Source: a virus | Taxonomy: Duplodnaviria > Caudoviricetes | Virus record (IMG/VR): IMGVR_UViG_3300044991_002130 | Location: 1-64,000 of that record | Strand: one strand, 5' to 3' | Length of the DNA: 64,000 nt | In this document: piece after piece, positions 1 through 64,000 of the stretch | Layout of the letters: each line of letters opens with the position of its first letter | How positions within the stretch are numbered: position 1 is the first letter of the stretch | The notes under the pieces: model-generated | Seen by the model: only the letters and a program-made list of their open reading frames with translations | Told to the model about the DNA's origin: nothing | Databases searched by the model: none | Position numbers and translations under genes: made by a program

Positions 1-77
1 CGACGGATATTCCGACGGATATTGCGATAACGAAGTCACCCAGTAAGCAATTATAAACAATCATAAACAATAAAATT

Positions 78-482
78 ATGCCAAATACAACAAATAAAAC
101 TAAGAAAACTCCCATTAACATCGAATGGCCCGAAGGACATTTCACCATTGATGAAATGTGGCAAAAAGTCGGAGGAGTTGCGGTAATCCCAGCAATTACT
201 CTCCGGTTCCGGCTCAAGAAGGCCGAGGCCGATAACAAGTTGGTGGCCATCGGCAAGATTAAGCCGGTCATTGGCCGTCCAAAGCTGGTGTACACCAAGG
301 CGAACCCGTCCAAGGCAGTTCTCGATGCGGCAAAGGCCGCAGGAGTCCTCGAACTGGTCGATAAGAAGTCCACCGTCTCGGTGGGGGATGTCACATCCGA
401 CAAGAAGAAGGCGGTGGTGCCAGCAACTGCAACGGTCGCCGCCACAGCATCGACAGTGTCCGAACATACGCCAACTGTTTAA
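78..482 (+). CDS. hypothetical protein (possible winged-helix-like DNA-binding protein)
   Basis: 134-aa ORF, basic, GRPKLVY motif, followed by a terminator. Confidence 0.6.
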   Translation: MPNTTNKTKKTPINIEWPEGHFTIDEMWQKVGGVAVIPAITLRFRLKKAEADNKLVAIGKIKPVIGRPKLVYTKANPSKAVLDAAKAAGVLELVDKKSTVSVGDVTSDKKKAVVPATATVAATASTVSEHTPTV

Positions 483-501
483 AAATAACGTTATTACAAC
501 C

Positions 502-536
502 GAAAACCGCCGACAAGAAATTTGTCGGCGGTTTTC
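502..536 (+). terminator. intrinsic terminator hairpin
   Basis: GAAAACCGCCGACAA-gaaat-TTGTCGGCGGTTTTC inverted repeat. Confidence 0.75.
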
Positions 537-547
537 TATTTATACGC

Positions 548-1180
548 ATGGACAAAATACCAGTGCAGTACAAGAAGATACCATTGAACGAGGATTTATT
601 TTACAAATTCAATATGGGAAAAGGTCATTATGTATTATATGACTCTGGAATGGGAGACCCTGTATCTTATGGACAAATAAATAAAGTAGATGCGCCACTC
701 GTTGCAGAGGCCGAAAAAATTAAAGTTGGAAAGCGCCGTGCGTTTTATGTTTTGGATTATGTCATGAACAACAACGATGGATGGAAACTTGACCCAGCAA
801 AACCAAATGAAATGCAAAAAAATCCACCACCCAATTTCATGATGGGAAAAGGCAATTTTAAAATACCAAAATTGAAAAACGATTGGAGTCTCAATGAAAA
901 ACAATTTTATTGGTTTGATATGAAAGACCGACAAGTATTATATGACTCAGATATGGGAACCCCTGTGTCGTATGGAAGCAATGAACTTGTTAAAGGTTCG
1001 ATTAAAGGCATAGCAAAGGCAGTTCGAGAAGGCAAACATAGCAAATGTATAATCTGGTATTTTAAACGGGAAATGAACGGACAGTGGAAAAAACATATTA
1101 TGCCTATAACTTTGTCGTGGACACTGGATGATACAGAAAAACGAAATATAGTTAATGAAAAAAAGAATAGTCAAGTGTAA
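548..1180 (+). CDS. hypothetical protein with internal duplication
   Basis: 210-aa ORF; VLYDSxMGxPVSYG occurs twice. Confidence 0.7.
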   Translation: MDKIPVQYKKIPLNEDLFYKFNMGKGHYVLYDSGMGDPVSYGQINKVDAPLVAEAEKIKVGKRRAFYVLDYVMNNNDGWKLDPAKPNEMQKNPPPNFMMGKGNFKIPKLKNDWSLNEKQFYWFDMKDRQVLYDSDMGTPVSYGSNELVKGSIKGIAKAVREGKHSKCIIWYFKREMNGQWKKHIMPITLSWTLDDTEKRNIVNEKKNSQV

Positions 1181-1216
1181 GATTTAGTTGACTAACGCAA
1201 ATAAACAAGTAATATA

Positions 1217-1426
1217 ATGTATATGATTATTGATATATTGTCTATGGTGAAGAGTTGGGACATGGGATACCAATTCTTTTTTGTTATTATAATAGCAACA
1301 TTGGCTACATTTATAGGATTGGCTATCACGGGCGTTGTGGGAGATTTTTTAAACTGTACAATACCGACATTGGCCCACGGTCGTCCCGTAGAAACCGAAG
1401 ATTCTTCGGGTGAATCTGGCAAATAA
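1217..1426 (+). CDS. small membrane protein
   Basis: one hydrophobic segment; TTGACT-N16-TAATAT promoter upstream. Confidence 0.5.
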   Translation: MYMIIDILSMVKSWDMGYQFFFVIIIATLATFIGLAITGVVGDFLNCTIPTLAHGRPVETEDSSGESGK

Positions 1427-1466
1427 TTGCCGATTAAGTAAGGCAGTTCACTAATTATAGTGGTCT

Positions 1467-2279
1467 ATGAGCATAATCCTACCATTTAATACAAATTTCG
1501 CCGGTAATCCGGACGGGCTAATTGATGGTCAAAAGGGAACTCTATTCTACAAGAATGGTAATTTTTATAAGATAAATTATTCTGGAAGTGCGCATGATAA
1601 TTGGCATACGGTTGAATTTCAAGCATACAAAACCCCGACATATTTGCGAACAGAAGCGGATGAAAAATTAGTAGAATACGACCAGTCAACATATCTATAC
1701 ATTAAAAATAGCAATCTTGGAATACTCACCGGCTGGGAATTATTGAGCAACAAGGCGGCGTTCATTCCAAAGGAAACTCCTACTCCAACCACAACGCCGA
1801 CGCCAACGGTTACTCCGACAGTTACTCCGACGGTCACAACTACAACGACGGTCACTCCGACGACTACTACCACACCAACGGTAACCCCGACGACTACTCC
1901 GACAACTACTCCCACGGTTACTCCGACAATCACGGTTACTCCGACAATCACGGTTACTCCGACGGTAACTCACACGCCAAGAGCGTCCGCCACACCATTT
2001 CCAACGCTCACGGCAACTAGAACTCCGACGCCGACGCCAACGGTCACTCCGACAGTTACTCCGACGGTCACTCCGACTGTATCGTATTCTCCCACACCCA
2101 CCCCGACATTAACCCCGACCCCGACCGTCACGCCCACAATTACTAATACTCCCACGGTCACGCCCACACACACCGTGACGAGAACACCAACTCACACACC
2201 AACTCCAACTCCCACAGTAACGCCGACATATGGTGGACTGATGGGATATGCACCGGGCGGCTATATGATTTTTCCATAA
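1467..2279 (+). CDS. Thr/Pro-rich mucin-like repeat protein, probably virion-associated
   Basis: about 150 aa of TPTV/TPTP repeats. Confidence 0.75.
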
Positions 2280-2295
2280 ATTTTTACTAAATGTT

Positions 2296-4734
2296 ATGAT
2301 TAATCCAAAAGAAATTACATTTGTAATTCCGATATTCAACTTAAAAGAGCATAGGATAAATAATTTAAAATTTATTTTGCCGTATATTCTCAAGACCGGG
2401 TGTGAGGTAATAGTAGCGGAACAAACCGCGAATGGTACCTCAAGTATAACAAATTTGGTCGGAGAGAATTCTGGGGTTAGACATTTGATATACAAACATC
2501 CCAGTGAGAAAATACACAAGACCGGAATAATAAACTGGGCAACTAAGAATCATGTATCTACGAAATATGTATGGGCGAACGACGCAGATTTTTACATGAA
2601 ATTTAGCGAGGCTCTGAACGAATTGCCAGCGGGAGATTTCATTCAACCTTACTCAGCCGCAAAAAAATTGTTTGCCAAAGATACCGAGGAAATCATTTCC
2701 GGAAATTACTTGACGGTTTCGTACGAGGATGTGACCGCTGAATATCTTTCATTGTATGGGGCATTATCTTTTATATTCAACCGAGATAAATTTATAGAAA
2801 TCGGCGGCATGGACGAAACTTTATTTGGCTGGGCAAAAGAAGATGAGGTACTGTCAGCGAAGATTGCATCGCTTGGATATAGCGTAGAAGTGGGACAGCC
2901 GAAAGGAATTCATCTGTGGCATCCTCCGGAGATTGATTCTATTTCTATCGCAATAAAAGACGTCGCAATAATTACTTGTCATTTCAATTGGACAAACTAT
3001 GTAAATCCCGTAAGAAATTTAAATAGATTCTTGGACGAAATGGCAGCGGAAGGAATTCCTGTATATGGAGTGGAACTATCATTGACCGATACTTTCGTAA
3101 CCCGGACTAGAGAAAATTGGAAACATATCCGAGTGGATGAAACTAATGTATGCTTTCAAAAAGAGGCATGTGTAAATTTGGTGGAGAAACTTGTTCCGGA
3201 ATGCTATAAAAAAATAGCGTGGATAGACTCAGATTTGCATTTCACGAATAGAAACTGGTATCAAGAAATGTCCAGAAAGTTGGACAAATACAAGCTTGTT
3301 CAATTATACGAGAGTGGAAGTGACACGGACAAATTTGGAAAGATAACTTCTACAATAAGTGGAATTGTGGCGGCGGGAGGACCAAGACTTGGACCGAAAT
3401 ATTTTGGACATCCCGGAGGAGCGTGGGCCGCACAGAGAAGTTTTTGGGAGAACGGTGGACTTTATTGTCATTCATTTATGGGGGCTGGCGACACTCTGTT
3501 AGTAAATACTATTTATAATATTTATGACGGCAATACTGAGCCGACCGCTGGGATATATTTGGAGTGGAAAAAGAAAATCCAGCTATATGTAAATAAACAT
3601 GAAATTTCGTACGTCAAGGGCAAGTTTATTCATGAGTGGCATGGGGATAAATTTGAGAGAGGATACGGGAGTCGTAATCAAATTGTAGCAAAAATAGATA
3701 TTGATAAGCACGTAGTTTTGGATTGCAATGGTATAATAAAAATTAAAGATGTACCCGGAAGTATCTACGAAGAAATATTGTTATACTTTAATTCCAGAAA
3801 AGAGGACGGGAATTTATCCGGCAACATAAATCAATGGCAAAAAGACATGGCGGTCGTAGCTGTCCATTTTAATTGGGCAGGGTTCGAATCGCCAGTTAGG
3901 AATTTGAATAGATTTATATTAGAGATGGAGTCTGAAAATATACCACTCTATGGCGTTGAACTATCATTGACCGGAAAATTTGTCACTGAACGATACCCAA
4001 ATTGGATTAAGGTTAGGGTAAATAAAGAAAACGTTTGTTTTCAAAAAGAGGCGTGTGTAAATTTAGCCGAGAAATTCATCCCCGATAAGTACAAAAAGAT
4101 TGCGTGGATAGATCACGATATATATTTTAAAAATAGAAACTGGTATCGAGAAACATCCGATAAACTCAACTCCGCGAGAGTAGTTCAAATGTTTTCAGAA
4201 GAAATATTTACCGATAGGTTCGGCGAGGAAATATCCACAATACCTTCTCTTATGAAGATTGGTGGGCCTATGGCGGAAACGGCGGTCGGTAAATATATAG
4301 GAACCCCCGGCGCAGCGTTGGCTGCGCAAAGAGATTTATGGCGAAATGGCGGAGGGCTATATCCATACTCTATTATGGGAGGAGGAGATACTGTATTATT
4401 GTACACAATATATAGAAATTCGAAGAACACATCCGCAACGTCAGCGTCCGGGGCAGCAAAAAAATTCAAACCCTACGAAATGTGGAAAAACTCTATCCAA
4501 GCATGGGCTCAGGAATCTTGTTCGTGTATAGAAGGAGAAATTGTGCATTCTTGGCACGGAGATAGAAAAAATAGATCATATGTTGACAGGCACACCATAT
4601 CGGCAGAAATTAACTGGGACAAATGTATTTCTATCAACAAACGTGGAATTGTTCAAATAAAAAATGTAACCGATGCAACATACTCCGCAATACTAAATTA
4701 TTTCAATGGTAGAAACGAAGACGGAAAATTATGA
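2296..4734 (+). CDS. multidomain glycosyltransferase (GT2/GT7-like N-terminus plus two tandem GT-A-like domains)
   Basis: ITFVIP, DAD, GGMDE..GWAKED, HLWH; duplicated FQKEACVNL..KKIAWIDxD..MGxGD..HxWHGD blocks. Confidence 0.75.
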   Translation: MINPKEITFVIPIFNLKEHRINNLKFILPYILKTGCEVIVAEQTANGTSSITNLVGENSGVRHLIYKHPSEKIHKTGIINWATKNHVSTKYVWANDADFYMKFSEALNELPAGDFIQPYSAAKKLFAKDTEEIISGNYLTVSYEDVTAEYLSLYGALSFIFNRDKFIEIGGMDETLFGWAKEDEVLSAKIASLGYSVEVGQPKGIHLWHPPEIDSISIAIKDVAIITCHFNWTNYVNPVRNLNRFLDEMAAEGIPVYGVELSLTDTFVTRTRENWKHIRVDETNVCFQKEACVNLVEKLVPECYKKIAWIDSDLHFTNRNWYQEMSRKLDKYKLVQLYESGSDTDKFGKITSTISGIVAAGGPRLGPKYFGHPGGAWAAQRSFWENGGLYCHSFMGAGDTLLVNTIYNIYDGNTEPTAGIYLEWKKKIQLYVNKHEISYVKGKFIHEWHGDKFERGYGSRNQIVAKIDIDKHVVLDCNGIIKIKDVPGSIYEEILLYFNSRKEDGNLSGNINQWQKDMAVVAVHFNWAGFESPVRNLNRFILEMESENIPLYGVELSLTGKFVTERYPNWIKVRVNKENVCFQKEACVNLAEKFIPDKYKKIAWIDHDIYFKNRNWYRETSDKLNSARVVQMFSEEIFTDRFGEEISTIPSLMKIGGPMAETAVGKYIGTPGAALAAQRDLWRNGGGLYPYSIMGGGDTVLLYTIYRNSKNTSATSASGAAKKFKPYEMWKNSIQAWAQESCSCIEGEIVHSWHGDRKNRSYVDRHTISAEINWDKCISINKRGIVQIKNVTDATYSAILNYFNGRNEDGKL

Positions 4735-5225
4735 AATTAAATACACACGAACAATACATAAAACAGTTGGCCGAGACTCCTTATTTCGATGGCCGATGGC
4801 CATATTACTCGGTTGTTGGACAAGAAGCCGAAAAAATGAATCCCGGTAGCGTGTTGGAGCTTGGGGCCGCAGGATTTCCTATATTTGTCGACGGCACGAC
4901 TATGGATATACATCAAAAGTTTTCTCCTACTGTAAAACATGATGGTCGAGTGTCTCCATGGCCATTCAAGGATAAAACATTCGATTTGTTTATTTCTTTA
5001 CAAGTGTGGGAACACCTAGACAACAAACAAGGTCAAGCCTTCAACGAAGTTCGCCGAGTTGCAAAGTCGGCAATATTAAGCTTTCCGTATAAGTGGAAAA
5101 CCGCCGACCCATTAGATTTTCATAACAATTTAGACGAGACTATATTTGCAAAATGGACAGGAAACTTACCGGCCAGAACAATCTTAATCGGAACGCGAAT
5201 GATATATATATTTGATACCTTGTAA
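4731..5225 (+). CDS. class I SAM-dependent methyltransferase-like protein
   Basis: VLELGA motif I; PWPFKDKTFDL..QVWEHL. Confidence 0.65.
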   Translation: MKLNTHEQYIKQLAETPYFDGRWPYYSVVGQEAEKMNPGSVLELGAAGFPIFVDGTTMDIHQKFSPTVKHDGRVSPWPFKDKTFDLFISLQVWEHLDNKQGQAFNEVRRVAKSAILSFPYKWKTADPLDFHNNLDETIFAKWTGNLPARTILIGTRMIYIFDTL

Positions 5226-5839
5226 TGAAGCACATTATAGCAACAAGATGTAGTTTTGAAGACTCGATATTATTCGATAAATATTTATCGGTGATGCGGT
5301 CCGTATACATACCATCATTATCCACACAAACTAACAAAAATTTTTCTGTGTACATAATGATACACCCCCAACATAAAGATGTAATAGAAAACGCATTTAA
5401 AGATTCTGGTGTGCATATAATAACCTGCGTATGCGGGTCACTATTGGAGTTTTCTAAGTTGCTAATGAATACTGGTGCCGAGATTCAAACTCGACACGAT
5501 TGCGACGACTGGATGGCCGACAGTTATATTGACGACATTCAGAAATGTTATTTGGAGGAATCGAAACTTTGCGATACATTTCTAATACAGGCCCAGCCAA
5601 CCAAATATGAAATAAGCAGCGGACACGAATACTCAATGACTAAATACGGCCCATTTAAAACTTCTATGTTTTTGAGCCTGTGTCAAAAATTAAAAGTTCG
5701 CGGTATAATGGATTTTAAACATAATGAATACTGGAAACACGTCCCAGTTGTCAAAGATTTGCCTAGTGGACTTGTTAAATGGACGGTTCACGGGAACAAT
5801 TTGACCGCCAAGATTAATCCAAACGACAAAAAAATATGA
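5225..5839 (+). CDS. putative glycosyltransferase (rhamnosyltransferase-like)
   Basis: PSLSTQTNKNF, TRHDCDD, VHGNN motifs. Confidence 0.6.
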   Translation: MKHIIATRCSFEDSILFDKYLSVMRSVYIPSLSTQTNKNFSVYIMIHPQHKDVIENAFKDSGVHIITCVCGSLLEFSKLLMNTGAEIQTRHDCDDWMADSYIDDIQKCYLEESKLCDTFLIQAQPTKYEISSGHEYSMTKYGPFKTSMFLSLCQKLKVRGIMDFKHNEYWKHVPVVKDLPSGLVKWTVHGNNLTAKINPNDKKI

Positions 5840-6417
5840 AGACTGCGCACATAGTAGGAAAAGGCACCACGGCAAAGTCGATAAAAAGGGCAGATTTTCC
5901 AAACGACATTTTGGTTGGAATCAACCACGGGGCTATGTTTATAGATGAATTGGACTATATTTTCGCAAACGATGTAGAAGGATTGGAAGGAATGGCCGAC
6001 GAAAAGTTCAACCATGTTAAAAACATAGCAATACCCGAGCATCCGCACGTACAAGGAATTCCTCGCGCCGATATAACTTATAAGCGAGTAGTTGATAAAT
6101 TTCCGGGGAAACCAATAAATTTTATAATCTACAATTTGTTCACATGGAAGCCCCAGAACCCCGATTTGCCAACACCGGAGAGAGCAAATACCTCGGCTGG
6201 AATGGCAGTGGGATATTTATTAAAATATGAAAATGTGAAGCAATTTGAGTTGTATGGGATAGGAAAAGGAAATGGATATCACCAGACCGTATTAGATATA
6301 TTACCAAAAGAACAAGTAAAATTTAAGAACAATTGGGACGGGCAGCGGAAAGATGATTTGATTGAGAGTATAATAAAGGCGTGTGCCAAATATAATGCCA
6401 AGGTAAATTTTAACTAA
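5836..6417 (+). CDS. putative glycosyltransferase-associated protein (sialyltransferase/DUF115-like fold)
   Basis: AHIVGKG, IN, TSA..A, ELYGI pattern; lies within the glycan cluster. Confidence 0.45.
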   Translation: MKTAHIVGKGTTAKSIKRADFPNDILVGINHGAMFIDELDYIFANDVEGLEGMADEKFNHVKNIAIPEHPHVQGIPRADITYKRVVDKFPGKPINFIIYNLFTWKPQNPDLPTPERANTSAGMAVGYLLKYENVKQFELYGIGKGNGYHQTVLDILPKEQVKFKNNWDGQRKDDLIESIIKACAKYNAKVNFN

Positions 6418-6419
6418 TT

Positions 6420-7046
6420 ATGATAACAATAGCATCTGTATTAAGGTCGGGTGGAGATTATAATGCTTCACATGTCGCTATTCTAGAAGCGTCCGTAAAA
6501 AAACATTTATCGGTCGAACATTCGTTCGTATGTTTATCGGATGTAGAATGTGGAGTTGAGCGAATCCCCCTCACCGACGGCTGGTCCGGTTGGTGGTCTA
6601 AATTGGAACTTTTTAAAATACCGGGACCAGTCATTTATTTTGACTTGGATACTATTATAATAAATAATTTAGATTCTATAGTAGAAAAAATGTTAGTCCC
6701 CGAATTCTGTATATTACGAGATGTTTTCATCGGGAAGAAAGACCCACACTCAATGCAATCAAGTGTGATGTCGTGGCGTGGAGATATGAGTGAGTTATAT
6801 AAAACATTTCTGGAGTCTCCCGAGAAATATATTAAATTATACAAAGGAGACCAAGATTTTATATATGCACAACTTGGGAAAACCAGAGCTGCGTATTATC
6901 AAGATATATTGCCAAACAATATTATGAGTTATAAAGCACATCTCAGAGGTAAACCAATACCACCGGAAACTAAAATAGTGATATTTCACGGATTACCCAG
7001 ACCATGGCAACAAACTCAAATTCCTTATGATAATATTAAAAAATAA
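6420..7046 (+). CDS. glycosyltransferase (GT8-like)
   Basis: GWWSKLELF, YFDLD, GDQDFI, FHGLPRPW. Confidence 0.75.
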   Translation: MITIASVLRSGGDYNASHVAILEASVKKHLSVEHSFVCLSDVECGVERIPLTDGWSGWWSKLELFKIPGPVIYFDLDTIIINNLDSIVEKMLVPEFCILRDVFIGKKDPHSMQSSVMSWRGDMSELYKTFLESPEKYIKLYKGDQDFIYAQLGKTRAAYYQDILPNNIMSYKAHLRGKPIPPETKIVIFHGLPRPWQQTQIPYDNIKK

Positions 7047-7644
7047 TTGGTGGGTTCCTGAAATAGATACACACTGCTTTCAGGCGGTGTTAAAAGAAGT
7101 CGAGGCCGTCGATGAACTCGCCAACCTTTGCAAGACCAAGCGGGTGTGTATCCAAGCGGGAGGAAATCTCGGAATTTGGCCAAAAAAGCTATCTACTATA
7201 TTCGACTCGGTGTACACATTTGAACCCGACTTGGAAAATTGGCAAGCCCTTGAAAAAAATTTGGTCGGTATAAATAATATACATGCAAAAAATTGCGCGC
7301 TTGGAGCAATTCCGGGAAAAGTATCAATAGATAGACTGAAACCGAATAATGTTGGAGCGCACCAAGTTAAAGATGGGGCGGACACAGAAAGAATAACTAT
7401 AGATAGTTTAAATTTGTCCGAAGTTAGTCTTATACAACTGGACGTGGAGGGAAGTGAACATGATGCGATATTGGGAGCAAAAGCTACTTTATTGCGAAGT
7501 AATCCTATTGTTGTATTGGAGTTAAAGGGGTTGGGAAAGCGGTATGGACATTCCGACGCAAATACGGTAAAACTGCTCGGAGAGTTGGGATTTTCTCATA
7601 TAAAAACCATCAAGCGCGACTGGGTATTTTCGAAACTTTCTTGA
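7027..7644 (+). CDS. FkbM family methyltransferase
   Basis: QAGGNLG, VYTFEP, LIQLDVEGSE. Confidence 0.85.
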   Translation: MIILKNNWWVPEIDTHCFQAVLKEVEAVDELANLCKTKRVCIQAGGNLGIWPKKLSTIFDSVYTFEPDLENWQALEKNLVGINNIHAKNCALGAIPGKVSIDRLKPNNVGAHQVKDGADTERITIDSLNLSEVSLIQLDVEGSEHDAILGAKATLLRSNPIVVLELKGLGKRYGHSDANTVKLLGELGFSHIKTIKRDWVFSKLS

Positions 7645-7674
7645 CATCTAATAAAAATTATCTAAGATGGGTAT

Positions 7675-8121
7675 ATGAAACCCAATTTATTTGTTATGGT
7701 AGGAATTAGCGGCTCTGGAAAGAGCACCTATTCCAACAAGTTGAAGACCGACTTTTCAGCCGAACTGGTCGAGACCGATGCAATTCGCGTGGAATTGAGC
7801 GGAGATGCACAAGACCAGACCCAAAATGGTCGAGTATTTTCCGTTGCCAAGGACCGCGTCGCGAAGTATTTGGCGGAGGGAAAGAATGTTATTATCGACG
7901 CGACCAGTCTGTCTATCAAGGACCGTAAGGATTGGGTCGAGATTGGCAAAGCCAACTCGGCGCTCATCAATGCTTATTTTGTAGATACGCCAGTCAATGT
8001 CGCTAAACAGAGAAATTCTTCTCGTTTGCGCCAAGTTCCGGAGTGGGTTATCGACAAGCAAGCATCTAAGCTACACGCCCCGACTCGTTCTGAGGGATTT
8101 GATGCGGTTTCCGTGGTATAA
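7675..8121 (+). CDS. polynucleotide kinase-like P-loop kinase (AAA_33)
   Basis: GISGSGKST, D..R, IIDAT, RNxxR. Confidence 0.8.
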   Translation: MKPNLFVMVGISGSGKSTYSNKLKTDFSAELVETDAIRVELSGDAQDQTQNGRVFSVAKDRVAKYLAEGKNVIIDATSLSIKDRKDWVEIGKANSALINAYFVDTPVNVAKQRNSSRLRQVPEWVIDKQASKLHAPTRSEGFDAVSVV

Positions 8122-8143
8122 CACCGAGTCAAACTGTTCCAAT

Positions 8144-10699
8144 ATGTACCAAGCTATTTACTGCGAGCACAAGACCGGCATTGTTCATCTATGGGACGAT
8201 ATAAATGGATATGTAAATTTTAAACACAAGCCATACGCATATAAACGTTCCCAAAATGGGAAGTATATGTCGATTTATGGCGATAAGCTAGACCGGGTAG
8301 AGAAGTATAATTTCAAAGACCCATCATTATTTGAATCCGACGTTCCGTGGGATACCCGCGTTCTGATTGATGCGTACACCGACAGTGATGAAATGAGCAT
8401 AAATCACCGGATTGCAATTTTGGACATTGAAACGGATTCCACCGGAGGATATCCCAACATAGAAATTCCGGAGCAAAAAATCACCGCTATTGCATTGAGG
8501 GATGATGCGAACGACAAGTATTACTGTCTTGTTTTGGACGAGGAAAACGTTGTGGCGGACGAAGTGACCGGAAATATTAATATTTTAGGATATCGAACTG
8601 AGCAGTCACTGTTGACGGAGTTTCTTAAGAGATGGCGCAGCGTGAACCCGACGATTGCCACTGGGTGGAATACTGATGGATTTGACTTCATGTATCTATC
8701 GGCTCGATTGGACGCCGTGTTAGGAGATGGCGCAAAAAATGGTTTATCTCCTATCAATGTTTGCTATTTCAATAAATATAAAGACAAGATGACGATTGCC
8801 GGAGTCAATTGTCTGGATTATCTTGTTCTATATAAAAAGTATAGCGGAAAGAACCTACCAAACTATCGACTAGATACCGTCGCAAAAGAGGAGTTGAAAG
8901 AGGGAAAGATTGTGTATCAAGGGTCGCTTGATAGCTTAAAACGCACAGACATTAAAAAATTCATCGAGTATAATTTACACGACGTTGTGTTAATCAAACG
9001 ACTGAATGATTCTCTCCAATTTATTGAATTGGCGATGTCGATTTGTCACGTATGTCACGTGGGTTATGAAGAGTTTCATGTGTCGTCCAAATTCTTGGAA
9101 GGCGCGTTGCTAACGTATCTTAGGAGAAAGCATTTGGTTGCACCAAACAAACGACCAAAGTCCGAAGAAGATATAGACGATTTAGCAATTTCCGACGGAG
9201 ATGATGATGACGACGACGTTGGATTTGAGGGTGCTTATGTAAAAGACCCAATCCCCGGTAGATACGATTGGATTTGTAGCGCGGACATCAATTCGCTGTA
9301 TCCATCGGTTATTATGAGTTTGAATATTTCGCCCGAGACAAAGCTGGATGTTATAGCCGAGTGGAGTCCTGAGAAATTAATCAAGAAGTCTGCCGATACA
9401 ATTCAATTTGCCGGTGACCCATATACATACGCACAGTTCTCGGAAATTGTGACGGAGAACAATCTATCTGTGAGTTCAAACGGCGTAGTTTACGATCAAA
9501 ACAAGCTCGGTTGTATTCCCGATATTTTGAAAACGTGGTTCGCCGAACGTCTGGAGTTTAAAACCAAGATGAAAGACGCGAGCAATCGCATGAAGAAAAG
9601 TAATTCACCGGAGGATAAGGCTGACTACGTTTTCTGGAAGAGGCGACAACACGTGCAGAAGATTCTGTTGAATTCTCTGTATGGTGTATTGGGATTGTCT
9701 GTGTTTAGATTTTACGACTTAGACAATGCCGCCGCAGTTACATTAACTGGGCAAGATATCATTAAAACTTCGGCGAAGTACGTAAATGGTAAATTCAATA
9801 AACGTTGCAATAGTACAGACAAGGACTATGTAGTTTACATTGATACCGACTCATTGTACTTGGACATAAACTCGCTGGCAATACATGACAAAATTGTGGA
9901 CATTAAACCGTACGCAATTAAAACTATCAAAGAAGTTGAGGCGGATTTAAATAATTTTTACGTCGTCATGATGTTGAGAATGTTCAACTCGACCGACAAT
10001 CGAATCAAAATCGCCGCCGATGTTGTGGCACAGTCCGCTTTCTGGGTTGTTAAAAAGCGTTATGCCATGCATAAAGTGTATAACATGGAAGAAAGCAAAG
10101 ACATGGACGACATTGAAATCAAGGGACTAGACGTTGTTAGGTCGTCTTATCCGAGGAAATTCCGAGATTTCATGAGTTCTGTATTGTCCGATATTCTCAA
10201 AGGTACTACTAATTTGGCTCTAAACACTAAGGTATTGGAGTTCAAGCGAACAATGCCATCATTCAATTTAGAGGACGTGGCAAAAAATACATCCGTTAGA
10301 TTCATCTCAAATACTGCCGCTAAGACAAACTTTAATCCACCAAGCCGGGAGCCATTCCAGTTTGTGTATGGGGCCACGGCACAATGTAAAGCTTCACTTG
10401 CATATAACGACATGTTGAAGAATTATAATGAGGGTGGAACCGAGCCGATATTGAGCGGAGGAAAAATCAAGTGGGTTTATCTCAGAGACAATCCATTTGG
10501 GTTGAATGGTATGGCGTTCAAAGATGACGGAAAAGACCCACAAGTAATAATGGATTTTATTTTGACATACATCGACCGAGAAGCTATATGGAACTCGGAA
10601 TTGGAAAAGAAATTGAAAGCATTCTACGAAGCATTGCGTTGGGATTTTTATTGCGACGAAATTGAGGCCGTTCAACAATTTTTCACATTTGACGATTAA
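8144..10699 (+). CDS. family B DNA polymerase (T4 gp43-like)
   Basis: exonuclease DIET and YN..D motifs; polymerase DINSLYPS, KILLNSLYG, YIDTDS, KKRY; start set at MYQAIY (8144). Confidence 0.97.
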   Translation: MYQAIYCEHKTGIVHLWDDINGYVNFKHKPYAYKRSQNGKYMSIYGDKLDRVEKYNFKDPSLFESDVPWDTRVLIDAYTDSDEMSINHRIAILDIETDSTGGYPNIEIPEQKITAIALRDDANDKYYCLVLDEENVVADEVTGNINILGYRTEQSLLTEFLKRWRSVNPTIATGWNTDGFDFMYLSARLDAVLGDGAKNGLSPINVCYFNKYKDKMTIAGVNCLDYLVLYKKYSGKNLPNYRLDTVAKEELKEGKIVYQGSLDSLKRTDIKKFIEYNLHDVVLIKRLNDSLQFIELAMSICHVCHVGYEEFHVSSKFLEGALLTYLRRKHLVAPNKRPKSEEDIDDLAISDGDDDDDDVGFEGAYVKDPIPGRYDWICSADINSLYPSVIMSLNISPETKLDVIAEWSPEKLIKKSADTIQFAGDPYTYAQFSEIVTENNLSVSSNGVVYDQNKLGCIPDILKTWFAERLEFKTKMKDASNRMKKSNSPEDKADYVFWKRRQHVQKILLNSLYGVLGLSVFRFYDLDNAAAVTLTGQDIIKTSAKYVNGKFNKRCNSTDKDYVVYIDTDSLYLDINSLAIHDKIVDIKPYAIKTIKEVEADLNNFYVVMMLRMFNSTDNRIKIAADVVAQSAFWVVKKRYAMHKVYNMEESKDMDDIEIKGLDVVRSSYPRKFRDFMSSVLSDILKGTTNLALNTKVLEFKRTMPSFNLEDVAKNTSVRFISNTAAKTNFNPPSREPFQFVYGATAQCKASLAYNDMLKNYNEGGTEPILSGGKIKWVYLRDNPFGLNGMAFKDDGKDPQVIMDFILTYIDREAIWNSELEKKLKAFYEALRWDFYCDEIEAVQQFFTFDD

Positions 10700-10744
10700 C
10701 GTTGACAAACGTTCTTGGAAATGTAACATCGAACAATATTTATT

Positions 10745-11464
10745 ATGCAAAAAAGCAGCCTACTACGTTTTATTGAGCTATATAATCTATCCGGCACGGT
10801 AGAAAAAGTTAAGTTGGTTTCTGACGGAACCAACCTAAAAGCTAAAATTGTGACCGACGATAAAAGTTTGGCCGGATGCATCGAATACAAAAATTTACCA
10901 ATCGAGGCCGGGGAATATGCAGTCCATGATACTGCACAACTCAAAAAGATGCTGAGTATTTTCGATGACACATTGAATATCGGAATCGACAAGGTAAACG
11001 GAAGAAATGTAAGTTTTTCTTTTAAGGACAAGACAGCAGAATCTTTGTATATGTTGGCCGATTTGTCGGTTATCCCCAGAACAGTGAGTGTTCCAAACAC
11101 CATTGTATTCGACTTGGAACTTGCACTGGATGATAGTTTTATGGAAAGATTCATTCGGGCTAAGTCCGCGCTGTTGGAGGCCGAAACATTCACCATAATG
11201 ATGAATGACAAGGGAGCGGTCGAAGTAATCGTTGGACACAGTAACATCAATAGCAATAGGATTAAGTTGGTGGCAACACCAGTCGGAGTGCCCGCTCCCA
11301 AGAAGGATATCACCTTTAATGCCAACTATTTCAAGGATATTTTGTTAAGAAACCGTGGAACGCCAAGTGTATTGAAAATCAACACCGACGGAATCGGACA
11401 CGTGAATTTCACGTGCGCAGATTATGTTGCCGATTACTATTTGTTAAAGACCGCGATTAAATAA
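10745..11464 (+). CDS. sliding clamp (gp45/PCNA-like)
   Basis: 239 aa, located between polymerase and clamp loader; ends in YYL as typical. Confidence 0.75.
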   Translation: MQKSSLLRFIELYNLSGTVEKVKLVSDGTNLKAKIVTDDKSLAGCIEYKNLPIEAGEYAVHDTAQLKKMLSIFDDTLNIGIDKVNGRNVSFSFKDKTAESLYMLADLSVIPRTVSVPNTIVFDLELALDDSFMERFIRAKSALLEAETFTIMMNDKGAVEVIVGHSNINSNRIKLVATPVGVPAPKKDITFNANYFKDILLRNRGTPSVLKINTDGIGHVNFTCADYVADYYLLKTAIK

Positions 11465-11465
11465 T

Positions 11466-12419
11466 ATGAGTTTTATAGAAATAGACGAAACTGCACAATC
11501 TCCAGTAGCACATACTCTCTGGGTGGAGAAGTATAGACCTATTGGACTTGACCAATATGTTGGAAACGACACACTAAAAGCAAAAATAAAACAATATATC
11601 GCGAATAATGATATTCCACATCTGTTGTTTTATGGAAGTGCGGGAACAGGCAAGACGACATTAGCAAAACTAATTGCTAGCAGCATCAAATGTGATGTAA
11701 TGTATATCAACGCATCGGATGAAAATGGAATCGAGACGGTTCGCGTAAAAATCAAGAATTTCGCGTCTACAATTGGATTCAACAATTTGAAGATTATTAT
11801 ATTGGATGAGGCCGACTATTTTACTCCAGCCGGTCAAGCTGGTTTGCGTAATACGATGGAAACTTTCAGTGAACATACTAGGTTTATATTAACCGCAAAC
11901 CATCACGAGAGAATAGTTGACCCGATTATTTCTCGCTGCCAACTATTCTCAATTACTCCACCGTCGAAAAACGAAGTGGCGATGACGCTATTAAGAATAT
12001 TGACCGCAGAAAATGTGAAGTTCGAGAAAAAGGACATCGCGTTAATCGTTCAATCTCATTACCCAGATATCCGGGCGGTGATAAACACAGCCCAGCGGAA
12101 TGTGATTAGCGGCGAATTGAAAGTGGCAACGGAGGATGTTGCGCAGGGCGACCTTAAAACGAAGCTACTGGCACACTTGATGAATAAAGATACGAAACGG
12201 GCGTTCACGGACATTCGGCAATTGATGGCGAATAATTCAATCAAAAGTTATTCCGATTTTTATACATATATGTACGAACAAGTCGAAGTATATGCACCCG
12301 AGAATGTCGTGGAAGTTGTTGTTATTCTGGCCGACAGCCAGTTCCAAGACGCACAGGTTGTAGACAAGGAAATTTGTTTCGCCGCGTGTATCAGCAAAGT
12401 TTTAAATTCAACCAAATAA
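11466..12419 (+). CDS. clamp loader AAA+ subunit (RFC-small/gp44-like)
   Basis: WVEKYRP, GSAGTGKTT, NASDE, ILDEAD, SRC. Confidence 0.95.
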   Translation: MSFIEIDETAQSPVAHTLWVEKYRPIGLDQYVGNDTLKAKIKQYIANNDIPHLLFYGSAGTGKTTLAKLIASSIKCDVMYINASDENGIETVRVKIKNFASTIGFNNLKIIILDEADYFTPAGQAGLRNTMETFSEHTRFILTANHHERIVDPIISRCQLFSITPPSKNEVAMTLLRILTAENVKFEKKDIALIVQSHYPDIRAVINTAQRNVISGELKVATEDVAQGDLKTKLLAHLMNKDTKRAFTDIRQLMANNSIKSYSDFYTYMYEQVEVYAPENVVEVVVILADSQFQDAQVVDKEICFAACISKVLNSTK

Positions 12420-12423
12420 AATT

Positions 12424-12825
12424 ATGTATTCAGCAGTATTATTAGACGAAAAATCTCAACTTGCTCTATCAGCATGGGCAGATAAAAATATCAAAATCAA
12501 TGGCGTTAGATTACCCATTGTTGTTCGTGACAATGGTTGGAAAATGATTTGTCATCATATGACAATAAAGTTTGGCGGCACTCCCGAGTTTGTTAAACAA
12601 TATCTTGGCACAGAACAAAACCTTGAAATCACTCATTATGGAATGAGTGACAAGGCTGTTGCTGTGCGTGTTGTTGGTTTTCATAGTGAAAACAAAATTC
12701 CTCATATCACTGTGGCAGTAAATGTTAAAAATGGTGGAAAGCCAGTTGACAGCAACAAAATCACTGAATGGCTTACAGTTGAAAAAGGACCAACGCTAAA
12801 AGGCGTCGTGACAGAACTACAATGA
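12424..12825 (+). CDS. 2H phosphoesterase (tRNA-ligase CPDase-like)
   Basis: two HxT motifs: HHMTI and PHITVA. Confidence 0.7.
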   Translation: MYSAVLLDEKSQLALSAWADKNIKINGVRLPIVVRDNGWKMICHHMTIKFGGTPEFVKQYLGTEQNLEITHYGMSDKAVAVRVVGFHSENKIPHITVAVNVKNGGKPVDSNKITEWLTVEKGPTLKGVVTELQ

Positions 12826-13040
12826 AAATCAACGACGCTGTATTCTTCACAGACAACACAACTGTTCGTCTGGAAACTGACAAGGGCAACTTTTATCTCA
12901 CCGATAAAGGCAAGTTTTATAACATGCATCCGATAAACGTGATGGCAGATGAAATCAAGGTAGCAGAATTGAAAGAAATCAAATCTGTTGCCAAAAAGGG
13001 TGGATATAAAAACGACAAAGAAGTGAAGAAATGGTTATGA
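12822..13040 (+). CDS. hypothetical protein
   Basis: 72-aa ORF overlapping neighbouring genes in an operon. Confidence 0.6.
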   Translation: MKINDAVFFTDNTTVRLETDKGNFYLTDKGKFYNMHPINVMADEIKVAELKEIKSVAKKGGYKNDKEVKKWL

Positions 13041-13939
13041 ATAAAGACAATGTAAGTGGACTAATTATAGGTTCTCTTGTAGGCGATGCACTTGGAGTAC
13101 CGGTAGAATTTCGTCCACGGGAAGTTTTGCGTCAAAATCCCGTCGTTGACATGCGTTCGTTTGGCACACATTTTCAACCAAAAGGAACATGGTCGGATGA
13201 TGGTTCATTACTTCTTATAACATTGGAGACGCTTATAAACAAGGAACCACCGGTCGAAGCATTGAAAAAGTTCGTGAAATGGGTCAACGAGGGATATTGG
13301 ACTGCACACGGCGACGCATTTGATATTGGAAACACCACAGCAGACGCAATAGCGGGCTTTATGCAGCACGGTAAGCCTTCCGCCCCCCATACGCCACAAA
13401 GCAACGGAAATGGCGCATTAATGAGGATTGCGCCACTTGCTCTGTTCGTGGATTCAAAGCATACAAAACCGGAAGAGTTATATAAACTCTGTGGAGAATG
13501 GTCTGCACTTACCCATGGACATGAAATATCGGCATTTGCCTGCACTTATTATACAATGTTGATTTCTCTTATTCTAAGTGGATGTTCATTGTCGGAGGCT
13601 CACTTGTATACTTGCTCATTGACTGAAAAATTCGCACCAAAAGAATTTGATAGATTATTGAGTTCGATAAAGCACATCTCAGATTACAACCTAGAAGATA
13701 TAAAGTCTGATGGGTATTGTCTACACACACTGGAAGCGGCAGTTTGGGCAGCATTCAATAGTCCATCTTACAAAGACAGTGTGTTGATGGCAGTAAATAT
13801 GGGAGAAGACACGGACACGACTGCGAGCGTGTGTGGAGGAATCTTGGGGGCATATTATGGAAAATCTGCAATACCTAAAGAATGGGTACAATCTCTGGCA
13901 AGACTAAATGATATTGAAAACTTAATCGCAAAAATATGA
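13031..13939 (+). CDS. ADP-ribosylglycohydrolase
   Basis: GDALG, WSDD, GNGALMR, THGH, GEDTDT. Confidence 0.95.
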   Translation: MVMNKDNVSGLIIGSLVGDALGVPVEFRPREVLRQNPVVDMRSFGTHFQPKGTWSDDGSLLLITLETLINKEPPVEALKKFVKWVNEGYWTAHGDAFDIGNTTADAIAGFMQHGKPSAPHTPQSNGNGALMRIAPLALFVDSKHTKPEELYKLCGEWSALTHGHEISAFACTYYTMLISLILSGCSLSEAHLYTCSLTEKFAPKEFDRLLSSIKHISDYNLEDIKSDGYCLHTLEAAVWAAFNSPSYKDSVLMAVNMGEDTDTTASVCGGILGAYYGKSAIPKEWVQSLARLNDIENLIAKI

Positions 13940-14235
13940 AATCTAAACTTGACCAAATGTACAATGAGATTGAAACCGGATGGAATGTCGGTCTAAAAAA
14001 GCTTAGAGAAGGAAGCACCCCCTTGACCGAAAGCGCACGAAAGTCGATAGAAGAAACAAGAAATAACGTTGTGGAAGACATGCGCGATGCAAACATATAT
14101 AGACACATTGGAGTTCCGGGTGCAGCGGAATCTTCGGACCCCGGCGATGATATTGAACATTGGCAAGAAATATATGACTGGTGTTCTCGAATATTATCTA
14201 TAATAGACGAAATGTTAGCACATAAAACTATATGA
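13936..14235 (+). CDS. hypothetical protein
   Basis: 99-aa ORF with coupled start/stop overlaps. Confidence 0.6.
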   Translation: MKSKLDQMYNEIETGWNVGLKKLREGSTPLTESARKSIEETRNNVVEDMRDANIYRHIGVPGAAESSDPGDDIEHWQEIYDWCSRILSIIDEMLAHKTI

Positions 14236-14489
14236 ATCGTCGTAGATTTCTAACAACATTGTTTGGGTTGGCAGCGGCTCCTGTTATAGTAGCGAGAGTA
14301 TTGTCGGCACCACCCAAGCCGACATTATTGGCTTTCAAAGGAAAGCGGTTTATGGAGACTGGATATGTATATGCTCCATACATTCCAATGCTTATTACAC
14401 CGATGATAGATATAAAACCAATGAGAAACTCACCACTCGGTAAAGTATTTTACATGAATAAGTATTATACAAAACATACAACCTTGTGA
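14232..14489 (+). CDS. small protein with twin-arginine-like signal and gp23-type major capsid motifs
   Basis: NRRRFL plus hydrophobic stretch; KGKRFMETGYVYAPYIP and PMRNSPLGKVF. Confidence 0.6.
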   Translation: MNRRRFLTTLFGLAAAPVIVARVLSAPPKPTLLAFKGKRFMETGYVYAPYIPMLITPMIDIKPMRNSPLGKVFYMNKYYTKHTTL

Positions 14490-14785
14490 TTACTGTCGTA
14501 AACAAATACAAACACACTCCAACACCAAATGATATTTATATTGGTCGCGGCTCTGCATTTGGAAATCCATATGTGATTGGCAGTGAATATACACGAGATA
14601 AAGCAGTGGATGCATATTGTACATACTTGAATGCCAAGCGGCAATATAATGCACAATTTAGACATGAACTGCAAAAGATTGCCGACAAAGCAAAGATAAG
14701 TGACATAAACCTCGTGTGTTATTGCAAGCCACAAAGATGTCATGGAGATATTTTGAAAGAATTGTTAGAGTCGGAGTATTTATAG
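14486..14785 (+). CDS. DUF4326 family protein
   Basis: IYIGRGSAFGNPY, LVCYCKPQRCHGD. Confidence 0.85.
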   Translation: MITVVNKYKHTPTPNDIYIGRGSAFGNPYVIGSEYTRDKAVDAYCTYLNAKRQYNAQFRHELQKIADKAKISDINLVCYCKPQRCHGDILKELLESEYL

Positions 14786-14889
14786 AAATATTTCTTTATT
14801 ATATATTGACAATTTCAATATTTGAAACATAGTTATACTTCGAAGTCACCATTGTGGTGCTAGTAACTAAAATAACAAAAGGTTGAAAT

Positions 14890-15801
14890 ATGTCATATAA
14901 ACATGGTATTGGTATGTCCGTTTGCATAAATGGACGAGCAACAAAGGAATATTCTAAAGATGGAACTTCCTTTATAGAAGCAAGGCATGGTACTAATTAT
15001 ACCGTGAAACTCAAAAACGATAATGGCTATAAAGTAATGGCTGTATTGTCGGTAGATGGATTGGATGTTGTTACAGGCAAACCAGCCGAAGACAGTAACA
15101 AAGGCTATATTCTTGATCCATACAGCAGTGTAGAAATAAAAGGCTACAGAATCAGCGACAAAGAATCTGCGGCATTTATTTTTACAAGCAAAGGCAAGAG
15201 TTATGTACAACAAACAAGCGGAGATGCCAGAAATTCTGGTGTAATTGGTGTAAGAGTATTTGGTGAAAAATCAAAACCTCAACCAATTTCGCAACCATAT
15301 CCGGTGAGTCCGTGGAATCCATTTCCATATTCAATATCTTATGCAACAGGTAGTGGTTTTACGCAAACATATACAAACTATGTTTCTACGGGCGGTACAA
15401 CTACTTGTGCAACAAATGCCGCAACATACACCACATCCAACAATACTCTTGGATGTTATGGAACAAATGCCGCAACATTTACTACCGAAACCGCAATCAC
15501 AAGCAGAAATCTCGGACTAAATACCAGATCGGCAATATCAAATACATTTGATACTCCGTTGAGTTACAAACAATTTGACACTGGTACTGGTTGGGGCAAA
15601 AAGTTGGACGACAGAGTAAAAAAAGAATACTTTGATAAAGGAGAACTTCTTGCCGAGATTGTGTCTTATTATGCTTCACGCGAAGCATTGGAAACTATGG
15701 GAATTGATTTGTCTGATAGTCCAAGAGTTACCGAAGAAGAAAAAAAGCCACAGGCATTTGGTAGCAAATATTGCCAACCACCAACTGGATGGGTCGGCTA
15801 A
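14890..15801 (+). CDS. hypothetical protein (often paired with vWA genes)
   Basis: 303 aa; LSVDGLDV..GK, GVIGVRVF, GTGWG. Confidence 0.65.
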   Translation: MSYKHGIGMSVCINGRATKEYSKDGTSFIEARHGTNYTVKLKNDNGYKVMAVLSVDGLDVVTGKPAEDSNKGYILDPYSSVEIKGYRISDKESAAFIFTSKGKSYVQQTSGDARNSGVIGVRVFGEKSKPQPISQPYPVSPWNPFPYSISYATGSGFTQTYTNYVSTGGTTTCATNAATYTTSNNTLGCYGTNAATFTTETAITSRNLGLNTRSAISNTFDTPLSYKQFDTGTGWGKKLDDRVKKEYFDKGELLAEIVSYYASREALETMGIDLSDSPRVTEEEKKPQAFGSKYCQPPTGWVG

Positions 15802-15830
15802 AAAATAAACAATCAAATACAAAACTTTAT

Positions 15831-16523
15831 ATGAAAAAAATTATTCACGCACTAACAATCATCGACAAATCAAGCAGTATGAATCCTTATCGCTCTCGTA
15901 CCATTGAAGGGATCAATGAAAATATCAACGCTCTCAAAAAAGAAGTAGATGCCGACACGGACATTCTTAATACTCAACTTCAATTCAGTGCAACTGGAAA
16001 TTCTTGGGGATGGAATGGGGGAGCAAAAACCCAAGAAACGGACTTAAAGTTTGTTCGGGTTGGTCAAAAGGTACAAGAATTGACGGATATGACCAATGAA
16101 CAATATGAACCAGCGGGCGGCACTCCATTACTTGATGCTATTGGTCTTGGTATTGAAAAAGTAAAAGATTTCCACGGTGACAAGCTCGGTGAAGATAATC
16201 TCAAGATCATTGTGACAATCTTTACTGACGGAGAAGAAAACTCGTCCATCAAGCATGATCGCGCAAGTATCAAGAAGATGATTGATCATTTTCAATCTGA
16301 TGGAAAGTGGACTTTCACTTTCGTTGGCTGTGGATCGTTTGATAATGTAGCGGCAACATCTGCTGCTATGGGGATAAATGCCGCCAATACGATTGCAGTC
16401 GCTGACAGTGACGCAGGAAGATCAGTTGCCAATGCTAAAATTGCAACCTCATATACAAACTATGTAAGGTCTGCAAAATTGGGAGTGGTTGACAACGACC
16501 TGTTTACAGAAAAAAGTCTATAA
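15831..16523 (+). CDS. von Willebrand factor A domain protein
   Basis: DKSSSM MIDAS motif, GGTPLLDAIG, FTDGEENSS. Confidence 0.88.
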   Translation: MKKIIHALTIIDKSSSMNPYRSRTIEGINENINALKKEVDADTDILNTQLQFSATGNSWGWNGGAKTQETDLKFVRVGQKVQELTDMTNEQYEPAGGTPLLDAIGLGIEKVKDFHGDKLGEDNLKIIVTIFTDGEENSSIKHDRASIKKMIDHFQSDGKWTFTFVGCGSFDNVAATSAAMGINAANTIAVADSDAGRSVANAKIATSYTNYVRSAKLGVVDNDLFTEKSL

Positions 16524-16527
16524 TACG

Positions 16528-16553
16528 AAAACCCACCTTTCGGTGGGTTTTTT
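16528..16553 (+). terminator. intrinsic terminator
   Basis: AAACCCACC-tttc-GGTGGGTTT followed by a T-run. Confidence 0.8.
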
Positions 16554-16591
16554 ATTGACTTATTGTTATTTTGGTTCATGGTAATACAATT

Positions 16592-17617
16592 ATGAGTGAA
16601 CGTAAATTAGCATCAATCCAGAAAATAACGGAAATCCTACCAATTGACGGTGCGGATAAGATTGTGTGTGTAAAAATTCTGGGGTGGCAATGCGTGGCAC
16701 TAAAGACTGAATTCAAAGTTAATGACCTTTGTGTTTTTTTTGAAATAGATAGTGTTCTTCCCATCGCACAATGGAATGATCATTTGAGAAAAGAACCAAA
16801 CAAGCAATTGCGTATAAAAACTATACGTTTGAGAGGCACATTGAGTCAAGGTCTTGCCATGCCACTTTCTATTCTTCCAGACGGACAATATGAAGTAGGT
16901 CAAGATGTTACACAATTGGTTGGCGTAACCAAATATGAACCATTTGTTCCAGCACATCTATCTGGTGTGGCCAAAGGAAACTTTCCAGCATTTTTACACA
17001 AAACCGATGAACCTCGTTTACAATCCAGCCCTAATGTCTTACAAGAAGCCATTGACAAAAATCTTGTGCTTGTTGGCACACTCAAAATGGACGGTACAAG
17101 TTTTACTGCGTATCGAAGAGACGCTGATTTTGGCGTGTGTTCTCGCAACTTGGATTTGACGCAAACAGAGGACAATGCTCATTGGAAGATGGCTCGCAAG
17201 ATCAAACTTGAAGAAATTCTTCGCAGTGAATCTCGCAATCTTTGTGTACAAGGTGAAATGGTTGGTCCCGGTATTCAAGCCAACCGTCTTGGATTCAAAG
17301 AAGTTGAACTGCATTTATTCAATTTGTATGACATCGACACAGGCAAGTATTTTAGTCATAACGAATTGATTGAATTTGGAAAGAAGCACAATATAAAAGT
17401 TGTTGAAACACTTAGTGTTATTCAGTTTAGTAATGATATGGCACCCAGAGATGTTAATTATCTTTTGAACATTGCCAATGAGCTAAACTATTCCAACGGC
17501 ACTCCCGCAGAAGGTATTGTTTGGCGTCCAACCGTTGAAACATACAGCGAAGTTCTTAAAGGTCGCATGAGTTTCAAGACCATCAGTAACCGTTACTTGG
17601 AAAAATACAAAGAATGA
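16592..17617 (+). CDS. RNA ligase, Rnl2/DRB0094 family
   Basis: RKLASIQ, FEIDS, SQGL, KTDE, KMDGTS, QGE, EGIV, SFK. Confidence 0.92.
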   Translation: MSERKLASIQKITEILPIDGADKIVCVKILGWQCVALKTEFKVNDLCVFFEIDSVLPIAQWNDHLRKEPNKQLRIKTIRLRGTLSQGLAMPLSILPDGQYEVGQDVTQLVGVTKYEPFVPAHLSGVAKGNFPAFLHKTDEPRLQSSPNVLQEAIDKNLVLVGTLKMDGTSFTAYRRDADFGVCSRNLDLTQTEDNAHWKMARKIKLEEILRSESRNLCVQGEMVGPGIQANRLGFKEVELHLFNLYDIDTGKYFSHNELIEFGKKHNIKVVETLSVIQFSNDMAPRDVNYLLNIANELNYSNGTPAEGIVWRPTVETYSEVLKGRMSFKTISNRYLEKYKE

Positions 17618-17868
17618 AAACTTATAAAGGTTTTATCTTTGGACCAAATAAAATACCCAAGAAAGGCGATGCTTTGCTTTGGGTAATAGGAGACAGAGTG
17701 ATCAATGGCGAGTGGCATCTGAAGGTTTCAGCCGACAATCTCACCGCCGTTGTTCCATATACAGGCCAAACTGTTTATAACCTGCGTGCTGCTCCTTATG
17801 AGATGGGCCATGATTATAATGATGTGCTGAAAAGGGTCGAAGCGACTCTTGGCAATCAAACATACTAA
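17614..17868 (+). CDS. hypothetical protein
   Basis: 84-aa ORF coupled to the ligase. Confidence 0.55.
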   Translation: MKTYKGFIFGPNKIPKKGDALLWVIGDRVINGEWHLKVSADNLTAVVPYTGQTVYNLRAAPYEMGHDYNDVLKRVEATLGNQTY

Positions 17869-17976
17869 CAAATATCTCTTCATGATATTATGAGCACTGA
17901 ATTGCATGTAAAGTTGTTATAATAAGTGATTTATGTAAAAAAATGCAAAAAAGATGATATTTTTCGAAAAAAGTGT

Positions 17977-18005
17977 TTGACAATTCATTTTTTTCCATAC
18001 ATAGT
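17977..18005 (+). promoter_or_regulatory. sigma70-type promoter of the RNA-island leader
   Basis: TTGACA-N17-CATAGT; similar promoters recur in the window. Confidence 0.6.
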
Positions 18006-18038
18006 TCTATTTATTAAATAACAGTAATAACAAATTCA

Positions 18039-18170
18039 ATGAGACATTATTCAATCAAATCGCAATCCGTGACCTCCAAGTGGAGTGTGCGCTTTAATGC
18101 GACACAACCTACACTCGGAGCCAATGAAGGCGACTTGTTGGGTGGTCCGGTTGAGGAAAAGATTTTCTAA
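18039..18170 (+). CDS. putative 43-aa attenuator leader peptide
   Basis: MRHYSIKSQSVTSKWSVRFNATQPTLGANEGDLLGGPVEEKIF, between promoter and terminator; below the ORF-track cutoff. Confidence 0.55.
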   Translation: MRHYSIKSQSVTSKWSVRFNATQPTLGANEGDLLGGPVEEKIF

Positions 18171-18196
18171 ATAAAAATCAAATCCAAAACCTCCGG

Positions 18197-18227
18197 AACC
18201 ACCCTCTAAAAAAGAAGGTGGTTTTTT
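18197..18227 (+). terminator. intrinsic terminator / attenuator hairpin
   Basis: AACCACCcTCT-aaaaa-AGAaGGTGGTT plus T-run; 5' arm is also complementary to 18140-18150. Confidence 0.7.
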
Positions 18228-18690
18228 AATTTTAGGGAAAGTAAGTAAGAAAAAGTTTGACAGAAGATAAAAAAGAGTCAAGGTGACAGAAGATAAGAAA
18301 AAGAAAGGGTAGCGAAAGAGAAAGTTAAAAAAAGTTCGAAAAGATAGTTGACAGCGAAAGATAAAAGAGTAAGATGGTCAGCGTTGTAGTAGCAAAGGCG
18401 AAACAACAAAAAGTTTTTTCACAGTACAATTTTGACAGGTAAAAGCGCACCTAGAAAGCGTGCTAAAATAGCCACCGGCCCATTTAGGGACCGTTTTGTG
18501 GGAATCAATATCAATAAGTTCAGGTAGGGTTGAGGTTAGAGTGAGTAACTTTATTGTGAGGCCGAAGTATAAGTTATTTTTAATAAAGTTGGAGAGATCA
18601 ACAATAAGATACGCAAGTAGCGTATTGAGTTGGCCTCTCCTAACAATTTCAAGTCGTTCTACTGACCGACTCTAAATAAATCAGTTATAT

Positions 18691-18769
18691 GGAAGTCAAG
18701 CTATTCGGGACGGGCACCTCCCTCTTAAGGAGAACATTCGTGTGGGTTCAACTCCCACGGCTTCCACCA
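18691..18769 (+). tRNA. tRNA-Lys(CTT)
   Basis: cloverleaf, loop ctCTTaa, 3' CCA. Confidence 0.8.
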
Positions 18770-18830
18770 TTTTTTCAAAATAATTGATGTTATGTGAGTA
18801 TATATTATATTTATTTTTACACATCAAATT

Positions 18831-19163
18831 ATGAACGACCATAAAGATTTACTTGGAGAATTTCTGTCCGGTGGATGGATTGTAGCAATAATCGGAGCAG
18901 CGGGTATGATAGCAAGATTGCTGACCGACGATGTAAAGATTACACTGATGCAACAAGTTAAAAGAATACTTGCCGCATCAATATGTTCTGTCATTACATG
19001 GTTTTTATTAGAAAATGTAGATTTAAGTAGTCTGACTAAAGCCGTAACATACGGAGTAGTTGGAGTAATCAGTCCAGAAATTTTAGAAGGTTTGTCGAAG
19101 TTGGGAAAGAGTTTTGCAAAAAATCCTTTCAAATTCTTCAGGCGGACAAAAAAGATTGAGTAA
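18831..19163 (+). CDS. small multi-pass membrane protein (holin-like)
   Basis: three hydrophobic segments and a basic C-terminus. Confidence 0.55.
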   Translation: MNDHKDLLGEFLSGGWIVAIIGAAGMIARLLTDDVKITLMQQVKRILAASICSVITWFLLENVDLSSLTKAVTYGVVGVISPEILEGLSKLGKSFAKNPFKFFRRTKKIE

Positions 19164-19167
19164 TAGT

Positions 19168-19244
19168 GCGGGGTTGATGTTTAACGGTTAGCATACGAGT
19201 TTTCCAAACTTGATGTGGGGGTTCGAATCCCCCACCCCGCTCCA
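19168..19244 (+). tRNA. tRNA-Gly(TCC)
   Basis: cloverleaf, ttTCCaa, CCA. Confidence 0.9.
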
Positions 19245-19321
19245 ATTTGTACTAGGTTTGGTGTTCCAACCATTCCGAAGATATATAGCAAACACTAAAT
19301 ACGCAGTACAGCAAATTTTTT

Positions 19322-19407
19322 GGCTTATTATACCGCTAAGGACGCGGTTCGCACTGTAAATGCGAAGCCCTCGGGCTGGGTTGGTTCGATACCGACATAA
19401 GCCACCA
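19322..19407 (+). tRNA. tRNA-Tyr(GTA)
   Basis: ctGTAaa, long variable arm, CCA. Confidence 0.88.
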
Positions 19408-19414
19408 TTTTTAT

Positions 19415-19490
19415 CCGCTTATAGCTCAATTGGCAGAGCACGCTCTTTATAGGGGCATGGTTGTGGGTTCAACTCCTACTGGGCGGACCA
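19415..19490 (+). tRNA. tRNA-Ile(TAT)
   Basis: cloverleaf, ttTATag, CCA. Confidence 0.8.
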
Positions 19491-19501
19491 ATTTATAATA
19501 C

Positions 19502-19589
19502 GGAAAGTTGGCAGAGTGGTCTAATGCAGGACTTTGCTAAAGTCCCGATCCGAAAGGGTCCATAGGTTCGAATCCTATATTTTCCGCCA
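19502..19589 (+). tRNA. tRNA-Ser(GCT)
   Basis: ttGCTaa, long variable arm, G73, CCA. Confidence 0.92.
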
Positions 19590-19660
19590 AATTTAGATTC
19601 TTGCAAGACGGTGTTCCTTTGAATTGCAATTCAATCGAAGTGACCGCAGCTGAAGTCAGT

Positions 19661-19728
19661 GGTGAATGATATAATGGCATTATTTCTCCCATAAAGGAGA
19701 ATATCTGGGTTCGACTCCCAGTTTACCG
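19661..19728 (+). ncRNA. tRNA-like element with irregular anticodon loop, no CCA
   Basis: GGTGAAT/GTTTACC acceptor, CTGGG-ttcgact-CCCAG T arm, loop cataaa. Confidence 0.5.
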
Positions 19729-19755
19729 AAAAGCTGACATGAGGCAAAACTTTAC

Positions 19756-19830
19756 GCCGAATAAACATAAATGGTAATGTGCTAGTCTTGTAAACTAGAT
19801 AAGCGGGTTCGATTCCCGCATTTGGCTCCA
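19756..19830 (+). tRNA. tRNA-Thr(TGT)
   Basis: ctTGTaa, CCA. Confidence 0.88.
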
Positions 19831-19915
19831 ATTTGTAGGTCGCAATATTCTGAATTATAATTCAGCGAAGATATTCCAATTATTGCGTTAGTGGAATTCG
19901 CCTATAACAATTTAT

Positions 19916-19991
19916 GCCGTGTGACATAGCTGGTTGTGATGACTCCTCTGCAAAAGGATGGAGATTGGTTCGATTCCAATACGCGGCTCCA
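19916..19991 (+). tRNA. tRNA-Cys(GCA)
   Basis: ctGCAaa, U73, CCA. Confidence 0.8.
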
Positions 19992-19999
19992 ATTTATAT

Positions 20000-20073
20000 G
20001 CGGGATTAGTTTAGTGGTAGAATGTGACATTGCCAATGTCGATACGGGAGTTCGATTCTCCCATCCCGCACCA
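20000..20073 (+). tRNA. tRNA-Gly(GCC)
   Basis: ttGCCaa, CCA. Confidence 0.9.
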
Positions 20074-20210
20074 CTTTGACAGGATGGAATGGGCGTCGTA
20101 TAGTTGGTAAATCAACTTGCAGTCCAACGTGAACCAACCCAGCAGCAACGAAGCGTGAGAAAAGTTGAGTTCTCATGTGAAGCTAGTAGAAGTTCTGTCA
20201 ATAATTTTAT

Positions 20211-20288
20211 GGCCATGTGACGTAACTGGATAAACGTGTTAGTTTTAGAAACTAAATTCTGTGGGTTCGAGTCCCACCTTGGCTACCA
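20211..20288 (+). tRNA. tRNA-Leu(TAG), short variable arm
   Basis: ttTAGaa, CCA. Confidence 0.8.
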
Positions 20289-20504
20289 TTTTAGGTCGAA
20301 ACAATGAGTTGCATAAATTCAATGAAACGGTTGGTTAATAACCAACAGCCACTTTTCTTGGCGCGACTTTTAATTTTGATAGTGTATGTGTTTTCGTCTC
20401 TAAAATCTTACGGCACATGGAAGACGTGTAACGGGTTCAAAGTCCGACCACTTTGCATTGAGCAGAGTGAGTAAGCCAACCATATACATTATCAAAAAAT
20501 TTAT

Positions 20505-20580
20505 GGGAGTTTGGTGAAGGCGGTCCTCACGTCGCACTGAAGATGCGAAGAAGTTGGTTCAATTCCAACAGCTCCCACCA
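20505..20580 (+). tRNA. tRNA-Phe(GAA)
   Basis: ctGAAga, CCA. Confidence 0.88.
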
Positions 20581-20586
20581 TTTTAT

Positions 20587-20660
20587 TGAGATATGTTGTA
20601 GTGGTAGCAACGGAGTCTTTGAAACTCTTAGTCTTGGTTCGATTCCAAGTATCTCAGCCA
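20587..20660 (+). tRNA. tRNA-Gln(TTG), copy 1
   Basis: ctTTGaa, U1-A72, CCA. Confidence 0.9.
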
Positions 20661-20809
20661 GTTTGAGAAACCTATACCAATAGGTGTATAAGCCGAACGG
20701 CCCGAGAGGGATGGACGTGAGCTATAGCATGGATGTGTAATCGAAAGAGTATCCACCAAGACTTGTTCTTGGCGCAAAAATCCATTGTGACAACACCTCA
20801 AACATTTAT

Positions 20810-20885
20810 CGGAGTGTGGTGACAAAGGTTGTCGATTCGTTTTGGAAACGAAATTATGCAGGTTCGAGTCCTGTCACTCCGACCA
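20810..20885 (+). tRNA. tRNA-Pro(TGG)
   Basis: ttTGGaa, C1-G72, A73, CCA. Confidence 0.85.
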
Positions 20886-20892
20886 CTTTTAT

Positions 20893-20966
20893 TGAGATAT
20901 GTTGTAGTGGTAGCAACGGAGTCTTTGAAACTCTTAGTCTTGGTTCGATTCCAAGTATCTCAGCCA
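20893..20966 (+). tRNA. tRNA-Gln(TTG), copy 2
   Basis: identical to 20587-20660. Confidence 0.9.
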
Positions 20967-20973
20967 TTTTTAT

Positions 20974-21048
20974 TGCGATATAGTGTTAAGGTAGCACAGC
21001 CCGACTGTTAATCGGGAAGTGATGGTTCAAGTCCATCTTTCGCAGCCA
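20974..21048 (+). tRNA. tRNA-Asn(GTT)
   Basis: ctGTTaa, G73, CCA. Confidence 0.88.
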
Positions 21049-21213
21049 TTTTATTATACAACAACTGCGGAGATAGTAATTCCAAAAAAGTTGTTACTGT
21101 ATGAGTAGAAGATATCGTGAATTAATTACTATGTCACGTGAAGCGAAAAATATAGGATAATATAAAGGTGAAGCCTCATCTTGAATGGGTTAAATTCCCA
21201 AAGGCATTTTTAT

Positions 21214-21291
21214 TCTCATCGGGCTGGCATGGTGTTAAGCACGTGACTGTTAATCACGATAAGCGTGGATCGTTACCACGGGTGGGAGCCA
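21214..21291 (+). tRNA. tRNA-Asn(GTT), divergent T loop
   Basis: ctGTTaa, CCA. Confidence 0.8.
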
Positions 21292-21425
21292 ATTTAATGT
21301 AGCTGAGAACGGATGCAAGCGGTATACCGAAACGCCGAAAGGTTGACCTTGGAAACAAGCGGTATGTGTCGATACAAAAGTATCATAACAGAGTGGAACT
21401 CACACTCTCATTAAAAATTTTATAT

Positions 21426-21504
21426 GGAACTAAAGCCACAGTGGACGGGCAGCGGTCTTTTAAACCGTTAATTCGTGTGGGTTCAACTCCCACTGGTTCC
21501 ACCA
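21426..21504 (+). tRNA. tRNA-Lys(TTT)
   Basis: ctTTTaa, CCA; body similar to 18691. Confidence 0.85.
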
Positions 21505-21564
21505 TTTTGTTAGCTTTTTTGTACATATGAGTTATATTTATAGAAATACCACCATTATTTACAT

Positions 21565-21990
21565 ATGAAAAAAAGCGAACTTAAAGATATTATAGCCGAA
21601 TGCGTTACCGAAGTCATTCAAGAACAAGGTTTACCAGAAGGTTGGGGACAAGACATGTTGAAAGGTTTGAAGAAGACCTTCACGGGCGATGGTCCAGACA
21701 GTGGAGCAGCACATTATGATAGAAATGCAAAAATGCACAATAAACGCGTGGATTACAGTAAAGCATCTATCGGAGATAAGTCTAAGATGCGGGCCGGAGC
21801 AAGAAAAACGGTAGAGGCTTCGAAACAAGAATTTGAAACTAAGTTAAAAGAAATGCTGCGCAGTGCATTCGTAGAAGCCGAATCAGTCGGAATGAAGCGC
21901 GAAGACGTAACAAAAGCATTTCGTTCCGCAATCACGAGTATTTTTAACAAATATAAAAGACTCGAAGAGATAGCAGAAGAACAACAATAA
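21565..21990 (+). CDS. hypothetical protein with MKKSELK..I.E N-terminus (putative internal virion protein)
   Basis: shared N-terminal motif; TATTTAT upstream. Confidence 0.7.
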   Translation: MKKSELKDIIAECVTEVIQEQGLPEGWGQDMLKGLKKTFTGDGPDSGAAHYDRNAKMHNKRVDYSKASIGDKSKMRAGARKTVEASKQEFETKLKEMLRSAFVEAESVGMKREDVTKAFRSAITSIFNKYKRLEEIAEEQQ

Positions 21991-22142
21991 TTTTTAGGTG
22001 ATGTGTGAGGTTTCACTGACTCACACTTAGTCGAGAAGCTCGATAACCTTTTGGGTGTGAGGGGCGACTATCGTGTCGCCGACATCTTTGGTCCCCACCA
22101 ATTTGTCGCAATGGGGCAATACCTCACACATATAATTTATAT

Positions 22143-22225
22143 AGCAGAGACAAGCCAAGGGACGCTGAGTGCGCTCATAACGCATCCGAAAGGTATGATG
22201 GATTCGATTTCCATCTCTGCTACCA
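22143..22225 (+). tRNA. tRNA-Met/Ile2(CAT)
   Basis: ctCATaa, extra CC-GAAA-GG arm, CCA. Confidence 0.75.
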
Positions 22226-22314
22226 ATTTCGTATTCGTGTTTCGGACCAAAAGAATATAGAGTGACATACGACTCTTTCAATTGGAAAAATCAGAGCACC
22301 CAATTTATTTTTAT

Positions 22315-22390
22315 CAGTGTGTGGTGCAAGAGGTTGGCGATTCCGCTTGGAACGGAAATTATGTAGGTTCGAGTCCTATCACACTGACCA
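22315..22390 (+). tRNA. tRNA-Pro(TGG)
   Basis: ctTGGaa, CCA. Confidence 0.82.
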
Positions 22391-22455
22391 ATTTTTAACA
22401 TACACAGTAGTCCTCTTGATTTATATCAATGTCAATAATGGCTGTGTGAAACTTT

Positions 22456-22532
22456 GGAGTGGGAGCTTATGAAGCACAAGCAATAGATTGTCAATCTATA
22501 GAAAGTCGGTGCAAATCCGATGCACTCCGCCA
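22456..22532 (+). tRNA. tRNA-Asp(GTC), divergent
   Basis: ttGTCaa, G73, CCA. Confidence 0.78.
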
Positions 22533-22659
22533 ATTTTACGATTTGAATATGGACGCATATTCATTCGTCGCGTCTGATTCAAGGTGACTGGCAGTCCTTG
22601 TGGCTGGGTTCTAGACTAAGTTGTTTCGACTACAACGGCGCGACATATTTAAATTTTAT

Positions 22660-22735
22660 GGTGTTATAGTGTAAAGGTCGCACTGGCTGATTGTCAATCA
22701 GCAAGACGGGGTTCGAGTTCCCCGTAACACCGCCA
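22660..22735 (+). tRNA. tRNA-Asp(GTC)
   Basis: ttGTCaa, G73, CCA. Confidence 0.88.
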
Positions 22736-22776
22736 CTTTGAGTCGCAATATGGAAACATATATGCCGATTTTATAT

Positions 22777-22852
22777 GCGCACGTCGTCCAACTGGATAGG
22801 ACATCAGATTACGAATCTGAGAATTAGGGTTCGAATCCCTACGAGCGCACCA
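22777..22852 (+). tRNA. tRNA-Arg(ACG)
   Basis: ttACGaa, CCA. Confidence 0.9.
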
Positions 22853-22858
22853 TTTTAT

Positions 22859-22935
22859 GGAGACGCTGGCAAAGTAGAGCCGACCTCGCTTCGAACGAGT
22901 TATAACTATAGGTTAGAGTCCTATCGCCTCCACCA
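22859..22935 (+). tRNA. tRNA-Arg(TCG)
   Basis: ctTCGaa, CCA. Confidence 0.75.
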
Positions 22936-23606
22936 ATTTTTGAGCGGCAGCGTGGAAGGACATACAGCCTTGAGAAGTTCTATTACGCACAGTATAGTGT
23001 ACATAAAGCTGTGCCTCTGAAACGAAGCGATGACTACCTAATAGATCGGGTCAGATTCAATGTCATCAATAGGTATCAATTCCTATCCGACTCAAATTAA
23101 TTTTGAATAGCAGCTCGGAGTGTAGAAAAGTTTTTCCCTTTTCGGTACGAGCATGGGGTTAAACCATCAGCGGAAAAATAAGCAACGAAAAGCCTCTAAG
23201 TTCATAACAATATGTTAAATGGGAAAATAATAACATGTTGGAATTTATGCGCAAACAGGAAACTCGCTATAGTGTAGATATATAAAGCAAAACTACATCT
23301 ATTCAAAAATTTTTGGATATGTTGCGGAACGTCTAGACAATTAACGCAAAGCTAGTCAAAGAGAATTAACATTCTTGATTGTAAGTTCAAATCTTACCTA
23401 TCCAAATTTTTTAATTTACAGAGAGTTAAGGGTACAGCCATTGGAATATCGCAGTGGGTTCATGTAGCGTAATAAGCACTCTTGACCAAACACTTTCTAA
23501 TATTTGGACAGAAGTCTAGTTGTTTGTAAAACAGGAGTCGGTGTAATCATATTGATGTTTTTCAACAGGCAACCGTGCGCGGAATAATCGGGTGCTGTTC
23601 ATTTTT

Positions 23607-23682
23607 GGCCCTATAGAATAATGGTTGAGTTCGCCTGCCTTTCAAGCAGGAGAGCCGGGATCGTGACCCGGTGGGGCTACCA
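23607..23682 (+). tRNA. tRNA-Glu(TTC)
   Basis: ctTTCaa, CCA. Confidence 0.87.
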
Positions 23683-23815
23683 ATTTGTCATCATTGAGGG
23701 CAGAAATATGAAATAGCAGTGGTGTAATGGTAGCACAGGGACAGCAAATCTTGCGATATGGTTCGATTCCATGCAGTGAAAAATAAGTCTGAGCGACCTG
23801 AAATGACAAAAATTT

Positions 23816-24083
23816 TTGTTGAGGAGGTTGGTCTAGAGGCAGCAATCCTATAATGAGTAGAGTCCGTACTCCAAGCTAGTAAAAGTGCAGCGATGAATTC
23901 TCGAATTCTGCATTTCCCATTACCAACTATAATGGTTCGCGTGGAGGCAATTCAGACGCGAACCGATAAGAACTACGGAATTGACCTTAGCTCGGTGCCG
24001 AAAATGTAAGCGCAAATATAGTTGTTATATATTTGGCCGCGAAACGGTGTTAGCTCTTTTGGCGTAATAGCACACTCTTCAAA
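23816..24083 (+). ncRNA. ncRNA containing a 23S rRNA H43-H44 (L11-binding) mimic with a ~200-nt insert
   Basis: AGGAGGTTGGTCTAGAGGCAGCAATCCTATAATGAGT ... GCGTAATAGCACACT, closed by GAG/CTC and TTG/CAA pairs. Confidence 0.75.
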
Positions 24084-24094
24084 AATATTTAAAT

Positions 24095-24173
24095 GGCGAT
24101 ATCGTCTATGTTTGGAAAGGACAGGATATTCTCAATATTCAAAGGTCGGTTCGACTCCCGACTATCGCCACCA
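24095..24173 (+). tRNA. tRNA-Glu(CTC)
   Basis: ttCTCaa, CCA. Confidence 0.85.
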
Positions 24174-24175
24174 TT

Positions 24176-25534
24176 TTATGTTTTCCATTTACGAATTAAG
24201 TTTTTCAACTTGATTCTGTGCTCGCGGATTTTTTGCTTACTGCGCAATCTGATATAATTAGCAACTTCCTCCGCGCCACCAAAAGTTAACATTTCAACTA
24301 TATCGTTAATATCTTTTGGAATAAATTTTTCTTGGGTCTGTGGGTCGGCGAACATGTATGTTTGATTTGAAGAATTTCGATATGCTTGATATTTTTTCAT
24401 CGCATTCCCTAACACACTTTCTAGATTGAAATCGGATAATCTCACCAAGTTTTCGTAACTAGAATCGTCCAATACACCGCGAACAATATTTGACATTGGT
24501 TTGCCGTAAGTTTTAATATTCACAACGTGTGTTATAGCGTTGGTGATTTGGTCGAGATAATCTCCGTCGTAACTTTTCAAGAACTTGGTCAAATCTTTAG
24601 AGAGGAATACACCATTGTCTCTTCCATGATGAAAGATGCACCACCACGCTAAGTTTTTTCCCAGCGCATCGTAATCTTCGGTTCCTAGATATTCTTCTAG
24701 GTCGTCCTCTATACGACCGTCGTCTAGGATGTTATAATGTTCTGCTATTAGCGTAGACAGTTTAGGAACAAACTCGTCGCCATGATCTTTTACCCACTCT
24801 TCGTTTTTCTTTTCTTCCACTTCTTGCTGTCTGTCTGAAATATTGCTTTCATCGTCATCAAGGTATTCCGTTAATTTTTCCATTGCTTCTTCCGGCAATA
24901 TTTCTGATAAATATTCCCCCGGTCTAGACATGGTATGGTCCTGAGAATTATACAATGTCCAATCACGACTGTTCGCCCCGGACGGAGAGAGCAACGCCAA
25001 TCGAGCCATTGGTTTTTCAGATTCTCGGTCATGTATAAGAATTACGGTGTTTTCAGAGTAGTAATCCTGCCAATAATCTTCGCTGCTTGAAATACACCAG
25101 TTGGTTTTTCCGGCTGCAAAATTTCCAACTGCATCTTGTGAGCGCGGACCGACAATTAAAAATCTGTCATCTTCGTAAATCAGTTCGGTGTCTGCGGCTA
25201 ATTTTTCTCTGTTGCTAAGTTTCTTCGCGGCTTCGTCGGTGGCTCGGACAAACTCTTCATAAGTTTTGTACTTGTTGATGTCAATGCTTGATAGCTTGTT
25301 GAAGTGCACCTTAATTCTCTGTAACAAATCATTAGCGAACACTTTGTTTTCAATTTTGTCGGATACGGTGACGATCTTTCCAAGCCAGTCGAGATACTTC
25401 TTGTTGGCGGTAAAGTCGCCATCTATAAGTAAGTTCTGCATCCATAATGGGAGGTTTACGTATTTCTCTTGAAAGTCAGAAACTCGACTTTCCAGCAATA
25501 AATATGGCAATAAAGATGATAATTTGATGTGCAT
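24176..25534 (-). CDS. hypothetical protein (putative virion protein)
   Basis: 452 aa; IKLSSLL..LLE start, TNWCIS motif; TATTTAT upstream. Confidence 0.75.
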   Translation of the reverse strand: MHIKLSSLLPYLLLESRVSDFQEKYVNLPLWMQNLLIDGDFTANKKYLDWLGKIVTVSDKIENKVFANDLLQRIKVHFNKLSSIDINKYKTYEEFVRATDEAAKKLSNREKLAADTELIYEDDRFLIVGPRSQDAVGNFAAGKTNWCISSSEDYWQDYYSENTVILIHDRESEKPMARLALLSPSGANSRDWTLYNSQDHTMSRPGEYLSEILPEEAMEKLTEYLDDDESNISDRQQEVEEKKNEEWVKDHGDEFVPKLSTLIAEHYNILDDGRIEDDLEEYLGTEDYDALGKNLAWWCIFHHGRDNGVFLSKDLTKFLKSYDGDYLDQITNAITHVVNIKTYGKPMSNIVRGVLDDSSYENLVRLSDFNLESVLGNAMKKYQAYRNSSNQTYMFADPQTQEKFIPKDINDIVEMLTFGGAEEVANYIRLRSKQKIREHRIKLKNLIRKWKT

Positions 25535-25598
25535 TAGTAATTATAAATATAATGCAGTGATTATAATAAACGATTTTACAGAATTTGATTTATAATAT

Positions 25599-25673
25599 GG
25601 TGTGGTAGAACAATGGTAGTTCAACGTCTTGATAAGGCGAAGGTTGTGGGTTCGACTCCCACCCGCACCACCA
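25599..25673 (+). tRNA. tRNA-Ile(GAT)
   Basis: ttGATaa, CCA. Confidence 0.9.
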
Positions 25674-25677
25674 ATTT

Positions 25678-25752
25678 GAAGAAGTAGCTCAGAGAAAGAG
25701 CGCCGGTGTTTCAACGTCTGTGAGGTCGGTGGTTCAAGTCCACCCTTCTTCG
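25678..25752 (+). ncRNA. tRNA-like gene with malformed anticodon arm
   Basis: GAAGAAG/CTTCTTC acceptor, normal D and T arms, ambiguous tttcaa loop, no CCA. Confidence 0.55.
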
Positions 25753-25761
25753 ATATTTTAT

Positions 25762-25838
25762 GGGGTCGCATGTACTAAGGATAGCGACGGATACTTGCAA
25801 TATCTGTGATGTGAGTTCGATTCTCACCGATTCCACCA
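25762..25838 (+). tRNA. tRNA-Ala(TGC)
   Basis: ctTGCaa, G3:U70, CCA. Confidence 0.82.
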
Positions 25839-25840
25839 AT

Positions 25841-27403
25841 TTAACTTGGATCATATCCAAACTCATGAAGACTATCGCCTGTAGTAAATAAATGCATAGC
25901 CGAAACAGTCTTTGTTAAGATTTTATAATCTCCCATAAGAGTATTTCTGCCGTGACTAATAGCGTATCTTTTATTTATTGTCACCCAATCACCGGGATTG
26001 ATTTTTAAACCTTTCAATTTCTTCGATTTGAGCGCGTCCATCTCAGCAAACAATTTTTCAAGCAAAGCGTCTTTGTTATATTTTAACTCGGGATATAAAT
26101 CGGAATATTTACTGCCTACTGGTAAAAATCCAAATTTCATGATGTACCCGGCAACGGTTGATATATCTTTAATTTTATTATCCGTGTCTTTGTTTAAGTT
26201 TGGTACTGCCCTGTATATTCTAACTTGCTTGTTGGGGTTTCCTCTTGCACTTTGTATTATAGATACGGTCTCAGCATCACTGTATTCAGTTGATCGATCC
26301 CCATAATATTGTTCGGCCTTCGATGAATAAACATCGTCTGGATAAATTTTTGTTAAATCGTGCAATGGTGCTCCGCCATCTTTATCTGGCGCACGGTGTT
26401 GACCTTTATAATCTTCTTGTTCAGACAATTTTAATTGGTCACGCTGGTCGTTTGATATAGCGTTTTTACTTTTTAGTTTATCAAAGAACAACTTCACTCT
26501 TGGGTCGGATGATAATAAACTATCGGATGCTGCCTCTTCCATCCAGTGTTCTAATAAAGTTGTCAAATCCTCGCGGTTGACGGCGTTGTTAATCAAAATA
26601 TTTTTGTCTTTTATATCACCCTTAAATCTCATTGGAACATTTGATCCCACTTTTTTATATCCAATTTTTTCTAATTGATTGGATATTTTTTCCGGAACTG
26701 CAAAAATAGCCGGTGTGGATGAGTGTAGCAAATCCAATAGCATATCTATACCAGTTTTACCAGTCTCGGGTGCAAAATGCGAAACGGCAAATGTATCACC
26801 GATGAATTGACCAACGAGATAATCTTTGGAGTTATATGGATTATAAATAGTCCCATGTCCGCTTTGTAAATGTGAAATTAAATCGGTAGGATTTATACCT
26901 GCACGAACCGCGTATTTTTCGTAGTTATCTTGAATAGTATGTGCTTCTTCTTCACCTGTAACATCTCTAAAATTTGAAGATAGCCGAGTATCGGATTGCG
27001 GCAACTTAGTTACTGTATATGCCTCAGATACCTTACTTGTATTTATTTTTTCCGATTTTATTATTTTTATTTGCCGTGGAGAAAATACAAAACAGTCAAA
27101 TTGACCATCAGCGTCTTTGAGGATTACTCCATCAAATCCATTACCTTTAATCTGACCAAGACCAAGCTTGTCGTATTCATCCCACCCAGCAGGATTATTA
27201 ATGGTGACTTCGGCAGTAATTAGGTAACCTTTACCTTGTGCACCCGCTTCGTTTGACAATATTTTGTTTTTATCAGACGTAAACCATATAATACCTTGAG
27301 TAGTTTTTTTCAAGTCAAACTTTTTAAATTTTGAACCTGTTCCATGATACACAGTCAATGGTTTCGACTGAATCTCGTTAAGTAAATCTTTTAATTTAAT
27401 CAT
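25841..27403 (-). CDS. multidomain protein with ADP-ribosyltransferase-like (ART-PolyVal-like) domains
   Basis: MIKLKDLLNE; VYHGT..F..F..GIIWFT..GFDGVI; C-terminal IYRAVP..INPGDWVT..YA..HG. Confidence 0.6.
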   Translation of the reverse strand: MIKLKDLLNEIQSKPLTVYHGTGSKFKKFDLKKTTQGIIWFTSDKNKILSNEAGAQGKGYLITAEVTINNPAGWDEYDKLGLGQIKGNGFDGVILKDADGQFDCFVFSPRQIKIIKSEKINTSKVSEAYTVTKLPQSDTRLSSNFRDVTGEEEAHTIQDNYEKYAVRAGINPTDLISHLQSGHGTIYNPYNSKDYLVGQFIGDTFAVSHFAPETGKTGIDMLLDLLHSSTPAIFAVPEKISNQLEKIGYKKVGSNVPMRFKGDIKDKNILINNAVNREDLTTLLEHWMEEAASDSLLSSDPRVKLFFDKLKSKNAISNDQRDQLKLSEQEDYKGQHRAPDKDGGAPLHDLTKIYPDDVYSSKAEQYYGDRSTEYSDAETVSIIQSARGNPNKQVRIYRAVPNLNKDTDNKIKDISTVAGYIMKFGFLPVGSKYSDLYPELKYNKDALLEKLFAEMDALKSKKLKGLKINPGDWVTINKRYAISHGRNTLMGDYKILTKTVSAMHLFTTGDSLHEFGYDPS

Positions 27404-27409
27404 GATATA

Positions 27410-27955
27410 TTATTCTTCGTAAGTTATATCAAATTGTCGATTTTGGTCCACTACTTCATCGAGCTTGCCGGACAGTGTTGGTTGGAGACTTGCTGATAAT
27501 TTCTTTTTTAGGCCATCTTTTAAAGCTAACAGATGTTTGCAAAGTCCCGGACGATTTTCCGGATTTAACATATCTGCTGGCATTCCATTAGATTTATTCA
27601 AACTATTGAATCCTAATGGACTTGCTCCTTTTTTATTGTTAGCGTATGCCCAACGAAATTTATAATCTGGACATCCACAATCAACTTCGCACATGAGTCT
27701 ATCTGGGCGAGTAACTTCTTTAGATTTTGGAAATGTAATTCTACCTTTCCAAGATTTACCCGTGGTGTTATTATCTGGCGCACTTCTAAAAGAGAAATTC
27801 CAGTATCTTTCATCTCTGTTAGACAGAACGGGCAATGTTTGTACTTTCATATTCTTCGCTCGGTTCTTTCTGGACGGCGTGGACGAATTGAATAATTGGT
27901 AAAAACTCATTCTCTCGGTCAATAGGCTGCGAGCAAGGTTTGCTAGTGAAATCAT
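27410..27955 (-). CDS. SWIM-type Zn-finger-like protein
   Basis: CxCPDY ... LCKHL. Confidence 0.65.
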   Translation of the reverse strand: MISLANLARSLLTERMSFYQLFNSSTPSRKNRAKNMKVQTLPVLSNRDERYWNFSFRSAPDNNTTGKSWKGRITFPKSKEVTRPDRLMCEVDCGCPDYKFRWAYANNKKGASPLGFNSLNKSNGMPADMLNPENRPGLCKHLLALKDGLKKKLSASLQPTLSGKLDEVVDQNRQFDITYEE

Positions 27956-27997
27956 ATGTATAAATATAGGTTAGATGTTATAAAATGTAAAGATAAC

Positions 27998-28073
27998 GGG
28001 GAAATAGCTCAATTGGTAGAGCACCGCATTTGCAATGCGAAGGTTGTGGGTTCGAGCCCCATTTTCTCCACCA
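27998..28073 (+). tRNA. tRNA-Ala(TGC)
   Basis: ttTGCaa, G3:U70, CCA. Confidence 0.93.
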
Positions 28074-28101
28074 TTTATAGTAAACAGTATGCGTGCTTAT
28101 T

Positions 28102-28419
28102 ATGCAAAACATATACTATAATCCAAAAGAATGCGGTTTAGAAATTGTCGATGTACTTGACGACCCTCAAGACTACGCGTTTAATACTCTATTGATAGTT
28201 CGGGCGACCGACACCAATCGAGTGTATTACGCAGCAAGTGCGGGGTGTTCTTGTCCCGTCCCGTTCGAAGAATATCATTATGCTTCGGCTGATGATAACG
28301 ATTTGAACGAGGTGACATATGAGACGTTAGACAGCTTCATTAATGTAGTGAATAATTTTCCTGTTTCCATTGATGAAAGAAAAGATGCTATCCGCAAGGT
28401 TGAAGCACTATTAAAGTAA
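28102..28419 (+). CDS. hypothetical protein
   Basis: GCSCPVPFE motif. Confidence 0.65.
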   Translation: MQNIYYNPKECGLEIVDVLDDPQDYAFNTLLIVRATDTNRVYYAASAGCSCPVPFEEYHYASADDNDLNEVTYETLDSFINVVNNFPVSIDERKDAIRKVEALLK

Positions 28420-28450
28420 ACATCGGAGTCGAGGGAGAAATCCCTTTTTT

Positions 28451-28526
28451 GGTCTTATAGCTCAATCGGTAGAGCAGGAAGCTTTTAACTTCTTGGTTCG
28501 GGGTTCGAGTCCCCGTGGGACCACCA
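28451..28526 (+). tRNA. tRNA-Lys(TTT)
   Basis: ctTTTaa, CCA. Confidence 0.93.
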
Positions 28527-28578
28527 TTTACATTAAATATAATAAGTAAATTTAAAATTGAAGTATATATTTATATTT

Positions 28579-29040
28579 ATGAAAAAATCCGAATTAAAAT
28601 CTTTGATAAAAGAAGTAATACAAGAAATCGAGCTTAACCCTGAATATAGTGTGAATTCAGACGAACAGGTAAGAATTGCAATAAGACGCAGTTATAAACC
28701 CTTCCCAAAAGCGAAATTTTCCTCCCCCAACGAGGAATTATTTCAAAAATATCTTCGAGCCGCACAAGCTTGGGCTGCTCAAAATTTAGCGGATTCGAAA
28801 AACGGTGCATTGTTATCAAAGCAAGGAAAATTACACACGAGAATAAGACCAGACGCTAAAGATAGTGACCTAGTTTTACGGTTTGACGACGGATATGAAA
28901 ATTTTGATGAGTTTCTATTAGACTACGACCAAAAACAAATAAGTCAGCATGAATATATATGGATTTCGCCGCGACATATTGCAAAATACGTAATGGGAGA
29001 AGTGGCGGACAGAATCGTAATTCCGGGAGAAACAAAATAA
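28579..29040 (+). CDS. hypothetical protein with MKKSELKSLIKEVIQE N-terminus
   Basis: shared N-terminal motif; TATTTAT upstream. Confidence 0.7.
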   Translation: MKKSELKSLIKEVIQEIELNPEYSVNSDEQVRIAIRRSYKPFPKAKFSSPNEELFQKYLRAAQAWAAQNLADSKNGALLSKQGKLHTRIRPDAKDSDLVLRFDDGYENFDEFLLDYDQKQISQHEYIWISPRHIAKYVMGEVADRIVIPGETK

Positions 29041-29051
29041 TAAAATTTTAT

Positions 29052-29127
29052 GCTGGGGTAGCATAGTGGCTAATGCAGCGCGTTTACATCGCGCCTATCG
29101 GGGGTTCGAGTCCCTTCTCCAGTACCA
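29052..29127 (+). tRNA. tRNA-Val(TAC)
   Basis: ttTACat, CCA. Confidence 0.9.
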
Positions 29128-29264
29128 ATTTCAATATAAAAAACCAGTATAGCCCAAAGATAATTCAGCGGTCTGGGGTGATGCATCACTTGTCTGTTTG
29201 GGATATTGAAACTAATTTAATGTGATGAGCCCTAGTTTTTGTATTTGGTATATATTTATATTAC

Positions 29265-29654
29265 ATGATAAAATTGAAAGACTTGATCGGAACACCGTTT
29301 GCAGTGTTTGTTTTAGCCAAAGCAAATGGTGGATATGCTGCTACAACTCGTGCAGCTGATCGCAATGAGCAAGGAAGAATTGGATTGCCCGGTGGAAAAG
29401 TTGATATTGGCGAATCGCCAGTTGAAGCAGTAACAAGAGAAGCTAAAGAAGAAGGATGGGAAGTAAAAGTAACAAACACAACACCCATACACACACAATT
29501 GGTTGATGGAAAACTTGTGCATTGGTATGCTGGAGAATCTGCCATAAAATTGAATAATTTCAAAGAAAAGGGAAGAATAACTCCCATAGTTGCAACTCGT
29601 GAACAGATTTTATCTTCTGGTTATGGAAATGAAAATCTGTACAATCATATATAA
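29265..29654 (+). CDS. NUDIX hydrolase
   Basis: Nudix box GGKVDIGESPVEAVTREAKEEG; MIKLKDL N-terminus. Confidence 0.88.
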   Translation: MIKLKDLIGTPFAVFVLAKANGGYAATTRAADRNEQGRIGLPGGKVDIGESPVEAVTREAKEEGWEVKVTNTTPIHTQLVDGKLVHWYAGESAIKLNNFKEKGRITPIVATREQILSSGYGNENLYNHI

Positions 29655-30098
29655 TTTAGCAGTTACGACGTTCTGAAACAAACGATCCAGCCTACTGTTC
29701 CGCTGTAACCCGAGCAGTTGCATTTTTGGTAAACGTGAAAAGAAATAGTAAAGAATAGAACACGAGTCATCGTACTTGTGTCACACTAGGCTATCCATCT
29801 AGCTCCTTAATAGGAATAAATTTACAACCATCTTCTTTCAGTATAACAAGTGCTCAAAACTTGTTCGTTCATATGTTTTCGTAAAAGCATATCAACAGAA
29901 GCAGTGGATTGGTTCAATCGTTAGTTCTTTTGCGTAAAAAGACAATATTTGTCACTCAATGCCTCTTAACAATGCACAATTTTAAGTGAGTTTTACGGCA
30001 GTTACAGGGGTAGCCCCTTGGGTGGGAGGCGCACACCAAATCACGCCTATTCTATTTTTATTGACATTGCATGATATTTATGTAGTGTTATAGTTTAT

Positions 30099-30174
30099 CG
30101 GAGTGTAGCGTAACTTGGTAGCGCACTCGCTTTGGGAGCGAGCGGTCCGGGTTCAAATCCCGGCACTCCGACCA
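30099..30174 (+). tRNA. tRNA-Pro(TGG)
   Basis: ttTGGga, CCA. Confidence 0.93.
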
Positions 30175-30180
30175 TTTTAT

Positions 30181-30256
30181 GGCGTTTATAGTGTAGTGGT
30201 TCGCACGGAAGTTTGTGAAACTTTCAGGACGATTTCGAATATCGTTAGACGCCCCA
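30181..30256 (+). tRNA. tRNA-His(GTG)
   Basis: ttGTGaa, G-1:C73, CCA. Confidence 0.88.
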
Positions 30257-30384
30257 ATTTGTAAGTTTTATAAGATGTAGCCAATGCTTCCAAGCGAGGA
30301 TCATGTGCTGTAAGTTCTTACCTGTCGCAATGGTGCAAAATAGAAACATCGAGCATTAGAGTTGGTAGCTTACAAAAATTTTAT

Positions 30385-30470
30385 AGAGTGGTCGCATAAT
30401 GGTATTGCAGAAGTCTCCAAAACTTCCGTTTTAAAAAACATTGTCGGTTCGAGTCCGACCCACTCTGCCA
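30385..30470 (+). tRNA. tRNA-Trp(CCA) with long variable arm
   Basis: ctCCAaa, G73, CCA. Confidence 0.85.
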
Positions 30471-30478
30471 ATTTTTAC

Positions 30479-30554
30479 GCCAATGTAGTCTAAAGAATAG
30501 GCACCAGTTTCCTAAACTGTTTATATGTAGGTTTGAGTCCTATCATTGGCACCA
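30479..30554 (+). tRNA. tRNA-Arg(CCT)
   Basis: ttCCTaa, CCA. Confidence 0.8.
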
Positions 30555-30562
30555 ATTTATAT

Positions 30563-30653
30563 AGAAAGGTAGCCAAGTGGTTTACGGCACTACATTGGAA
30601 GTGTAGCGGGTTCTAAACAAGCCCCGCGAGTTCGAATCTCGCCCTTTCTGCCA
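30563..30653 (+). tRNA. tRNA-Ser(GGA)
   Basis: ttGGAag, long variable arm, CCA. Confidence 0.9.
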
Positions 30654-30698
30654 TTTATATGTTGACACAAGACAAAAAATATCCAAGATAGAAACCAC

Positions 30699-31037
30699 AT
30701 GATAAATAAAACCAAAAAATTCGAAATTGAGGGAGTTGATTGGAAAATCCAAGTAGAATTGGACTCATTGGTATACACGGACACGGCAACGAGACTATTT
30801 GTGGCAGGCGCGATGGCGATTGAACATATGAGTACCGGGTCCACAGGATGTAATCTAGGTGCAATCGTTTTGGTGACTGAAAAAGACGGAAAGAATATTA
30901 CGTTCGGAGTGAATTCGTACATTTGCTTAAATCGTGTGGGAGACTATGAGTCTGCAAAAATTTTAAGAAAAAATTACAGGGATATGTCAGGCCAAGATTT
31001 GTCAGAAGATTTAAAAGGATATCACAAATGCAAATAA
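30699..31037 (+). CDS. hypothetical protein
   Basis: 112-aa ORF downstream of a TTGACA promoter. Confidence 0.6.
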   Translation: MINKTKKFEIEGVDWKIQVELDSLVYTDTATRLFVAGAMAIEHMSTGSTGCNLGAIVLVTEKDGKNITFGVNSYICLNRVGDYESAKILRKNYRDMSGQDLSEDLKGYHKCK

Positions 31038-31080
31038 ATTCCGCTATTTTTACTTATTATATATATATTTATAACAATAT

Positions 31081-31965
31081 ATGAGTATATTACAATCTAC
31101 GTTTGATAAGCATAAGAAGTTGATGTTGGAGAGTGTTGTACAAGATAGATTGCGTGATGAGGCGGCGCTTGAACAAAAAAAACAGCAACTGCTTGCGAGT
31201 GGATTAAGAGTCGTTCCAATGCAAGGTGGGGAAGACAAAAAATACTTTGCATATACATCGGGGAGATACATTGTGTTGATTGATATGGGAAATATAAAAC
31301 TTCCATTTTATTGTTCTTCCGGAGAAGGAGGAAAAGCAAATGTTCCTTCTGGAAAATGGTATCCGATTTTTGGAATAAGCAAAGCGGGTTGGCTCAACAA
31401 GGGCACAGAAGAACAAATTAACAATTATTATGGAAGCAGTGCTGCAAAATCTGTGGCCAAGAAGTTAGACGAGGTATTGGGAGATATGCGAGAAATGTTT
31501 TCGATGAAACATTTCGTGGGTGTAGACAAGGTATTGCCTATTATAAATCAAGATTTGAATCCACCCGACCAACGCCCCACCCCAGAAAGATCAAAAGAAT
31601 ATATGGAAATATATAGAGCGAATGTTAGAAACGTTTTGCAGAAAATAGGAGGGAACGCGGGACCAGTTCCAATAAAAAATAAGTTAACATTAACACACAA
31701 CGGTAAAAATGTTGTGGAAGCAAATATTTCAGCAAACATTGGCCGAGCAATCGTCCAAAAACACGGCGACGACGCCAAATATTTTAGTAGTGAACAATTT
31801 CAAATTCAAAAACAAAAAGATGATACGTGGAAATTGATTCATAACAAAGCTGCCACGAATATAACAACCATTGATGGTAAAGAAGTAACCGAGCCAACAA
31901 CACTTGTCAAAGGAATGAAGATTGCGCTAGGAAAAACTGGCAAATTTCCAATGGAAGTTGGCTAA
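31081..31965 (+). CDS. protein with C-terminal FHA-like domain
   Basis: IGR..S..Q..I....W.L.....TN.T.IDG..L..G..I.LG pattern. Confidence 0.65.
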   Translation: MSILQSTFDKHKKLMLESVVQDRLRDEAALEQKKQQLLASGLRVVPMQGGEDKKYFAYTSGRYIVLIDMGNIKLPFYCSSGEGGKANVPSGKWYPIFGISKAGWLNKGTEEQINNYYGSSAAKSVAKKLDEVLGDMREMFSMKHFVGVDKVLPIINQDLNPPDQRPTPERSKEYMEIYRANVRNVLQKIGGNAGPVPIKNKLTLTHNGKNVVEANISANIGRAIVQKHGDDAKYFSSEQFQIQKQKDDTWKLIHNKAATNITTIDGKEVTEPTTLVKGMKIALGKTGKFPMEVG

Positions 31966-32184
31966 TATAATTTTCTATAGTGACAAAAAGGGCGGCAGAC
32001 TCTGAATCTGTTGTTTGAAGCGTTGGGGTTGCTCCCAACTCAGTAAACGGCACTGAGGGTGGTTTAACCTAACCACGAAAGATGCTAAAGTGAGATAGCT
32101 GTGGGACAGCTTGACTATAGAAAAATTTTTGATATAAATAGTAGTGGTTCATCGCTTTTGTCTTGATTCAATATATTTATTGAT

Positions 32185-32943
32185 ATGGAACAAAAAATTT
32201 GTGAACTTGGGTGTGGTAAAATTGCTATTCATCAACTGAAAAGTGGGAAGTGGATTTGTGATACATCCGCAAACAAATGTGAAGTTATGCGAAAGAAAAA
32301 TTCTGACGCTACCCTTGGAATAGAAAAGCCTTGGATGAGAGGAGAAAACCACCCCAGACCGATGTTAGGAAAAAAATCTTGGAACTCAGGATTAACAAAG
32401 GAGACGAGTCCAATAGTTATGGCTCAGTCAAATAAAATGAAGGGGACAGTTTCAAAGTTTGGTGGCCGAGCATCAACCGCCGAAAAAGAAAAATTAAGAA
32501 AAGAGAATATTTCTAAATCTATGAAAGGTGTTGGTGGGGGATTTAGAATGAAAAGTGGTAGAGGTAAAAAAGGTTGGTATAAAGGATATTTTTGTAGTAG
32601 TTCGTGGGAATTGGCGTGGGTCATTTACTCATTAGAGCATGGAGTAAAATTTGAGAGAAACAAAATTGGATTTCCATATGAATTTAATGGAAAACGGAAA
32701 AAATATTATCCCGATTTTATTGTTGATAAAAATTATGTGGAGATAAAGGGATACGATTCTCCACAGTGGGAAGAGAAGAAAAAGCAGTTCAACAATAATT
32801 TGATTGTTCTTGGGAAAAATGAGATAAAACCATACATAGAATACACAGAAACAAAGTATGGAAAAGATTTTGTTAGGTTATATGAAGATGGAAAGGTGGC
32901 AGAGCGGTCTATTGCGGAAATCTTGAAAATTTCTAATCCTTAA
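32185..32943 (+). CDS. putative homing endonuclease (NUMOD3-like plus PD-(D/E)xK)
   Basis: GENHP..GK.SWN.G; SSWE; YYPDF..YVEIKG; 3' end overlaps tRNA-Ser. Confidence 0.8.
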   Translation: MEQKICELGCGKIAIHQLKSGKWICDTSANKCEVMRKKNSDATLGIEKPWMRGENHPRPMLGKKSWNSGLTKETSPIVMAQSNKMKGTVSKFGGRASTAEKEKLRKENISKSMKGVGGGFRMKSGRGKKGWYKGYFCSSSWELAWVIYSLEHGVKFERNKIGFPYEFNGKRKKYYPDFIVDKNYVEIKGYDSPQWEEKKKQFNNNLIVLGKNEIKPYIEYTETKYGKDFVRLYEDGKVAERSIAEILKISNP

Positions 32944-32979
32944 ACGGGTTCGTGGGTTCGATTCCCACCCTTTCCTCCA
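32890..32979 (+). tRNA. tRNA-Ser(TGA)
   Basis: ctTGAaa, long variable arm, CCA. Confidence 0.92.
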
Positions 32980-33045
32980 TTTTATGGCGTCCACTTGAGG
33001 ATGAACCATAGAGTGCGGGTAGATGAATCGCACACGCCAATTTTC

Positions 33046-33121
33046 GCCGCCGAAGTTCATATGGGTGAACGTCTGTTTCGTAAATAGAATGTAGCTGGTT
33101 CGATTCCAGCCGGTGGCTCCA
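33046..33121 (+). tRNA. tRNA-Thr(CGT)
   Basis: ttCGTaa, CCA. Confidence 0.87.
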
Positions 33122-33164
33122 TTTTACATAATATAGTTCATTGTATATTATATTTATTGGTAGT

Positions 33165-33836
33165 ATGAAAACCAATATTATAATAAACGGTCAGACATTC
33201 AACAAGTCTGATACATTCAATCCAAACACAGAAAATTTACAAACAGATGGATTGTCAGTTCTGTGTTTCAGTCAAAATGATAATTGTAAAGTAAACGACT
33301 GTATCATAGATGGCGAAGATGCTCGTTGGGGAGGCAAAGCCTCATTGACATTCGATCTTGAATATACCAAATGTACTTTTAAAAATGGTACTGCGCGTGC
33401 CTTTGACATGGTTCGTGGCGGCAATGTTACATTTACAGATTGTATATTTGAGAACAATGTCAGAAACAAAGTTAAATCTCAATATAGTTTAACAGAGTTG
33501 TGTGATCTTGGAATCAAAGGTGGTGTGCATGATGTAACATTTCATAGTTGCGTGTTTAATGACATTTTGATTGGCGATTATAGTATTTACGATCAACGAG
33601 ATAGACCAAAAGCTCGTCGCTTTACTTTTATCAATTGTAAGAATATAGATGGCGGTCCAATCATTATTCGTGGCAGATATGTAGATAAAGATTCTATCAG
33701 TTTGATTGGTACAAATGCAAAAATGTGGGTTTGGCCAACAATTTTTACTAAACTATATTGGATGTATAATCGCAAGTTTGGCGATACTCGCAAGCCAGAT
33801 GGCTGGAATGTATATGATCCCAGAGAACTGATCTGA
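33165..33836 (+). CDS. beta-helix-repeat-like protein
   Basis: recurring VTFxxCxF units. Confidence 0.55.
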   Translation: MKTNIIINGQTFNKSDTFNPNTENLQTDGLSVLCFSQNDNCKVNDCIIDGEDARWGGKASLTFDLEYTKCTFKNGTARAFDMVRGGNVTFTDCIFENNVRNKVKSQYSLTELCDLGIKGGVHDVTFHSCVFNDILIGDYSIYDQRDRPKARRFTFINCKNIDGGPIIIRGRYVDKDSISLIGTNAKMWVWPTIFTKLYWMYNRKFGDTRKPDGWNVYDPRELI

Positions 33837-34268
33837 TCAAGCGTCTTTGGAAAGTTCTCCGCGAGCAATCAAAATCTTTTTATTGGTTTGGTGAGCTTCT
33901 TGAACCAACTCTTTATTTTCACCAAGATAAGCCACGGCATAGTTGTTTTCAATTAGCCACTTATTTATATTTGTTCCATCGTCTAATATAAACTCTCCAA
34001 GAATACGACCAAACTTGTCGTCGTTGTTATCATCCTTGGTGGTGTTTATTTTTTGATAGCTACCAATCGGTAGTTTTTCTGTTAATTTTTTCTTGGAAAG
34101 CATACCACGAGTTTTTTCCTCTTTGTTGTTTGTTCTTGACTCTGGCGTATCTACGCCGGATAGCCTCACACGTTGATTGGATAATATTATATTAAATCCA
34201 AGGTCCAAGTCTATCTCAACGGTGTCGCCGTCGACGATTTTGTTTATTTTGCATTTATATTGATACAT
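33837..34268 (-). CDS. thermonuclease (SNase-like)
   Basis: VDGDT, RVRLSGVDTPE, DKFGRILG. Confidence 0.9.
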   Translation of the reverse strand: MYQYKCKINKIVDGDTVEIDLDLGFNIILSNQRVRLSGVDTPESRTNNKEEKTRGMLSKKKLTEKLPIGSYQKINTTKDDNNDDKFGRILGEFILDDGTNINKWLIENNYAVAYLGENKELVQEAHQTNKKILIARGELSKDA

Positions 34269-34292
34269 AGAGTATAATATATATCAATTCGC

Positions 34293-34366
34293 TGGGAAAT
34301 GATGTAGTGGTAGCATATTTGTCTCTGAAACAAATCGCGTTGGTTCGATTCCAACTCTCCCATCCA
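34293..34366 (+). tRNA. tRNA-Gln(CTG)
   Basis: ctCTGaa, CCA. Confidence 0.87.
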
Positions 34367-34482
34367 ATTATTATATCTTATAAAAGCTTATTATAAAAAT
34401 TTTTGTCTTGTAAAAGTCATATATATCTGTTCTAATTGAACATATATCGTCCTTGAAAGAGGATGTAATTTGAAAAATAACT

Positions 34483-36417
34483 ATGAATAATAATAAAAAT
34501 ACAAGAAATAACTCGGTCTGGAACAAGCTTATTGTTTTGTTCTGCCTGTTTGCTACTGTTGCGTTTGGACTGCCGTCCATCGAAACAAGTAATTTACAAG
34601 CTACACCGGGCGTAACGCTATCACAAGCCGGTACATCGCTAGTGGTCACATCACCAAATAAATCCGTTCTGACGTGGCAGAATTTTGGTAGTGGCACCGA
34701 TACCATCGCCAGCGGAGATAGTATAAATTATACGTTACCATCCTCCAATTCTTCGGTTTTAAATATAGTAACTGGCGGAAACAATACTACTATCAATGGA
34801 AGCATTTCTTCGAATGGAAATGTATACATTCTGAATCCGAACGGAATAATAATTGGAAGTAATGCTCGTATTGACACCAATGCAATTTATGCAAGTACTG
34901 CTGATGGTACATCAATTGGCTCTAACTATTTTCTAGCAAATGGAAAATTGCCAAGTCAAGATGGATTGGTTTTGGGCGGAAGCAGCATAACTGTTAAACC
35001 CGGCGCAACAATCACCGCCGTATCTAACAATATTTATTTGGCGTCCAATGGATTGGATTTGCAAGCGGGTTCAATCAATGGAAACTTGACAGTAAATGCA
35101 ACTGGGACTGTGGGTCTAAGCACACTCGGAACAACCTTTATCGCGGGAGATTTGACCGTAAATAATTCGTATGGAACAACAACACTTGCCACGCCCGGAA
35201 ATACCTTGGCCGTGAGTGGAGTCGCAACCGTCAATACCGTTGCTGGAACTGTGATTAATACGGCAGGAAGTTCTTTGAATGCCCGCTCCGTCGTTATAAA
35301 TGCTGGCATTGGCGAAATTTCGGTGGCAAAAGTGGTATCTTCTACTGTAACTGCCACCGGTAAAAATGTTTCCATTACATATGGACAAAATGCGCCGGTC
35401 ACATTCGTCGGTTCTGCGGCAAATAACATTTCCGTAAATGCTCCGGGAGCACTGACACTCTCTGATGTATCTAATACCGGAACAGGCACAGCAACTTTTG
35501 TTTCGGGAGATAGATTATCTCTTGGAAAGATTCATCTCAATGGAACCGGCGGCGCATCCTTTACTGGAACTTCCGTGGTCGATACAATTGGTAATGCATT
35601 TGTATATGGCGGAACCTCTTTCACTGCAAACTCCGGTGGAGATATTTCTATCACAAAGACCGGAAATAGCTTTGGACCAGTGAGTGTTACCACAACCGGT
35701 AATGCCACCATCAACGAATCCGCGACACTTAATTTGAATGTAATCAATGTTGGAAATGTTCTCGCGTTGTCTAGCCTCGGAGAAAACATTTTTCAAACTT
35801 CGACTACTGGCACAATCACAAATGCGTCGCCCGTTGTTTCTGCTGTTGGCAGCATTCAATTGCTTGCTCCAAGCAATACATTTAACACAATTGCTGTAAA
35901 TGGAACTGATGTATCGTTGGTCACCGCCAATGCATTAACACTTGATAATATTTCGGCCAACGGTCAATTGTCGATTACAAGCGGCGGAGCAATTTCCCAA
36001 AAAGTTGGAGCGACTGTTAAATCTTTCTCGGATACAACTTTCAATACGACGAATAACAACATTACCTTGGCTAACACCGGCAATAACTTCGGTGGATTGA
36101 CTTTGAATGCTGGCAATGGAAACATTTCCGTTGTTGAAAGTTCTACTATAAGACTTCTTGGTGTCGGTGGAAGTACCGTGGTATTGAAGAGTGGTGGAGA
36201 TATCATCAATTCCGGGGCAGGTGCAATTACCACTCGGACATTGAATCTTGAAGCTGGTGTGGGGATTGTCCTGACAAATGCGGCCACAATTTCTACTTCG
36301 TTGCTGTTCAAGGCCGTTGGTACTGTCGATTTGAGTGCTCTAAGTTTGGCAACAAATCTAAATAGCGTAGTTCCCGTGAATAATGGGGCTGGTACTTATA
36401 CGCCCCCAACTCCTTAA
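34483..36417 (+). CDS. filamentous-haemagglutinin-like secreted beta-helix protein (TPS domain)
   Basis: signal peptide; LTWQNF, VLNIVTG, NGNVYILNPNGI; long G/N/T-rich repeats. Confidence 0.85.
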   Translation: MNNNKNTRNNSVWNKLIVLFCLFATVAFGLPSIETSNLQATPGVTLSQAGTSLVVTSPNKSVLTWQNFGSGTDTIASGDSINYTLPSSNSSVLNIVTGGNNTTINGSISSNGNVYILNPNGIIIGSNARIDTNAIYASTADGTSIGSNYFLANGKLPSQDGLVLGGSSITVKPGATITAVSNNIYLASNGLDLQAGSINGNLTVNATGTVGLSTLGTTFIAGDLTVNNSYGTTTLATPGNTLAVSGVATVNTVAGTVINTAGSSLNARSVVINAGIGEISVAKVVSSTVTATGKNVSITYGQNAPVTFVGSAANNISVNAPGALTLSDVSNTGTGTATFVSGDRLSLGKIHLNGTGGASFTGTSVVDTIGNAFVYGGTSFTANSGGDISITKTGNSFGPVSVTTTGNATINESATLNLNVINVGNVLALSSLGENIFQTSTTGTITNASPVVSAVGSIQLLAPSNTFNTIAVNGTDVSLVTANALTLDNISANGQLSITSGGAISQKVGATVKSFSDTTFNTTNNNITLANTGNNFGGLTLNAGNGNISVVESSTIRLLGVGGSTVVLKSGGDIINSGAGAITTRTLNLEAGVGIVLTNAATISTSLLFKAVGTVDLSALSLATNLNSVVPVNNGAGTYTPPTP

Positions 36418-36440
36418 TAATTAACAAGTTGTAAGACTTC

Positions 36441-36469
36441 AAGCCCAACCATAAAAAGGTTGGGCTTTT
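36441..36469 (+). terminator. intrinsic terminator
   Basis: AAGCCCAACC-ataaaaa-GGTTGGGCTT plus T-run. Confidence 0.8.
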
Positions 36470-36506
36470 CATTTATAATTAATTTTGATATATATTTATT
36501 AAACAT

Positions 36507-36773
36507 ATGACAAAATCAGAACTTAAAGCATTAATCAAAGAAGTAATACAAGAAACTCAGTTTGCAGAAGAAGTGGAATTGAATCCAGAAAAGCAAGAAC
36601 ATATGACAACGACCCAGTTGAATGGATTGAATCAAAAATCCGAAAAGATGCTAGAAATAATGCAATCTGAGAATATTAAACTTGAGCCTTGGATGATTGA
36701 TTTAATCAGCCAAGCATATCATAATATTGATGCGGTCGCGAACAAACTCATGTTCGGTCAGAAGAAAGATTGA
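36507..36773 (+). CDS. hypothetical protein with MTKSELKALIKEVIQE N-terminus
   Basis: shared N-terminal motif; LEPW..DLIS.A segment. Confidence 0.7.
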   Translation: MTKSELKALIKEVIQETQFAEEVELNPEKQEHMTTTQLNGLNQKSEKMLEIMQSENIKLEPWMIDLISQAYHNIDAVANKLMFGQKKD

Positions 36774-36938
36774 GAAAGTTATTGACTTTGGATAAAATTC
36801 TGGCACTCTCTTACTCAAGAAAAGGGTGGAGTGAAAACGACTCCACGGAGGTAACGGGTAGGATTTCCTCCGAAGGACACGAACCGCAATATGTGCCTTC
36901 CTCTAGCTTATTTTGTTGATTGACAGTATTTAGATTTT

Positions 36939-37013
36939 CCTCTCGTAGCTTAATGGTAGAGCTGGCTCTTTATAGGGGCATGGTTGTGGGTTCGAGTCCT
37001 ACCGGGAGGACCA
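36939..37013 (+). tRNA. tRNA-Ile(TAT), second copy
   Basis: ttTATag, CCA. Confidence 0.8.
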
Positions 37014-37432
37014 TTTGTTCGTTCAGTTCAATGTACCGTGAAAAGCAATGGCCACAATGAGTCAACCGTGCTGAGTAATTTAGCGAGACGCAGGGTAAGG
37101 GAAACACTCAAGATAACTTACTATCAGGTATTACGACAACCCCTAAGTTAAAAGGTGGAATGAACAAAAACTTTGAGAATAAAAAAGGCACTTGGCCCGA
37201 TGATAATTGTGACGCTTGCAACCTCGCTAGAGGGAAATTGGTAGGCAAGCTGCGTCAGTCCGAAAGGATTGGTCGTCTAACTACGAGGTAATGCTCATCT
37301 TAGATGTAGATGTACAAGCACATCGTATAATAGCAGATTTCAGCACAGCCAAGAGGTAGAATGTCTGGCGGTTGATAGACACCTACTGAAAGATCATCAT
37401 CCTAGGTTAGCAACTAGGTATTCTCGAAAACT

Positions 37433-37801
37433 TTCGAAGTAAGCGACCTTGCGCTGGTGACTATAGCTGAGTTAAGATGCCATCCATAATACGGTAATCA
37501 ACCCGTTGAGACGAATGGATGTAAAATTCTCAAAAATTAAAATTCTATAATTACTAGAGGAAGTTCGCCCCTGCATAACACGGCGAGGCAGAGCAAACGC
37601 AGAGCAGAACACGTTGTTGGGTCTCGGGTCCAACCGAGATAGTTGACAATTGAGGACGCTCGCTCTTAGCGGCTCGTTATCGACCTCACGCAAGCAGCAA
37701 CCTCAAAACGTCAAAGTGTGGGTGTTACACGTTGTAAAGGCAGGTAGAGGGCTTAGACAAATGCAAGGATAAAACAGAAGGGCGGCTACGGCTGCTTCGA
37801 A
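37433..37801 (+). ncRNA. rnpB: RNase P RNA (catalytic subunit), phage-encoded
   Basis: CR-I GAGGAAGTTCGCCC, CR-V AACAGAAGGGCGGCTA (P4 GCCC/GGGC), AGACAAATG, P2 CCTTGC/GCAAGG, P1 TTCGAAG/CTTCGAA. Confidence 0.85.
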
Positions 37802-37816
37802 AAACTTTAGTAAAAT

Positions 37817-37902
37817 GCAAGGGTAGGTAAGTGGCTAAAACAGGAAGTTTCATAAGCTTTCGCCGTAAGGCTTCGCGGGTTCGAATCCCGCCTCTTGCAC
37901 CA
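37817..37902 (+). tRNA. tRNA-Met/Ile2(CAT) with long variable arm
   Basis: ttCATaa; GCC-gtaa-GGC arm; A73, CCA. Confidence 0.78.
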
Positions 37903-37911
37903 ACTTTAGAT

Positions 37912-37986
37912 GCCGACAAAACATAAATGGTGATGTGCGAACTTGGTAAGTTCGAAAAATGGGTCCGATTCCCATTGTTGGCTCCA
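37912..37986 (+). tRNA. tRNA-Thr(GGT)
   Basis: ttGGTaa, CCA. Confidence 0.85.
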
Positions 37987-37992
37987 ACTTAT

Positions 37993-38069
37993 GCCGATGA
38001 AAGACACTTGATTCTGTATGTCAGGTATTCGTCGTAACGTACCCAGTTCGATTCTGGGCATCGGCTCCA
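37993..38069 (+). ncRNA. D-armless tRNA-like RNA with Thr-type acceptor
   Basis: GCCGATG/CATCGGC-T-CCA, perfect T arm, CTTGAT/GTCAGG arm. Confidence 0.6.
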
Positions 38070-38249
38070 ATTTATGAAAATTGAAACAATCGAAGATATA
38101 GCAAAAGTTATAGTAAACCTTCCATCCGATTTAAGAGAGTACTTGATAAGTAATGTTACTCCGTCTACTTTTGTGTCATGTCTTCTTTTATTGGGGGCAG
38201 GAGGAAATATAAAAGATTTCGCCTCCGCACTCAAAGAACATATGGTTAT

Positions 38250-38681
38250 ATGAAGAAGATACTAATAATGGGACTACCCGGCGCAGGAAAAACAACACTG
38301 GCCAAAGAATTGGCCAAGATGTTGAATGCAGTTCATTTCAACGCCGATGAAATTCGCCGAGAGGTGAACAAAGACCTGAAATTCGAGTTAGTTGACCGTA
38401 TAGAACACGCTAGGCGCATGGGAGTGCTATGTGACATTGTCGTAAGAAGCGGACATTATGCAATTGCAGATTTTGTTTGTCCAACCAGAGAAACGCGAAA
38501 GGCATTCGGCGCGGACAAATCATTTATAATATGCATGGATAGAATTGAAGCTGGTAGGTACGAGGATACAAATAAATTGTTTGAATATCCAGCAATGTGC
38601 AATGTTCGAGTTGGAAATACAGGAACAGCCGAAGAATGGGTGAATAAAATTTATCATAAATTAGCAAGTGCAGGTCAGTGA
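38250..38681 (+). CDS. adenylyl-sulfate kinase-like P-loop kinase
   Basis: GLPGAGKTT, NADEIR, DR.E.ARR, DFVCP. Confidence 0.8.
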   Translation: MKKILIMGLPGAGKTTLAKELAKMLNAVHFNADEIRREVNKDLKFELVDRIEHARRMGVLCDIVVRSGHYAIADFVCPTRETRKAFGADKSFIICMDRIEAGRYEDTNKLFEYPAMCNVRVGNTGTAEEWVNKIYHKLASAGQ

Positions 38682-38734
38682 TATATATAGTATTTTTATA
38701 AGAACCAGTCTGTTCTGTTATATTTATTATAACT

Positions 38735-39394
38735 ATGAGCAAACACACCACCATCAGTATAGAAGATTTGGAAAAAACTATTTTGTTTTTAGAAACTCCT
38801 CGCCCAATATTGAAACGGGTGATAAAATTGTGTGAAGTCAGAGAATATCCAACCGGCGTATTCATCATAACGGAAAATGAATGCAGTCAGTTTATGTTTA
38901 TACTAATTTCAGGAACGGTTGACTTGATCAAGGGAAATAAATCAAAGAAGATAGCAACTCTTGGCGCTGGAAGTATAATAGGAGAAGGAACTTTGATTTC
39001 TGGTGCGCCTAGAAGTGCAACAATAGTAACTGCTTCACATGTAAAAGTTGCAATAATCAATAAAGATTCATTTGATAAAATGTTGACTATGCATCCTTCA
39101 ATTCCTATTGCATTGATGAAACTACATTCAAGTAGATGCAAGTCTGTTGTGGCAAATGTTAATATATTCAAGTCTTATGGGTTTATGGTTATTGCAGCGT
39201 TGTTTGGTTTGATGACATTGAAAAATTCACATAGTGTTATAGATATAGAGTCAATCAGTCCTGTGTTGAAGCAGTTGGCTGGATTGATACCAGACCAATA
39301 TATGTCAGTTTGTGGACCAGCCGCTTTGCTTGCATTCGTAAAATCTCAGAAGATGGATATTAATAGTATACAAGCAAAATTAGAGAAAATTTGA
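38735..39394 (+). CDS. cyclic nucleotide-binding domain membrane protein
   Basis: G..IGE..L....PRSATIVT; C-terminal hydrophobic segments. Confidence 0.85.
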   Translation: MSKHTTISIEDLEKTILFLETPRPILKRVIKLCEVREYPTGVFIITENECSQFMFILISGTVDLIKGNKSKKIATLGAGSIIGEGTLISGAPRSATIVTASHVKVAIINKDSFDKMLTMHPSIPIALMKLHSSRCKSVVANVNIFKSYGFMVIAALFGLMTLKNSHSVIDIESISPVLKQLAGLIPDQYMSVCGPAALLAFVKSQKMDINSIQAKLEKI

Positions 39395-39453
39395 TGAAAT
39401 TGTAGTTGACGAACAACAGAATGTGTGTATAGTCATTGTTGTTCTTTTGATAC

Positions 39454-39544
39454 GGCTGTGTGGCGGAATTGGCTATACGCACTTCGCTTAGAACGAAGCA
39501 CCTATAAAAAAGGTATATGGGTTCGACTCCCTTCGCAGCCACCA
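39454..39544 (+). tRNA. tRNA-Leu(TAG)
   Basis: ctTAGaa, long variable arm, CCA. Confidence 0.88.
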
Positions 39545-39958
39545 AATAAAAATAGTAATCGCGATGATCAAAGATGAATTTTGCTACAAATATACTTGAC
39601 AGTATCAAATAATAATCTATAGTCATTCTTGTTCTTTTAAATACTTTTTTCTGGTCGTAAATACTTTGGGTCTCGTAAACCCATTTACTGGTTGGTATAC
39701 AATGACAAACACGTAGTAAATGTTGATTGAAATTCCTCTGCTTCCGAAGCGCGGGCCTGATATTATAGTTAGGTTAGAGCACTTGAGACATTTACTTGAT
39801 TGTATATCGAAGGGGAGCATAGCTGCTGTGCATACCGAGAGATTACCAACTCAACAAGCAGTCAGAAAAAAAATAAGTGCTGACATTGGGGATGACTCAC
39901 CTGCTGATGAACCAATGGCGCGGAGACGCAGGTCACTACCGCCAGCACTTCACTTTAC

Positions 39959-40044
39959 GGGCATGTGGATAAAGGAAACTGGTCACAACTATTTGTTTTA
40001 AAAACAAACACCCTCTGTGAGTTCGAATCTCACCATGCCCACCA
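39959..40044 (+). tRNA. tRNA-Leu(TAA), enlarged D region
   Basis: ttTAAaa, CCA. Confidence 0.75.
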
Positions 40045-40049
40045 ATTTT

Positions 40050-40223
40050 ATGGATACTCAAAACACATCAAACTATGATGGTGCAAAAATCGCAAAGCGT
40101 GAAGCAATGCGTAAAGAACTAAAGCGAATGAAGCTGGAAAAGATGATTGCACTAAATCAAACAATCAGTGAGAAGGCTGATGTTATTGCACAGCGTTGGA
40201 TTACTGAGTTGAAACAACAATAA
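40050..40223 (+). CDS. hypothetical protein
   Basis: short helical ORF between tRNAs. Confidence 0.5.
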   Translation: MDTQNTSNYDGAKIAKREAMRKELKRMKLEKMIALNQTISEKADVIAQRWITELKQQ

Positions 40224-40230
40224 TTTTTAT

Positions 40231-40316
40231 GGCAGTGTAGGAGAATTGGTATATCCACCCGACTCAAAATCGGAGGGCGCAAGCCATTGTCGGTTCGAGT
40301 CCGACCACTGCTACCA
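40231..40316 (+). tRNA. tRNA-Leu(CAA)
   Basis: ctCAAaa, long variable arm, CCA. Confidence 0.9.
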
Positions 40317-40322
40317 ATTTAT

Positions 40323-40407
40323 GCGCATGTGGATGAGGGAAGCTGGCACAACCGTTTGACTTAAAATCAAATATCCTATATGGGTTCGAATCCCTTCGTG
40401 CGCACCA
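40323..40407 (+). tRNA. tRNA-Leu(TAA), enlarged D region
   Basis: ctTAAaa, CCA. Confidence 0.75.
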
Positions 40408-40591
40408 AAACATGAAACAAAAAACAGAATGTGAGCAATTGATTAGAATTATTCTGACCGGTAATGAGGTCGGGCCAAATATCTACCAATTGATGGAGGC
40501 AATGGGAAAGGAACGAGTTCTGGAAAGGATAAAATATTTCCAACAAGTTATGGCATTGACAAAATAGGTAAAATGCCCTATAGTTATAAGC

Positions 40592-41371
40592 ATGAAAAAA
40601 TTCTTATTACTTGTTCTAATGTCAGTTTCATTGTTAGCCGCAGATAAAAAGAACCCGGCGAGCAAAGCGTATATTACTGACGTAGAAGGACAAGCAACAG
40701 TTTTTGTCGGTGAAGGACGAATTGAAGATTCCAAGAAACGCGAAGTTTACGCCGCCGAAGGAATTGTATTAGAAACAGAAAAGAAGTCGAACCAATCTTT
40801 AGTTTTATCGAATGGTACGGGAATTTACATGGACGAAGTTACTCACCTTGAAGTAAAAAAATTTGTACAAGAACCATTTACGCCGAATCGAAGTGACCTT
40901 GACATGGAACCATCCATTTCTCAAACGGGCGGGCTTATATCACACGGTTACGTTGCTATCTGCACTCCAAAAATTGTGGCAGGAAGCCGAATGGTGTACA
41001 CTACTCCACACGGAGAAATTAAACTTTTCAATAACAAGGTTGCAATCAACGTGGGCGACAATGCAACAGAAGTCATCCCAGTCGAAGGTGAATTTAAAGT
41101 AGAACTGCGCTCTGGTCACTTTGAAATTATAAAGGTTGGTGATAGGGTCATATTTGACGGACAGATAATTACAACGCGCAAAGCCGACAAAAAAGAAATG
41201 GACAAAGCAACCGAGAACGTGGCAATCGCGTGTAATGCACGGAAAACAGTGTACTTTGATGTTGTGAAAAGATATGAATCTGACGGAGTTATTGAAATAT
41301 TAGTCGCGTATCCAGTAACCCAGATAAAGCTGCCGACCGAATTTACAGTAAGTCCCGCCACAATCAAATAA
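40592..41371 (+). CDS. FecR-domain-like exported protein
   Basis: signal peptide; ITDVEG, LET...S..LVLSNGT...D..T.LEV, TPHG.I. Confidence 0.7.
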   Translation: MKKFLLLVLMSVSLLAADKKNPASKAYITDVEGQATVFVGEGRIEDSKKREVYAAEGIVLETEKKSNQSLVLSNGTGIYMDEVTHLEVKKFVQEPFTPNRSDLDMEPSISQTGGLISHGYVAICTPKIVAGSRMVYTTPHGEIKLFNNKVAINVGDNATEVIPVEGEFKVELRSGHFEIIKVGDRVIFDGQIITTRKADKKEMDKATENVAIACNARKTVYFDVVKRYESDGVIEILVAYPVTQIKLPTEFTVSPATIK

Positions 41372-41538
41372 TTTTATGCTAAAATCATTCTGGAGAATAT
41401 GGGCTAAATCGCTCGGAGAAAAAGCGAGTGCAAATAATTGCGAAGCAGACAAAGTTGCTTTGGTTCGCACACTTATTGTGCTTTGTTATGTTATTACGAA
41501 TATATTCATTGTTGCTGGTGTAATTAGACATTGGTAAT

Positions 41539-41988
41539 ATGAATGAAAAGTATTTGGAGAACGACAACCACTGGACGGCTGCACCTTACCCACTACGACC
41601 ATGTACAGAAGAAGTTGAGATATACAAAAATAATTTGTTGTCTGGAAAAACTTTGTTGCTTGGATGCACGGCACCGTTACTTGACATTTGCGACGAGGCA
41701 ATAGATTTAGTTGTAAGAGTTCAGAATCCAAAAATACGACAGGGTGATTGGTATAATATATCTGGATTTTATGACAACATTATTACCGATGGAGCAATCA
41801 ATCTTACTGGCCCATCGCTAATAGATGCCGTAAAACCACATTGCAAACAGCTTATAAGCAGAGTATTTTCTAGGAAATTTTCGTATATGAAATATGCAAA
41901 ATTATTTTATACCGAGTTTCCCAATGCAACAAAAATAGCAGAAATAAACGAATCATGTCCGATTTTCATCTGGAAGTTTACAAGTTAG
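41539..41988 (+). CDS. hypothetical protein (degenerate methyltransferase-like)
   Basis: LLLGCT, GDW, D.II.DG. Confidence 0.55.
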   Translation: MNEKYLENDNHWTAAPYPLRPCTEEVEIYKNNLLSGKTLLLGCTAPLLDICDEAIDLVVRVQNPKIRQGDWYNISGFYDNIITDGAINLTGPSLIDAVKPHCKQLISRVFSRKFSYMKYAKLFYTEFPNATKIAEINESCPIFIWKFTS

Positions 41989-42974
41989 TAAAAGCATTGG
42001 AAGAAAACCAATACAAAGAGCGTGATATATCAAAGTTGATACCAGCGTGCAATATTCTCACTAGAGAAAATTTACAGAAGATTCCAATAGATAAGTCACA
42101 GCCATTTTGTTCTACTAGCGGCGCAACTGGCCAACCCGTGTTTGTTCAAAAATTTACGGCCCAACATGTTTGGTATTGGGCGACAAACATGCGAGAATTG
42201 ATTTGGAGAAAATGGGACACATCATTGACATTGGCAGTCATCAATGCACCGGTTTCAGAAGAAAAAATAACACCTTGGCCAACGAATCCATATTTGTTTC
42301 CGAATAAGGTTGGAAAATGCCATATGCATCCAACAAGAGGAGATTTGCAAGGATGGCTGAACAGAGTGCAGCCAGATTATTTGCATACATATCCATCAAT
42401 CGCCGCCACACTTGATACATCTAAACTAAAAGATGTAAAAACAACAAGTGAAAGAGGTGGTAGTAATTATAGTTCGGAAGAAGTGGGTACGATTGGCCTA
42501 GAATGTCCAGATAATCCAGATGTATATCATATTATGGAGAACATTGTTTTAGAAATCGTAGATGACAATGATATTGTGTTGACCGATCTTACGCACCCAT
42601 ATATCAAGAGATACAGGATAGGAGACAAAGGAGAGTTTTCTACATGCAGTTGTGGAAGAAAACTGCAAACTATCAACCGAAATGTGCTTGGTAGAGTTCG
42701 CAATATGGTGAAATATCCAGATGGAACAACCGCATGGCCATTGTTTGCTAGCAATACAATAAGAAATGCATGTGATACAATAAAAAGATTTCAATGCATA
42801 CAAGAATCATACTCGGATATCACAGTAAAGATTCAAGGAACTGTACCAGCTGATAAAATTGAAGATGTAAAAAATTTGATATTGAAGAGACTCAATTATC
42901 CGTTCAATCTAAAGATACAGATTGTTGATAGTTTCCCAGAAGGAAAATTTGAAGAGTTTGTCTGTAAGATATAA
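41955..42974 (+). CDS. phenylacetate-CoA ligase/CapK-like adenylate-forming protein
   Basis: STSGATGQP, YSSEEVG, RYRIGD, CSCGR, GRV. Confidence 0.85.
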   Translation: MSDFHLEVYKLVKALEENQYKERDISKLIPACNILTRENLQKIPIDKSQPFCSTSGATGQPVFVQKFTAQHVWYWATNMRELIWRKWDTSLTLAVINAPVSEEKITPWPTNPYLFPNKVGKCHMHPTRGDLQGWLNRVQPDYLHTYPSIAATLDTSKLKDVKTTSERGGSNYSSEEVGTIGLECPDNPDVYHIMENIVLEIVDDNDIVLTDLTHPYIKRYRIGDKGEFSTCSCGRKLQTINRNVLGRVRNMVKYPDGTTAWPLFASNTIRNACDTIKRFQCIQESYSDITVKIQGTVPADKIEDVKNLILKRLNYPFNLKIQIVDSFPEGKFEEFVCKI

Positions 42975-42980
42975 TTTTAT

Positions 42981-43060
42981 GCTACCGTATGCCGTCTGCC
43001 TTCTAAGCAGAAGAAAGCTAATTGGAACACATGTAGGTTCGAGTCCTATCGGTAGCACCA
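42981..43060 (+). tRNA. tRNA-Arg(TCT) lacking a normal D arm
   Basis: GCTACCG/CGGTAGC-A-CCA, TCTGC-ctTCTaa-GCAGA, normal T arm. Confidence 0.75.
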
Positions 43061-43064
43061 TTTT

Positions 43065-43156
43065 GGAAGATTAACCAGTCAGGGTCACTGGAACCGCCTC
43101 GAAAACGGATTGCTCGGCGAAAGCCGAGTGAGTTTCGATTACTCAGTTTTCCGCCA
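43065..43156 (+). tRNA. tRNA-Ser(CGA)
   Basis: ctCGAaa, long variable arm CTCGGC/GCCGAG, G73, CCA. Confidence 0.8.
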
Positions 43157-43563
43157 CGTTGGTCCATGAGTACATGGAGTATGAAATGCATATATATGGA
43201 ATGGGTAAAAATGAGAGATGCAATAAACCGTTCCCCAATGAACAATTTCTCCAACTTTATTATAAATCTAGCGTTTTGTTGGCGTTGACATCTTTTATAT
43301 AAATATTAAAGCAATTATATTACATTGATTATAATAAGTAGATAAATTCATCTTATTGTAACAAAATACTTGACTTCTTATAAAGATTGAGTCATAGTTA
43401 TGAGTTCAGTTAGAGAACAGCCTCCTATCCTACGGGATGAGGGCTTTAGATATACGAAAGGAACATATTATGGTTATCGCTATAGCATGTTGGACAGCCT
43501 TGGGATTATTAATCATTACAGAAAGTGATTATCGTCCAAAGAACTGATAAAAAAGAAAACTAT

Positions 43564-43596
43564 AAGCGGGGTGGAGAAATCCACCCCGCTTTTTTT
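43564..43596. terminator. terminator between convergent units
   Basis: AAGCGGGGTGGA-gaaa-TCCACCCCGCTT plus T-run. Confidence 0.8.
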
Positions 43597-43626
43597 ATGC
43601 CCAAAGACATTTGCGGAAAAATAATG

Positions 43627-44340
43627 TTACACCAAAAACGGTAGATAAATTTTTCTCAGGGTTTCGTTGGCCAACGCCAAATCAAATTCATATGTAAATT
43701 TTCTACTATTATACGATAGCTTAACAGCCGCCTCGGAAGCATCAAACATTTCGTTTAATTTTTCTTTTGTGTACTTCTCTGGCTCGGTTTTTATAGAAAA
43801 CAAATGTGCCCAAGTCTTCTCATCGGCTAATTTTAGATTTACTGGAAAATATCCATGTTGAAAAAGAGTTTTTCCACAAAACGCAAGTCTTAATAGTTGA
43901 GTAGCGTTTTTTGGGGAAAATCCATATTTATCCAATTGTGCTTTACGCTTACTACCAAGTTGACCAGTTCTCTCACCATTTGCCAATCTTCGTTCACCTT
44001 GCATATAACCAAGTAAGCATCGAAACATCTTGTCTGTGTCAACAAACTTAAACTTGTTGGATCGTATTTCTTCAAATGCATCACTTGTTTGAAGAAAGTC
44101 TTCAGAAAAGAGTATTTCAATCGCACCTGTGTTACCATTGCGCAGAAGTTCAAAAAACTTGCGAAGTTCGTAATAAACTATGTCGTCTGTTTCTTGTTTC
44201 TGTATATGATCGAGCTTTTCCAATCCAAGTATCTTGGACGGCTCTGTGTTTATGAATACACCTCTGTAATCAAGATCGGACTCGGGAGTATTAAGTCCAT
44301 ATGCTGTGCTGCCCCCCAAAGCTTTTACTAACATTTTCAT
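43627..44340 (-). CDS. Pol-beta superfamily nucleotidyltransferase (YcgL/RlaP-like)
   Basis: GSTAYGLNTPESDLDYRG, YELRKF..L...GN. Confidence 0.85.
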   Translation of the reverse strand: MKMLVKALGGSTAYGLNTPESDLDYRGVFINTEPSKILGLEKLDHIQKQETDDIVYYELRKFFELLRNGNTGAIEILFSEDFLQTSDAFEEIRSNKFKFVDTDKMFRCLLGYMQGERRLANGERTGQLGSKRKAQLDKYGFSPKNATQLLRLAFCGKTLFQHGYFPVNLKLADEKTWAHLFSIKTEPEKYTKEKLNEMFDASEAAVKLSYNSRKFTYEFDLALANETLRKIYLPFLV

Positions 44341-44378
44341 ATTATAAATACTGAAATTATTTTTTAAGAAGTCAAGTA

Positions 44379-44888
44379 TCAATTAGCATCCAATCGATAT
44401 ATAATTACATCACTGGGATAGTCGGTAAAAGCAACTTCTATTAGACGTTCGACTATTCGGAAATCTCCACCCCCTCTGTCGGAACCCATTTTATAAGGAA
44501 ATCCAACAGATGGAGCCGGAAGATCCATGCCATTTTCTGTCAACTCATTTGCCATACCTTCCAATGCAGAATATAAAGCATCATAATTGGTTTGTCTTGT
44601 GCCTTTTCCAAATAAATTTTGACCATACAAGTTATAGATAAGAGCAATTTGATTGTCGTGTTTATTTGCACCGCTAGTAAATGGAATATAACCAACAGAA
44701 AAATTTCCTAGAGTATTTGTCTTTGATAACGTGGCTGCACAGTCTGCTTTATATGCGTCTGGATACATTTCACGAATAGTACGAGCAATACCACTGCCAA
44801 ATGTATTTTGACAGTTTGCTTGATGGCCAATGACTTGTACATCTTTTGCGAAAAGTAGATTGCCATCTTTATAAATAAGAGATTTCAT
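44379..44888 (-). CDS. macrodomain (Poa1p-like) ADP-ribose-processing protein
   Basis: GNLL..IGHQANCQNTFGSGIA, NLYGQ, P.MGS.RGGG. Confidence 0.88.
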   Translation of the reverse strand: MKSLIYKDGNLLFAKDVQVIGHQANCQNTFGSGIARTIREMYPDAYKADCAATLSKTNTLGNFSVGYIPFTSGANKHDNQIALIYNLYGQNLFGKGTRQTNYDALYSALEGMANELTENGMDLPAPSVGFPYKMGSDRGGGDFRIVERLIEVAFTDYPSDVIIYRLDAN

Positions 44889-44968
44889 ATTTTTAAATAA
44901 TGCTAAAATTTCATAGAATGTCAACATTTTTTATCGCGTTTTGTTCAATTTTATAATACTTATTGTAT

Positions 44969-45406
44969 ATGAGTATCATACCCGGTCCAAATAACGAATT
45001 AATGACAGCCTCGGTAGCTCCGTCTTATGGTTCAACAGCGAATGTAGCACAAGCAACGGCGTCTTCCGTGTATGTAAGCTCTTCCTATAGTTTTCCTTAT
45101 CCAGTAATTAGTGCGTCGATTACTACAACCGGAAATCCGGTGTTCATAGCCTGTTCTGGCGACGCCAATCCAATTTCAATAGGGGGTCTTGGAACAATCC
45201 AACTGTATAGAGACAGCACTGCTATAGGAACTCGGGTACAATACGAAGGGTCGGCAGCAAATGAAAACAATCCATATTGTTTAACTTGTATAGATAGTCA
45301 ACCGGCGGGAACATATACATACTATTTGAAATCGGTGTCTCAGAGCGGACACACTCAATTTGGAGAAGTATCGGGACCAAGTCTTTCGATGGCGGAGTTG
45401 AGATAA
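44969..45406 (+). CDS. putative structural (tail/fibre-associated) protein
   Basis: beta-rich; D.QPAGTYTYYL motif; TACTTAT upstream. Confidence 0.55.
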   Translation: MSIIPGPNNELMTASVAPSYGSTANVAQATASSVYVSSSYSFPYPVISASITTTGNPVFIACSGDANPISIGGLGTIQLYRDSTAIGTRVQYEGSAANENNPYCLTCIDSQPAGTYTYYLKSVSQSGHTQFGEVSGPSLSMAELR

Positions 45407-45453
45407 TTTTGAAAGTTTACACTATTTATAACATAATAACCACATAACAAATC

Positions 45454-46095
45454 ATGAGTACAACAATAACATACATAACCAACGGGAATCTTGTCTTAAC
45501 AGAATCAAAGGCCGTGACCATATCGTGCGTCGGTGCCGGTGGTCGTGGAAACTTTACAGGAAACGGTGGTTCTGGTGGCGCATTCGCTAAAGCAACTAAA
45601 ACCTTACAATCTGGGTCATATCCCGTAGTAGTCGGCCTAGCATCTGCGCACGACGGCGGCAATTCATATGTAACATCGGCCAGCGTGGTGATTGTTCGAG
45701 CGCCGGGAGGAAAACAAGACGGCACAATTACACACCAAACTGCATTGCTAACTGGTAGCGTAGCAACATACTACGGCGGGCACGGAAGCCCAGATTTTGA
45801 TGGATATAGTGCATATAATGGTTCCGGCGGCGGAGAAGCTGGTAATGTGCTAGGCAACGGTCAAGATGGTCAAAGCGCATACTATTCCACTGCGTTTGCC
45901 CCAGCTTCCGGGGGATACTCTTACGCCACCGGTAGTGGTGGTGCCGGTGCATACTATTACGCCGGGTCCAAGGTCAATCAAGTATTCGTCGCAGCCGGTG
46001 GAACATTTCCGGGCGGCGGCGGCGGAGGCTCTTATGACTACGGTACTGACAGTTCTGGTGCCGGTGCCAATGGGTCTGTGGTAGTAACTTACTAA
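45454..46095 (+). CDS. glycine-rich virion/tail-fibre domain protein
   Basis: VGAGG..GGSGG, PGGGGGG, GANGSVVVTY. Confidence 0.7.
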   Translation: MSTTITYITNGNLVLTESKAVTISCVGAGGRGNFTGNGGSGGAFAKATKTLQSGSYPVVVGLASAHDGGNSYVTSASVVIVRAPGGKQDGTITHQTALLTGSVATYYGGHGSPDFDGYSAYNGSGGGEAGNVLGNGQDGQSAYYSTAFAPASGGYSYATGSGGAGAYYYAGSKVNQVFVAAGGTFPGGGGGGSYDYGTDSSGAGANGSVVVTY

Positions 46096-46112
46096 TATAA
46101 AACAACTTAACG

Positions 46113-46143
46113 CAAAAAACCCCGCTATTATGGCGGGGTTTTT
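46113..46143. terminator. bidirectional terminator
   Basis: AAAAAACCCCGC-tattatg-GCGGGGTTTTT between convergent genes. Confidence 0.8.
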
Positions 46144-46146
46144 GTT

Positions 46147-46794
46147 TTATACATCCGGACTATGATGATCCGGGGCAACTGCGGTTCTATTCTTTAATTC
46201 TCGATGAACTTCTTCCCATTCAACTGGCCGACGTTTCCATTCCCAGCCAACGTCCAACCGTTTCAGGCCAACATCCTCTTTAAGATTTCTGTGACAGTGG
46301 CCGTGAATATTGTATCCACCCTTCGACATATGATTCCACGAAGCAATTGGATAGTGCGTTAACACAACCGGAACTTTATCAATGAAGATTTCAGCATAAT
46401 GGCCGAGAAATGTAAACGTGGAGTTTGGATAATTCAATGGATACACTTCAATGTCGGCATGAAACTGCATTTCATCCAATGTGGCGTCATACAACTGTTG
46501 CATGCCAGCGTTATGATTGCCCCAAATAAAATATTGATGCTTACACGGCAAACGAATCAACCGCTTTGCATAGTCCAATGAATTTGCGCCAGCACCAATC
46601 ACTGCATCGCCAAGATTGAATACAATATCATTTAATCCAATATGGTCGCTCAACATTTGATATGTGTGAGCATATGCTTCATTGACATTTTGATAATTGC
46701 GTGGACCAAGAATAAATGGCTTGTCGTGACCTAAATGTAGGTCAGATATAAACCAAATCTTTTGGTCGGTTGATTTTAGACTAATCTTTTTCAT
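46147..46794 (-). CDS. calcineurin-like metallophosphoesterase
   Basis: SDLHLGH, LGD, GNHN, THYP, HGHCH, DVG. Confidence 0.9.
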   Translation of the reverse strand: MKKISLKSTDQKIWFISDLHLGHDKPFILGPRNYQNVNEAYAHTYQMLSDHIGLNDIVFNLGDAVIGAGANSLDYAKRLIRLPCKHQYFIWGNHNAGMQQLYDATLDEMQFHADIEVYPLNYPNSTFTFLGHYAEIFIDKVPVVLTHYPIASWNHMSKGGYNIHGHCHRNLKEDVGLKRLDVGWEWKRRPVEWEEVHRELKNRTAVAPDHHSPDV

Positions 46795-47161
46795 GAAAGA
46801 ATTTGGGACGATTTATTTTAAAATTTTCGAGATATCCAATGATATTTTCTTTACCAATTGGATTTAAGCTATGAACTTGATATTCTGGCAACGGTAGTTC
46901 ATATTCCATGCAATATTCAACCAGCCATTTGGCACATTCATATCCGGTCTTTTCTTTATATTGATTATACCCCGCACCACCAGTATAATGTTCGTCGGCA
47001 AGATCATGATCAAAGCTCACAAACAATGGTGAGCCATGTTTCATAATATATTTTACAAAATCATCATAGCTTCGCACTATAATCCAAGGACCAAGTGGCA
47101 TTTGCATCCACCTAACATCTTTTGGCAACCGAATATCATCAAGAAATAATTTGTAGCTCAT
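46781..47161 (-). CDS. cyclic-phosphate-processing receiver-like domain protein
   Basis: LFLDDIR.P, SFDHDL, TGYECAKWL, VHS.NP.G. Confidence 0.8.
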   Translation of the reverse strand: MSYKLFLDDIRLPKDVRWMQMPLGPWIIVRSYDDFVKYIMKHGSPLFVSFDHDLADEHYTGGAGYNQYKEKTGYECAKWLVEYCMEYELPLPEYQVHSLNPIGKENIIGYLENFKINRPKFFHEKD

Positions 47162-47311
47162 ACTATTGCAGTATTATAGGCATCAAGATACTTGTCAATC
47201 AGTAATTTTGCAACCTTTACACCTTCTTTATTGCCAGTTTTTTCAAAGTGTGCAAGTTTTTTACGCCAATATTCCAAGTCTTGTTTTATACCAGACTTGG
47301 TGTGACTTATT

Positions 47312-47803
47312 TTATCTGTTTCCATTGGGAATGGGAGTTTGAGAAATCAAAGCGTGTACGAGTTGTCGTTCATATTGATACAAATCTTTGAGATTGCGCT
47401 GTAGAATATCATGAATTTTAAAGAATCCAACTGGTCCGAGGTATTTGAATTCACGATCATATCCATATGAAGTCCATAGATCGCCTCGCCAAAAGTCAGG
47501 ACCGCCGCAGTTGTCCCAATACCAACCAAAGTGAAGATACGGATGAGCGGCCTTGTCATCAGTAACAATTCCAGTTGGTTTGCGAAAGTTTAGCACATAA
47601 CCATCTTCTGCAACATTGCCCCACTCGGTAAAGGTCCAGCCATTCTTGTTCAAGAACGATGCAACTTTATCGTTGGCTTTTACTCTGGCGATGGCATCTT
47701 TTCTAGTCATGTCATATCCCAACATGCTGGTAAACCGAGTCACGTTGTTTGATTCTGCCCAAGTGGGCAATTTAAATGTTTTCATTGTTTTCATTGTTTT
47801 CAT
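47312..47803 (-). CDS. hypothetical protein
   Basis: 163-aa ORF; MKT tandem repeat at the start. Confidence 0.6.
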   Translation of the reverse strand: MKTMKTMKTFKLPTWAESNNVTRFTSMLGYDMTRKDAIARVKANDKVASFLNKNGWTFTEWGNVAEDGYVLNFRKPTGIVTDDKAAHPYLHFGWYWDNCGGPDFWRGDLWTSYGYDREFKYLGPVGFFKIHDILQRNLKDLYQYERQLVHALISQTPIPNGNR

Positions 47804-48078
47804 TGCAATCTTCCTCCACCAACCAACACATTACGAAGTGTGCTAGATTGTCCTTTGCGACTGGTCTTGGCTTTGAAGTCGGCAAATGTGTCTGGCAGCA
47901 TAACTTGCAAACTTCCAGCCGTCTTGTGTTCAAAGACCATAGCACCCATATATCTAGATTGAGATACGCCACGCTTTGCACAACTTAGGCAAACACGCAG
48001 GCCAAGTTCTGCACGCGCAGACTCAATAGCCTCGGAGCAACAAGAGCAAGGATTTTTATGTAGAGTAAAACCATTCAT
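47800..48078 (-). CDS. small DksA/TraR-like C4 Zn-finger protein
   Basis: CSCC.E.I...R..LG..VCLSCA. Confidence 0.55.
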   Translation of the reverse strand: MNGFTLHKNPCSCCSEAIESARAELGLRVCLSCAKRGVSQSRYMGAMVFEHKTAGSLQVMLPDTFADFKAKTSRKGQSSTLRNVLVGGGRLQ

Positions 48079-48212
48079 GCGATTAATGATGCAGTAAGTA
48101 TATAAAAAGTCAACCAGAATCTTAATTTTTTGAAAAAAGTTTTGAATAAAAAAGTTGACAATCGAAGAGTTTGTGATACTTATATTCGTAGTTCTTTGAC
48201 ACAACAATTTAA

Positions 48213-48389
48213 GCAGACGGCACTAGCCCCTGAAGGGCGAACAGGATTGAGATTAATGGCTGGATATGTCATATCACAGCACTTCCCCAAAACACTAAGT
48301 AGGTATCTACGCCATCGGCGTTTTTGATTACCGAAGTTACGGGATAGGATGTTTCCTCCGAAATGGAAACCATTCTTGTGCCGCCTGTC
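48213..48389 (+). ncRNA. unknown structured ncRNA upstream of tmRNA
   Basis: GCAGACGGCAC/GTGCCGCCTGT terminal stem, internal hairpins, upstream promoter and boxA-like site. Confidence 0.55.
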
Positions 48390-48397
48390 TTTTTCAT

Positions 48398-48789
48398 GGG
48401 CTCGTTTTTAGATTCTACTCTATAGAATGAGTACAAGCCGCAAGCACAGAGTCTAATGTCTCTGTATAATACCCGTTGGAAAACATAAATGCTAAGAGAA
48501 ATCTTGCAAAGAAGAGCTTCCTCACCGTTCGCAAGAACGCTGAAGTTGAGCTTCTAGCCGCAGCCTAATAAAATAGGCTGTCCGTTGTCCTTGTGACACA
48601 GATAACAAGTCAACAACGTTCATCATCTGGCCGTTTGTGTGAGATAGAAGATGGTAGCACAAATCAAATACTAAACTTCAACTTCAATATGGTGCTCTAC
48701 CAAATATTGATGTATTATAAGAGATAAGCTTGTATATGTTTGTAAGCTTTTTATATAGCACCCGGGTGCAACTCCCGGCGAGTCCACCA
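48398..48789 (+). ncRNA. ssrA: tmRNA; tag (A)AKRNLAKKSFLTVRKNAEVELLAAA
   Basis: GGGCTCG/CGAGTCC-A-CCA Ala-type acceptor, T arm, resume context ATAAAT-GCT, tag 48491-48568 ending in LAAA. Confidence 0.92.
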
Positions 48790-48870
48790 TTTTTTTATAT
48801 TGACAAAAATATTTTTTGTTCTATAGTTATGTCCACTTTGCAATAATCGCAAAGAAAAATATAATAAAAT

Positions 48871-49587
48871 ATGACAAAGAAAATCCTATTAATGATTACG
48901 GCATTAATCGCCGCTGTTACGCTGAGTGCAGCCCCAATCGGGTTGACTGCAAATGCAACATACTATACCAAGTATCTAGATAATGGCTTGGTTGCATTTG
49001 AAGATGTTGCCGTTGCCGGTGTTACGCTAGAAGCATACAATTTTGTTGCTGGCGTCAACACGTTCAACACCATCAAAGACACAACAACAGGTAAATACAC
49101 AGCAAGTGCTGGACTGTTCAAACGTGTTGACCTGTCGCTTGGATACAAGTTTACATCTCCATTGGCAAATTTGACTTTGGGCGGTACATATAAAACTTAT
49201 AGCAAGAGTGTATCAAATATTGCAAGTAACACTGAGCCATTTGCGCTATTGAATGGTTCTCTGTTCGGCACCCGTGCAACTTGGGATGCACGCTATCGCG
49301 CAGACCTAAAGAATCATACCAATAACACAGAAGCAAATCTACGTCTACCATTTGGTTTCCAACATGTAAAGCTTGTTCCAGCAATTGGATATGGCTTTAA
49401 TGATCTCGGTGCCGATACGATTGTAAAGTATAGATTTAGCAAGCAATATGCTGTTGTTGGCGCAGGTATTGGCTATTATGCAAAGAATGCCACACTGTCT
49501 GTTGACTTTACTCAACGCCGCGACGGTTTGTTAACCGCAGGAACAACTGTAAATAGTGTTTCGGGTGGGATTGCAGTAAAGTTCTAA
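48871..49587 (+). CDS. outer-membrane beta-barrel protein
   Basis: signal peptide, amphipathic strands, C-terminal Phe. Confidence 0.75.
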   Translation: MTKKILLMITALIAAVTLSAAPIGLTANATYYTKYLDNGLVAFEDVAVAGVTLEAYNFVAGVNTFNTIKDTTTGKYTASAGLFKRVDLSLGYKFTSPLANLTLGGTYKTYSKSVSNIASNTEPFALLNGSLFGTRATWDARYRADLKNHTNNTEANLRLPFGFQHVKLVPAIGYGFNDLGADTIVKYRFSKQYAVVGAGIGYYAKNATLSVDFTQRRDGLLTAGTTVNSVSGGIAVKF

Positions 49588-49606
49588 TACTCGATTAGTT
49601 CTATCA

Positions 49607-49637
49607 AAAAGGACACCGTAACTGGTGTCCTTTTTTT
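49607..49637 (+). terminator. intrinsic terminator
   Basis: AAAAGGACACC-gtaact-GGTGTCCTTTT plus T-run. Confidence 0.8.
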
Positions 49638-49681
49638 ATTGTACTGTTGACAAGCGCAGATAAAAGTGCATGATCTATTGC

Positions 49682-50623
49682 ATGATTCTACCATCTAACA
49701 TCACTCCGTCTCTTTGCTGCATTCACACAGGATTGCAGGAGCAAAGCGTCAAGTTCAATGTCATGACTTATGCTCAATATACTAAACTGGGCAAGGAAAC
49801 AGCAATGAAAATTCTCGCTGACCGTTCGCTGAACAATATCAAAACTATCCACGCCATCATCAAAGAATGCGCAAAAAATGGATGGAATTATCGCATCGGT
49901 AGTAATGTGTTCCCTCTGATGACACATCCCGATCTAAATTTCACCGTTGATGATTTTTACAATTTCTCAGATATTATGGCCGAGTTTAGCGCATGTGCCA
50001 ATACTATTAGACAAAACAAAGTACGTTGCAGCATGCATCCCGATCAGTTTGTTGTTCCGGCAAGTCCAAAAGACGGCGTTGCCGAAAACTCTATTCGCGA
50101 CCTTGAACAACATGCTATGATTATGGATTTGCTTCAACTGCCACAATCATACGAGGCACCAATCAATATTCACATGAACTGTTATAATGACGGCAAGTTT
50201 GGTGAAGTTGTTGATAGATTGGAAAAAGTTCTCAAACGCATGTCAAAATCCGTAACAAGTAGACTTGTCTTTGAGAACGAAGACAAACTAAAAAGTTGGA
50301 CCGTATACAACCTACATGAATATCTTTACAAACGCACTAGTATTCCGATTACATTCGATAATCTGCACCACAAATGCAATCCAGATGCCATGAGCGAACA
50401 GAAAGCATTTGAAATGGCAGTATCCACTTGGCCGAATGGTATTATTCCGTTGTTCCATTTCAGCGAATCTCTCGTCGGTAACAATCCTCGTGCTCATGCC
50501 GACTTTCCAACTTTCCTTCCTGAGATTTATGCTAATTACAAAAGTGATCTACACCTCGACTTCGAGTTCAAGCACAAAGAGCTTGCTATACACAAAGTAA
50601 AACAAGAAAAGGTAATTTTATAA
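49682..50623 (+). CDS. uvsE: UV damage endonuclease
   Basis: YRIGS..FP, SMHPDQF, INIH, FENED, FDNLHH, HFSES, RAHAD, EFKHKE. Confidence 0.92.
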   Translation: MILPSNITPSLCCIHTGLQEQSVKFNVMTYAQYTKLGKETAMKILADRSLNNIKTIHAIIKECAKNGWNYRIGSNVFPLMTHPDLNFTVDDFYNFSDIMAEFSACANTIRQNKVRCSMHPDQFVVPASPKDGVAENSIRDLEQHAMIMDLLQLPQSYEAPINIHMNCYNDGKFGEVVDRLEKVLKRMSKSVTSRLVFENEDKLKSWTVYNLHEYLYKRTSIPITFDNLHHKCNPDAMSEQKAFEMAVSTWPNGIIPLFHFSESLVGNNPRAHADFPTFLPEIYANYKSDLHLDFEFKHKELAIHKVKQEKVIL

Positions 50624-50629
50624 TCGATC

Positions 50630-50836
50630 ATGAAAAATAAACCATTGTCAAAAAAACAACGCAAAGATTTGATTTCTGCTTGGGCAGGAATGAATTGTTT
50701 ATGTGCATACCTAAAAGATTACAAGACGAAGCCGGAAAATTTTGGTGACAAGTTTGACCCTCACGCTTATGCCAGAGACATATATAAACTACTTGATTCG
50801 GTAATAAACAATGTTGATGATTCGGATTTATATTGA
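50630..50836 (+). CDS. hypothetical protein
   Basis: 68-aa ORF in operon. Confidence 0.55.
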   Translation: MKNKPLSKKQRKDLISAWAGMNCLCAYLKDYKTKPENFGDKFDPHAYARDIYKLLDSVINNVDDSDLY

Positions 50837-50869
50837 CCTTTTATAAAAAGTTGTCATAGTATATTCATT

Positions 50870-51985
50870 ATGAAAATTGATCTACAGTCTATTGATCCTG
50901 AGTCATTCATGGTTCATCAACATTTTATTGGAGAACATGAATGCTATTTGGTCCAGCCAGTTCATATTGGTACTTCTTGGAACAAGGACAACCTCATTTA
51001 TCGTTCGTCTCTTTGGGACAAAGAAGGCAATCCTGTTTCGCTTTCGTTCAAAAAGTTCTTCAATTACGACGAAAAGCCTGATATTTTTCCTGCTCCTTCT
51101 AATCTAACTGATGCGAAGTTGATGGAAAAGTTGGACGGCTCCACTTTGATTTTTTCTCGCTACAAGGGCCAGACTGTTATTCGCACACGCGGAACTGTTG
51201 ATGCTCGCAAGCAAGCAAATGGACATGAGATTGACTATTTGTGCAAAAAGTACAAGAAGTTCATTGCATATCTTGAAATGCTAGAAACTAGCAATGAGTC
51301 TTTTGTACTGGAATGGTTGAGTCCAACCAATCGCATTGTATTGAACTATGGCGACGAACCTGACATGGTTTTGACTGCTGTAATCAATCACAATGATTAT
51401 TCCTTGATGTGCCAATCTCAATTGGACTATTTTGCATCTGATATTAAGCTGCGTCGTCCCCGCACATTCTCTTACAACTCTGTTGAAGAAATGAAGTCGG
51501 CGGTTGAAGTATTGCGTGATCAAGAAGGTTTGTGTGTATATTATGGTAACGAACAACAAATTCGTAAAGTAAAAGCCGCACAATATCTTTTTTTACATCG
51601 TGCAAAGTCCGAAATTTCTAGTATAGAAAAAGTCATTGATGTGTATATTGATTGGTTTATGGATCGGTACAATCTTTCTCACGAACCAACTGGTTATGTA
51701 GAATTCTTTGAGTATCTTACTGAAAAGTTTGATTTTGAAATTGCTACAATGGCAACTGGACATGCTTCGCGTATCTGTGATGCTATGAAAGAAGTATCAA
51801 AGATCATGAATGCATTGTTTGAGTTTGCATCTGCTCGTATGTATATTGCTCGTAATATTGCTGCCAAAGAAATCTTACAAGCATATGGCAGCACAGGCAG
51901 AAGCGCAATTATATTCAAGATGTTGGACCGCAAGACCATTGGAGCAGATGATTATAAAAAGTTGTTATACCAAGTATTAAAATGA
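50870..51985 (+). CDS. RNA ligase, T4 Rnl1-like
   Basis: FKKFFN, EKLDGS, E..SPTNRIV, EG.C, KVK...Y...H. Confidence 0.88.
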   Translation: MKIDLQSIDPESFMVHQHFIGEHECYLVQPVHIGTSWNKDNLIYRSSLWDKEGNPVSLSFKKFFNYDEKPDIFPAPSNLTDAKLMEKLDGSTLIFSRYKGQTVIRTRGTVDARKQANGHEIDYLCKKYKKFIAYLEMLETSNESFVLEWLSPTNRIVLNYGDEPDMVLTAVINHNDYSLMCQSQLDYFASDIKLRRPRTFSYNSVEEMKSAVEVLRDQEGLCVYYGNEQQIRKVKAAQYLFLHRAKSEISSIEKVIDVYIDWFMDRYNLSHEPTGYVEFFEYLTEKFDFEIATMATGHASRICDAMKEVSKIMNALFEFASARMYIARNIAAKEILQAYGSTGRSAIIFKMLDRKTIGADDYKKLLYQVLK

Positions 51986-52242
51986 TCACTCCATCACAAG
52001 GTGCCGAACGCACACAACTAGTCAAGTGGGCAACTCCGCGCTTGCTCCGTTACTTTAAGTCACGGCGCAAGAGCATGATCATTTACCACAATGCGATTTG
52101 TGGTTGGGATGCTGGCAACGTAAAGATGGAAGATATGGCCACGAAACAAGAGATGCAGACTTGGGCTGCAATGCAAGCCGAACTTGATTTCATTCAGAAC
52201 ATTCTTTATACTCGCGCACACGTTCAAAAACATAGGGCTTGA
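51982..52242 (+). CDS. hypothetical protein
   Basis: coupled 86-aa ORF. Confidence 0.55.
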   Translation: MITPSQGAERTQLVKWATPRLLRYFKSRRKSMIIYHNAICGWDAGNVKMEDMATKQEMQTWAAMQAELDFIQNILYTRAHVQKHRA

Positions 52243-52273
52243 CTTTACATAGTTCAAGCCCTATTCTATTTTT

Positions 52274-52558
52274 ATGAATCCAAATAAACAAAGAATTGCT
52301 ATTGCGGAAGCGTGTAGATGGACTAGACAATCAGACGATAGCATGTGGTTTGACGACCCAACGAACTCTTTTCAAGTGCATGAACAGGATATTCCAGATT
52401 ATCTCAATGATTTGAACGCTATGCATGAGGCGGAGAAGGTGCTATACAAGGGCATCATTAACCAAGAGTATTGGCAAAAGGGATATGGTAGATTTACCAC
52501 AACCCTCGCTGAAATATGCGTTACTCCTTATAGCGCGACAGCAGCCCAACGAGCCTAG
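52274..52558 (+). CDS. hypothetical phage protein; reading frame continues past TAG to 52597
   Basis: QRIAIAEAC.W, PDYLNDLNAMHEAEK, ATAAQRA*AFLRTIGKW. Confidence 0.65.
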   Translation: MNPNKQRIAIAEACRWTRQSDDSMWFDDPTNSFQVHEQDIPDYLNDLNAMHEAEKVLYKGIINQEYWQKGYGRFTTTLAEICVTPYSATAAQRA

Positions 52559-52593
52559 GCTTTTTTACGAACAATCGGAAAATGGGAAAAACT

Positions 52594-52980
52594 ATGAAAA
52601 CTTGGAAAAATAAAATTAACGACCCATTTCATGGAATATGCACGGTTAAAGAATGCACGACCAAGATTGCACCAATCAGTCATGGATTTGTAAATCTATA
52701 CAAAGGAAATAAATGGATTGACTTTTGCGGAGTCAACTATGCTAAAAAACATATTATTAAACATAAAATGAAACCTAAGCAACGCCAAAAAGACGGTAGA
52801 AAATATATGCTTGTTGGTCGTGTTGGTATATTTGGACCAGAACTATTATGGGGCGACACTATTAACGATTTTCGTGCGTGCGATTTAAGCGATGTCAGCG
52901 ATGGAAATGCATTGCTATTGGCATCTAAAGATGGTAACGTCGTTAGAATTAAATGCAATGGAGCAAAATGGTACGCATAA
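52594..52980 (+). CDS. hypothetical protein
   Basis: ORF in a dense early-gene run. Confidence 0.5.
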   Translation: MKTWKNKINDPFHGICTVKECTTKIAPISHGFVNLYKGNKWIDFCGVNYAKKHIIKHKMKPKQRQKDGRKYMLVGRVGIFGPELLWGDTINDFRACDLSDVSDGNALLLASKDGNVVRIKCNGAKWYA

Positions 52981-52981
52981 T

Positions 52982-53215
52982 ATGAAAATTATAAACAGCA
53001 AAGAAGAATTTAATAAGTTTTACTATTATAGTAAATCCGGTTATAAACCAAAGAAATATCCGACTGAATATCCATGCGTTTGTAAAATTGAAACCGGCGG
53101 CGGTGGATTGGCAGGGGAATATGAAGCACACTATGCTGTTTATTTTCCAAAAACAGAATCGGTAACGGACGCATTTATATCTGGATTAAATACAGAATGG
53201 GAATATATTTGCTGA
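52982..53215 (+). CDS. hypothetical protein
   Basis: 77-aa ORF. Confidence 0.55.
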   Translation: MKIINSKEEFNKFYYYSKSGYKPKKYPTEYPCVCKIETGGGGLAGEYEAHYAVYFPKTESVTDAFISGLNTEWEYIC

Positions 53216-53227
53216 TATTTATACTAT

Positions 53228-53419
53228 ATGACAAAAACACAAAACTACGTTGAAAAAGCAGCAAAGCGATTGGTTATTGGTGACAAAGTGCTTAGTTCAT
53301 CAGGTAAAACACTAACAGTGTCACTTATCGTGAATAAAGGAAACAAAACCATCGTCTTGTTCGACGGCGATATGGAGGTCGATGTTGATCCATACCTTCA
53401 AGTCAAAGTTCTTACATAA
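53228..53419 (+). CDS. hypothetical protein
   Basis: 63-aa ORF. Confidence 0.55.
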   Translation: MTKTQNYVEKAAKRLVIGDKVLSSSGKTLTVSLIVNKGNKTIVLFDGDMEVDVDPYLQVKVLT

Positions 53420-53490
53420 AGTGTAAGAAAAGTCTTGACTTTTTATAAAAAGCACACCATAGTTATAGGTGTATAAAGGATGTTATAAAA

Positions 53491-54153
53491 ATGAATGTTA
53501 TCAATCAACCAGTATTATCTCTAAATGCAAATTGGATGGCTCTTGGAACCAAGACTGTCAAAGATGCTCTAATCTCTATGCTTGGCGGAGACAGCGGCAA
53601 TAATCCGCCAGCCGTTGCCATCGACATGGACTTTGCCGTTGGTGCCGATGGCAATGTTGATTGGGACAATCCAACAAGCACAATTCCGGTTGGTTGGGAT
53701 GTGTGGAAAACATTGCCTGTGCGTGATTATGATCTGGCAATTCACACTGCCAATATGGTCATTCGTGCTCCACGGGTCATTATTCAGCCCAACTATGGCA
53801 AAATGCCTATGGTTGAGCCTCGTCCTACAAAAGAAGCCATTCGCAAGCGTGATGGTGGCATAGACCAATACACAGGAAAAGTTCTGTCTTGGAAAGATGG
53901 CAACATTGACCATGTTATTCCACGTGCTCAAGGTGGCAAAAACACGTTTGAAAACATGGTGTGGTGTCATAAAGATATCAACAGTAAAAAGGCTGATAAA
54001 ACACCCGAGCAGGCTGGTCTAAAGCTTATTCGCAAGCCATATGCACCAAAGTCAATTCCTGTCAGCGCAACAATAAATATTGCACATCATCCAAGTTGGG
54101 TTTATTTCATGGACAATGTAACAGAGGTTCGAGAGCCGAAGTTAAGCATTTAA
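53491..54153 (+). CDS. HNH endonuclease (McrA-like, HNH_5)
   Basis: VLSLNA, RDGG..QY.G, DHVIPR..GG..FEN.V....N..K..KTP. Confidence 0.9.
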   Translation: MNVINQPVLSLNANWMALGTKTVKDALISMLGGDSGNNPPAVAIDMDFAVGADGNVDWDNPTSTIPVGWDVWKTLPVRDYDLAIHTANMVIRAPRVIIQPNYGKMPMVEPRPTKEAIRKRDGGIDQYTGKVLSWKDGNIDHVIPRAQGGKNTFENMVWCHKDINSKKADKTPEQAGLKLIRKPYAPKSIPVSATINIAHHPSWVYFMDNVTEVREPKLSI

Positions 54154-54211
54154 GTAGAATAACATTGACAACCACGAAGTGTCGCAATATGATTGCGACA
54201 CTTCTTATTAT

Positions 54212-54658
54212 ATGAATAGCAATATAAAATACTACATATCTGGCGCGTTGCTGGGATTTACAATCTTTGCGGCAATACAACTGCCAAGCGTCTGGTTAGC
54301 TGATATAATCCTACTCGATATTTTGGCAGCACTTTTTTATCTATATTTACAACTAAAACGGAGAATATCCGAAGAGTTTGAGAAATATAACATCAAGTTT
54401 GTAGAGTCGGGAAATGCAATCACAGACACGTTGAAGGTTGCGTTCGACAATATAAAAAAAACAAGTACTGAACAACAAAAATTAAATGCAAAACTTAGGG
54501 AATATAATTCAAAATTACATCGGGTCGAGCAACACCAGCATAGACTGGCTAGTATCGGAATCAAAAAAGGAATTGACGCCCGAGATAAATTGTCTGAAGA
54601 GACGAGAACTTCTCGCCCGGACGAAGTTCAATCACAGAGACGTGGTCGAACTGAGTGA
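54212..54658 (+). CDS. membrane-anchored coiled-coil protein
   Basis: two N-terminal hydrophobic helices then a coiled coil. Confidence 0.6.
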   Translation: MNSNIKYYISGALLGFTIFAAIQLPSVWLADIILLDILAALFYLYLQLKRRISEEFEKYNIKFVESGNAITDTLKVAFDNIKKTSTEQQKLNAKLREYNSKLHRVEQHQHRLASIGIKKGIDARDKLSEETRTSRPDEVQSQRRGRTE

Positions 54659-54723
54659 CCAATTAAAATCTCTTACAAAGCTTTGTAAAAAACTAAACAT
54701 AAACATTGATAATTTATACGTAA

Positions 54724-54939
54724 ATGAAAACAAACTCGGATAGTCCAACAATGGTAGAATTTGGAAAGCTTGATGCCGGAAATAAATTCTTTTTGTCCAA
54801 CCCAATTGGACTCGAAGACCGTGCATCTTATATAAAAATGACAAGTCAAAAAGACAAGGATGGTAGGTGGTCAAACGCCAAGAACCCATTTGGTATAGTA
54901 ATATTCGTGCAATATGACAAACGCGTGTGGGTAAAATGA
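54724..54939 (+). CDS. hypothetical protein
   Basis: 71-aa ORF. Confidence 0.55.
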   Translation: MKTNSDSPTMVEFGKLDAGNKFFLSNPIGLEDRASYIKMTSQKDKDGRWSNAKNPFGIVIFVQYDKRVWVK

Positions 54940-55346
54940 AAATTGTAATAAGCAAATGTTATGGTGGATTTAGTCTTTCACCCAAAGCAGTCAAATGGCT
55001 CGCAGACAAACGTGGACAACAGTGCCACTTTTTTCAGTCCAAGTATGTCGATGGAAAGCATGCGTATGTTCCATTTGATGGCGAATTCCCAGAGGGTTTG
55101 TTCTGGGTTGCTTTTAGTACAGACAATCCAACAAATGAAAATTATAGCAAATATCGTTTGGACAATCACCCACGTGACCGAGCCGACCCATTACTTGTCC
55201 AAGTTGTTGAAGAGTTGGGCGAAGAAGCAAATGGTTCTGCCGCAGAACTAAAGGTTGTTGACATACCAGATGGTATTGAATATACAATTGAAGAATATGA
55301 TGGCATGGAAACTATCCACGAAGCCCATCGCGTGTGGGGAGATTGA
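54936..55346 (+). CDS. conserved phage hypothetical protein
   Basis: KIVI..CYGGF.LS, R.DP.LV.VVEELG..ANG, I.EYDG.E. Confidence 0.75.
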   Translation: MKIVISKCYGGFSLSPKAVKWLADKRGQQCHFFQSKYVDGKHAYVPFDGEFPEGLFWVAFSTDNPTNENYSKYRLDNHPRDRADPLLVQVVEELGEEANGSAAELKVVDIPDGIEYTIEEYDGMETIHEAHRVWGD

Positions 55347-56157
55347 TCGGTTCAGATTTGGGAATTTTGTGATTGTGCCTGTATTTTGTATGGCAAGAAG
55401 ACCCGCAAAACAAAAACTTCCCGCCTTTATTCCAAGACTTCAATACAGTTTTTTCTTTCCCACAACAAATACATTTATAAGTTAGATACGCTGTTTCTTT
55501 TTTGTATTGATTGAAACATTGTCGGTCACAAAAATGATCTTCATTTGGTCCTTTATACCTATTCTTTTCTATATTTTTTGTTTTTCCACACATTTTACAC
55601 TGAATATCTATTCTTGCGTTTTTTTGTTTTAGTTTTATTCCACATGGTTTGGAACAGCATTTTTGAGTTTTTACTTTATTATGAGATGATGGAATAGTAA
55701 ATGTTTTCCCGCATATTACACAATCAGATGTATAGTATTCTGTTGTTGATTCAACCGATTTTCTATAACAAGAAAAACTACAAAACTTTGTTTTTTCTTT
55801 ATTATGTCTGCTTTCTGTAACGTTGAATAGTTTTCCACAATAATCACAAGTTGAATGAACCCGCTTGAATAGTTTTTTGCGAAGCCATCCATAAAGTTTG
55901 TTATTCCTTTTTTGACCCCCATTCGCCGTACACATCATATTGGCAGCAAACAAGATATTGCGATTGTCTGGATATATTTTTACCAAAAGTTGATGGCATA
56001 CATAATGTTCTTCGGGTGTGAGTGATACTATGTTTTCACCTTCATCATTTCCTCCCAAACATTTCGGTATTATATGATGCTGTTCATACAAATCTTCGTT
56101 TGGACTTCTCGACTTTGCTCTTTCAACTATTCGGTGATATATTTCGGGGTAGTTCAT
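55312..56157 (-). CDS. HNH homing endonuclease with tandem Zn-finger repeats
   Basis: EQHHIIPKCLGG...N...LT.EEH..CH; four CxxC..(F/C)C...C repeats. Confidence 0.88.
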   Translation of the reverse strand: MNYPEIYHRIVERAKSRSPNEDLYEQHHIIPKCLGGNDEGENIVSLTPEEHYVCHQLLVKIYPDNRNILFAANMMCTANGGQKRNNKLYGWLRKKLFKRVHSTCDYCGKLFNVTESRHNKEKTKFCSFSCYRKSVESTTEYYTSDCVICGKTFTIPSSHNKVKTQKCCSKPCGIKLKQKNARIDIQCKMCGKTKNIEKNRYKGPNEDHFCDRQCFNQYKKETAYLTYKCICCGKEKTVLKSWNKGGKFLFCGSSCHTKYRHNHKIPKSEPINLPTRDGLRG

Positions 56158-56399
56158 TTTTTGTTTTTTAGTTCATAGTATTTTTGTAACTTTTTCTTTT
56201 TTATCTCTTCCTTGTGGAGTTGATAATATTTGTTGGCGCGAACACGACTTTCTTCAAGAACTTGTTCGTAGGTTTTGTTATGTGATTTTCTTCCCATGTG
56301 AATAAATATAAAATAAAAAAAGAAAAACGCAGGAAAATGCTATTTATAACAAACATCTTGTTGACATATATCCGCACTATTGTATAGTTGGTAAATAAT

Positions 56400-56864
56400 A
56401 TGGCAAAAATAAAAAATGAAGTTGACAAAAAACCAAAGACTAAAAGTTTATTTGATCACCTCAATGAAATCCGTGTGGGAAAAAATCCTAAATACTTTGA
56501 AACTCTGTCTGAAACGGATAAAAAGACTTGGAGTAATTATATGGTATGCAGATTTTTAAGCATGCAACCATTGCTGGTAGAAACGATAAATGATATGCAA
56601 TCATACCAAGATAAGTTAGAGCCTAAAGATTTCTATCGACTGTGTTCGGAGACAGTGCCGCGAGGCCGGGGATATTATCCATATATAAAAAACACAGCGG
56701 AAAAATATAATAAATCTTTGCTGTCATTGCTTTGTATACATTTTAAAGAATGTGAGAGAAATGTGTTGCAGTATATTGGACTCCTGACCCAAGAGGATTT
56801 GCGGGCGATAGTAAAATTGTACGGATATTCAGACAAACAAGCAGATGAGTTAATTATAACTTGA
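56400..56864 (+). CDS. clamp loader small subunit (gp62-like)
   Basis: LFDHLN.I...K, YMV.RFLS pattern. Confidence 0.65.
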   Translation: MAKIKNEVDKKPKTKSLFDHLNEIRVGKNPKYFETLSETDKKTWSNYMVCRFLSMQPLLVETINDMQSYQDKLEPKDFYRLCSETVPRGRGYYPYIKNTAEKYNKSLLSLLCIHFKECERNVLQYIGLLTQEDLRAIVKLYGYSDKQADELIIT

Positions 56865-56895
56865 CGTTATTCGTGTGCTCTGTACCATTTGATAT

Positions 56896-57534
56896 ATGAG
56901 TAATAAACGTGTAATTGGGATAGGAGGCGTGGCAAGGGCTGGAAAAGACACCTTCGCCTCTATATTAACCAATCAATTGAAGGCGGCGGGAAAAACGGTA
57001 GATAGGTTTGCGTTTGCGGACGCATTGAAAGAGGACTGTGAGGCGTTTTGTGTAGAGAAACTCGGAGTGACCGCGTTCACGCAAATACCAGAGGAAAAGA
57101 TTTTAATTCGGCCATTGCTTGTTTGGTATGGCGATGCAAAAAGAAAGCAGACCAATGGAAGATATTGGGTAGATATTATAGATAAACAAGTGAAAGCGTC
57201 AACCGCCGATTTTTGTATTGTTACCGACGTTCGTTATGACTTCTACGAGCGTGATGAAATCAATTGGGTCAAACAAGAGTGTCATGGTCTTGTGGTGCAC
57301 GTGAGTCGGTGGAGCAGGCCGAGCATTCTAAATGCAATCGGGGATAGAACTTTGAGATACTATGTGCAACCAGCCAATGACCACGAAAAAGAGAATAACC
57401 CAAAGGTAAAAGCCAAAGCTGATCGCGTCGTTGAATGGGAAAACGTAGACGGTTTAACTATGGAACAACTGACATTTGCTCCGTCCCTAGTAGCCCACGT
57501 AGACGAGTTTATATTTAAATCCCGACTGGTTTAA
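56896..57534 (+). CDS. deoxynucleoside monophosphate kinase
   Basis: IGIGG.ARAGKDT, FADALK, R.LL, W, VTDVR..E. Confidence 0.85.
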   Translation: MSNKRVIGIGGVARAGKDTFASILTNQLKAAGKTVDRFAFADALKEDCEAFCVEKLGVTAFTQIPEEKILIRPLLVWYGDAKRKQTNGRYWVDIIDKQVKASTADFCIVTDVRYDFYERDEINWVKQECHGLVVHVSRWSRPSILNAIGDRTLRYYVQPANDHEKENNPKVKAKADRVVEWENVDGLTMEQLTFAPSLVAHVDEFIFKSRLV

Positions 57535-57962
57535 TCTTCGTCGGAATCTTCGTCGGAATCTTCTCCGTTGTCAAATTCCTCATTCAATTTTAAGAAATCT
57601 TGTTGTGTTAATTTTAAGTTGTGTATAATAGCGGTAATTAACATAGCAAGTTGACGGGTATCAAACTTTTGCGATTTAATACTTTGACAAAATTTTTCGG
57701 ATATTCCGATAATTTTTTTGTCAAGTTTTGCTCCACCCGACGGGTATATTATACCGGGGATAGGATTATTCGCATCGTGCATATCAGACAACTTATCCAG
57801 TTCCTCTTTGAGTAACTGATTATATTCGTCCTCACTCGCCGCGACTGTCTTTATTAATTTTTTCAACTCGTCTATATCATTTTTCTTGACAATCTTAGCA
57901 ACAGAGAAATTTTTTAGTATCCCGGATTGCTGCAAAACGTGGGTGTAAGTTTGATTTGACAT
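57531..57962 (-). CDS. hypothetical protein with acidic tail
   Basis: start set at MSNQTY; TATTTAT upstream. Confidence 0.6.
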   Translation of the reverse strand: MSNQTYTHVLQQSGILKNFSVAKIVKKNDIDELKKLIKTVAASEDEYNQLLKEELDKLSDMHDANNPIPGIIYPSGGAKLDKKIIGISEKFCQSIKSQKFDTRQLAMLITAIIHNLKLTQQDFLKLNEEFDNGEDSDEDSDED

Positions 57963-58037
57963 TATTATACTGTATTTAAGATAAATATAAACGTATTTCG
58001 TTTGACACCAAAGATTATCGGTATATTGTGATTGAAT

Positions 58038-59045
58038 ATGGCAACAGAAGAATTCCTCGTAGAAGACGCTGCAACTCCACCCGAACCTACAAAAGTAGTC
58101 GCGGAGAAGAAGCAAAAACATGTCAGTTTTAGCCAGTATGCTAAATGGTTGAAATGTCCCCAAGATTGGAAGTTGTCGTACATCGACAAACTTTCTCCGT
58201 ACGACTCAACCATACACACAGTATTTGGAACTGCCATTCATGGTGCGATTCAAGCGTATCTTAAGATTCTATATACTGTGGGAGCGCCGGAGGCGGATGA
58301 ATTTGATACAATTGGAGAGTTTAAGAAGGGATACAAGAAAGAACTACTGCAATTGAAGATTGCCACACCGGAACAAGAGAAGCTATCCGAAGAAGAATTG
58401 AAATCGCTGAAATTAGTGACTGAGGCAACCATATCAGAATTTGAATCGGACGGAAAAACGATACTCAATCACATGCTCGACTATTCCACCAGAACAAAAC
58501 ATTTCCCGTCCAAGCGATACGAACTGGTAGGCATTGAGCTTCCGTTGGAAATCCCACTGAGAAAATCAACTCTGTTATATAAAGGATTCTTGGATATTGT
58601 GCTCAAGGATAAACAGACCAACAAAATATTGATATTGGACTTTAAGACCTCAACCAATGGATGGAATAAGTACCAGAAGGTTGACCGAACCAAGATTGAC
58701 CAGCTATTGCTGTATAAACGGTTTTACAGCCAAACGTTCAAAGTTGCGATGGACGAGATAGAAGTTGAATTCTTTGTGCTTAAACGCAAGCTGATGGAGG
58801 ATGTGACGTTCCCACAACAACGCATTCAACGTATATCTCCACCGGACGGAAAAAAGAGCATGGCCGAAGTTGAGGCATCGTTTTTAGATTTTATAAAAAG
58901 TGGATTTGACGACCAAGGAAATTATAACAAAGACGGGGCGTTTCCTAAAACTCCCGGCAAAGCAAAAAAGAATTGTAAATATTGCTTTTTCAAGACCCAC
59001 AAGAATGAAAAGGGAGAATTGTATTGTAACGGAAAGGAAGGCTGA
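58038..59045 (+). CDS. PD-(D/E)xK exonuclease (RecB/Cas4-like)
   Basis: SFSQ...KCP, FGTAIH, GFLD, DFKTS, QL.LY, CKYC..C. Confidence 0.88.
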   Translation: MATEEFLVEDAATPPEPTKVVAEKKQKHVSFSQYAKWLKCPQDWKLSYIDKLSPYDSTIHTVFGTAIHGAIQAYLKILYTVGAPEADEFDTIGEFKKGYKKELLQLKIATPEQEKLSEEELKSLKLVTEATISEFESDGKTILNHMLDYSTRTKHFPSKRYELVGIELPLEIPLRKSTLLYKGFLDIVLKDKQTNKILILDFKTSTNGWNKYQKVDRTKIDQLLLYKRFYSQTFKVAMDEIEVEFFVLKRKLMEDVTFPQQRIQRISPPDGKKSMAEVEASFLDFIKSGFDDQGNYNKDGAFPKTPGKAKKNCKYCFFKTHKNEKGELYCNGKEG

Positions 59046-59046
59046 C

Positions 59047-59289
59047 ATGACCATCAATTACGGTATCATTGCATATACATTAAAGGGCGAAAAAGAATCA
59101 CCCACGCTATCAATTCTGCATTTTTGCGGATATGCGGAACCTCCCACACAAGCAGACATTGAATCGTTGTCCAAAGAATTAAACACCGACCCCGAATTTG
59201 GATTGGTAGGAAAGATTGGAACCGAGACATTTTTGATGGAAGCAACTCCCGATATTATAAAAAAGTTTAAAGAATTGCCGCCAGTTTGA
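59047..59289 (+). CDS. hypothetical protein
   Basis: HFCGY...P motif; 80 aa. Confidence 0.6.
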   Translation: MTINYGIIAYTLKGEKESPTLSILHFCGYAEPPTQADIESLSKELNTDPEFGLVGKIGTETFLMEATPDIIKKFKELPPV

Positions 59290-59346
59290 TTTTTATATAT
59301 ATGGAAAATCTAATTTCATATATATGTATATAGGAAATATCATACT

Positions 59347-59556
59347 ATGAAATTAAAATCAAATCACGAAACTAGCTTCACTTCCGTCCATGTGTTCAAG
59401 GACAAATATACCCTATTCAAAGAATCTGGTGTAAGTAGCGGAATGACGCTCCAAAAATTGGTCAATCGTTGCGTATATCTTTATATCAACGACCCCGAAT
59501 TCAAAAAGAAGGTAGACGGAGAATCTGCATTACAAAGCAGTGGATCAGCATTTTAA
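59347..59556 (+). CDS. small ribbon-helix-helix-like protein
   Basis: TSVHV....Y..FK......LQKLVNR pattern. Confidence 0.6.
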   Translation: MKLKSNHETSFTSVHVFKDKYTLFKESGVSSGMTLQKLVNRCVYLYINDPEFKKKVDGESALQSSGSAF

Positions 59557-59602
59557 TTATAAGTTGACAAACGCAAAAATTAAAGCATAATACGAAAATT
59601 AT

Positions 59603-61078
59603 ATGGTAAAAGATTATATTCCACAAAAAGATAGAAAAAAAATAATACTATTATGCGACGATTTGCGTATGCATTCTGGTATTGCCACAATGGCTAGAGA
59701 ATTTGTCACTGGTCTTGCTCATAAATATAATTGGGTACAATTGGCCGGAAGCGTTCAGCACCCAGACAAAGGTAAGATTTTTAATCTCGATGCCGCCACA
59801 AATGCAACCACCGGATTAACGGACTCTTATGTGCGACTATACCCTATTGATGGGTACGGCAACTCAGACGTATTAAATGAAGTTATAAAACTAGAAAACC
59901 CCGATGCTCTCCTACATTTTACAGACCCTAGATTCTGGATTTGGTTATATCAAATCGAGCGTGAGTTGCGTCAAAAGCTACCTATTGGCTTTTATAGTAT
60001 ATGGGACGACCTACCATATCCTATGTATAATAGACCTTATTATGAGAGTTGCGATTGGATAGGTTGTATCAGTAAGCAGACCGAGAATATCGTAAAGGGA
60101 GTTCTTGGCTCCAATCTAAACAAACCGACCACGGTGACTTATGTTCCACATGGAATGAACACGAAAATGTTCAGACCGCTCGTCACAGAGGCGGAGCTAA
60201 AGGAGCTTGATATAGTTAAGAAGCAAATTCTAAAGAAAGAATATAGCTACGTTATTTTCTATAATAATAGAAACATTCGTCGCAAGCAAACTTCCACGAT
60301 AATGTTGGCCTATCGCAATTTCTGCGATAACCTATCAAAAGAAGAAGCGGCCAAATGTGTGTTGCTCATGCATACACACCCGATAGATGAAGCTGGTACC
60401 GATCTGCTAGCAGTGAAGGAAGCATTTTGTAAAGAATATGACGTAGTATTTAGCACGGATAAGATTGCCCCGGAGCGGTTGAATCAATATTATAATATCG
60501 CAGACGTAACGGTAAATCTCTCCGACAATGAAGGATTTGGAATAGCCACAGCAGAAAGTCTTGCGGCTGGCACGCCGATTATAGTTTCTGTAACCGGGGG
60601 TTTGCAAGATCAATGCGGGTTTACAGACGCCAACGGTAAGCCAGTGGAATTCAATGAGAGTTGGGGCAGTAACCACGATGGTAGATATAAAAATCACGGT
60701 AAATGGGTAACCCCAATATATCCGGGAGCCAGAATGTTGCAAGGTAGCATTCCGACGCCATACATTATCGCAGACTACGCTAGATGGGAAGACTGCGCCG
60801 AAGCGATGATGTATTGGTATATCTTGGGCAGAGAAAAGCGTAAAGAATGCGGTGAGGCTGGACGTGATTGGCTGAGTGGAGATGGTGGATTAAGTTCCGA
60901 GAGCATGTGTGAAAAGATGGCGGACGGTCTAGACTCTATGATTGCAAACTGGAAAGGTCGCGAGAGATTTAATCTACATCGCCACGACGAGCACGTCGGA
61001 CATACTATGCCTAATAATCAACTCGGAATTATCTTGCCAAAGATAGATAAAGCTGTAGTATTGAGCAAATACAATTAA
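59603..61078 (+). CDS. glycosyltransferase family 4 (GT-B)
   Basis: YVPHG, NRNIRRK, NEGFG...AE.L.AGTP. Confidence 0.88.
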   Translation: MVKDYIPQKDRKKIILLCDDLRMHSGIATMAREFVTGLAHKYNWVQLAGSVQHPDKGKIFNLDAATNATTGLTDSYVRLYPIDGYGNSDVLNEVIKLENPDALLHFTDPRFWIWLYQIERELRQKLPIGFYSIWDDLPYPMYNRPYYESCDWIGCISKQTENIVKGVLGSNLNKPTTVTYVPHGMNTKMFRPLVTEAELKELDIVKKQILKKEYSYVIFYNNRNIRRKQTSTIMLAYRNFCDNLSKEEAAKCVLLMHTHPIDEAGTDLLAVKEAFCKEYDVVFSTDKIAPERLNQYYNIADVTVNLSDNEGFGIATAESLAAGTPIIVSVTGGLQDQCGFTDANGKPVEFNESWGSNHDGRYKNHGKWVTPIYPGARMLQGSIPTPYIIADYARWEDCAEAMMYWYILGREKRKECGEAGRDWLSGDGGLSSESMCEKMADGLDSMIANWKGRERFNLHRHDEHVGHTMPNNQLGIILPKIDKAVVLSKYN

Positions 61079-61084
61079 AGTAGT

Positions 61085-61438
61085 ATGAAACAACCAATGA
61101 TGAACGATGAAGAGTTTGCGACTATGATGCGGAAGCGCAAAATAGAATTTAAGGGGCCAAAATCCGAAATTTTGGACTACATGAACAAAACGTATCCATT
61201 GAAATCGACTCGACCAATGGAGATTGCGGCGGGAGACCGGTGGATTATTGATGATAACCTCACATACGAGAAACAGTTGGAGAACAACACTCGCAATATT
61301 GTGTTTCTGTTCTTTTTGGAATACGCGTCAATTAAGAAGTCTTCCGAGAATGAGGTGACGGAGACGTGGGACGTGGCGAGGGAATATATGCCGACCATAT
61401 CGCTCATGTTGCAATCGGTAATCGTGGAAATTGTTTAA
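61085..61438 (+). CDS. hypothetical protein
   Basis: 117-aa ORF. Confidence 0.6.
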   Translation: MKQPMMNDEEFATMMRKRKIEFKGPKSEILDYMNKTYPLKSTRPMEIAAGDRWIIDDNLTYEKQLENNTRNIVFLFFLEYASIKKSSENEVTETWDVAREYMPTISLMLQSVIVEIV

Positions 61439-61453
61439 TTAAATATAAATTGT

Positions 61454-61756
61454 ATGAAATCATCGACTAGAAGTGTTCCGGGGAGAATTAAAGAGTGGGT
61501 GATGGGAGTCTGGTGGAATATTAGATATTATAGATTGCGCAAGCGTTTCATTCGAAATGTAAATCATGTTGCCGGAACTGCACAATCCCCCATCACAATA
61601 AAAATGGTTGATGGACAACGGCACAGTGTGCGGACTTATGATGCAACCGCCGCAATCGGGTATAATCAACGGAAACAATGGTTGGACCAAGTTAGTAAGC
61701 GAGACCGAGAGCTTTCAGCGATAAGAGAAGAATACAATTCAAAGAACTTAAACTAA
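61454..61756 (+). CDS. hypothetical protein
   Basis: 100-aa ORF. Confidence 0.55.
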   Translation: MKSSTRSVPGRIKEWVMGVWWNIRYYRLRKRFIRNVNHVAGTAQSPITIKMVDGQRHSVRTYDATAAIGYNQRKQWLDQVSKRDRELSAIREEYNSKNLN

Positions 61757-61762
61757 AAAATT

Positions 61763-61954
61763 ATGTCAAAAACATTAACTAAAGACGAAGCAGAAGCAAA
61801 AGTATACGAGCTAACAAAACAGCTCGCCGAAATCAAGAAGGAAAAGAAGATGGCAAATGCCGATTTCAAGGACCGTATCAACGATGTTGAGGCGGAAATC
61901 GAAGCTGTCATTCAAGAACAAGAAGATCAGAATACTCCCGGCACGGCTCCATAA
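61763..61954 (+). CDS. small coiled-coil protein
   Basis: 63-aa ORF. Confidence 0.6.
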   Translation: MSKTLTKDEAEAKVYELTKQLAEIKKEKKMANADFKDRINDVEAEIEAVIQEQEDQNTPGTAP

Positions 61955-61957
61955 TAA

Positions 61958-62266
61958 ATGAAGAAAACGCCGTTTACGGACGATCAATTGAGGTATGCCG
62001 CCCGCTCCCGCTGTGAATGCGGAGCCGGGTTGGCGTATCCAAACAATCCCACAATGCGACAAATGAAAGAGTGGGAGAATGAAAACAGTCCATTTGCAAT
62101 GTGGAGTTTTTGGGACTGTTCGGATATATTAACGGGAAGAGCAATTCTAAAGGGACAAGAAGGATCAAAGATGCATACCGGTAGATTACCATTTGCATTT
62201 TATGAAATAAAGAGTGAAGACCAACTATCGGCTAATGGGACAACGACGCGACCAACGGGAAAGTAA
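61958..62266 (+). CDS. hypothetical protein with Cys/His motif
   Basis: RCECGAGLAYP..WDC..H. Confidence 0.6.
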   Translation: MKKTPFTDDQLRYAARSRCECGAGLAYPNNPTMRQMKEWENENSPFAMWSFWDCSDILTGRAILKGQEGSKMHTGRLPFAFYEIKSEDQLSANGTTTRPTGK

Positions 62267-62343
62267 AAAATACCAGAGTAATACTGCTTGACAAACAATC
62301 TAATGTATAGAATAATAACAGAAACAAATTCGAATATAAAACT

Positions 62344-63645
62344 ATGAGTAATGAAATAAAACCTGTATGCGTGATCCAAGGACCAGTGGCTTCTCGGAGT
62401 GGTTATGGCGACCACACTTTTTCTATTTGTGACGCATTAATCAACAGTAACAAGTTTGATGTAAAGATCATTCCTATGCGTTGGGGCGCATGCCCTAACA
62501 CAATGCTTGATGATGAAACTGTACCAATGGTAAAAGAAATCAAGAGAAGAATTATAAACAACTTGGCGACACAGCCAGAGTTATTTATTCAAGTATCTAT
62601 TCCCAACGAGTTCAAACCAATTGGAAAGTATAATATTGGCGTCACAGCTGGTATCGAAAGTACCGTACCAAAGGCCGAATGGATCGAGGGAATAAATCGC
62701 ATGAATTTAACAGTGGTTCCTTCAAACTTCACGAAGTCTGTGTTCTTAGATACTATCTATAATAAGAGACACGACAATGGACAGGAAGAAAAAATATCGG
62801 TCACGCGACCGATTGAAGTGGCATTCGAGGGAGTAGATACCTCGATATATAAGAAAACCTCAGAACCATCTCCAGAAATAGATATTGCAATCAATGCTAT
62901 TCCAGAAGATTTTTGTTATTTGTTCGTTGGACACTGGATTCAAGGTGAGCTAGGAGCGGACCGCAAAGATATTGGTATGTTGGTAAAGGTATTTAGTGAA
63001 GTATTCAAGAACAAAAAGAATAAGCCAGCATTGGTGTTGAAGACCAGCGGAGCTACATTCTCCAAGATGGATAAGGCGGAAATATTAAAGAAAATTGACG
63101 ACATTCGAAAGCCGTTGTCCGGAGATTTGCCCAACATATATTTGATTCATGGTGAGTTGACTCCCGGAGAATTGAATCGTTTATACAATCATCCGAAGAT
63201 TAAAAATCACGTGAGTTTCACTCACGGTGAAGGATTCGGGCGTCCATTGTTGGAATCCACTTTAAGTGGAAAGCCGCTATTGACTACCAATTGGAGCGGA
63301 CATGTGGATTTCTTGCCTCAAGACTTGGCAAATCTACTGCCGGGGACTCTTGGAAATATACCGCCTAGCGCATGCAATGAATGGCTGATAAAAGAGGCAA
63401 GATGGTTCAATGTGAACTATAGCGTTGCGGCACAAAAGTTGGAAGACATGTTCACTAATTATATTAACTATATTCCAAAGGCCGAGAAGCTGCGGCAACA
63501 AAACAGTGAAAAGTTTACACTTGAAGCAGGAAACGAAGTGTTCATGAACATTTTGAACAAGAACTTGCCGACATTTGAAAAGAAAGTGGCAATTACTCTT
63601 CCAAAGTTCAAGAAAATTACACCAACAGCACCAGTCACAGGATGA
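62344..63645 (+). CDS. glycosyltransferase family 4 (GT-B)
   Basis: SGYG, FVGHW, RKD, HGEGFGRPLLE, WSGH. Confidence 0.88.
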   Translation: MSNEIKPVCVIQGPVASRSGYGDHTFSICDALINSNKFDVKIIPMRWGACPNTMLDDETVPMVKEIKRRIINNLATQPELFIQVSIPNEFKPIGKYNIGVTAGIESTVPKAEWIEGINRMNLTVVPSNFTKSVFLDTIYNKRHDNGQEEKISVTRPIEVAFEGVDTSIYKKTSEPSPEIDIAINAIPEDFCYLFVGHWIQGELGADRKDIGMLVKVFSEVFKNKKNKPALVLKTSGATFSKMDKAEILKKIDDIRKPLSGDLPNIYLIHGELTPGELNRLYNHPKIKNHVSFTHGEGFGRPLLESTLSGKPLLTTNWSGHVDFLPQDLANLLPGTLGNIPPSACNEWLIKEARWFNVNYSVAAQKLEDMFTNYINYIPKAEKLRQQNSEKFTLEAGNEVFMNILNKNLPTFEKKVAITLPKFKKITPTAPVTG

Positions 63646-64000
63646 AAATCAGTTATTTAGTGACTGTTCACAACGAGACACTTGAGCTTCTTCAACTGAT
63701 TGAGAAGCTCAAGACTCATATCGACTTTGTTACTCCAAACGATGAAGTTGTTATATTGGACGATTTCTCCGACAATCCAGACACCATAAAAATTTTGGAT
63801 AAAGCAAAAAGTTATGGGTTCGCCGTGGTTCAACATGCACTAAACAAAAACTTTGCAGATCACAAGAACTATGGTAGTAAGCGTTGCGTGGGTGATTATA
63901 TTGTACAATGTGACGCAGACGAATATTTGTATCCGGTACTATTAAATAATATGCACGAGTTGATAGAGTCGAATCCAACGGTTGAATTGTATAGAGTTCC
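63642..64000 (+). CDS. glycosyltransferase family 2 (truncated by window end)
   Basis: MKISYLVTVHNE..VILDDFS..DYIVQCDADE. Confidence 0.85.
   Translation, partial: MKISYLVTVHNETLELLQLIEKLKTHIDFVTPNDEVVILDDFSDNPDTIKILDKAKSYGFAVVQHALNKNFADHKNYGSKRCVGDYIVQCDADEYLYPVLLNNMHELIESNPTVELYRV

What the first reader, a model, noticed from the sequence alone, without database searches (positions are those of the whole stretch)
17977..18227. Candidate translation-sensing attenuator gating the tRNA/ncRNA island
Seen: a promoter (17977-18005), a 43-codon ORF (18039-18170), then a terminator (18197-18227). GGGTGGTCCGG (18140-18150), inside the ORF, can pair with CCGGaACCACCC (18193-18204), the terminator's 5' arm, so the two structures are mutually exclusive. 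By my count the leader uses 34 different codons and 19 of 20 amino acids (no Cys). Inference: efficient translation permits termination, while stalling at almost any codon (tRNA cleavage, ribosome damage) permits read-through into the tRNA array, making it a general sensor of host translation shut-off. Caveat: further TTGACA promoter-like sites at ~18267 and ~18348 could bypass it.
Basis: partly seen in the sequence, partly recalled or inferred. Interest (0 to 1): 0.72.

Follow-up and report, generated by a model that had tools for sequence, protein, structure and literature searches.

The report
Translation-sensing attenuator before phage tRNA genes
A short, translated leader gene followed by a switchable stop signal sits at the start of the tRNA gene block of a group of large freshwater phages, and probably lets the phage make more tRNA when protein synthesis slows.

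Summary
I anchored relatives on a downstream ncRNA, independently of the leader. All 31 distinct cassettes have the promoter, an ATG ORF (23-43 codons) and the terminator. In 30 of 31 the stop codon directly follows the segment that pairs with the terminator's 5' arm. That pairing shows compensatory changes. Before the terminator's 3' arm exists, it forms with P 0.86-0.99, unless a ribosome occupies the last 5-7 codons.

Only the ORF's frame stays open in all relatives, and deep-pair dN/dS is about 0.35-0.6. Of 26 distinct peptides, 25 contain 19 or 20 different amino acids. This is rare in phage gene windows but only modestly beyond a random-ORF null.

Best reading: a trp-like ribosome-mediated attenuator in which lagging translation gives read-through towards an ncRNA and tRNAs for all 20 amino acids.

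Main caveat: a second promoter follows the terminator in 30 of 31 cassettes, so only transcripts from the first promoter are gated. No expression data exist.

The parts
17977..18005 (+). Promoter P1: TTGACA, 17-nt spacer, CATAGT, preceded by A/T tracts
   Evidence: 10 of 12 consensus matches. A TTGAC-N17-19-[CT]AT[ACT][GT]T element is present upstream of the ORF in 31 of 31 cassettes. The TTGACA-N16-18-TAnnnT class is enriched in the window, 13 against 3.0 expected.
18006..18014 (+). Conserved TCTATTTAT box directly after the -10 element. It resembles the TATATTTAT motif found upstream of many ORFs in the island.
   Evidence: Alignments. TATATTTAT occurs 16 times against 1.85 expected. Its position 5-20 nt before ORF ATGs is seen.
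18039..18170 (+). Leader ORF, 43 codons (MRHYSIKS...EEKIF), with no Shine-Dalgarno sequence, like the other genes of this phage
   Evidence: Homologous ORFs occur in 31 of 31 cassettes. It is the only frame open in all 29 distinct cassette sequences. dN/dS is. The other genes also lack a Shine-Dalgarno sequence.
18043..18054 (+). Segment 1: the 5' part of the ORF (codons 2-6), which pairs with segment 2 when no ribosome is present
   Evidence: MFE structures. In folds of the RNA up to segment 2, segment 2 is mostly paired (P 0.93 in the window) with codons 2-5. RNAalifold finds CACAC/GUGUG in the relatives.
18140..18150 (+). Segment 2: the antiterminator 5' arm, GGGTGGTCCGG. It lies inside the ORF (codons 34-38); in the relatives it forms the last codons before the stop.
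18155..18185 (+). Small hairpin in the loop between segments 2 and 3. The ORF stop codon (18168-18170) lies inside it.
   Evidence: An equivalent AGG...CCU-closed hairpin is present in the relatives.
18193..18204 (+). Segment 3: CCGGAACCACCC, shared by the antiterminator (with segment 2) and the terminator (with segment 4)
18197..18227 (+). Intrinsic terminator: an interrupted stem (AACCACC.UCU / AGA.GGUGGUU) followed by a U-run
   Evidence: A terminator hairpin and U-run are present in 31 of 31 cassettes, and one stem pair covaries, CG 7 / UA 9.
18348..18375 (+). Promoter P2: TTGACA, 16-nt spacer, TAAGAT, downstream of the terminator. A partial repeat of its -35 region lies at 18257-18300.
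   Evidence: A P2 is conserved in 30 of 31 cassettes: 28 by regex plus L082 and L051, which have a CATAGT -10 element. L059 lacks the -35 element.
18437..18690 (+). Conserved structured ncRNA of unknown family, the first product downstream of the cassette
   Evidence: Alignment and RNAalifold with covarying helices. No Rfam match at E <= 5.
18691..40407 (+). tRNA island: 44 tRNA genes, all on the + strand, covering all 20 amino acids

Best explanation
This is a ribosome-mediated (leader-peptide) transcription attenuator at the 5' edge of the phage's ncRNA/tRNA island.

Transcripts from the early-type promoter P1 carry a short translated ORF. The last codons of that ORF (segment 2) can pair with the 5' arm of an intrinsic terminator (segment 3).

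If a ribosome has kept pace with RNA polymerase and sits on the last codons or the stop codon when segments 3 and 4 are made, segment 2 is masked. The terminator then forms and the P1 transcript ends at about 18227.

If the ribosome lags or stalls anywhere in roughly the first 30 codons, or never starts, segment 2 pairs with segment 3. This antiterminator is more stable than the terminator, so polymerase reads on into the ncRNA and tRNA genes. More tRNA is then made when decoding is slow, which is a negative feedback on translation capacity.

Shown computationally: the parts, their conservation, the covariation, the conserved reading frame, and the energetics.

Inferred: that the ORF is translated, that termination and read-through really alternate, and that the output matters despite the second promoter P2.
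For: (1) The cassette is conserved. I anchored on the downstream ncRNA, not on the leader. That gave 70 hits with at least 430 nt upstream and 31 distinct cassettes. All 31 have P1, an ATG ORF (21 of 37 aa, 8 of 38, 1 of 23, 1 of 43) and a terminator ending 56-68 nt after the stop codon.

(2) It always marks the island's 5' boundary. In the window and in 6 of 6 relatives scanned, every tRNA gene lies downstream on the same strand and none upstream.

(3) The antiterminator is conserved with compensatory changes. Among 25 distinct variants, the pair at offset -3 is GC 15 / AU 6 / GU 3 / UA 1, and the pair at offset +6 is AU 6 / UA 9 / CG 1 / GC 1; the core pairs are invariant. Codons GGT GTG in segment 2 show no synonymous variation in 24 of 24 aligned ORFs, although other Gly and Pro codons vary freely.

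(4) The stop codon directly follows segment 2 in 30 of 31 cassettes; the window is the exception, with 6 extra codons.

(5) Folding of the RNA up to segment 3 was run on 29 distinct cassettes. P(antiterminator) is 0.86-0.99 without a ribosome and for P-site codons 1 to about 29, and falls to 0 over the last 5-7 codons. Antiterminator energies are -14.0 to -25.6 kcal/mol, against -10.6 to -15.6 for the terminator core.

(6) The ORF behaves as coding sequence. Only its frame is open in all 29 sequences. All 3 indel events among the ncRNA-anchored cassettes are in frame (+3, +3 and -45 nt). Conserved residues carry synonymous-only variation, including a Ser TCG/AGC codon-family switch. dN/dS is 0.33-0.9 for pairs with dS > 0.5. 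The missing Shine-Dalgarno sequence is normal for this phage.

(7) In the window the segment 2:3 duplex is beyond 2000 of 2000 shuffles.

(8) AlphaFold2 gives no confident fold for the peptide: pLDDT 60.8, pTM 0.14, no secondary structure.
Against: P2 follows the terminator in 30 of 31 cassettes and is duplicated in the window, L040 and L046. The island therefore does not depend on read-through.

There are no runs of regulatory codons, unlike the classical amino-acid attenuators.

With the full-length RNA at equilibrium, terminator and antiterminator are nearly iso-energetic, and which one wins differs between relatives. The outcome therefore rests on kinetics, which I did not simulate.

Before segment 3 is made, segment 2 is mostly paired upstream, commonly with codons 2-6. 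The no-translation state could therefore go either way.

The peptide is moderately conserved (65% mean column identity), which also fits a functional small protein.

The duplex shuffle test is weak in some relatives: 44 of 1000 shuffles for L073 and 169 of 1000 for L011.

The host, its transcription-translation coupling and any transcripts are unknown.
Confidence: 0.55

Rival explanations
1. It is an autonomous small-protein gene: P1, a 37-43 aa protein and its own terminator form a complete early transcription unit, and the peptide is the functional product. The segment 2:3 pairing would serve mRNA stability or translation, or be a by-product of G-rich coding sequence next to a C-rich terminator arm. 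The island is transcribed from P2.
For: The unit is complete and is followed by a conserved promoter. The peptide family is conserved: M1, W, F, Q, P and two G are invariant. dN/dS is below 1. The family exists as called proteins, with 8 family clusters among 1.84 billion representatives.
Against: The third position of the last Ala codon and the base before GGTG covary with segment 3, not with any protein need. GGT GTG lacks synonymous variation. The L011 lineage, found on 8 loci, deletes 15 central codons including the invariant F, Q and P, yet keeps the start, segment 2, the stop position and the terminator. Low-copy residues (R, I, Y, C, H) sit at different positions in different lineages. 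There is no Pfam match and no confident fold.
Confidence: 0.25
2. It is a non-coding structured small RNA of about 190-200 nt, running from P1 to the terminator. The open frame would be incidental.
For: The fold is strong: z = -4.47 in the window. Internal hairpins are conserved. Overall there is no excess of third-position variation: variable columns number 28, 26 and 29 at codon positions 1, 2 and 3.
Against: The ATG and the frame are kept in 31 of 31 cassettes, and all indels are in frame. Conserved codons carry synonymous-only variation, including the Ser codon-family switch. The stop position is fixed relative to segment 2. RNAalifold finds little covariation within the ORF body: 3 of 23 pairs.
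Confidence: 0.1
3. It is a classical attenuator tuned to one or a few tRNAs rather than to translation in general. For example, the conserved N-terminal Asn/Ser/His/Lys codons lying over segment 1 could act as the sensing codons.
For: Codons 2-8 (N, S, x, S, H, K, S) are among the best conserved and overlap segment 1. An RNA ligase gene lies just upstream. Recalled, not tested: tRNA-Lys and the Asn/His/Tyr/Asp tRNAs are targets of known anticodon nucleases.
Against: There are no tandem repeats of any codon. Folding predicts the same outcome for a stall at any of about 29 codons. The leader's codons are not enriched for those read by the phage's own tRNAs: 23 of 43 Watson-Crick matches (53%) against 57.8% in the phage's genes.
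Confidence: 0.08

Closest known systems
Leader-peptide transcription attenuators of amino-acid operons (trpL, hisL, pheL, leuL, thrL, ilvL type). Described from established knowledge; for PMC1183508 and PMC3082878 I saw only the abstract starts in the listing.
   Same: A promoter-proximal short ORF. Segments 1-4 with mutually exclusive 2:3 and 3:4 pairings. The stop codon placed so that a terminating ribosome masks segment 2. An intrinsic terminator about 60 nt after the stop.
   Different: There are no runs of codons for one amino acid; instead nearly every amino acid appears about once. The downstream genes are an ncRNA and tRNAs of a phage, not biosynthetic enzymes. A second promoter follows the terminator. 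In folds of the RNA up to segment 3, the 2:3 pairing beats 1:2 at equilibrium, so the no-translation state may read through rather than super-attenuate.
Stall-responsive leader-ORF attenuators that sense translation inhibitors, upstream of ABC-F and efflux genes such as vmlR and msrD (PMC9226507 and 10.1101/2021.11.29.470318; only the abstract starts in the listing were seen)
   Same: A ribosome stalled in a short leader ORF switches a terminator to an antiterminator, so general trouble in translation induces the downstream genes.
   Different: Those systems respond to drug-bound ribosomes, often through specific arrest peptides, and they control resistance proteins in bacteria. This one is a phage element in front of tRNA genes.
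T-box riboswitches
   Same: The functional logic is similar: poor tRNA charging gives antitermination and more of the translation machinery.
   Different: A T-box binds uncharged tRNA directly and has no ORF. No T-box or any other Rfam family matches 17900-19200 at E <= 5.
Phage tRNA clusters as a counter to host tRNA-targeting defences (PMC10264068: two passages seen, abstract start. PMC11464382 and PMC11555353: listing only)
   Same: A large phage-encoded tRNA set that could replace depleted or cleaved host tRNAs. An RNA ligase gene lies next to the island.
   Different: In what I saw of those papers there is nothing on regulated tRNA expression. PMC10264068 has 0 occurrences of 'promoter' or 'transcription'. 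A sensing element in front of the cluster would be an added layer.

Membership tests
Ribosome-mediated (leader-peptide) transcription attenuator | A short ORF with a start codon close behind a promoter, upstream of the regulated genes | tested here: met
   ATG ORF 15-41 nt after the -10 element in 31 of 31 cassettes
Ribosome-mediated (leader-peptide) transcription attenuator | An intrinsic terminator between the leader ORF and the downstream genes | tested here: met
   A 7-9 bp G+C-rich stem plus at least 5 U in 31 of 31 cassettes, with core energy -10.6 to -15.6 kcal/mol. Prediction only.
Ribosome-mediated (leader-peptide) transcription attenuator | An antiterminator that shares a strand with the terminator, supported by covariation | tested here: met
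   25 variants all pair; two positions show compensatory pair types. In the window, 0 of 2000 shuffles reach the observed duplex energy.
Ribosome-mediated (leader-peptide) transcription attenuator | The end of the ORF is placed so that a terminating ribosome masks the antiterminator arm | tested here: met
   The stop codon directly follows segment 2 in 30 of 31 cassettes. The modelled footprint abolishes the antiterminator over the last 5-7 codons.
Ribosome-mediated (leader-peptide) transcription attenuator | Regulatory codons: a run or enrichment of codons for the sensed amino acid | tested here: not met
   There are no codon runs. Instead 19-20 different amino acids appear, most of them once.
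Ribosome-mediated (leader-peptide) transcription attenuator | Read-through depends on translation of the leader | not testable with these tools
   No RNA run holds the locus. An experiment is needed.
Stall-responsive attenuators with arrest peptides | A nascent-peptide arrest motif that stalls the ribosome | not tested
   The conserved W..CFI.QP..GA.EG could act in the exit tunnel, but no comparison with known arrest motifs was made.
T-box riboswitch | Specifier loop and T-box sequence; match to the Rfam model | tested here: not met
   No hit at E <= 5 in 17900-19200

The most novel reading that the evidence does not exclude
The leader ORF is kept by selection as a sampler of (nearly) all 20 amino acids. 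A shortage of any aminoacyl-tRNA would then slow the leading ribosome and switch on extra transcription of the phage's own 20-amino-acid tRNA set. Such shortages could come from starvation, from host anticodon nucleases or other tRNA-depleting defences, or from the phage's own shut-off of the host. The element would be a pan-tRNA homeostat and counter-defence sensor, a kind not described so far.

Evidence:
- 14 of 26 distinct peptides have all 20 amino acids and 11 have 19.
- The 8 family cluster representatives (34-70% identical to each other) have 19 or 20.
- Low-copy residues (R, I, Y, C, H, E) move between positions in different lineages.
- In column-permutation tests the observed mean diversity is reached in 1 of 50000 permutations (8 representatives), 31 of 20000 (7) and 138 of 20000 (5).

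Tempering results:
- A random ORF of the same composition gives 20 amino acids in 0.35-0.57% of cases and at least 19 in 3-5%.
- A conditional replacement test gives P = 0.005-0.6 per lineage.
- Only 16-19 amino acids lie in the predicted sensing part of the ORF, and Asp lies outside it in all but 1 of the 30 peptides checked.
- A viable lineage has a 23-codon leader with only 13 amino acids.
Probability: 0.3. Interest if true: 0.9.

Novelty: new variant of a known kind. Interest (0 to 1): 0.75.

Why it matters
Large phages carry big tRNA sets. Recent work links such sets to escape from host defences that destroy tRNA. How phages control these genes is largely unknown: my five literature searches found nothing on an attenuator or leader ORF in front of a phage tRNA cluster.

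If this element works as modelled, a phage measures the cell's decoding capacity with a test ORF and adjusts its tRNA output. That would extend leader-peptide attenuation from single amino acids to translation as a whole, and from bacterial biosynthetic operons to phage RNA genes.

The element is small (about 250 nt) and uses sigma-70-like signals. It can therefore be tested directly in reporter or cell-free systems, and could be reused as a sensor of translation stress.

Tried and rejected
- GenBank phages: no DNA match to 17600-18700 (near and distant modes), none to the ncRNA, and no tblastn match to a family peptide at E <= 1. The family is known only from uncultured records.
- Expression: no RNA holder listed. 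Read laying was not used, because contigs cannot show RNA ends.
The exhaustive representative search was used instead.
- Rfam: nothing but tRNAs at the gathering threshold. At E <= 5 there was only a chance-level miRNA hit on the minus strand.
- Codon diversity as a signal: against random-ORF nulls most family members are unremarkable, P = 0.1-0.6. Only L076, L046 and a few others reach 0.001-0.03. The '34 codons' count mainly says that the ORF lacks the codon bias of real genes.
- Match of leader codons to the phage's own tRNAs: no enrichment.
- Equilibrium folding of the full-length leader with a ribosome mask gave mixed results between relatives and is not the relevant state. It was replaced by folds of the RNA up to segment 3.
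- Antisense or other-frame ORFs: the window's 76-aa minus-strand ORF 18051-18281 is not conserved; the longest open run in the -3 frame ranges from 19 to 64 aa.
- AlphaFold2 of the peptide family gave a low-confidence model with no secondary structure, so no fold search was made.
- Bacteroidota-type promoter reading of P1 and P2: considered from recalled consensus sequences and dropped, because P2 does not fit that consensus.

Full report
WHAT IS THERE. The window is part of a 74-kb viral record estimated to be about a third of a genome. Its DNA polymerase is T4-like; the best isolate match is a Microcystis phage at 41% identity. It carries 44 tRNA genes, all on the + strand between 18691 and 40407, and they cover all 20 amino acids. 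An RNA ligase gene (16571-17617; Pfam RNA_ligase plus an OB domain) lies just upstream.

All elements of the finding are at the stated coordinates:
- TTGACA, a 17-nt spacer and CATAGT at 17977-18005.
- A 43-codon ORF at 18039-18170.
- GGGTGGTCCGG at 18140-18150 and CCGGAACCACCC at 18193-18204.
- A hairpin plus U-run at 18197-18227.

The consensus terminator scan did not list the hairpin, because its stem is interrupted. The stretch 18010-18235 folds far better than its shuffles (z = -4.47). The segment 2:3 duplex is -23.9 kcal/mol against -12.5 +/- 2.5, and 0 of 2000 shuffles reach it.

RELATIVES. GenBank phages hold nothing similar. IMG/VR and metagenome contigs do. I gathered them in four ways:
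- by the upstream RNA ligase;
- by a leader DNA block;
- by a conserved ncRNA downstream of the cassette, which is independent of the leader;
- by the peptide.

The ncRNA anchor gave 70 hits with at least 430 nt upstream (6 more were too short), which collapse to 31 distinct cassettes. All 31 have P1, an ATG ORF and a terminator. ORF lengths are 37 aa (21 cassettes), 38 aa (8), 23 aa (1) and 43 aa (the window). The U-run ends 56-68 nt after the stop codon.

The genes upstream of the cassette differ between lineages. The cassette, however, always lies at the head of the island. In 6 of 6 relatives scanned, all tRNA genes (6 to 29 per locus) lie downstream on the same strand and none upstream.

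IS THE ORF TRANSLATED? Several observations say yes.
- Only its frame stays open in all 29 distinct cassette sequences. Open runs in the other five frames range from 18 to 64 aa.
- The three indel events among the anchored cassettes are all in frame: +3 nt in the 38-aa group, +3 nt in the window and -45 nt in L011.
- Conserved residues carry synonymous-only variation, for example Asn AAC/AAT, His CAC/CAT, Pro with four codons, and Gly GGC/GGT. Ser3 switches between the TCG and AGC codon families.
- dN/dS is 0.33-0.9 for pairs with dS > 0.5 and is typically 0.35-0.6.

Against this, variable columns are spread evenly over the codon positions (28, 26 and 29), so constraint on the peptide is moderate and partly at the RNA level. 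The absence of a Shine-Dalgarno sequence is no argument, because the phage's other genes lack one too. AlphaFold2 on a 22-sequence alignment gives no confident fold (pLDDT 60.8, pTM 0.14, no secondary structure), and there is no Pfam match.

THE SWITCH. In 30 of 31 cassettes the ORF ends ...GGT GTG GC(A/T) followed by the stop codon, so segment 2 is made of the last codons. The window has lost that stop and runs 6 codons further.

Segment 2 pairs with segment 3 in all 25 distinct 3'-part variants. The core pairs are invariant and two positions show compensatory exchanges: GC 15 / AU 6 / GU 3 / UA 1, and AU 6 / UA 9 / CG 1 / GC 1. One of these positions is the third base of the last Ala codon. 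GGT GTG shows no synonymous variation in 24 of 24 ORFs. A terminator pair covaries as well (CG 7 / UA 9). The loop between segments 2 and 3 holds a small hairpin closed by conserved AGG/CCU.

I then folded the RNA as it exists when segment 3 has emerged but segment 4 has not.
- The antiterminator forms with P 0.86-0.99 in all 29 cassettes when no ribosome is present.
- The same holds when a ribosome is parked with its P site at codons 1 to about 29.
- It drops to 0 over the last 5-7 codons.
- Its energy (-14.0 to -25.6 kcal/mol) exceeds that of the terminator core (-10.6 to -15.6).

Before segment 3 exists, segment 2 is mostly paired upstream, most often with codons 2-6 (segment 1). This gives the four-segment layout of the trp attenuator. 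Full-length equilibrium folds are nearly iso-energetic and differ between relatives, so the decision must be kinetic.

HOW IT MOST LIKELY WORKS. A ribosome that keeps up with the polymerase reaches the end of the ORF and covers segment 2, the terminator forms, and P1 transcripts end. A ribosome that lags anywhere earlier leaves segment 2 free, the antiterminator forms, and transcription continues into the ncRNA and tRNAs.

Shown: the anatomy, the conservation, the covariation and the energetics.
Inferred: translation of the ORF, the alternation between termination and read-through, and the physiological effect.

THE AMINO-ACID DIVERSITY. It is rare among 43-codon windows of the phage's long ORFs: 1.2-1.3% for the codons and 8% for the amino acids. 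It is ordinary for a random ORF of the same composition (P = 0.11-0.13).

The relatives are more striking.
- Of 26 distinct peptides, 14 hold all 20 amino acids in 37-38 residues, 11 hold 19, and the 23-aa variant holds 13.
- In 37-codon windows of phage genes, 20 amino acids occur in 0.08-0.35% and at least 19 in 1.3-3.1%.
- In random ORFs the figures are 0.35-0.45% and 3.4-4.4%.
- An exhaustive search of 1.84 billion cluster representatives found 9 proteins at E <= 0.001. Eight are family members of 37-43 aa; the ninth is a 325-aa protein matched only on a short stretch, which I set aside.
- Those eight are 34-70% identical to each other, and they have 20 amino acids (4 of them) or 19 (4).
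- Low-copy residues sit at different positions in different lineages. Arg is at five positions, Ile and Tyr at three or four, Cys and His at two.
- Column permutation reaches the observed mean diversity in 1 of 50000 permutations (8 representatives), 31 of 20000 (7) and 138 of 20000 (5). This test ignores shared ancestry.

Other results temper this.
- A conditional test re-draws only the changed columns. The observed value lies above the null mean in 14 of 14 comparisons, but individual P values are 0.005-0.73.
- Only 16-19 amino acids lie in the predicted sensing part of the ORF, and Asp lies outside it in all but 1 of the 30 peptides checked.
- The leader's codons are no better matched to the phage's tRNAs than ordinary genes are.

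So a leader that samples almost every amino acid is a real and unusual property of the family. That selection maintains it is suggestive only.

WHAT SPEAKS AGAINST GATING. A sigma-70-like promoter (TTGACA, 16-18 nt, TAGAGT/TAAGAT/CATAGT) follows the terminator in 30 of 31 cassettes. It is duplicated in the window, L040 and L046, and only L059 lacks its -35 element. Further promoters of this class lie inside the island. The island therefore has its own promoters, and the attenuator can modulate only the P1 contribution. No RNA data exist for the locus.

COMPARISON AND NOVELTY. In architecture the element meets four structural criteria of leader-peptide attenuators. It fails the criterion of regulatory codon runs, and the functional criterion could not be tested. 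It works most like the stall-responsive leader-ORF attenuators that sense translation inhibitors, and it is functionally analogous to T-boxes, though it is not one.

Five full-text searches found no description of an attenuator or leader ORF ahead of a phage tRNA cluster. The one phage-tRNA paper I opened contains no mention of promoters or transcription. Supplements were not seen. I class it as a new variant of a known kind.

VERDICT. Confidence is about 0.55 for a translation-coupled attenuator of P1 transcription. The autonomous small-protein gene is the main rival (0.25).

Noticed in passing
window 18437-18690: A conserved structured ncRNA of about 250 nt lies between P2 and the first tRNA. 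Several of its helices covary, for example CCACCGG-stem-CCGUUUUGUGG and a long 3' hairpin. It has no Rfam match. It is present in all relatives used as anchors, and L109 carries a divergent form. Recalled, not tested: T4 also has stable RNAs of unknown function in its tRNA cluster.
   Followed up: partly
window, 16 sites, e.g. 28566-28580, 29251-29259, 31064-31072, 38719-38727: TATATTTAT occurs 16 times against 1.85 expected. Eleven sites lie in the tRNA island, mostly 5-20 nt before the ATG of island ORFs. It is probably a second (middle or late) promoter class giving very short leaders. A related TCTATTTAT follows the -10 element of P1.
   Followed up: partly
window 25677-25753 and 19660-19729: ARAGORN calls a tRNA with anticodon TCA (labelled SeC), a possible UGA-reading tRNA. 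It also calls an odd tRNA with a two-base anticodon. Rfam additionally finds a tRNA at 22456-22529 that ARAGORN did not list.
   Followed up: no
window 16571-17617: An RNA ligase gene (Pfam RNA_ligase plus PHA02142 OB domain) lies about 400 nt upstream of the cassette, which suggests tRNA repair. In some relatives it is separated from the cassette by about 5.5 kb of other genes.
   Followed up: partly
window 18257-18300 and 18348-18375; L040, L046: There are tandem partial or complete duplications of the P2 promoter region (GACAGAAGATAA[A/G]AAAAG repeated in the window), as in strong stable-RNA promoters.
   Followed up: no
L011 group (8 loci), about 7946-8014 in L011: One lineage has a 23-codon leader produced by an in-frame 45-nt deletion. 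Its segment 1 sequence is changed but can still pair with its changed segment 2. This is a natural minimal version of the cassette.
   Followed up: partly
whole window: None of the 59 long ORFs inspected shows a Shine-Dalgarno-like purine tract upstream of the ATG. The host may therefore use Shine-Dalgarno-independent initiation.
   Followed up: no

Follow-up and report, generated by a model that had tools for sequence, protein, structure and literature searches.

The ends of an RNA can be set by its neighbours: in tRNA punctuation, as in mitochondrial transcripts and MALAT1 mascRNA, flanking tRNAs define the ends of the adjoining RNA via RNase P/RNase Z-type cuts. RNAC and RNAD of bacteriophage T4 are excised by RNase P and RNase E, and YrlA, a bacterial and phage Y RNA-like RNA, is encoded in some phages. 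An excerpt of PMC3014915 describes RNAC and RNAD (species 1 and 2) as small RNAs from the phage tRNA region with an unknown role, and a passage of PMC9697503 reports that they were seen by Northern blot. GOLLD and ROOL are presented in an excerpt of PMC12286853 as phage and prophage ncRNAs of unknown function that are often located near tRNA islands. In archaeal sRNAs, a stem joins the ends, and knockout of an ATP-dependent RNA ligase resulted in less C/D-box sRNA circularisation, according to part of PMC9014305.

We analyzed a 64,000-nt stretch of DNA (the window), which is part of a jumbo-phage contig from an uncultivated virus. ARAGORN found 44 tRNAs, which lie on the + strand without exception, and Rfam brings the array to 46 by adding 22456-22529 and 42981-57. 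By our own count, TTT occurs within 6 nt 3' of 41/46 tRNAs, and TTTAT precedes most of them. Interleaved with the tRNAs and on the same strand are 31 non-coding blocks of 50-370 nt, each single-copy and different from all the others, and the A-run/T-run linker of the tRNAs also closes approximately 29 of the 31 in our reading (Table 1). The initial annotation had described mutually distinct, stem-closed ncRNA cassettes flanked by tRNA-type linkers, and this description was confirmed; no paralogy was found among the blocks. The 31 blocks, which were used for the end-pairing and fold tests, are inter-tRNA gaps cut by an automatic linker trim, and the homologue survey counts 34. A search with the RNA ligase gene upstream of the array gave 23 related loci, 18 of which have at least 6 tRNAs downstream.

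Table 1. Features in and beside the tRNA array of the window.
Feature	Coordinates	Strand	Observations
RNA ligase gene	16571..17617	+	about 1 kb upstream of array; Pfam PHA02142 OB-fold and RNA_ligase
c19245	19249..19312	+	ends pair; homologues for first 38 nt only, in 4 relatives
c19831 (initially 19833-19907)	19835..19908	+	6 terminal pairs; 98% identity in one related lineage
c20074, probably promoter and leader	20078..20202	+	no homologue found
c20289	20293..20365	+	homologues at 87% identity; no closing stem
c20373	20378..20493	+	17-bp closing stem; z -4.47, as stable in 0/200 shuffles; 15 variants across 42 loci, median identity 98.5%; no exact 22-mer match in 185,579 prokaryote genomes
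c20661	20665..20803	+	non-coding; two predicted GNRA loops; no homologue found
c21049, hyperconserved	21055..21205	+	19 loci, 97.6-99.4% identity; 9/171 columns variable
c21292	21296..21413	+	two predicted GAAA loops; no homologue found
c21991	21996..22133	+	11-bp closing stem; z -4.34; end-duplex energy -13.1 kcal/mol; homologue search gave none
c22226	22230..22301	+	3 loci, 98.8% identity
c22391	22397..22448	+	8-bp closing stem; 9 variants, 20 loci, 92-98% identity; position differs in relatives
c22533	22540..22646	+	z -2.21; 99% identity in one relative
c22736, small GAAA hairpin	22740..22767	+	97% identity in one lineage
c22936, hyperconserved	22942..23093	+	16 loci, 96-99% identity
c23099	23105..23304	+	covariation; best-supported fold of all
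c23314, tRNA-like	23314..23403	+	acceptor-like stem and T-arm-like hairpin, by reading; 98% identity in one lineage; no match in Rfam tRNA search
c23413, two sub-modules	23419..23600	+	halves 1-93 and 104-194 in different lineages of relatives
c23683	23687..23807	+	tRNA-like T-arm inside, by reading; 84% identity in one lineage; end-duplex energy -8.5 kcal/mol
c23818	23818..24082	+	closing stem; 14 loci, 91-96% identity
Conserved piece in 444-nt non-coding gap	29847..29944	+	two relatives, 93-95% identity
c30257	30261..30373	+	7 terminal pairs; z +0.85; no homologue found
c31966	31975..32120	+	CTATAG closing stem; 94% identity in one relative
c32980, small	32986..33038	+	GGCGT/ACGCC ends pair, -7.3 kcal/mol; no homologue found
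c36774	36774..36933	+	three covarying hairpins
c37014	37017..37165	+	8-bp closing stem; partial homologue in one relative
c37174	37174..37426	+	z -2.25; 7 terminal pairs; 96% identity in one relative
RNase P RNA-like cassette	37435..37805	+	weak RF00373 match
tRNA-like element	37993..38068	+	7-bp acceptor stem, T-arm and CCA, by reading; z -3.28; no tRNA call from ARAGORN or Rfam
Sigma-70-like promoter of c39641	39596..39623	+	TTGACA-16-TATAGT, 11/12 match
c39641	39651..39865	+	covariation; 5 sequences
c39880	39880..39950	+	closing pair AAGTGCTG/CAGCACTT; core invariant, two GATGA motifs
Degenerate type-II tRNA-like element	39951..40050	+	Rfam tRNA 23.1 bits at 39965-40041 (gathering score 29)

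Like RNAC and RNAD, the blocks would be non-tRNA RNAs among phage tRNA genes; T4 has two such RNAs, whereas the phage of the window has approximately 30 distinct ones and its clade approximately 80 block families. GOLLD is often longer than 800 nt, and GOLLD and ROOL are one family each, in contrast to the short, dissimilar blocks of the window, none of which matched the Rfam models of these two RNAs. Compared with known tRNA punctuation systems, the released units would here be ncRNAs in a bacterial virus, some of them with their own promoter. The mascRNA model was also tried, and its sole match (19.5 bits) falls on a real tRNA. YrlA and c20373 have in common a long closing stem and a T-loop-like internal module; however, no block matched the YrlA model, and neither the window's contig nor a complete 297-kb relative contained a Ro60/TROVE gene. 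As regards the archaeal circularised sRNAs, an RNA ligase gene lies next to the array, and one RNA run shows head-to-tail junctions, a possible sign of circular forms. The phage ligase is nearest to that of Naegleria (it matches the Naegleria gruberi RNA ligase over its full length, E 2.3e-62), not to the archaeal circularising enzyme. Besides tRNAs, the phage also has tmRNA and RNA ligases. In cultured phages, no sequence similarity was found beyond tRNAs.

An Rfam scan, as the initial annotation had proposed, matched the blocks to no known family, self-cleaving ribozymes included, except for a weak RNase P-like match. In this cassette, RF00373 aligned over the whole model (25.9 bits against a gathering score of 84, E 9.5e-6 in a 401-nt search), the GAGGAAGUUCGCCCC and ACAGAAGGGCGGCUAC motifs match, the P1 helix is the closing stem and the linkers are AAAACTTT. 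The RNase P-like RNA is packaged in the same format as the other blocks; the rRNA mimic postulated beside it was not recovered, as the region gave no rRNA-like Rfam match. The RNase P-like cassette was not found in 4 relatives, and a pattern search of IMG/VR was also without match. The set is heterogeneous: one block is RNase P RNA-like, a further three or four have tRNA-like features, and the remainder belong to no described family.

End pairing was assessed between the 12-nt 5' and 3' ends, for which the mean duplex energy was -5.08 kcal/mol in cognate and -2.03 kcal/mol in non-cognate combinations. The cognate value was equalled in 0/10,000 permutations, the lowest decile held 13/31 blocks, and the result was unchanged with hand-adjusted block bounds (0/5,000 permutations). 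In the MFE fold, 18/31 blocks had four or more of their first 10 bases paired with the last 14. Cognate ends also paired better in 54 more block families from relatives, which are unlike those of the window (0 and 1 of 10,000). Among the examples named initially, 20376-20495, 22001-22131, 23101-23308, 37014-37168, 37172-37428 and 39645-39871 are closed, whereas 29129-29211 has no closing stem; the stem given for 20076-20201 overlaps a promoter-like TTGACA-17-TATAGT at 20076-20104 (11/12 match). GNRA hairpins, as noted for several cassettes, account for 7/30 predicted tetraloops. The MFE z-score was not significantly different between blocks (mean -1.30) and 60 coding segments (-0.85, p = 0.10); the + strand fold was more stable than that of the - strand in 24/31 blocks (p 3e-4).

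Homologues covering at least 70% of the block were found in related phages for 18/34 blocks, and 16/34 were without such a homologue. For 13 blocks, no homologue of any extent was found among the relatives compared, and therefore their status is judged from shape only. The pooled median identity of blocks was 95.7%, compared with 84.1% in tRNAs and 75.5% in CDS. The order of blocks changes between relatives, and indels of 1, 2 and 4 nt occur inside blocks; the 2- and 4-nt indels in c23099 exclude coding for this block.

Clear compensatory changes were observed in five blocks (c23099, c39641, c36774, c23413 and c20373). The c23099 alignment contains 12 sequences, 9 of them distinct, and 53 pairs with 99.8% of cells paired; both sides changed in 6-7 pairs, and G-U pairs were conserved. 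Its covariation score of 0.188 compares with 0.109 in shuffles, was reached by 0/500 of them and compares with 0.02-0.065 when slid. In c39641 (5 sequences at 77-85% identity), 13/71 predicted pairs changed on both sides, and c36774 (6 sequences, 81-89% identity) showed clean compensatory pairs at columns 59-61/71-73, 79/99 and 109/124. There were 5 compensatory pairs among 3 sequences of c23413, 2 in c20373 and 3 in c39880 (alignment columns 254-314). No compensatory change was found in the hyperconserved c21049, c22936, c22391 and c23818, and the predicted internal fold of c23818 was unsupported (0 compensatory pairs, 10 pairs with breaks). Overall, the analysis shows blocks that do not code for protein, are conserved and modular, and covary.

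The promoter of c39641 is kept in one relative, and in three others a tRNA 3' end takes its place; in these three the block comes after the CCA-ATTT linker of a tRNA, and in two genomes after a promoter. The c20074-type promoter has 6 occurrences on the + strand, and the frequency of promoter-like sites overall was no higher than in shuffles. The array, initially suggested to be polycistronic, is not purely so: c39641 has a separate promoter. The RNA data are assembled contigs of environmental libraries, which possibly include DNA and from which ends, strand and level are not readable. These contigs cover c22936, c23099, c23413 and c23818; in X5, contigs 195 and 241 nt long have the length of a single cassette, and c22936 is covered whole by X5 record 22 (depth 30.9) and X3 record 10. 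The deepest RNA-library contigs belong to c23818 (X5 depth 53-158), compared with 31 for c22936 and 3.4 for a CDS contig of the same run, depth being a weak measure. X3 contigs span from tRNA-Arg into c22936 and from c22936 into c23099; therefore, unprocessed or DNA forms exist. Taken as indirect evidence, the RNA data suggest that blocks are transcribed and present as discrete RNAs. Release by tRNA punctuation is likewise indirectly favored by the shared linkers, the tRNA-preceded c39641 and the cassette-length contigs, whereas the X3 bridging contigs speak against it.

End pairing, conservation, mobility, covariation and RNA contigs together argue for RNA genes. We consider, with a probability of approximately 0.62, that the blocks are genes for structured ncRNAs embedded in a jumbo-phage tRNA array, most of them co-transcribed with the tRNAs. 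The blocks could instead be passive structured spacers, which insulate tRNAs from misfolding or give processing nucleases a point of entry, and which would be broken down once the tRNAs are released; the tRNA linkers, the closing stems, a folding energy not distinguishable from that of coding DNA and the lack of a known family would all fit. However, unpaired segments of c20373, c21049 and c22936 are nearly invariant while proteins are at ~75%, modules move independently of given tRNAs, c39641 has its own promoter, and RNA contig depth on c23818 and c22936 exceeds that of the CDS contig, by the weak measure given above; we regard spacers as unlikely. It is very unlikely that the conservation is due to DNA-level elements such as promoters, recombination/homing sites or MITE-like inverted repeats. 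The terminal inverted repeats, the TTGACA-N16-17-TATAGT site in c20074, its 10/12 version in c22936 and a near-identical-or-absent pattern that fits recent lateral spread are compatible with such elements, but the blocks are single-copy without paralogy, the compensatory changes that keep G-U pairs are strand-specific, the + strand is more stable, and RNA-library contigs fall on blocks.

Decay of tRNA genes, leaving functionless tRNA-like remnants of array turnover, would explain the acceptor- and T-arm-like parts in 37993-38068, 39951-40050, 23314-23403 and part of 23687-23807, as well as the score of 39965-40041 on the tRNA model. No other block attains E <= 5 with the tRNA model of Rfam, the conservation of blocks exceeds that of real tRNAs, and the helices that covary in c23099 and c39641 do not resemble a cloverleaf, which makes this origin highly improbable for the set. 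Some blocks might encode micro-peptides, since c21049 contains a 19-codon ATG ORF (read by eye) in which, by our reading, 2/4 substitutions among relatives are synonymous. This we find barely plausible: no Shine-Dalgarno-like sequence lies upstream, c23099 and c39641 carry indels that break the frame, and c20373 and c22936 contain no ORF of at least 15 codons by eye.

For structured ncRNA genes, we propose that most blocks would share transcripts with the tRNAs, while some would start from a sigma-70-type promoter of their own. Excision at the A-run/U-run linkers may be due to the same host enzymes that release the tRNAs from one another, RNase P cutting at the 5' ends of tRNAs and an RNase E-type enzyme in AAU/UUU. 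The closing stem would hold both ends together and shield them against exonucleases, so that the block could persist as a discrete stable RNA. We speculate that these RNAs act in trans on host translation and on RNA-processing or RNA-cleaving defence machinery, beside the tRNAs, tmRNA and RNA ligases. The observation in the initial annotation is thus confirmed and its interpretation partly supported. The blocks are probably released together with the tRNAs in the manner of T4 RNAC and RNAD on a much larger scale; approximately 30 conserved, folded ncRNA genes in one tRNA cluster would be far above the two long known from T4.

We compared the paired ends of the non-coding blocks that lie between the tRNAs of the array, each named here by its start coordinate (for example, c23099). 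After the tRNAs and plausible ORFs were removed, 5,274 nt of the array remained, and cutting this sequence at the linkers gave 31 blocks, or 34 if sub-blocks are counted apart. By manual count, TTT follows the CCA within 6 nt in 41 of 46 tRNAs and TTTAT precedes most of them; an A-run followed by a T-run ends about 29 of the 31 blocks, as it does the tRNAs. The initial annotation had proposed that such blocks are closed by stems formed from their own ends, and this proposal was upheld for the set. The first and last 12 nt of the same block paired at a mean of -5.08 kcal/mol, compared with -2.03 kcal/mol for ends taken from different blocks (0 of 10,000 permutations), so that terminal pairing was better than in the controls. 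The lowest decile of end-pairing energy held 13 of the 31 blocks, both ends were paired in the minimum free energy (MFE) fold of 18, and hand-adjusted block bounds led to the same outcome. In the arrays of relatives, 147 of 217 blocks were unlike those of the window and formed 54 clusters; here, too, pairing was stronger between cognate than between non-cognate ends (0 and 1 of 10,000 permutations). Single examples fared less uniformly: the ends of 29129-29211 are not closed, and the stem proposed for 20076-20201 starts with TTGACA-17-TATAGT, a promoter type found six times on the + strand. GNRA hairpins, which several cassettes had been said to carry, make up 7 of the 30 predicted tetraloops.

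Fold stability of single sequences was rejected as a discriminator. The mean MFE z-score was -1.30 for the blocks and -0.85 for 60 coding segments, a difference that was not significant (p 0.10), and -1.86 for 30 tRNAs. When folded, the + strand was more stable than the - strand in 24 of 31 blocks. Neither paralogy among the blocks nor antisense matches between the blocks and the rest of the window were found beyond chance or self-palindromes.

Conservation was assessed in about 25 related contigs, which were found with the ligase protein and with patterns for a tRNA 3' end and for a cassette; the longer ones were extended. Searches with two array proteins were unproductive: the protein at 31081-31965 yielded no relative, and that at 21565-21990 yielded two loci, without tRNAs or similarity, that were dropped. 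Homologues with at least 70% coverage were found for 18 of the 34 blocks and partial ones for five more. At 95.7%, the pooled median identity of the blocks was above that of the tRNAs (84.1%) and of the protein genes (75.5%), a comparison with a bias to those homologues that can be detected; c20373, c21049 and c22936 reach 97-99% identity in phages that share about 74% identity in the ligase gene. Conservation of the blocks, often above that of the tRNAs, implies strong constraint, which would fit RNAs that interact with conserved host machinery or defence nucleases. The blocks are modules whose order is not fixed: one relative (L006) carries, in window coordinates, 23516-23686, 24095-24177, 22922-23103, 23099-23315, 23808-24083 and 22393-22455, and the two halves of c23413 were found apart in relatives. 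Each relative holds 2-5 kb of block-type sequence, of which 77-100% is common to some other contig and only about one-quarter to two-fifths is common to the window. A host origin of c20373 and c22936 received no support from 185,579 prokaryote genomes (0 exact matches), and a distant blastn search of 19600-24200 against 50,697 phage records (INPHARED) returned tRNA matches only, none of them in T4.

Covariation was clearest in c23099, for which 12 sequences (9 distinct) were aligned. Of its 53 predicted pairs, 6-7 have changed on both sides, and 99.8% of the cells are paired. Its covariation score of 0.188 was reached by 0 of 500 shuffled alignments (0.109 +/- 0.010), and slid partners gave 0.02-0.065. 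In c39641, both sides were changed in 13 of 71 pairs (5 sequences, 77-85% identity); c36774 showed clean compensatory pairs in three hairpins, and c23413 and c20373 contained five and two compensatory pairs, respectively. Indels of 1, 2 and 4 nt within c23099 and c39641 show that both are non-coding. The alignments of the hyperconserved c21049, c22936 and c22391 contained no informative pair change, and the RNAalifold structure of c23818 was discarded, as its alignment gives it no support. By reading, c21049 contains a 19-codon ATG ORF in which two of four substitutions among relatives are synonymous. A 71-nt stem-closed element has an invariant core with two GATGA motifs, which we take to recall kink-turn or box C sequences.

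The description of the cassettes as unexplained held against Rfam: across the window and the arrays of four relatives, no family was found on any block, whether the gathering score or a lax E-value was applied, save for one RNase P RNA-like block. Three or four blocks look tRNA-like by eye yet fail the tRNA model (RF00005, gathering score 29 bits), and with this model and ARAGORN no block was matched at E <= 5 except 39965-40041 (23.1 bits). Covariance models of GOLLD, ROOL and other phage RNA motifs of Rfam 15 had no match in the window or in the four arrays, and those of self-cleaving ribozymes (hammerhead, twister, HDV-like, pistol and hatchet) had none in the window. Upstream of the array of one relative and outside its cassettes, a sub-threshold HDV-like match was observed (L066:1622-1696, +; 32.1 bits, gathering score 44, E 0.045). 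The sole YrlA or Y RNA-like match (18.8 bits) sits over two tRNAs, and the Ro60 (TROVE) gene is absent from the window's own contig (G000) and from a related genome (G001), while control genomes do score.

The RNase P RNA had been described as packaged in the same way as the cassettes. The packaging was confirmed, since the closing stem of this block is the P1 helix, but the family assignment remains below the gathering score: the whole archaeal RNase P model aligned at 25.9 bits, far under 84. The block contains the P4-type motifs GAGGAAGUUCGCCCC and ACAGAAGGGCGGCUAC with complementary CGCCC/GGGCG, and its alignment to the model includes the universal motifs GAGGAA...CCCC and ACAGAAGGG. No RNase P-like cassette was found in the arrays of four relatives at E <= 0.05, and a search of IMG/VR with a two-motif pattern found none either. 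An RNase P RNA encoded by a phage would be notable in itself.

The window covers 64 kb from the start of a 74.4-kb contig, which is about 34% complete by CheckV. As the complete genome of one relative is 297 kb, the window phage is an uncultivated jumbo phage. Features of the locus are listed in the table. Proteins encoded in or beside the array include an ART-PolyVal ADP-ribosyltransferase domain, an ADP-ribosylglycohydrolase, an APS-kinase-like P-loop kinase and a cyclic-nucleotide-binding protein. Three small array ORFs share, by reading, the N-terminus M-K/T-K-S-E-L-K-x-L/I-I-x-E-V-I-Q-E and form a paralogous family interleaved with the RNAs.

Coordinates of features in and around the tRNA array
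Feature	Coordinates	Strand	Remark
44 tRNAs	18.7-40.4 kb	+ throughout	ARAGORN, window
Two further tRNAs	22456-22529; 42981-43057		added by Rfam
tRNA with anticodon TCA	25677-25753	+	would read UGA; SeC label from ARAGORN
tRNA-like call	19660-19729	+	odd ARAGORN call, two-base anticodon
tmRNA	48398-48789	+	Rfam, 77.8 bits
Naegleria-type RNA ligase gene	16571-17617		ends ~1 kb upstream of first tRNA
Distant T4 Rnl1 relative (RNA ligase)	50870-51985		11 kb downstream
Protein genes in or beside array	25841-27403; 13031-13939; 38178-38681; 38735-39394	-; +; +; +	
Small array ORFs	21565-21990; ~28580-29040; 36507-36773	+	
19-codon ORF in c21049	21103-21162	+	
RNase P RNA-like block	37435-37805	+	
71-nt stem-closed element	39880-39950	+	
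TTGAC(A/G)-N16-17-TATAGT sites	20076; 39406; 39596; 40556; 48800; 56361	+	48800: TTGACA-16-TATAGT, just after tmRNA
TATATTTAT-like motif sites	18810-18830; 28560-28580; 29250-29265; 31060-31080; 32170-32185; 36490-36507		

Overall, the scans for promoters and terminators were set aside, as promoters were not above shuffles, and only the recurrent, promoter-like TATAGT-type sites were used. A related form of this motif occurs once on the - strand, and TGGTAAAT follows two of the sites. In two phages, that of the window and one relative, TTGACA-16-TATAGT stands before block c39641; in three relatives the block lies directly after tRNA CCA-ATTT. This RNA gene is therefore read from a promoter of its own or by tRNA read-through. 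By reading, an AT-rich TATATTTAT-like motif was also seen just upstream of the start codons of many array ORFs, and it may be a phage-specific promoter.

Expression was approached through four public metatranscriptome-labelled runs, from which assembled contigs, not reads, with at least 88% likeness to the window were considered; DNA may be present in RNA libraries, and stretches without cover (e.g. 24670-25336 and 32007-36675) carry no weight. Contigs of these libraries cover c22936, c23099, c23413 and c23818, and cassette-length contigs are present in environmental RNA libraries. In one run (X5), the depth was 53-158 for c23818 and 30.9 for c22936, compared with 3.4 for a contig on a CDS, although contig depths cannot rank genes. 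Release of the blocks as RNAs, which the initial annotation had ascribed to tRNA punctuation, is plausible on this indirect evidence.

The same run contained head-to-tail junctions of single cassettes. A 241-nt contig runs from 23170 to 23306, continues with TTAAT and returns to 23101, and at a second junction 24084 is linked to 23812 via TAACC; both 5-letter inserts are the downstream linker in relatives. Such junctions were confined to this run (23101-23306, 23812-24084 and 22937-23101, the last inferred). By an arithmetic and a k that we infer (k = 31), the lengths fit closed cycles, namely 241 = 206+5+30 and, for the c22936 contig, 195 = 165+30. No such junction was found in the DNA of 2.9 million viral contigs (IMG/VR, gap-tolerant patterns), and no tandem copy was found in the relatives compared. 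We considered that cassettes might be cut at the AAU/UUU linkers and their own ends then joined by a phage RNA ligase, such that the tRNA array would double as a factory for an exonuclease-resistant library of circular non-coding RNAs. The RNA ligase gene adjoining the array and the T4 Rnl1-like gene downstream were counted in favor of circles, and circularisation of small RNAs has been reported for an archaeal ligase (PMC9014305). Rare chimeric (template-switch) reads could, however, close the assembly graph alike. Two further points speak against circles: the junctions come from contigs of one run, and linear contexts occur in another (X3), where contigs span tRNA-Arg into c22936 and c22936 into c23099. 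Weighing these observations, we consider it unlikely, at roughly one chance in five, that circular RNAs are made by the phage RNA ligases from excised cassettes. No report of a library of circular RNAs made by a ligase in a bacterial virus was found in the literature searched; if true, circularisation would, to our knowledge, provide the first.

Overall, the blocks are real and conserved, and several are demonstrably structured. T4 is the closest known case: its tRNA region yields two small RNAs to which no role has been assigned (PMC3014915; PMC9697503). Like T4 RNAC and RNAD, the blocks lie within a cluster of phage tRNAs and on the same strand as these, but the blastn search of 19600-24200 showed no sequence relationship to the T4 RNAs. 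GOLLD and ROOL are also described near phage tRNA islands (PMC12286853). The present locus works like T4 and GOLLD/ROOL, differs in the number, diversity and modularity of its RNAs, and belongs to no described family; no description of such an RNA library was found in the literature searched. This phage alone has about 30 such RNAs, and its relatives together about 80 block families, compared with the two RNAs of T4, which have been without a known role for decades. Several blocks combine covariation-supported folds with the absence of a described family, making the clade a rich source of new classes of structured RNA, and the shared linker-and-stem format is a possible natural design to express many stable RNAs from one transcript. 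With the tRNAs, the tmRNA, the RNase P-like RNA and two RNA ligases nearby, the locus looks like an RNA toolkit to take over or protect translation.
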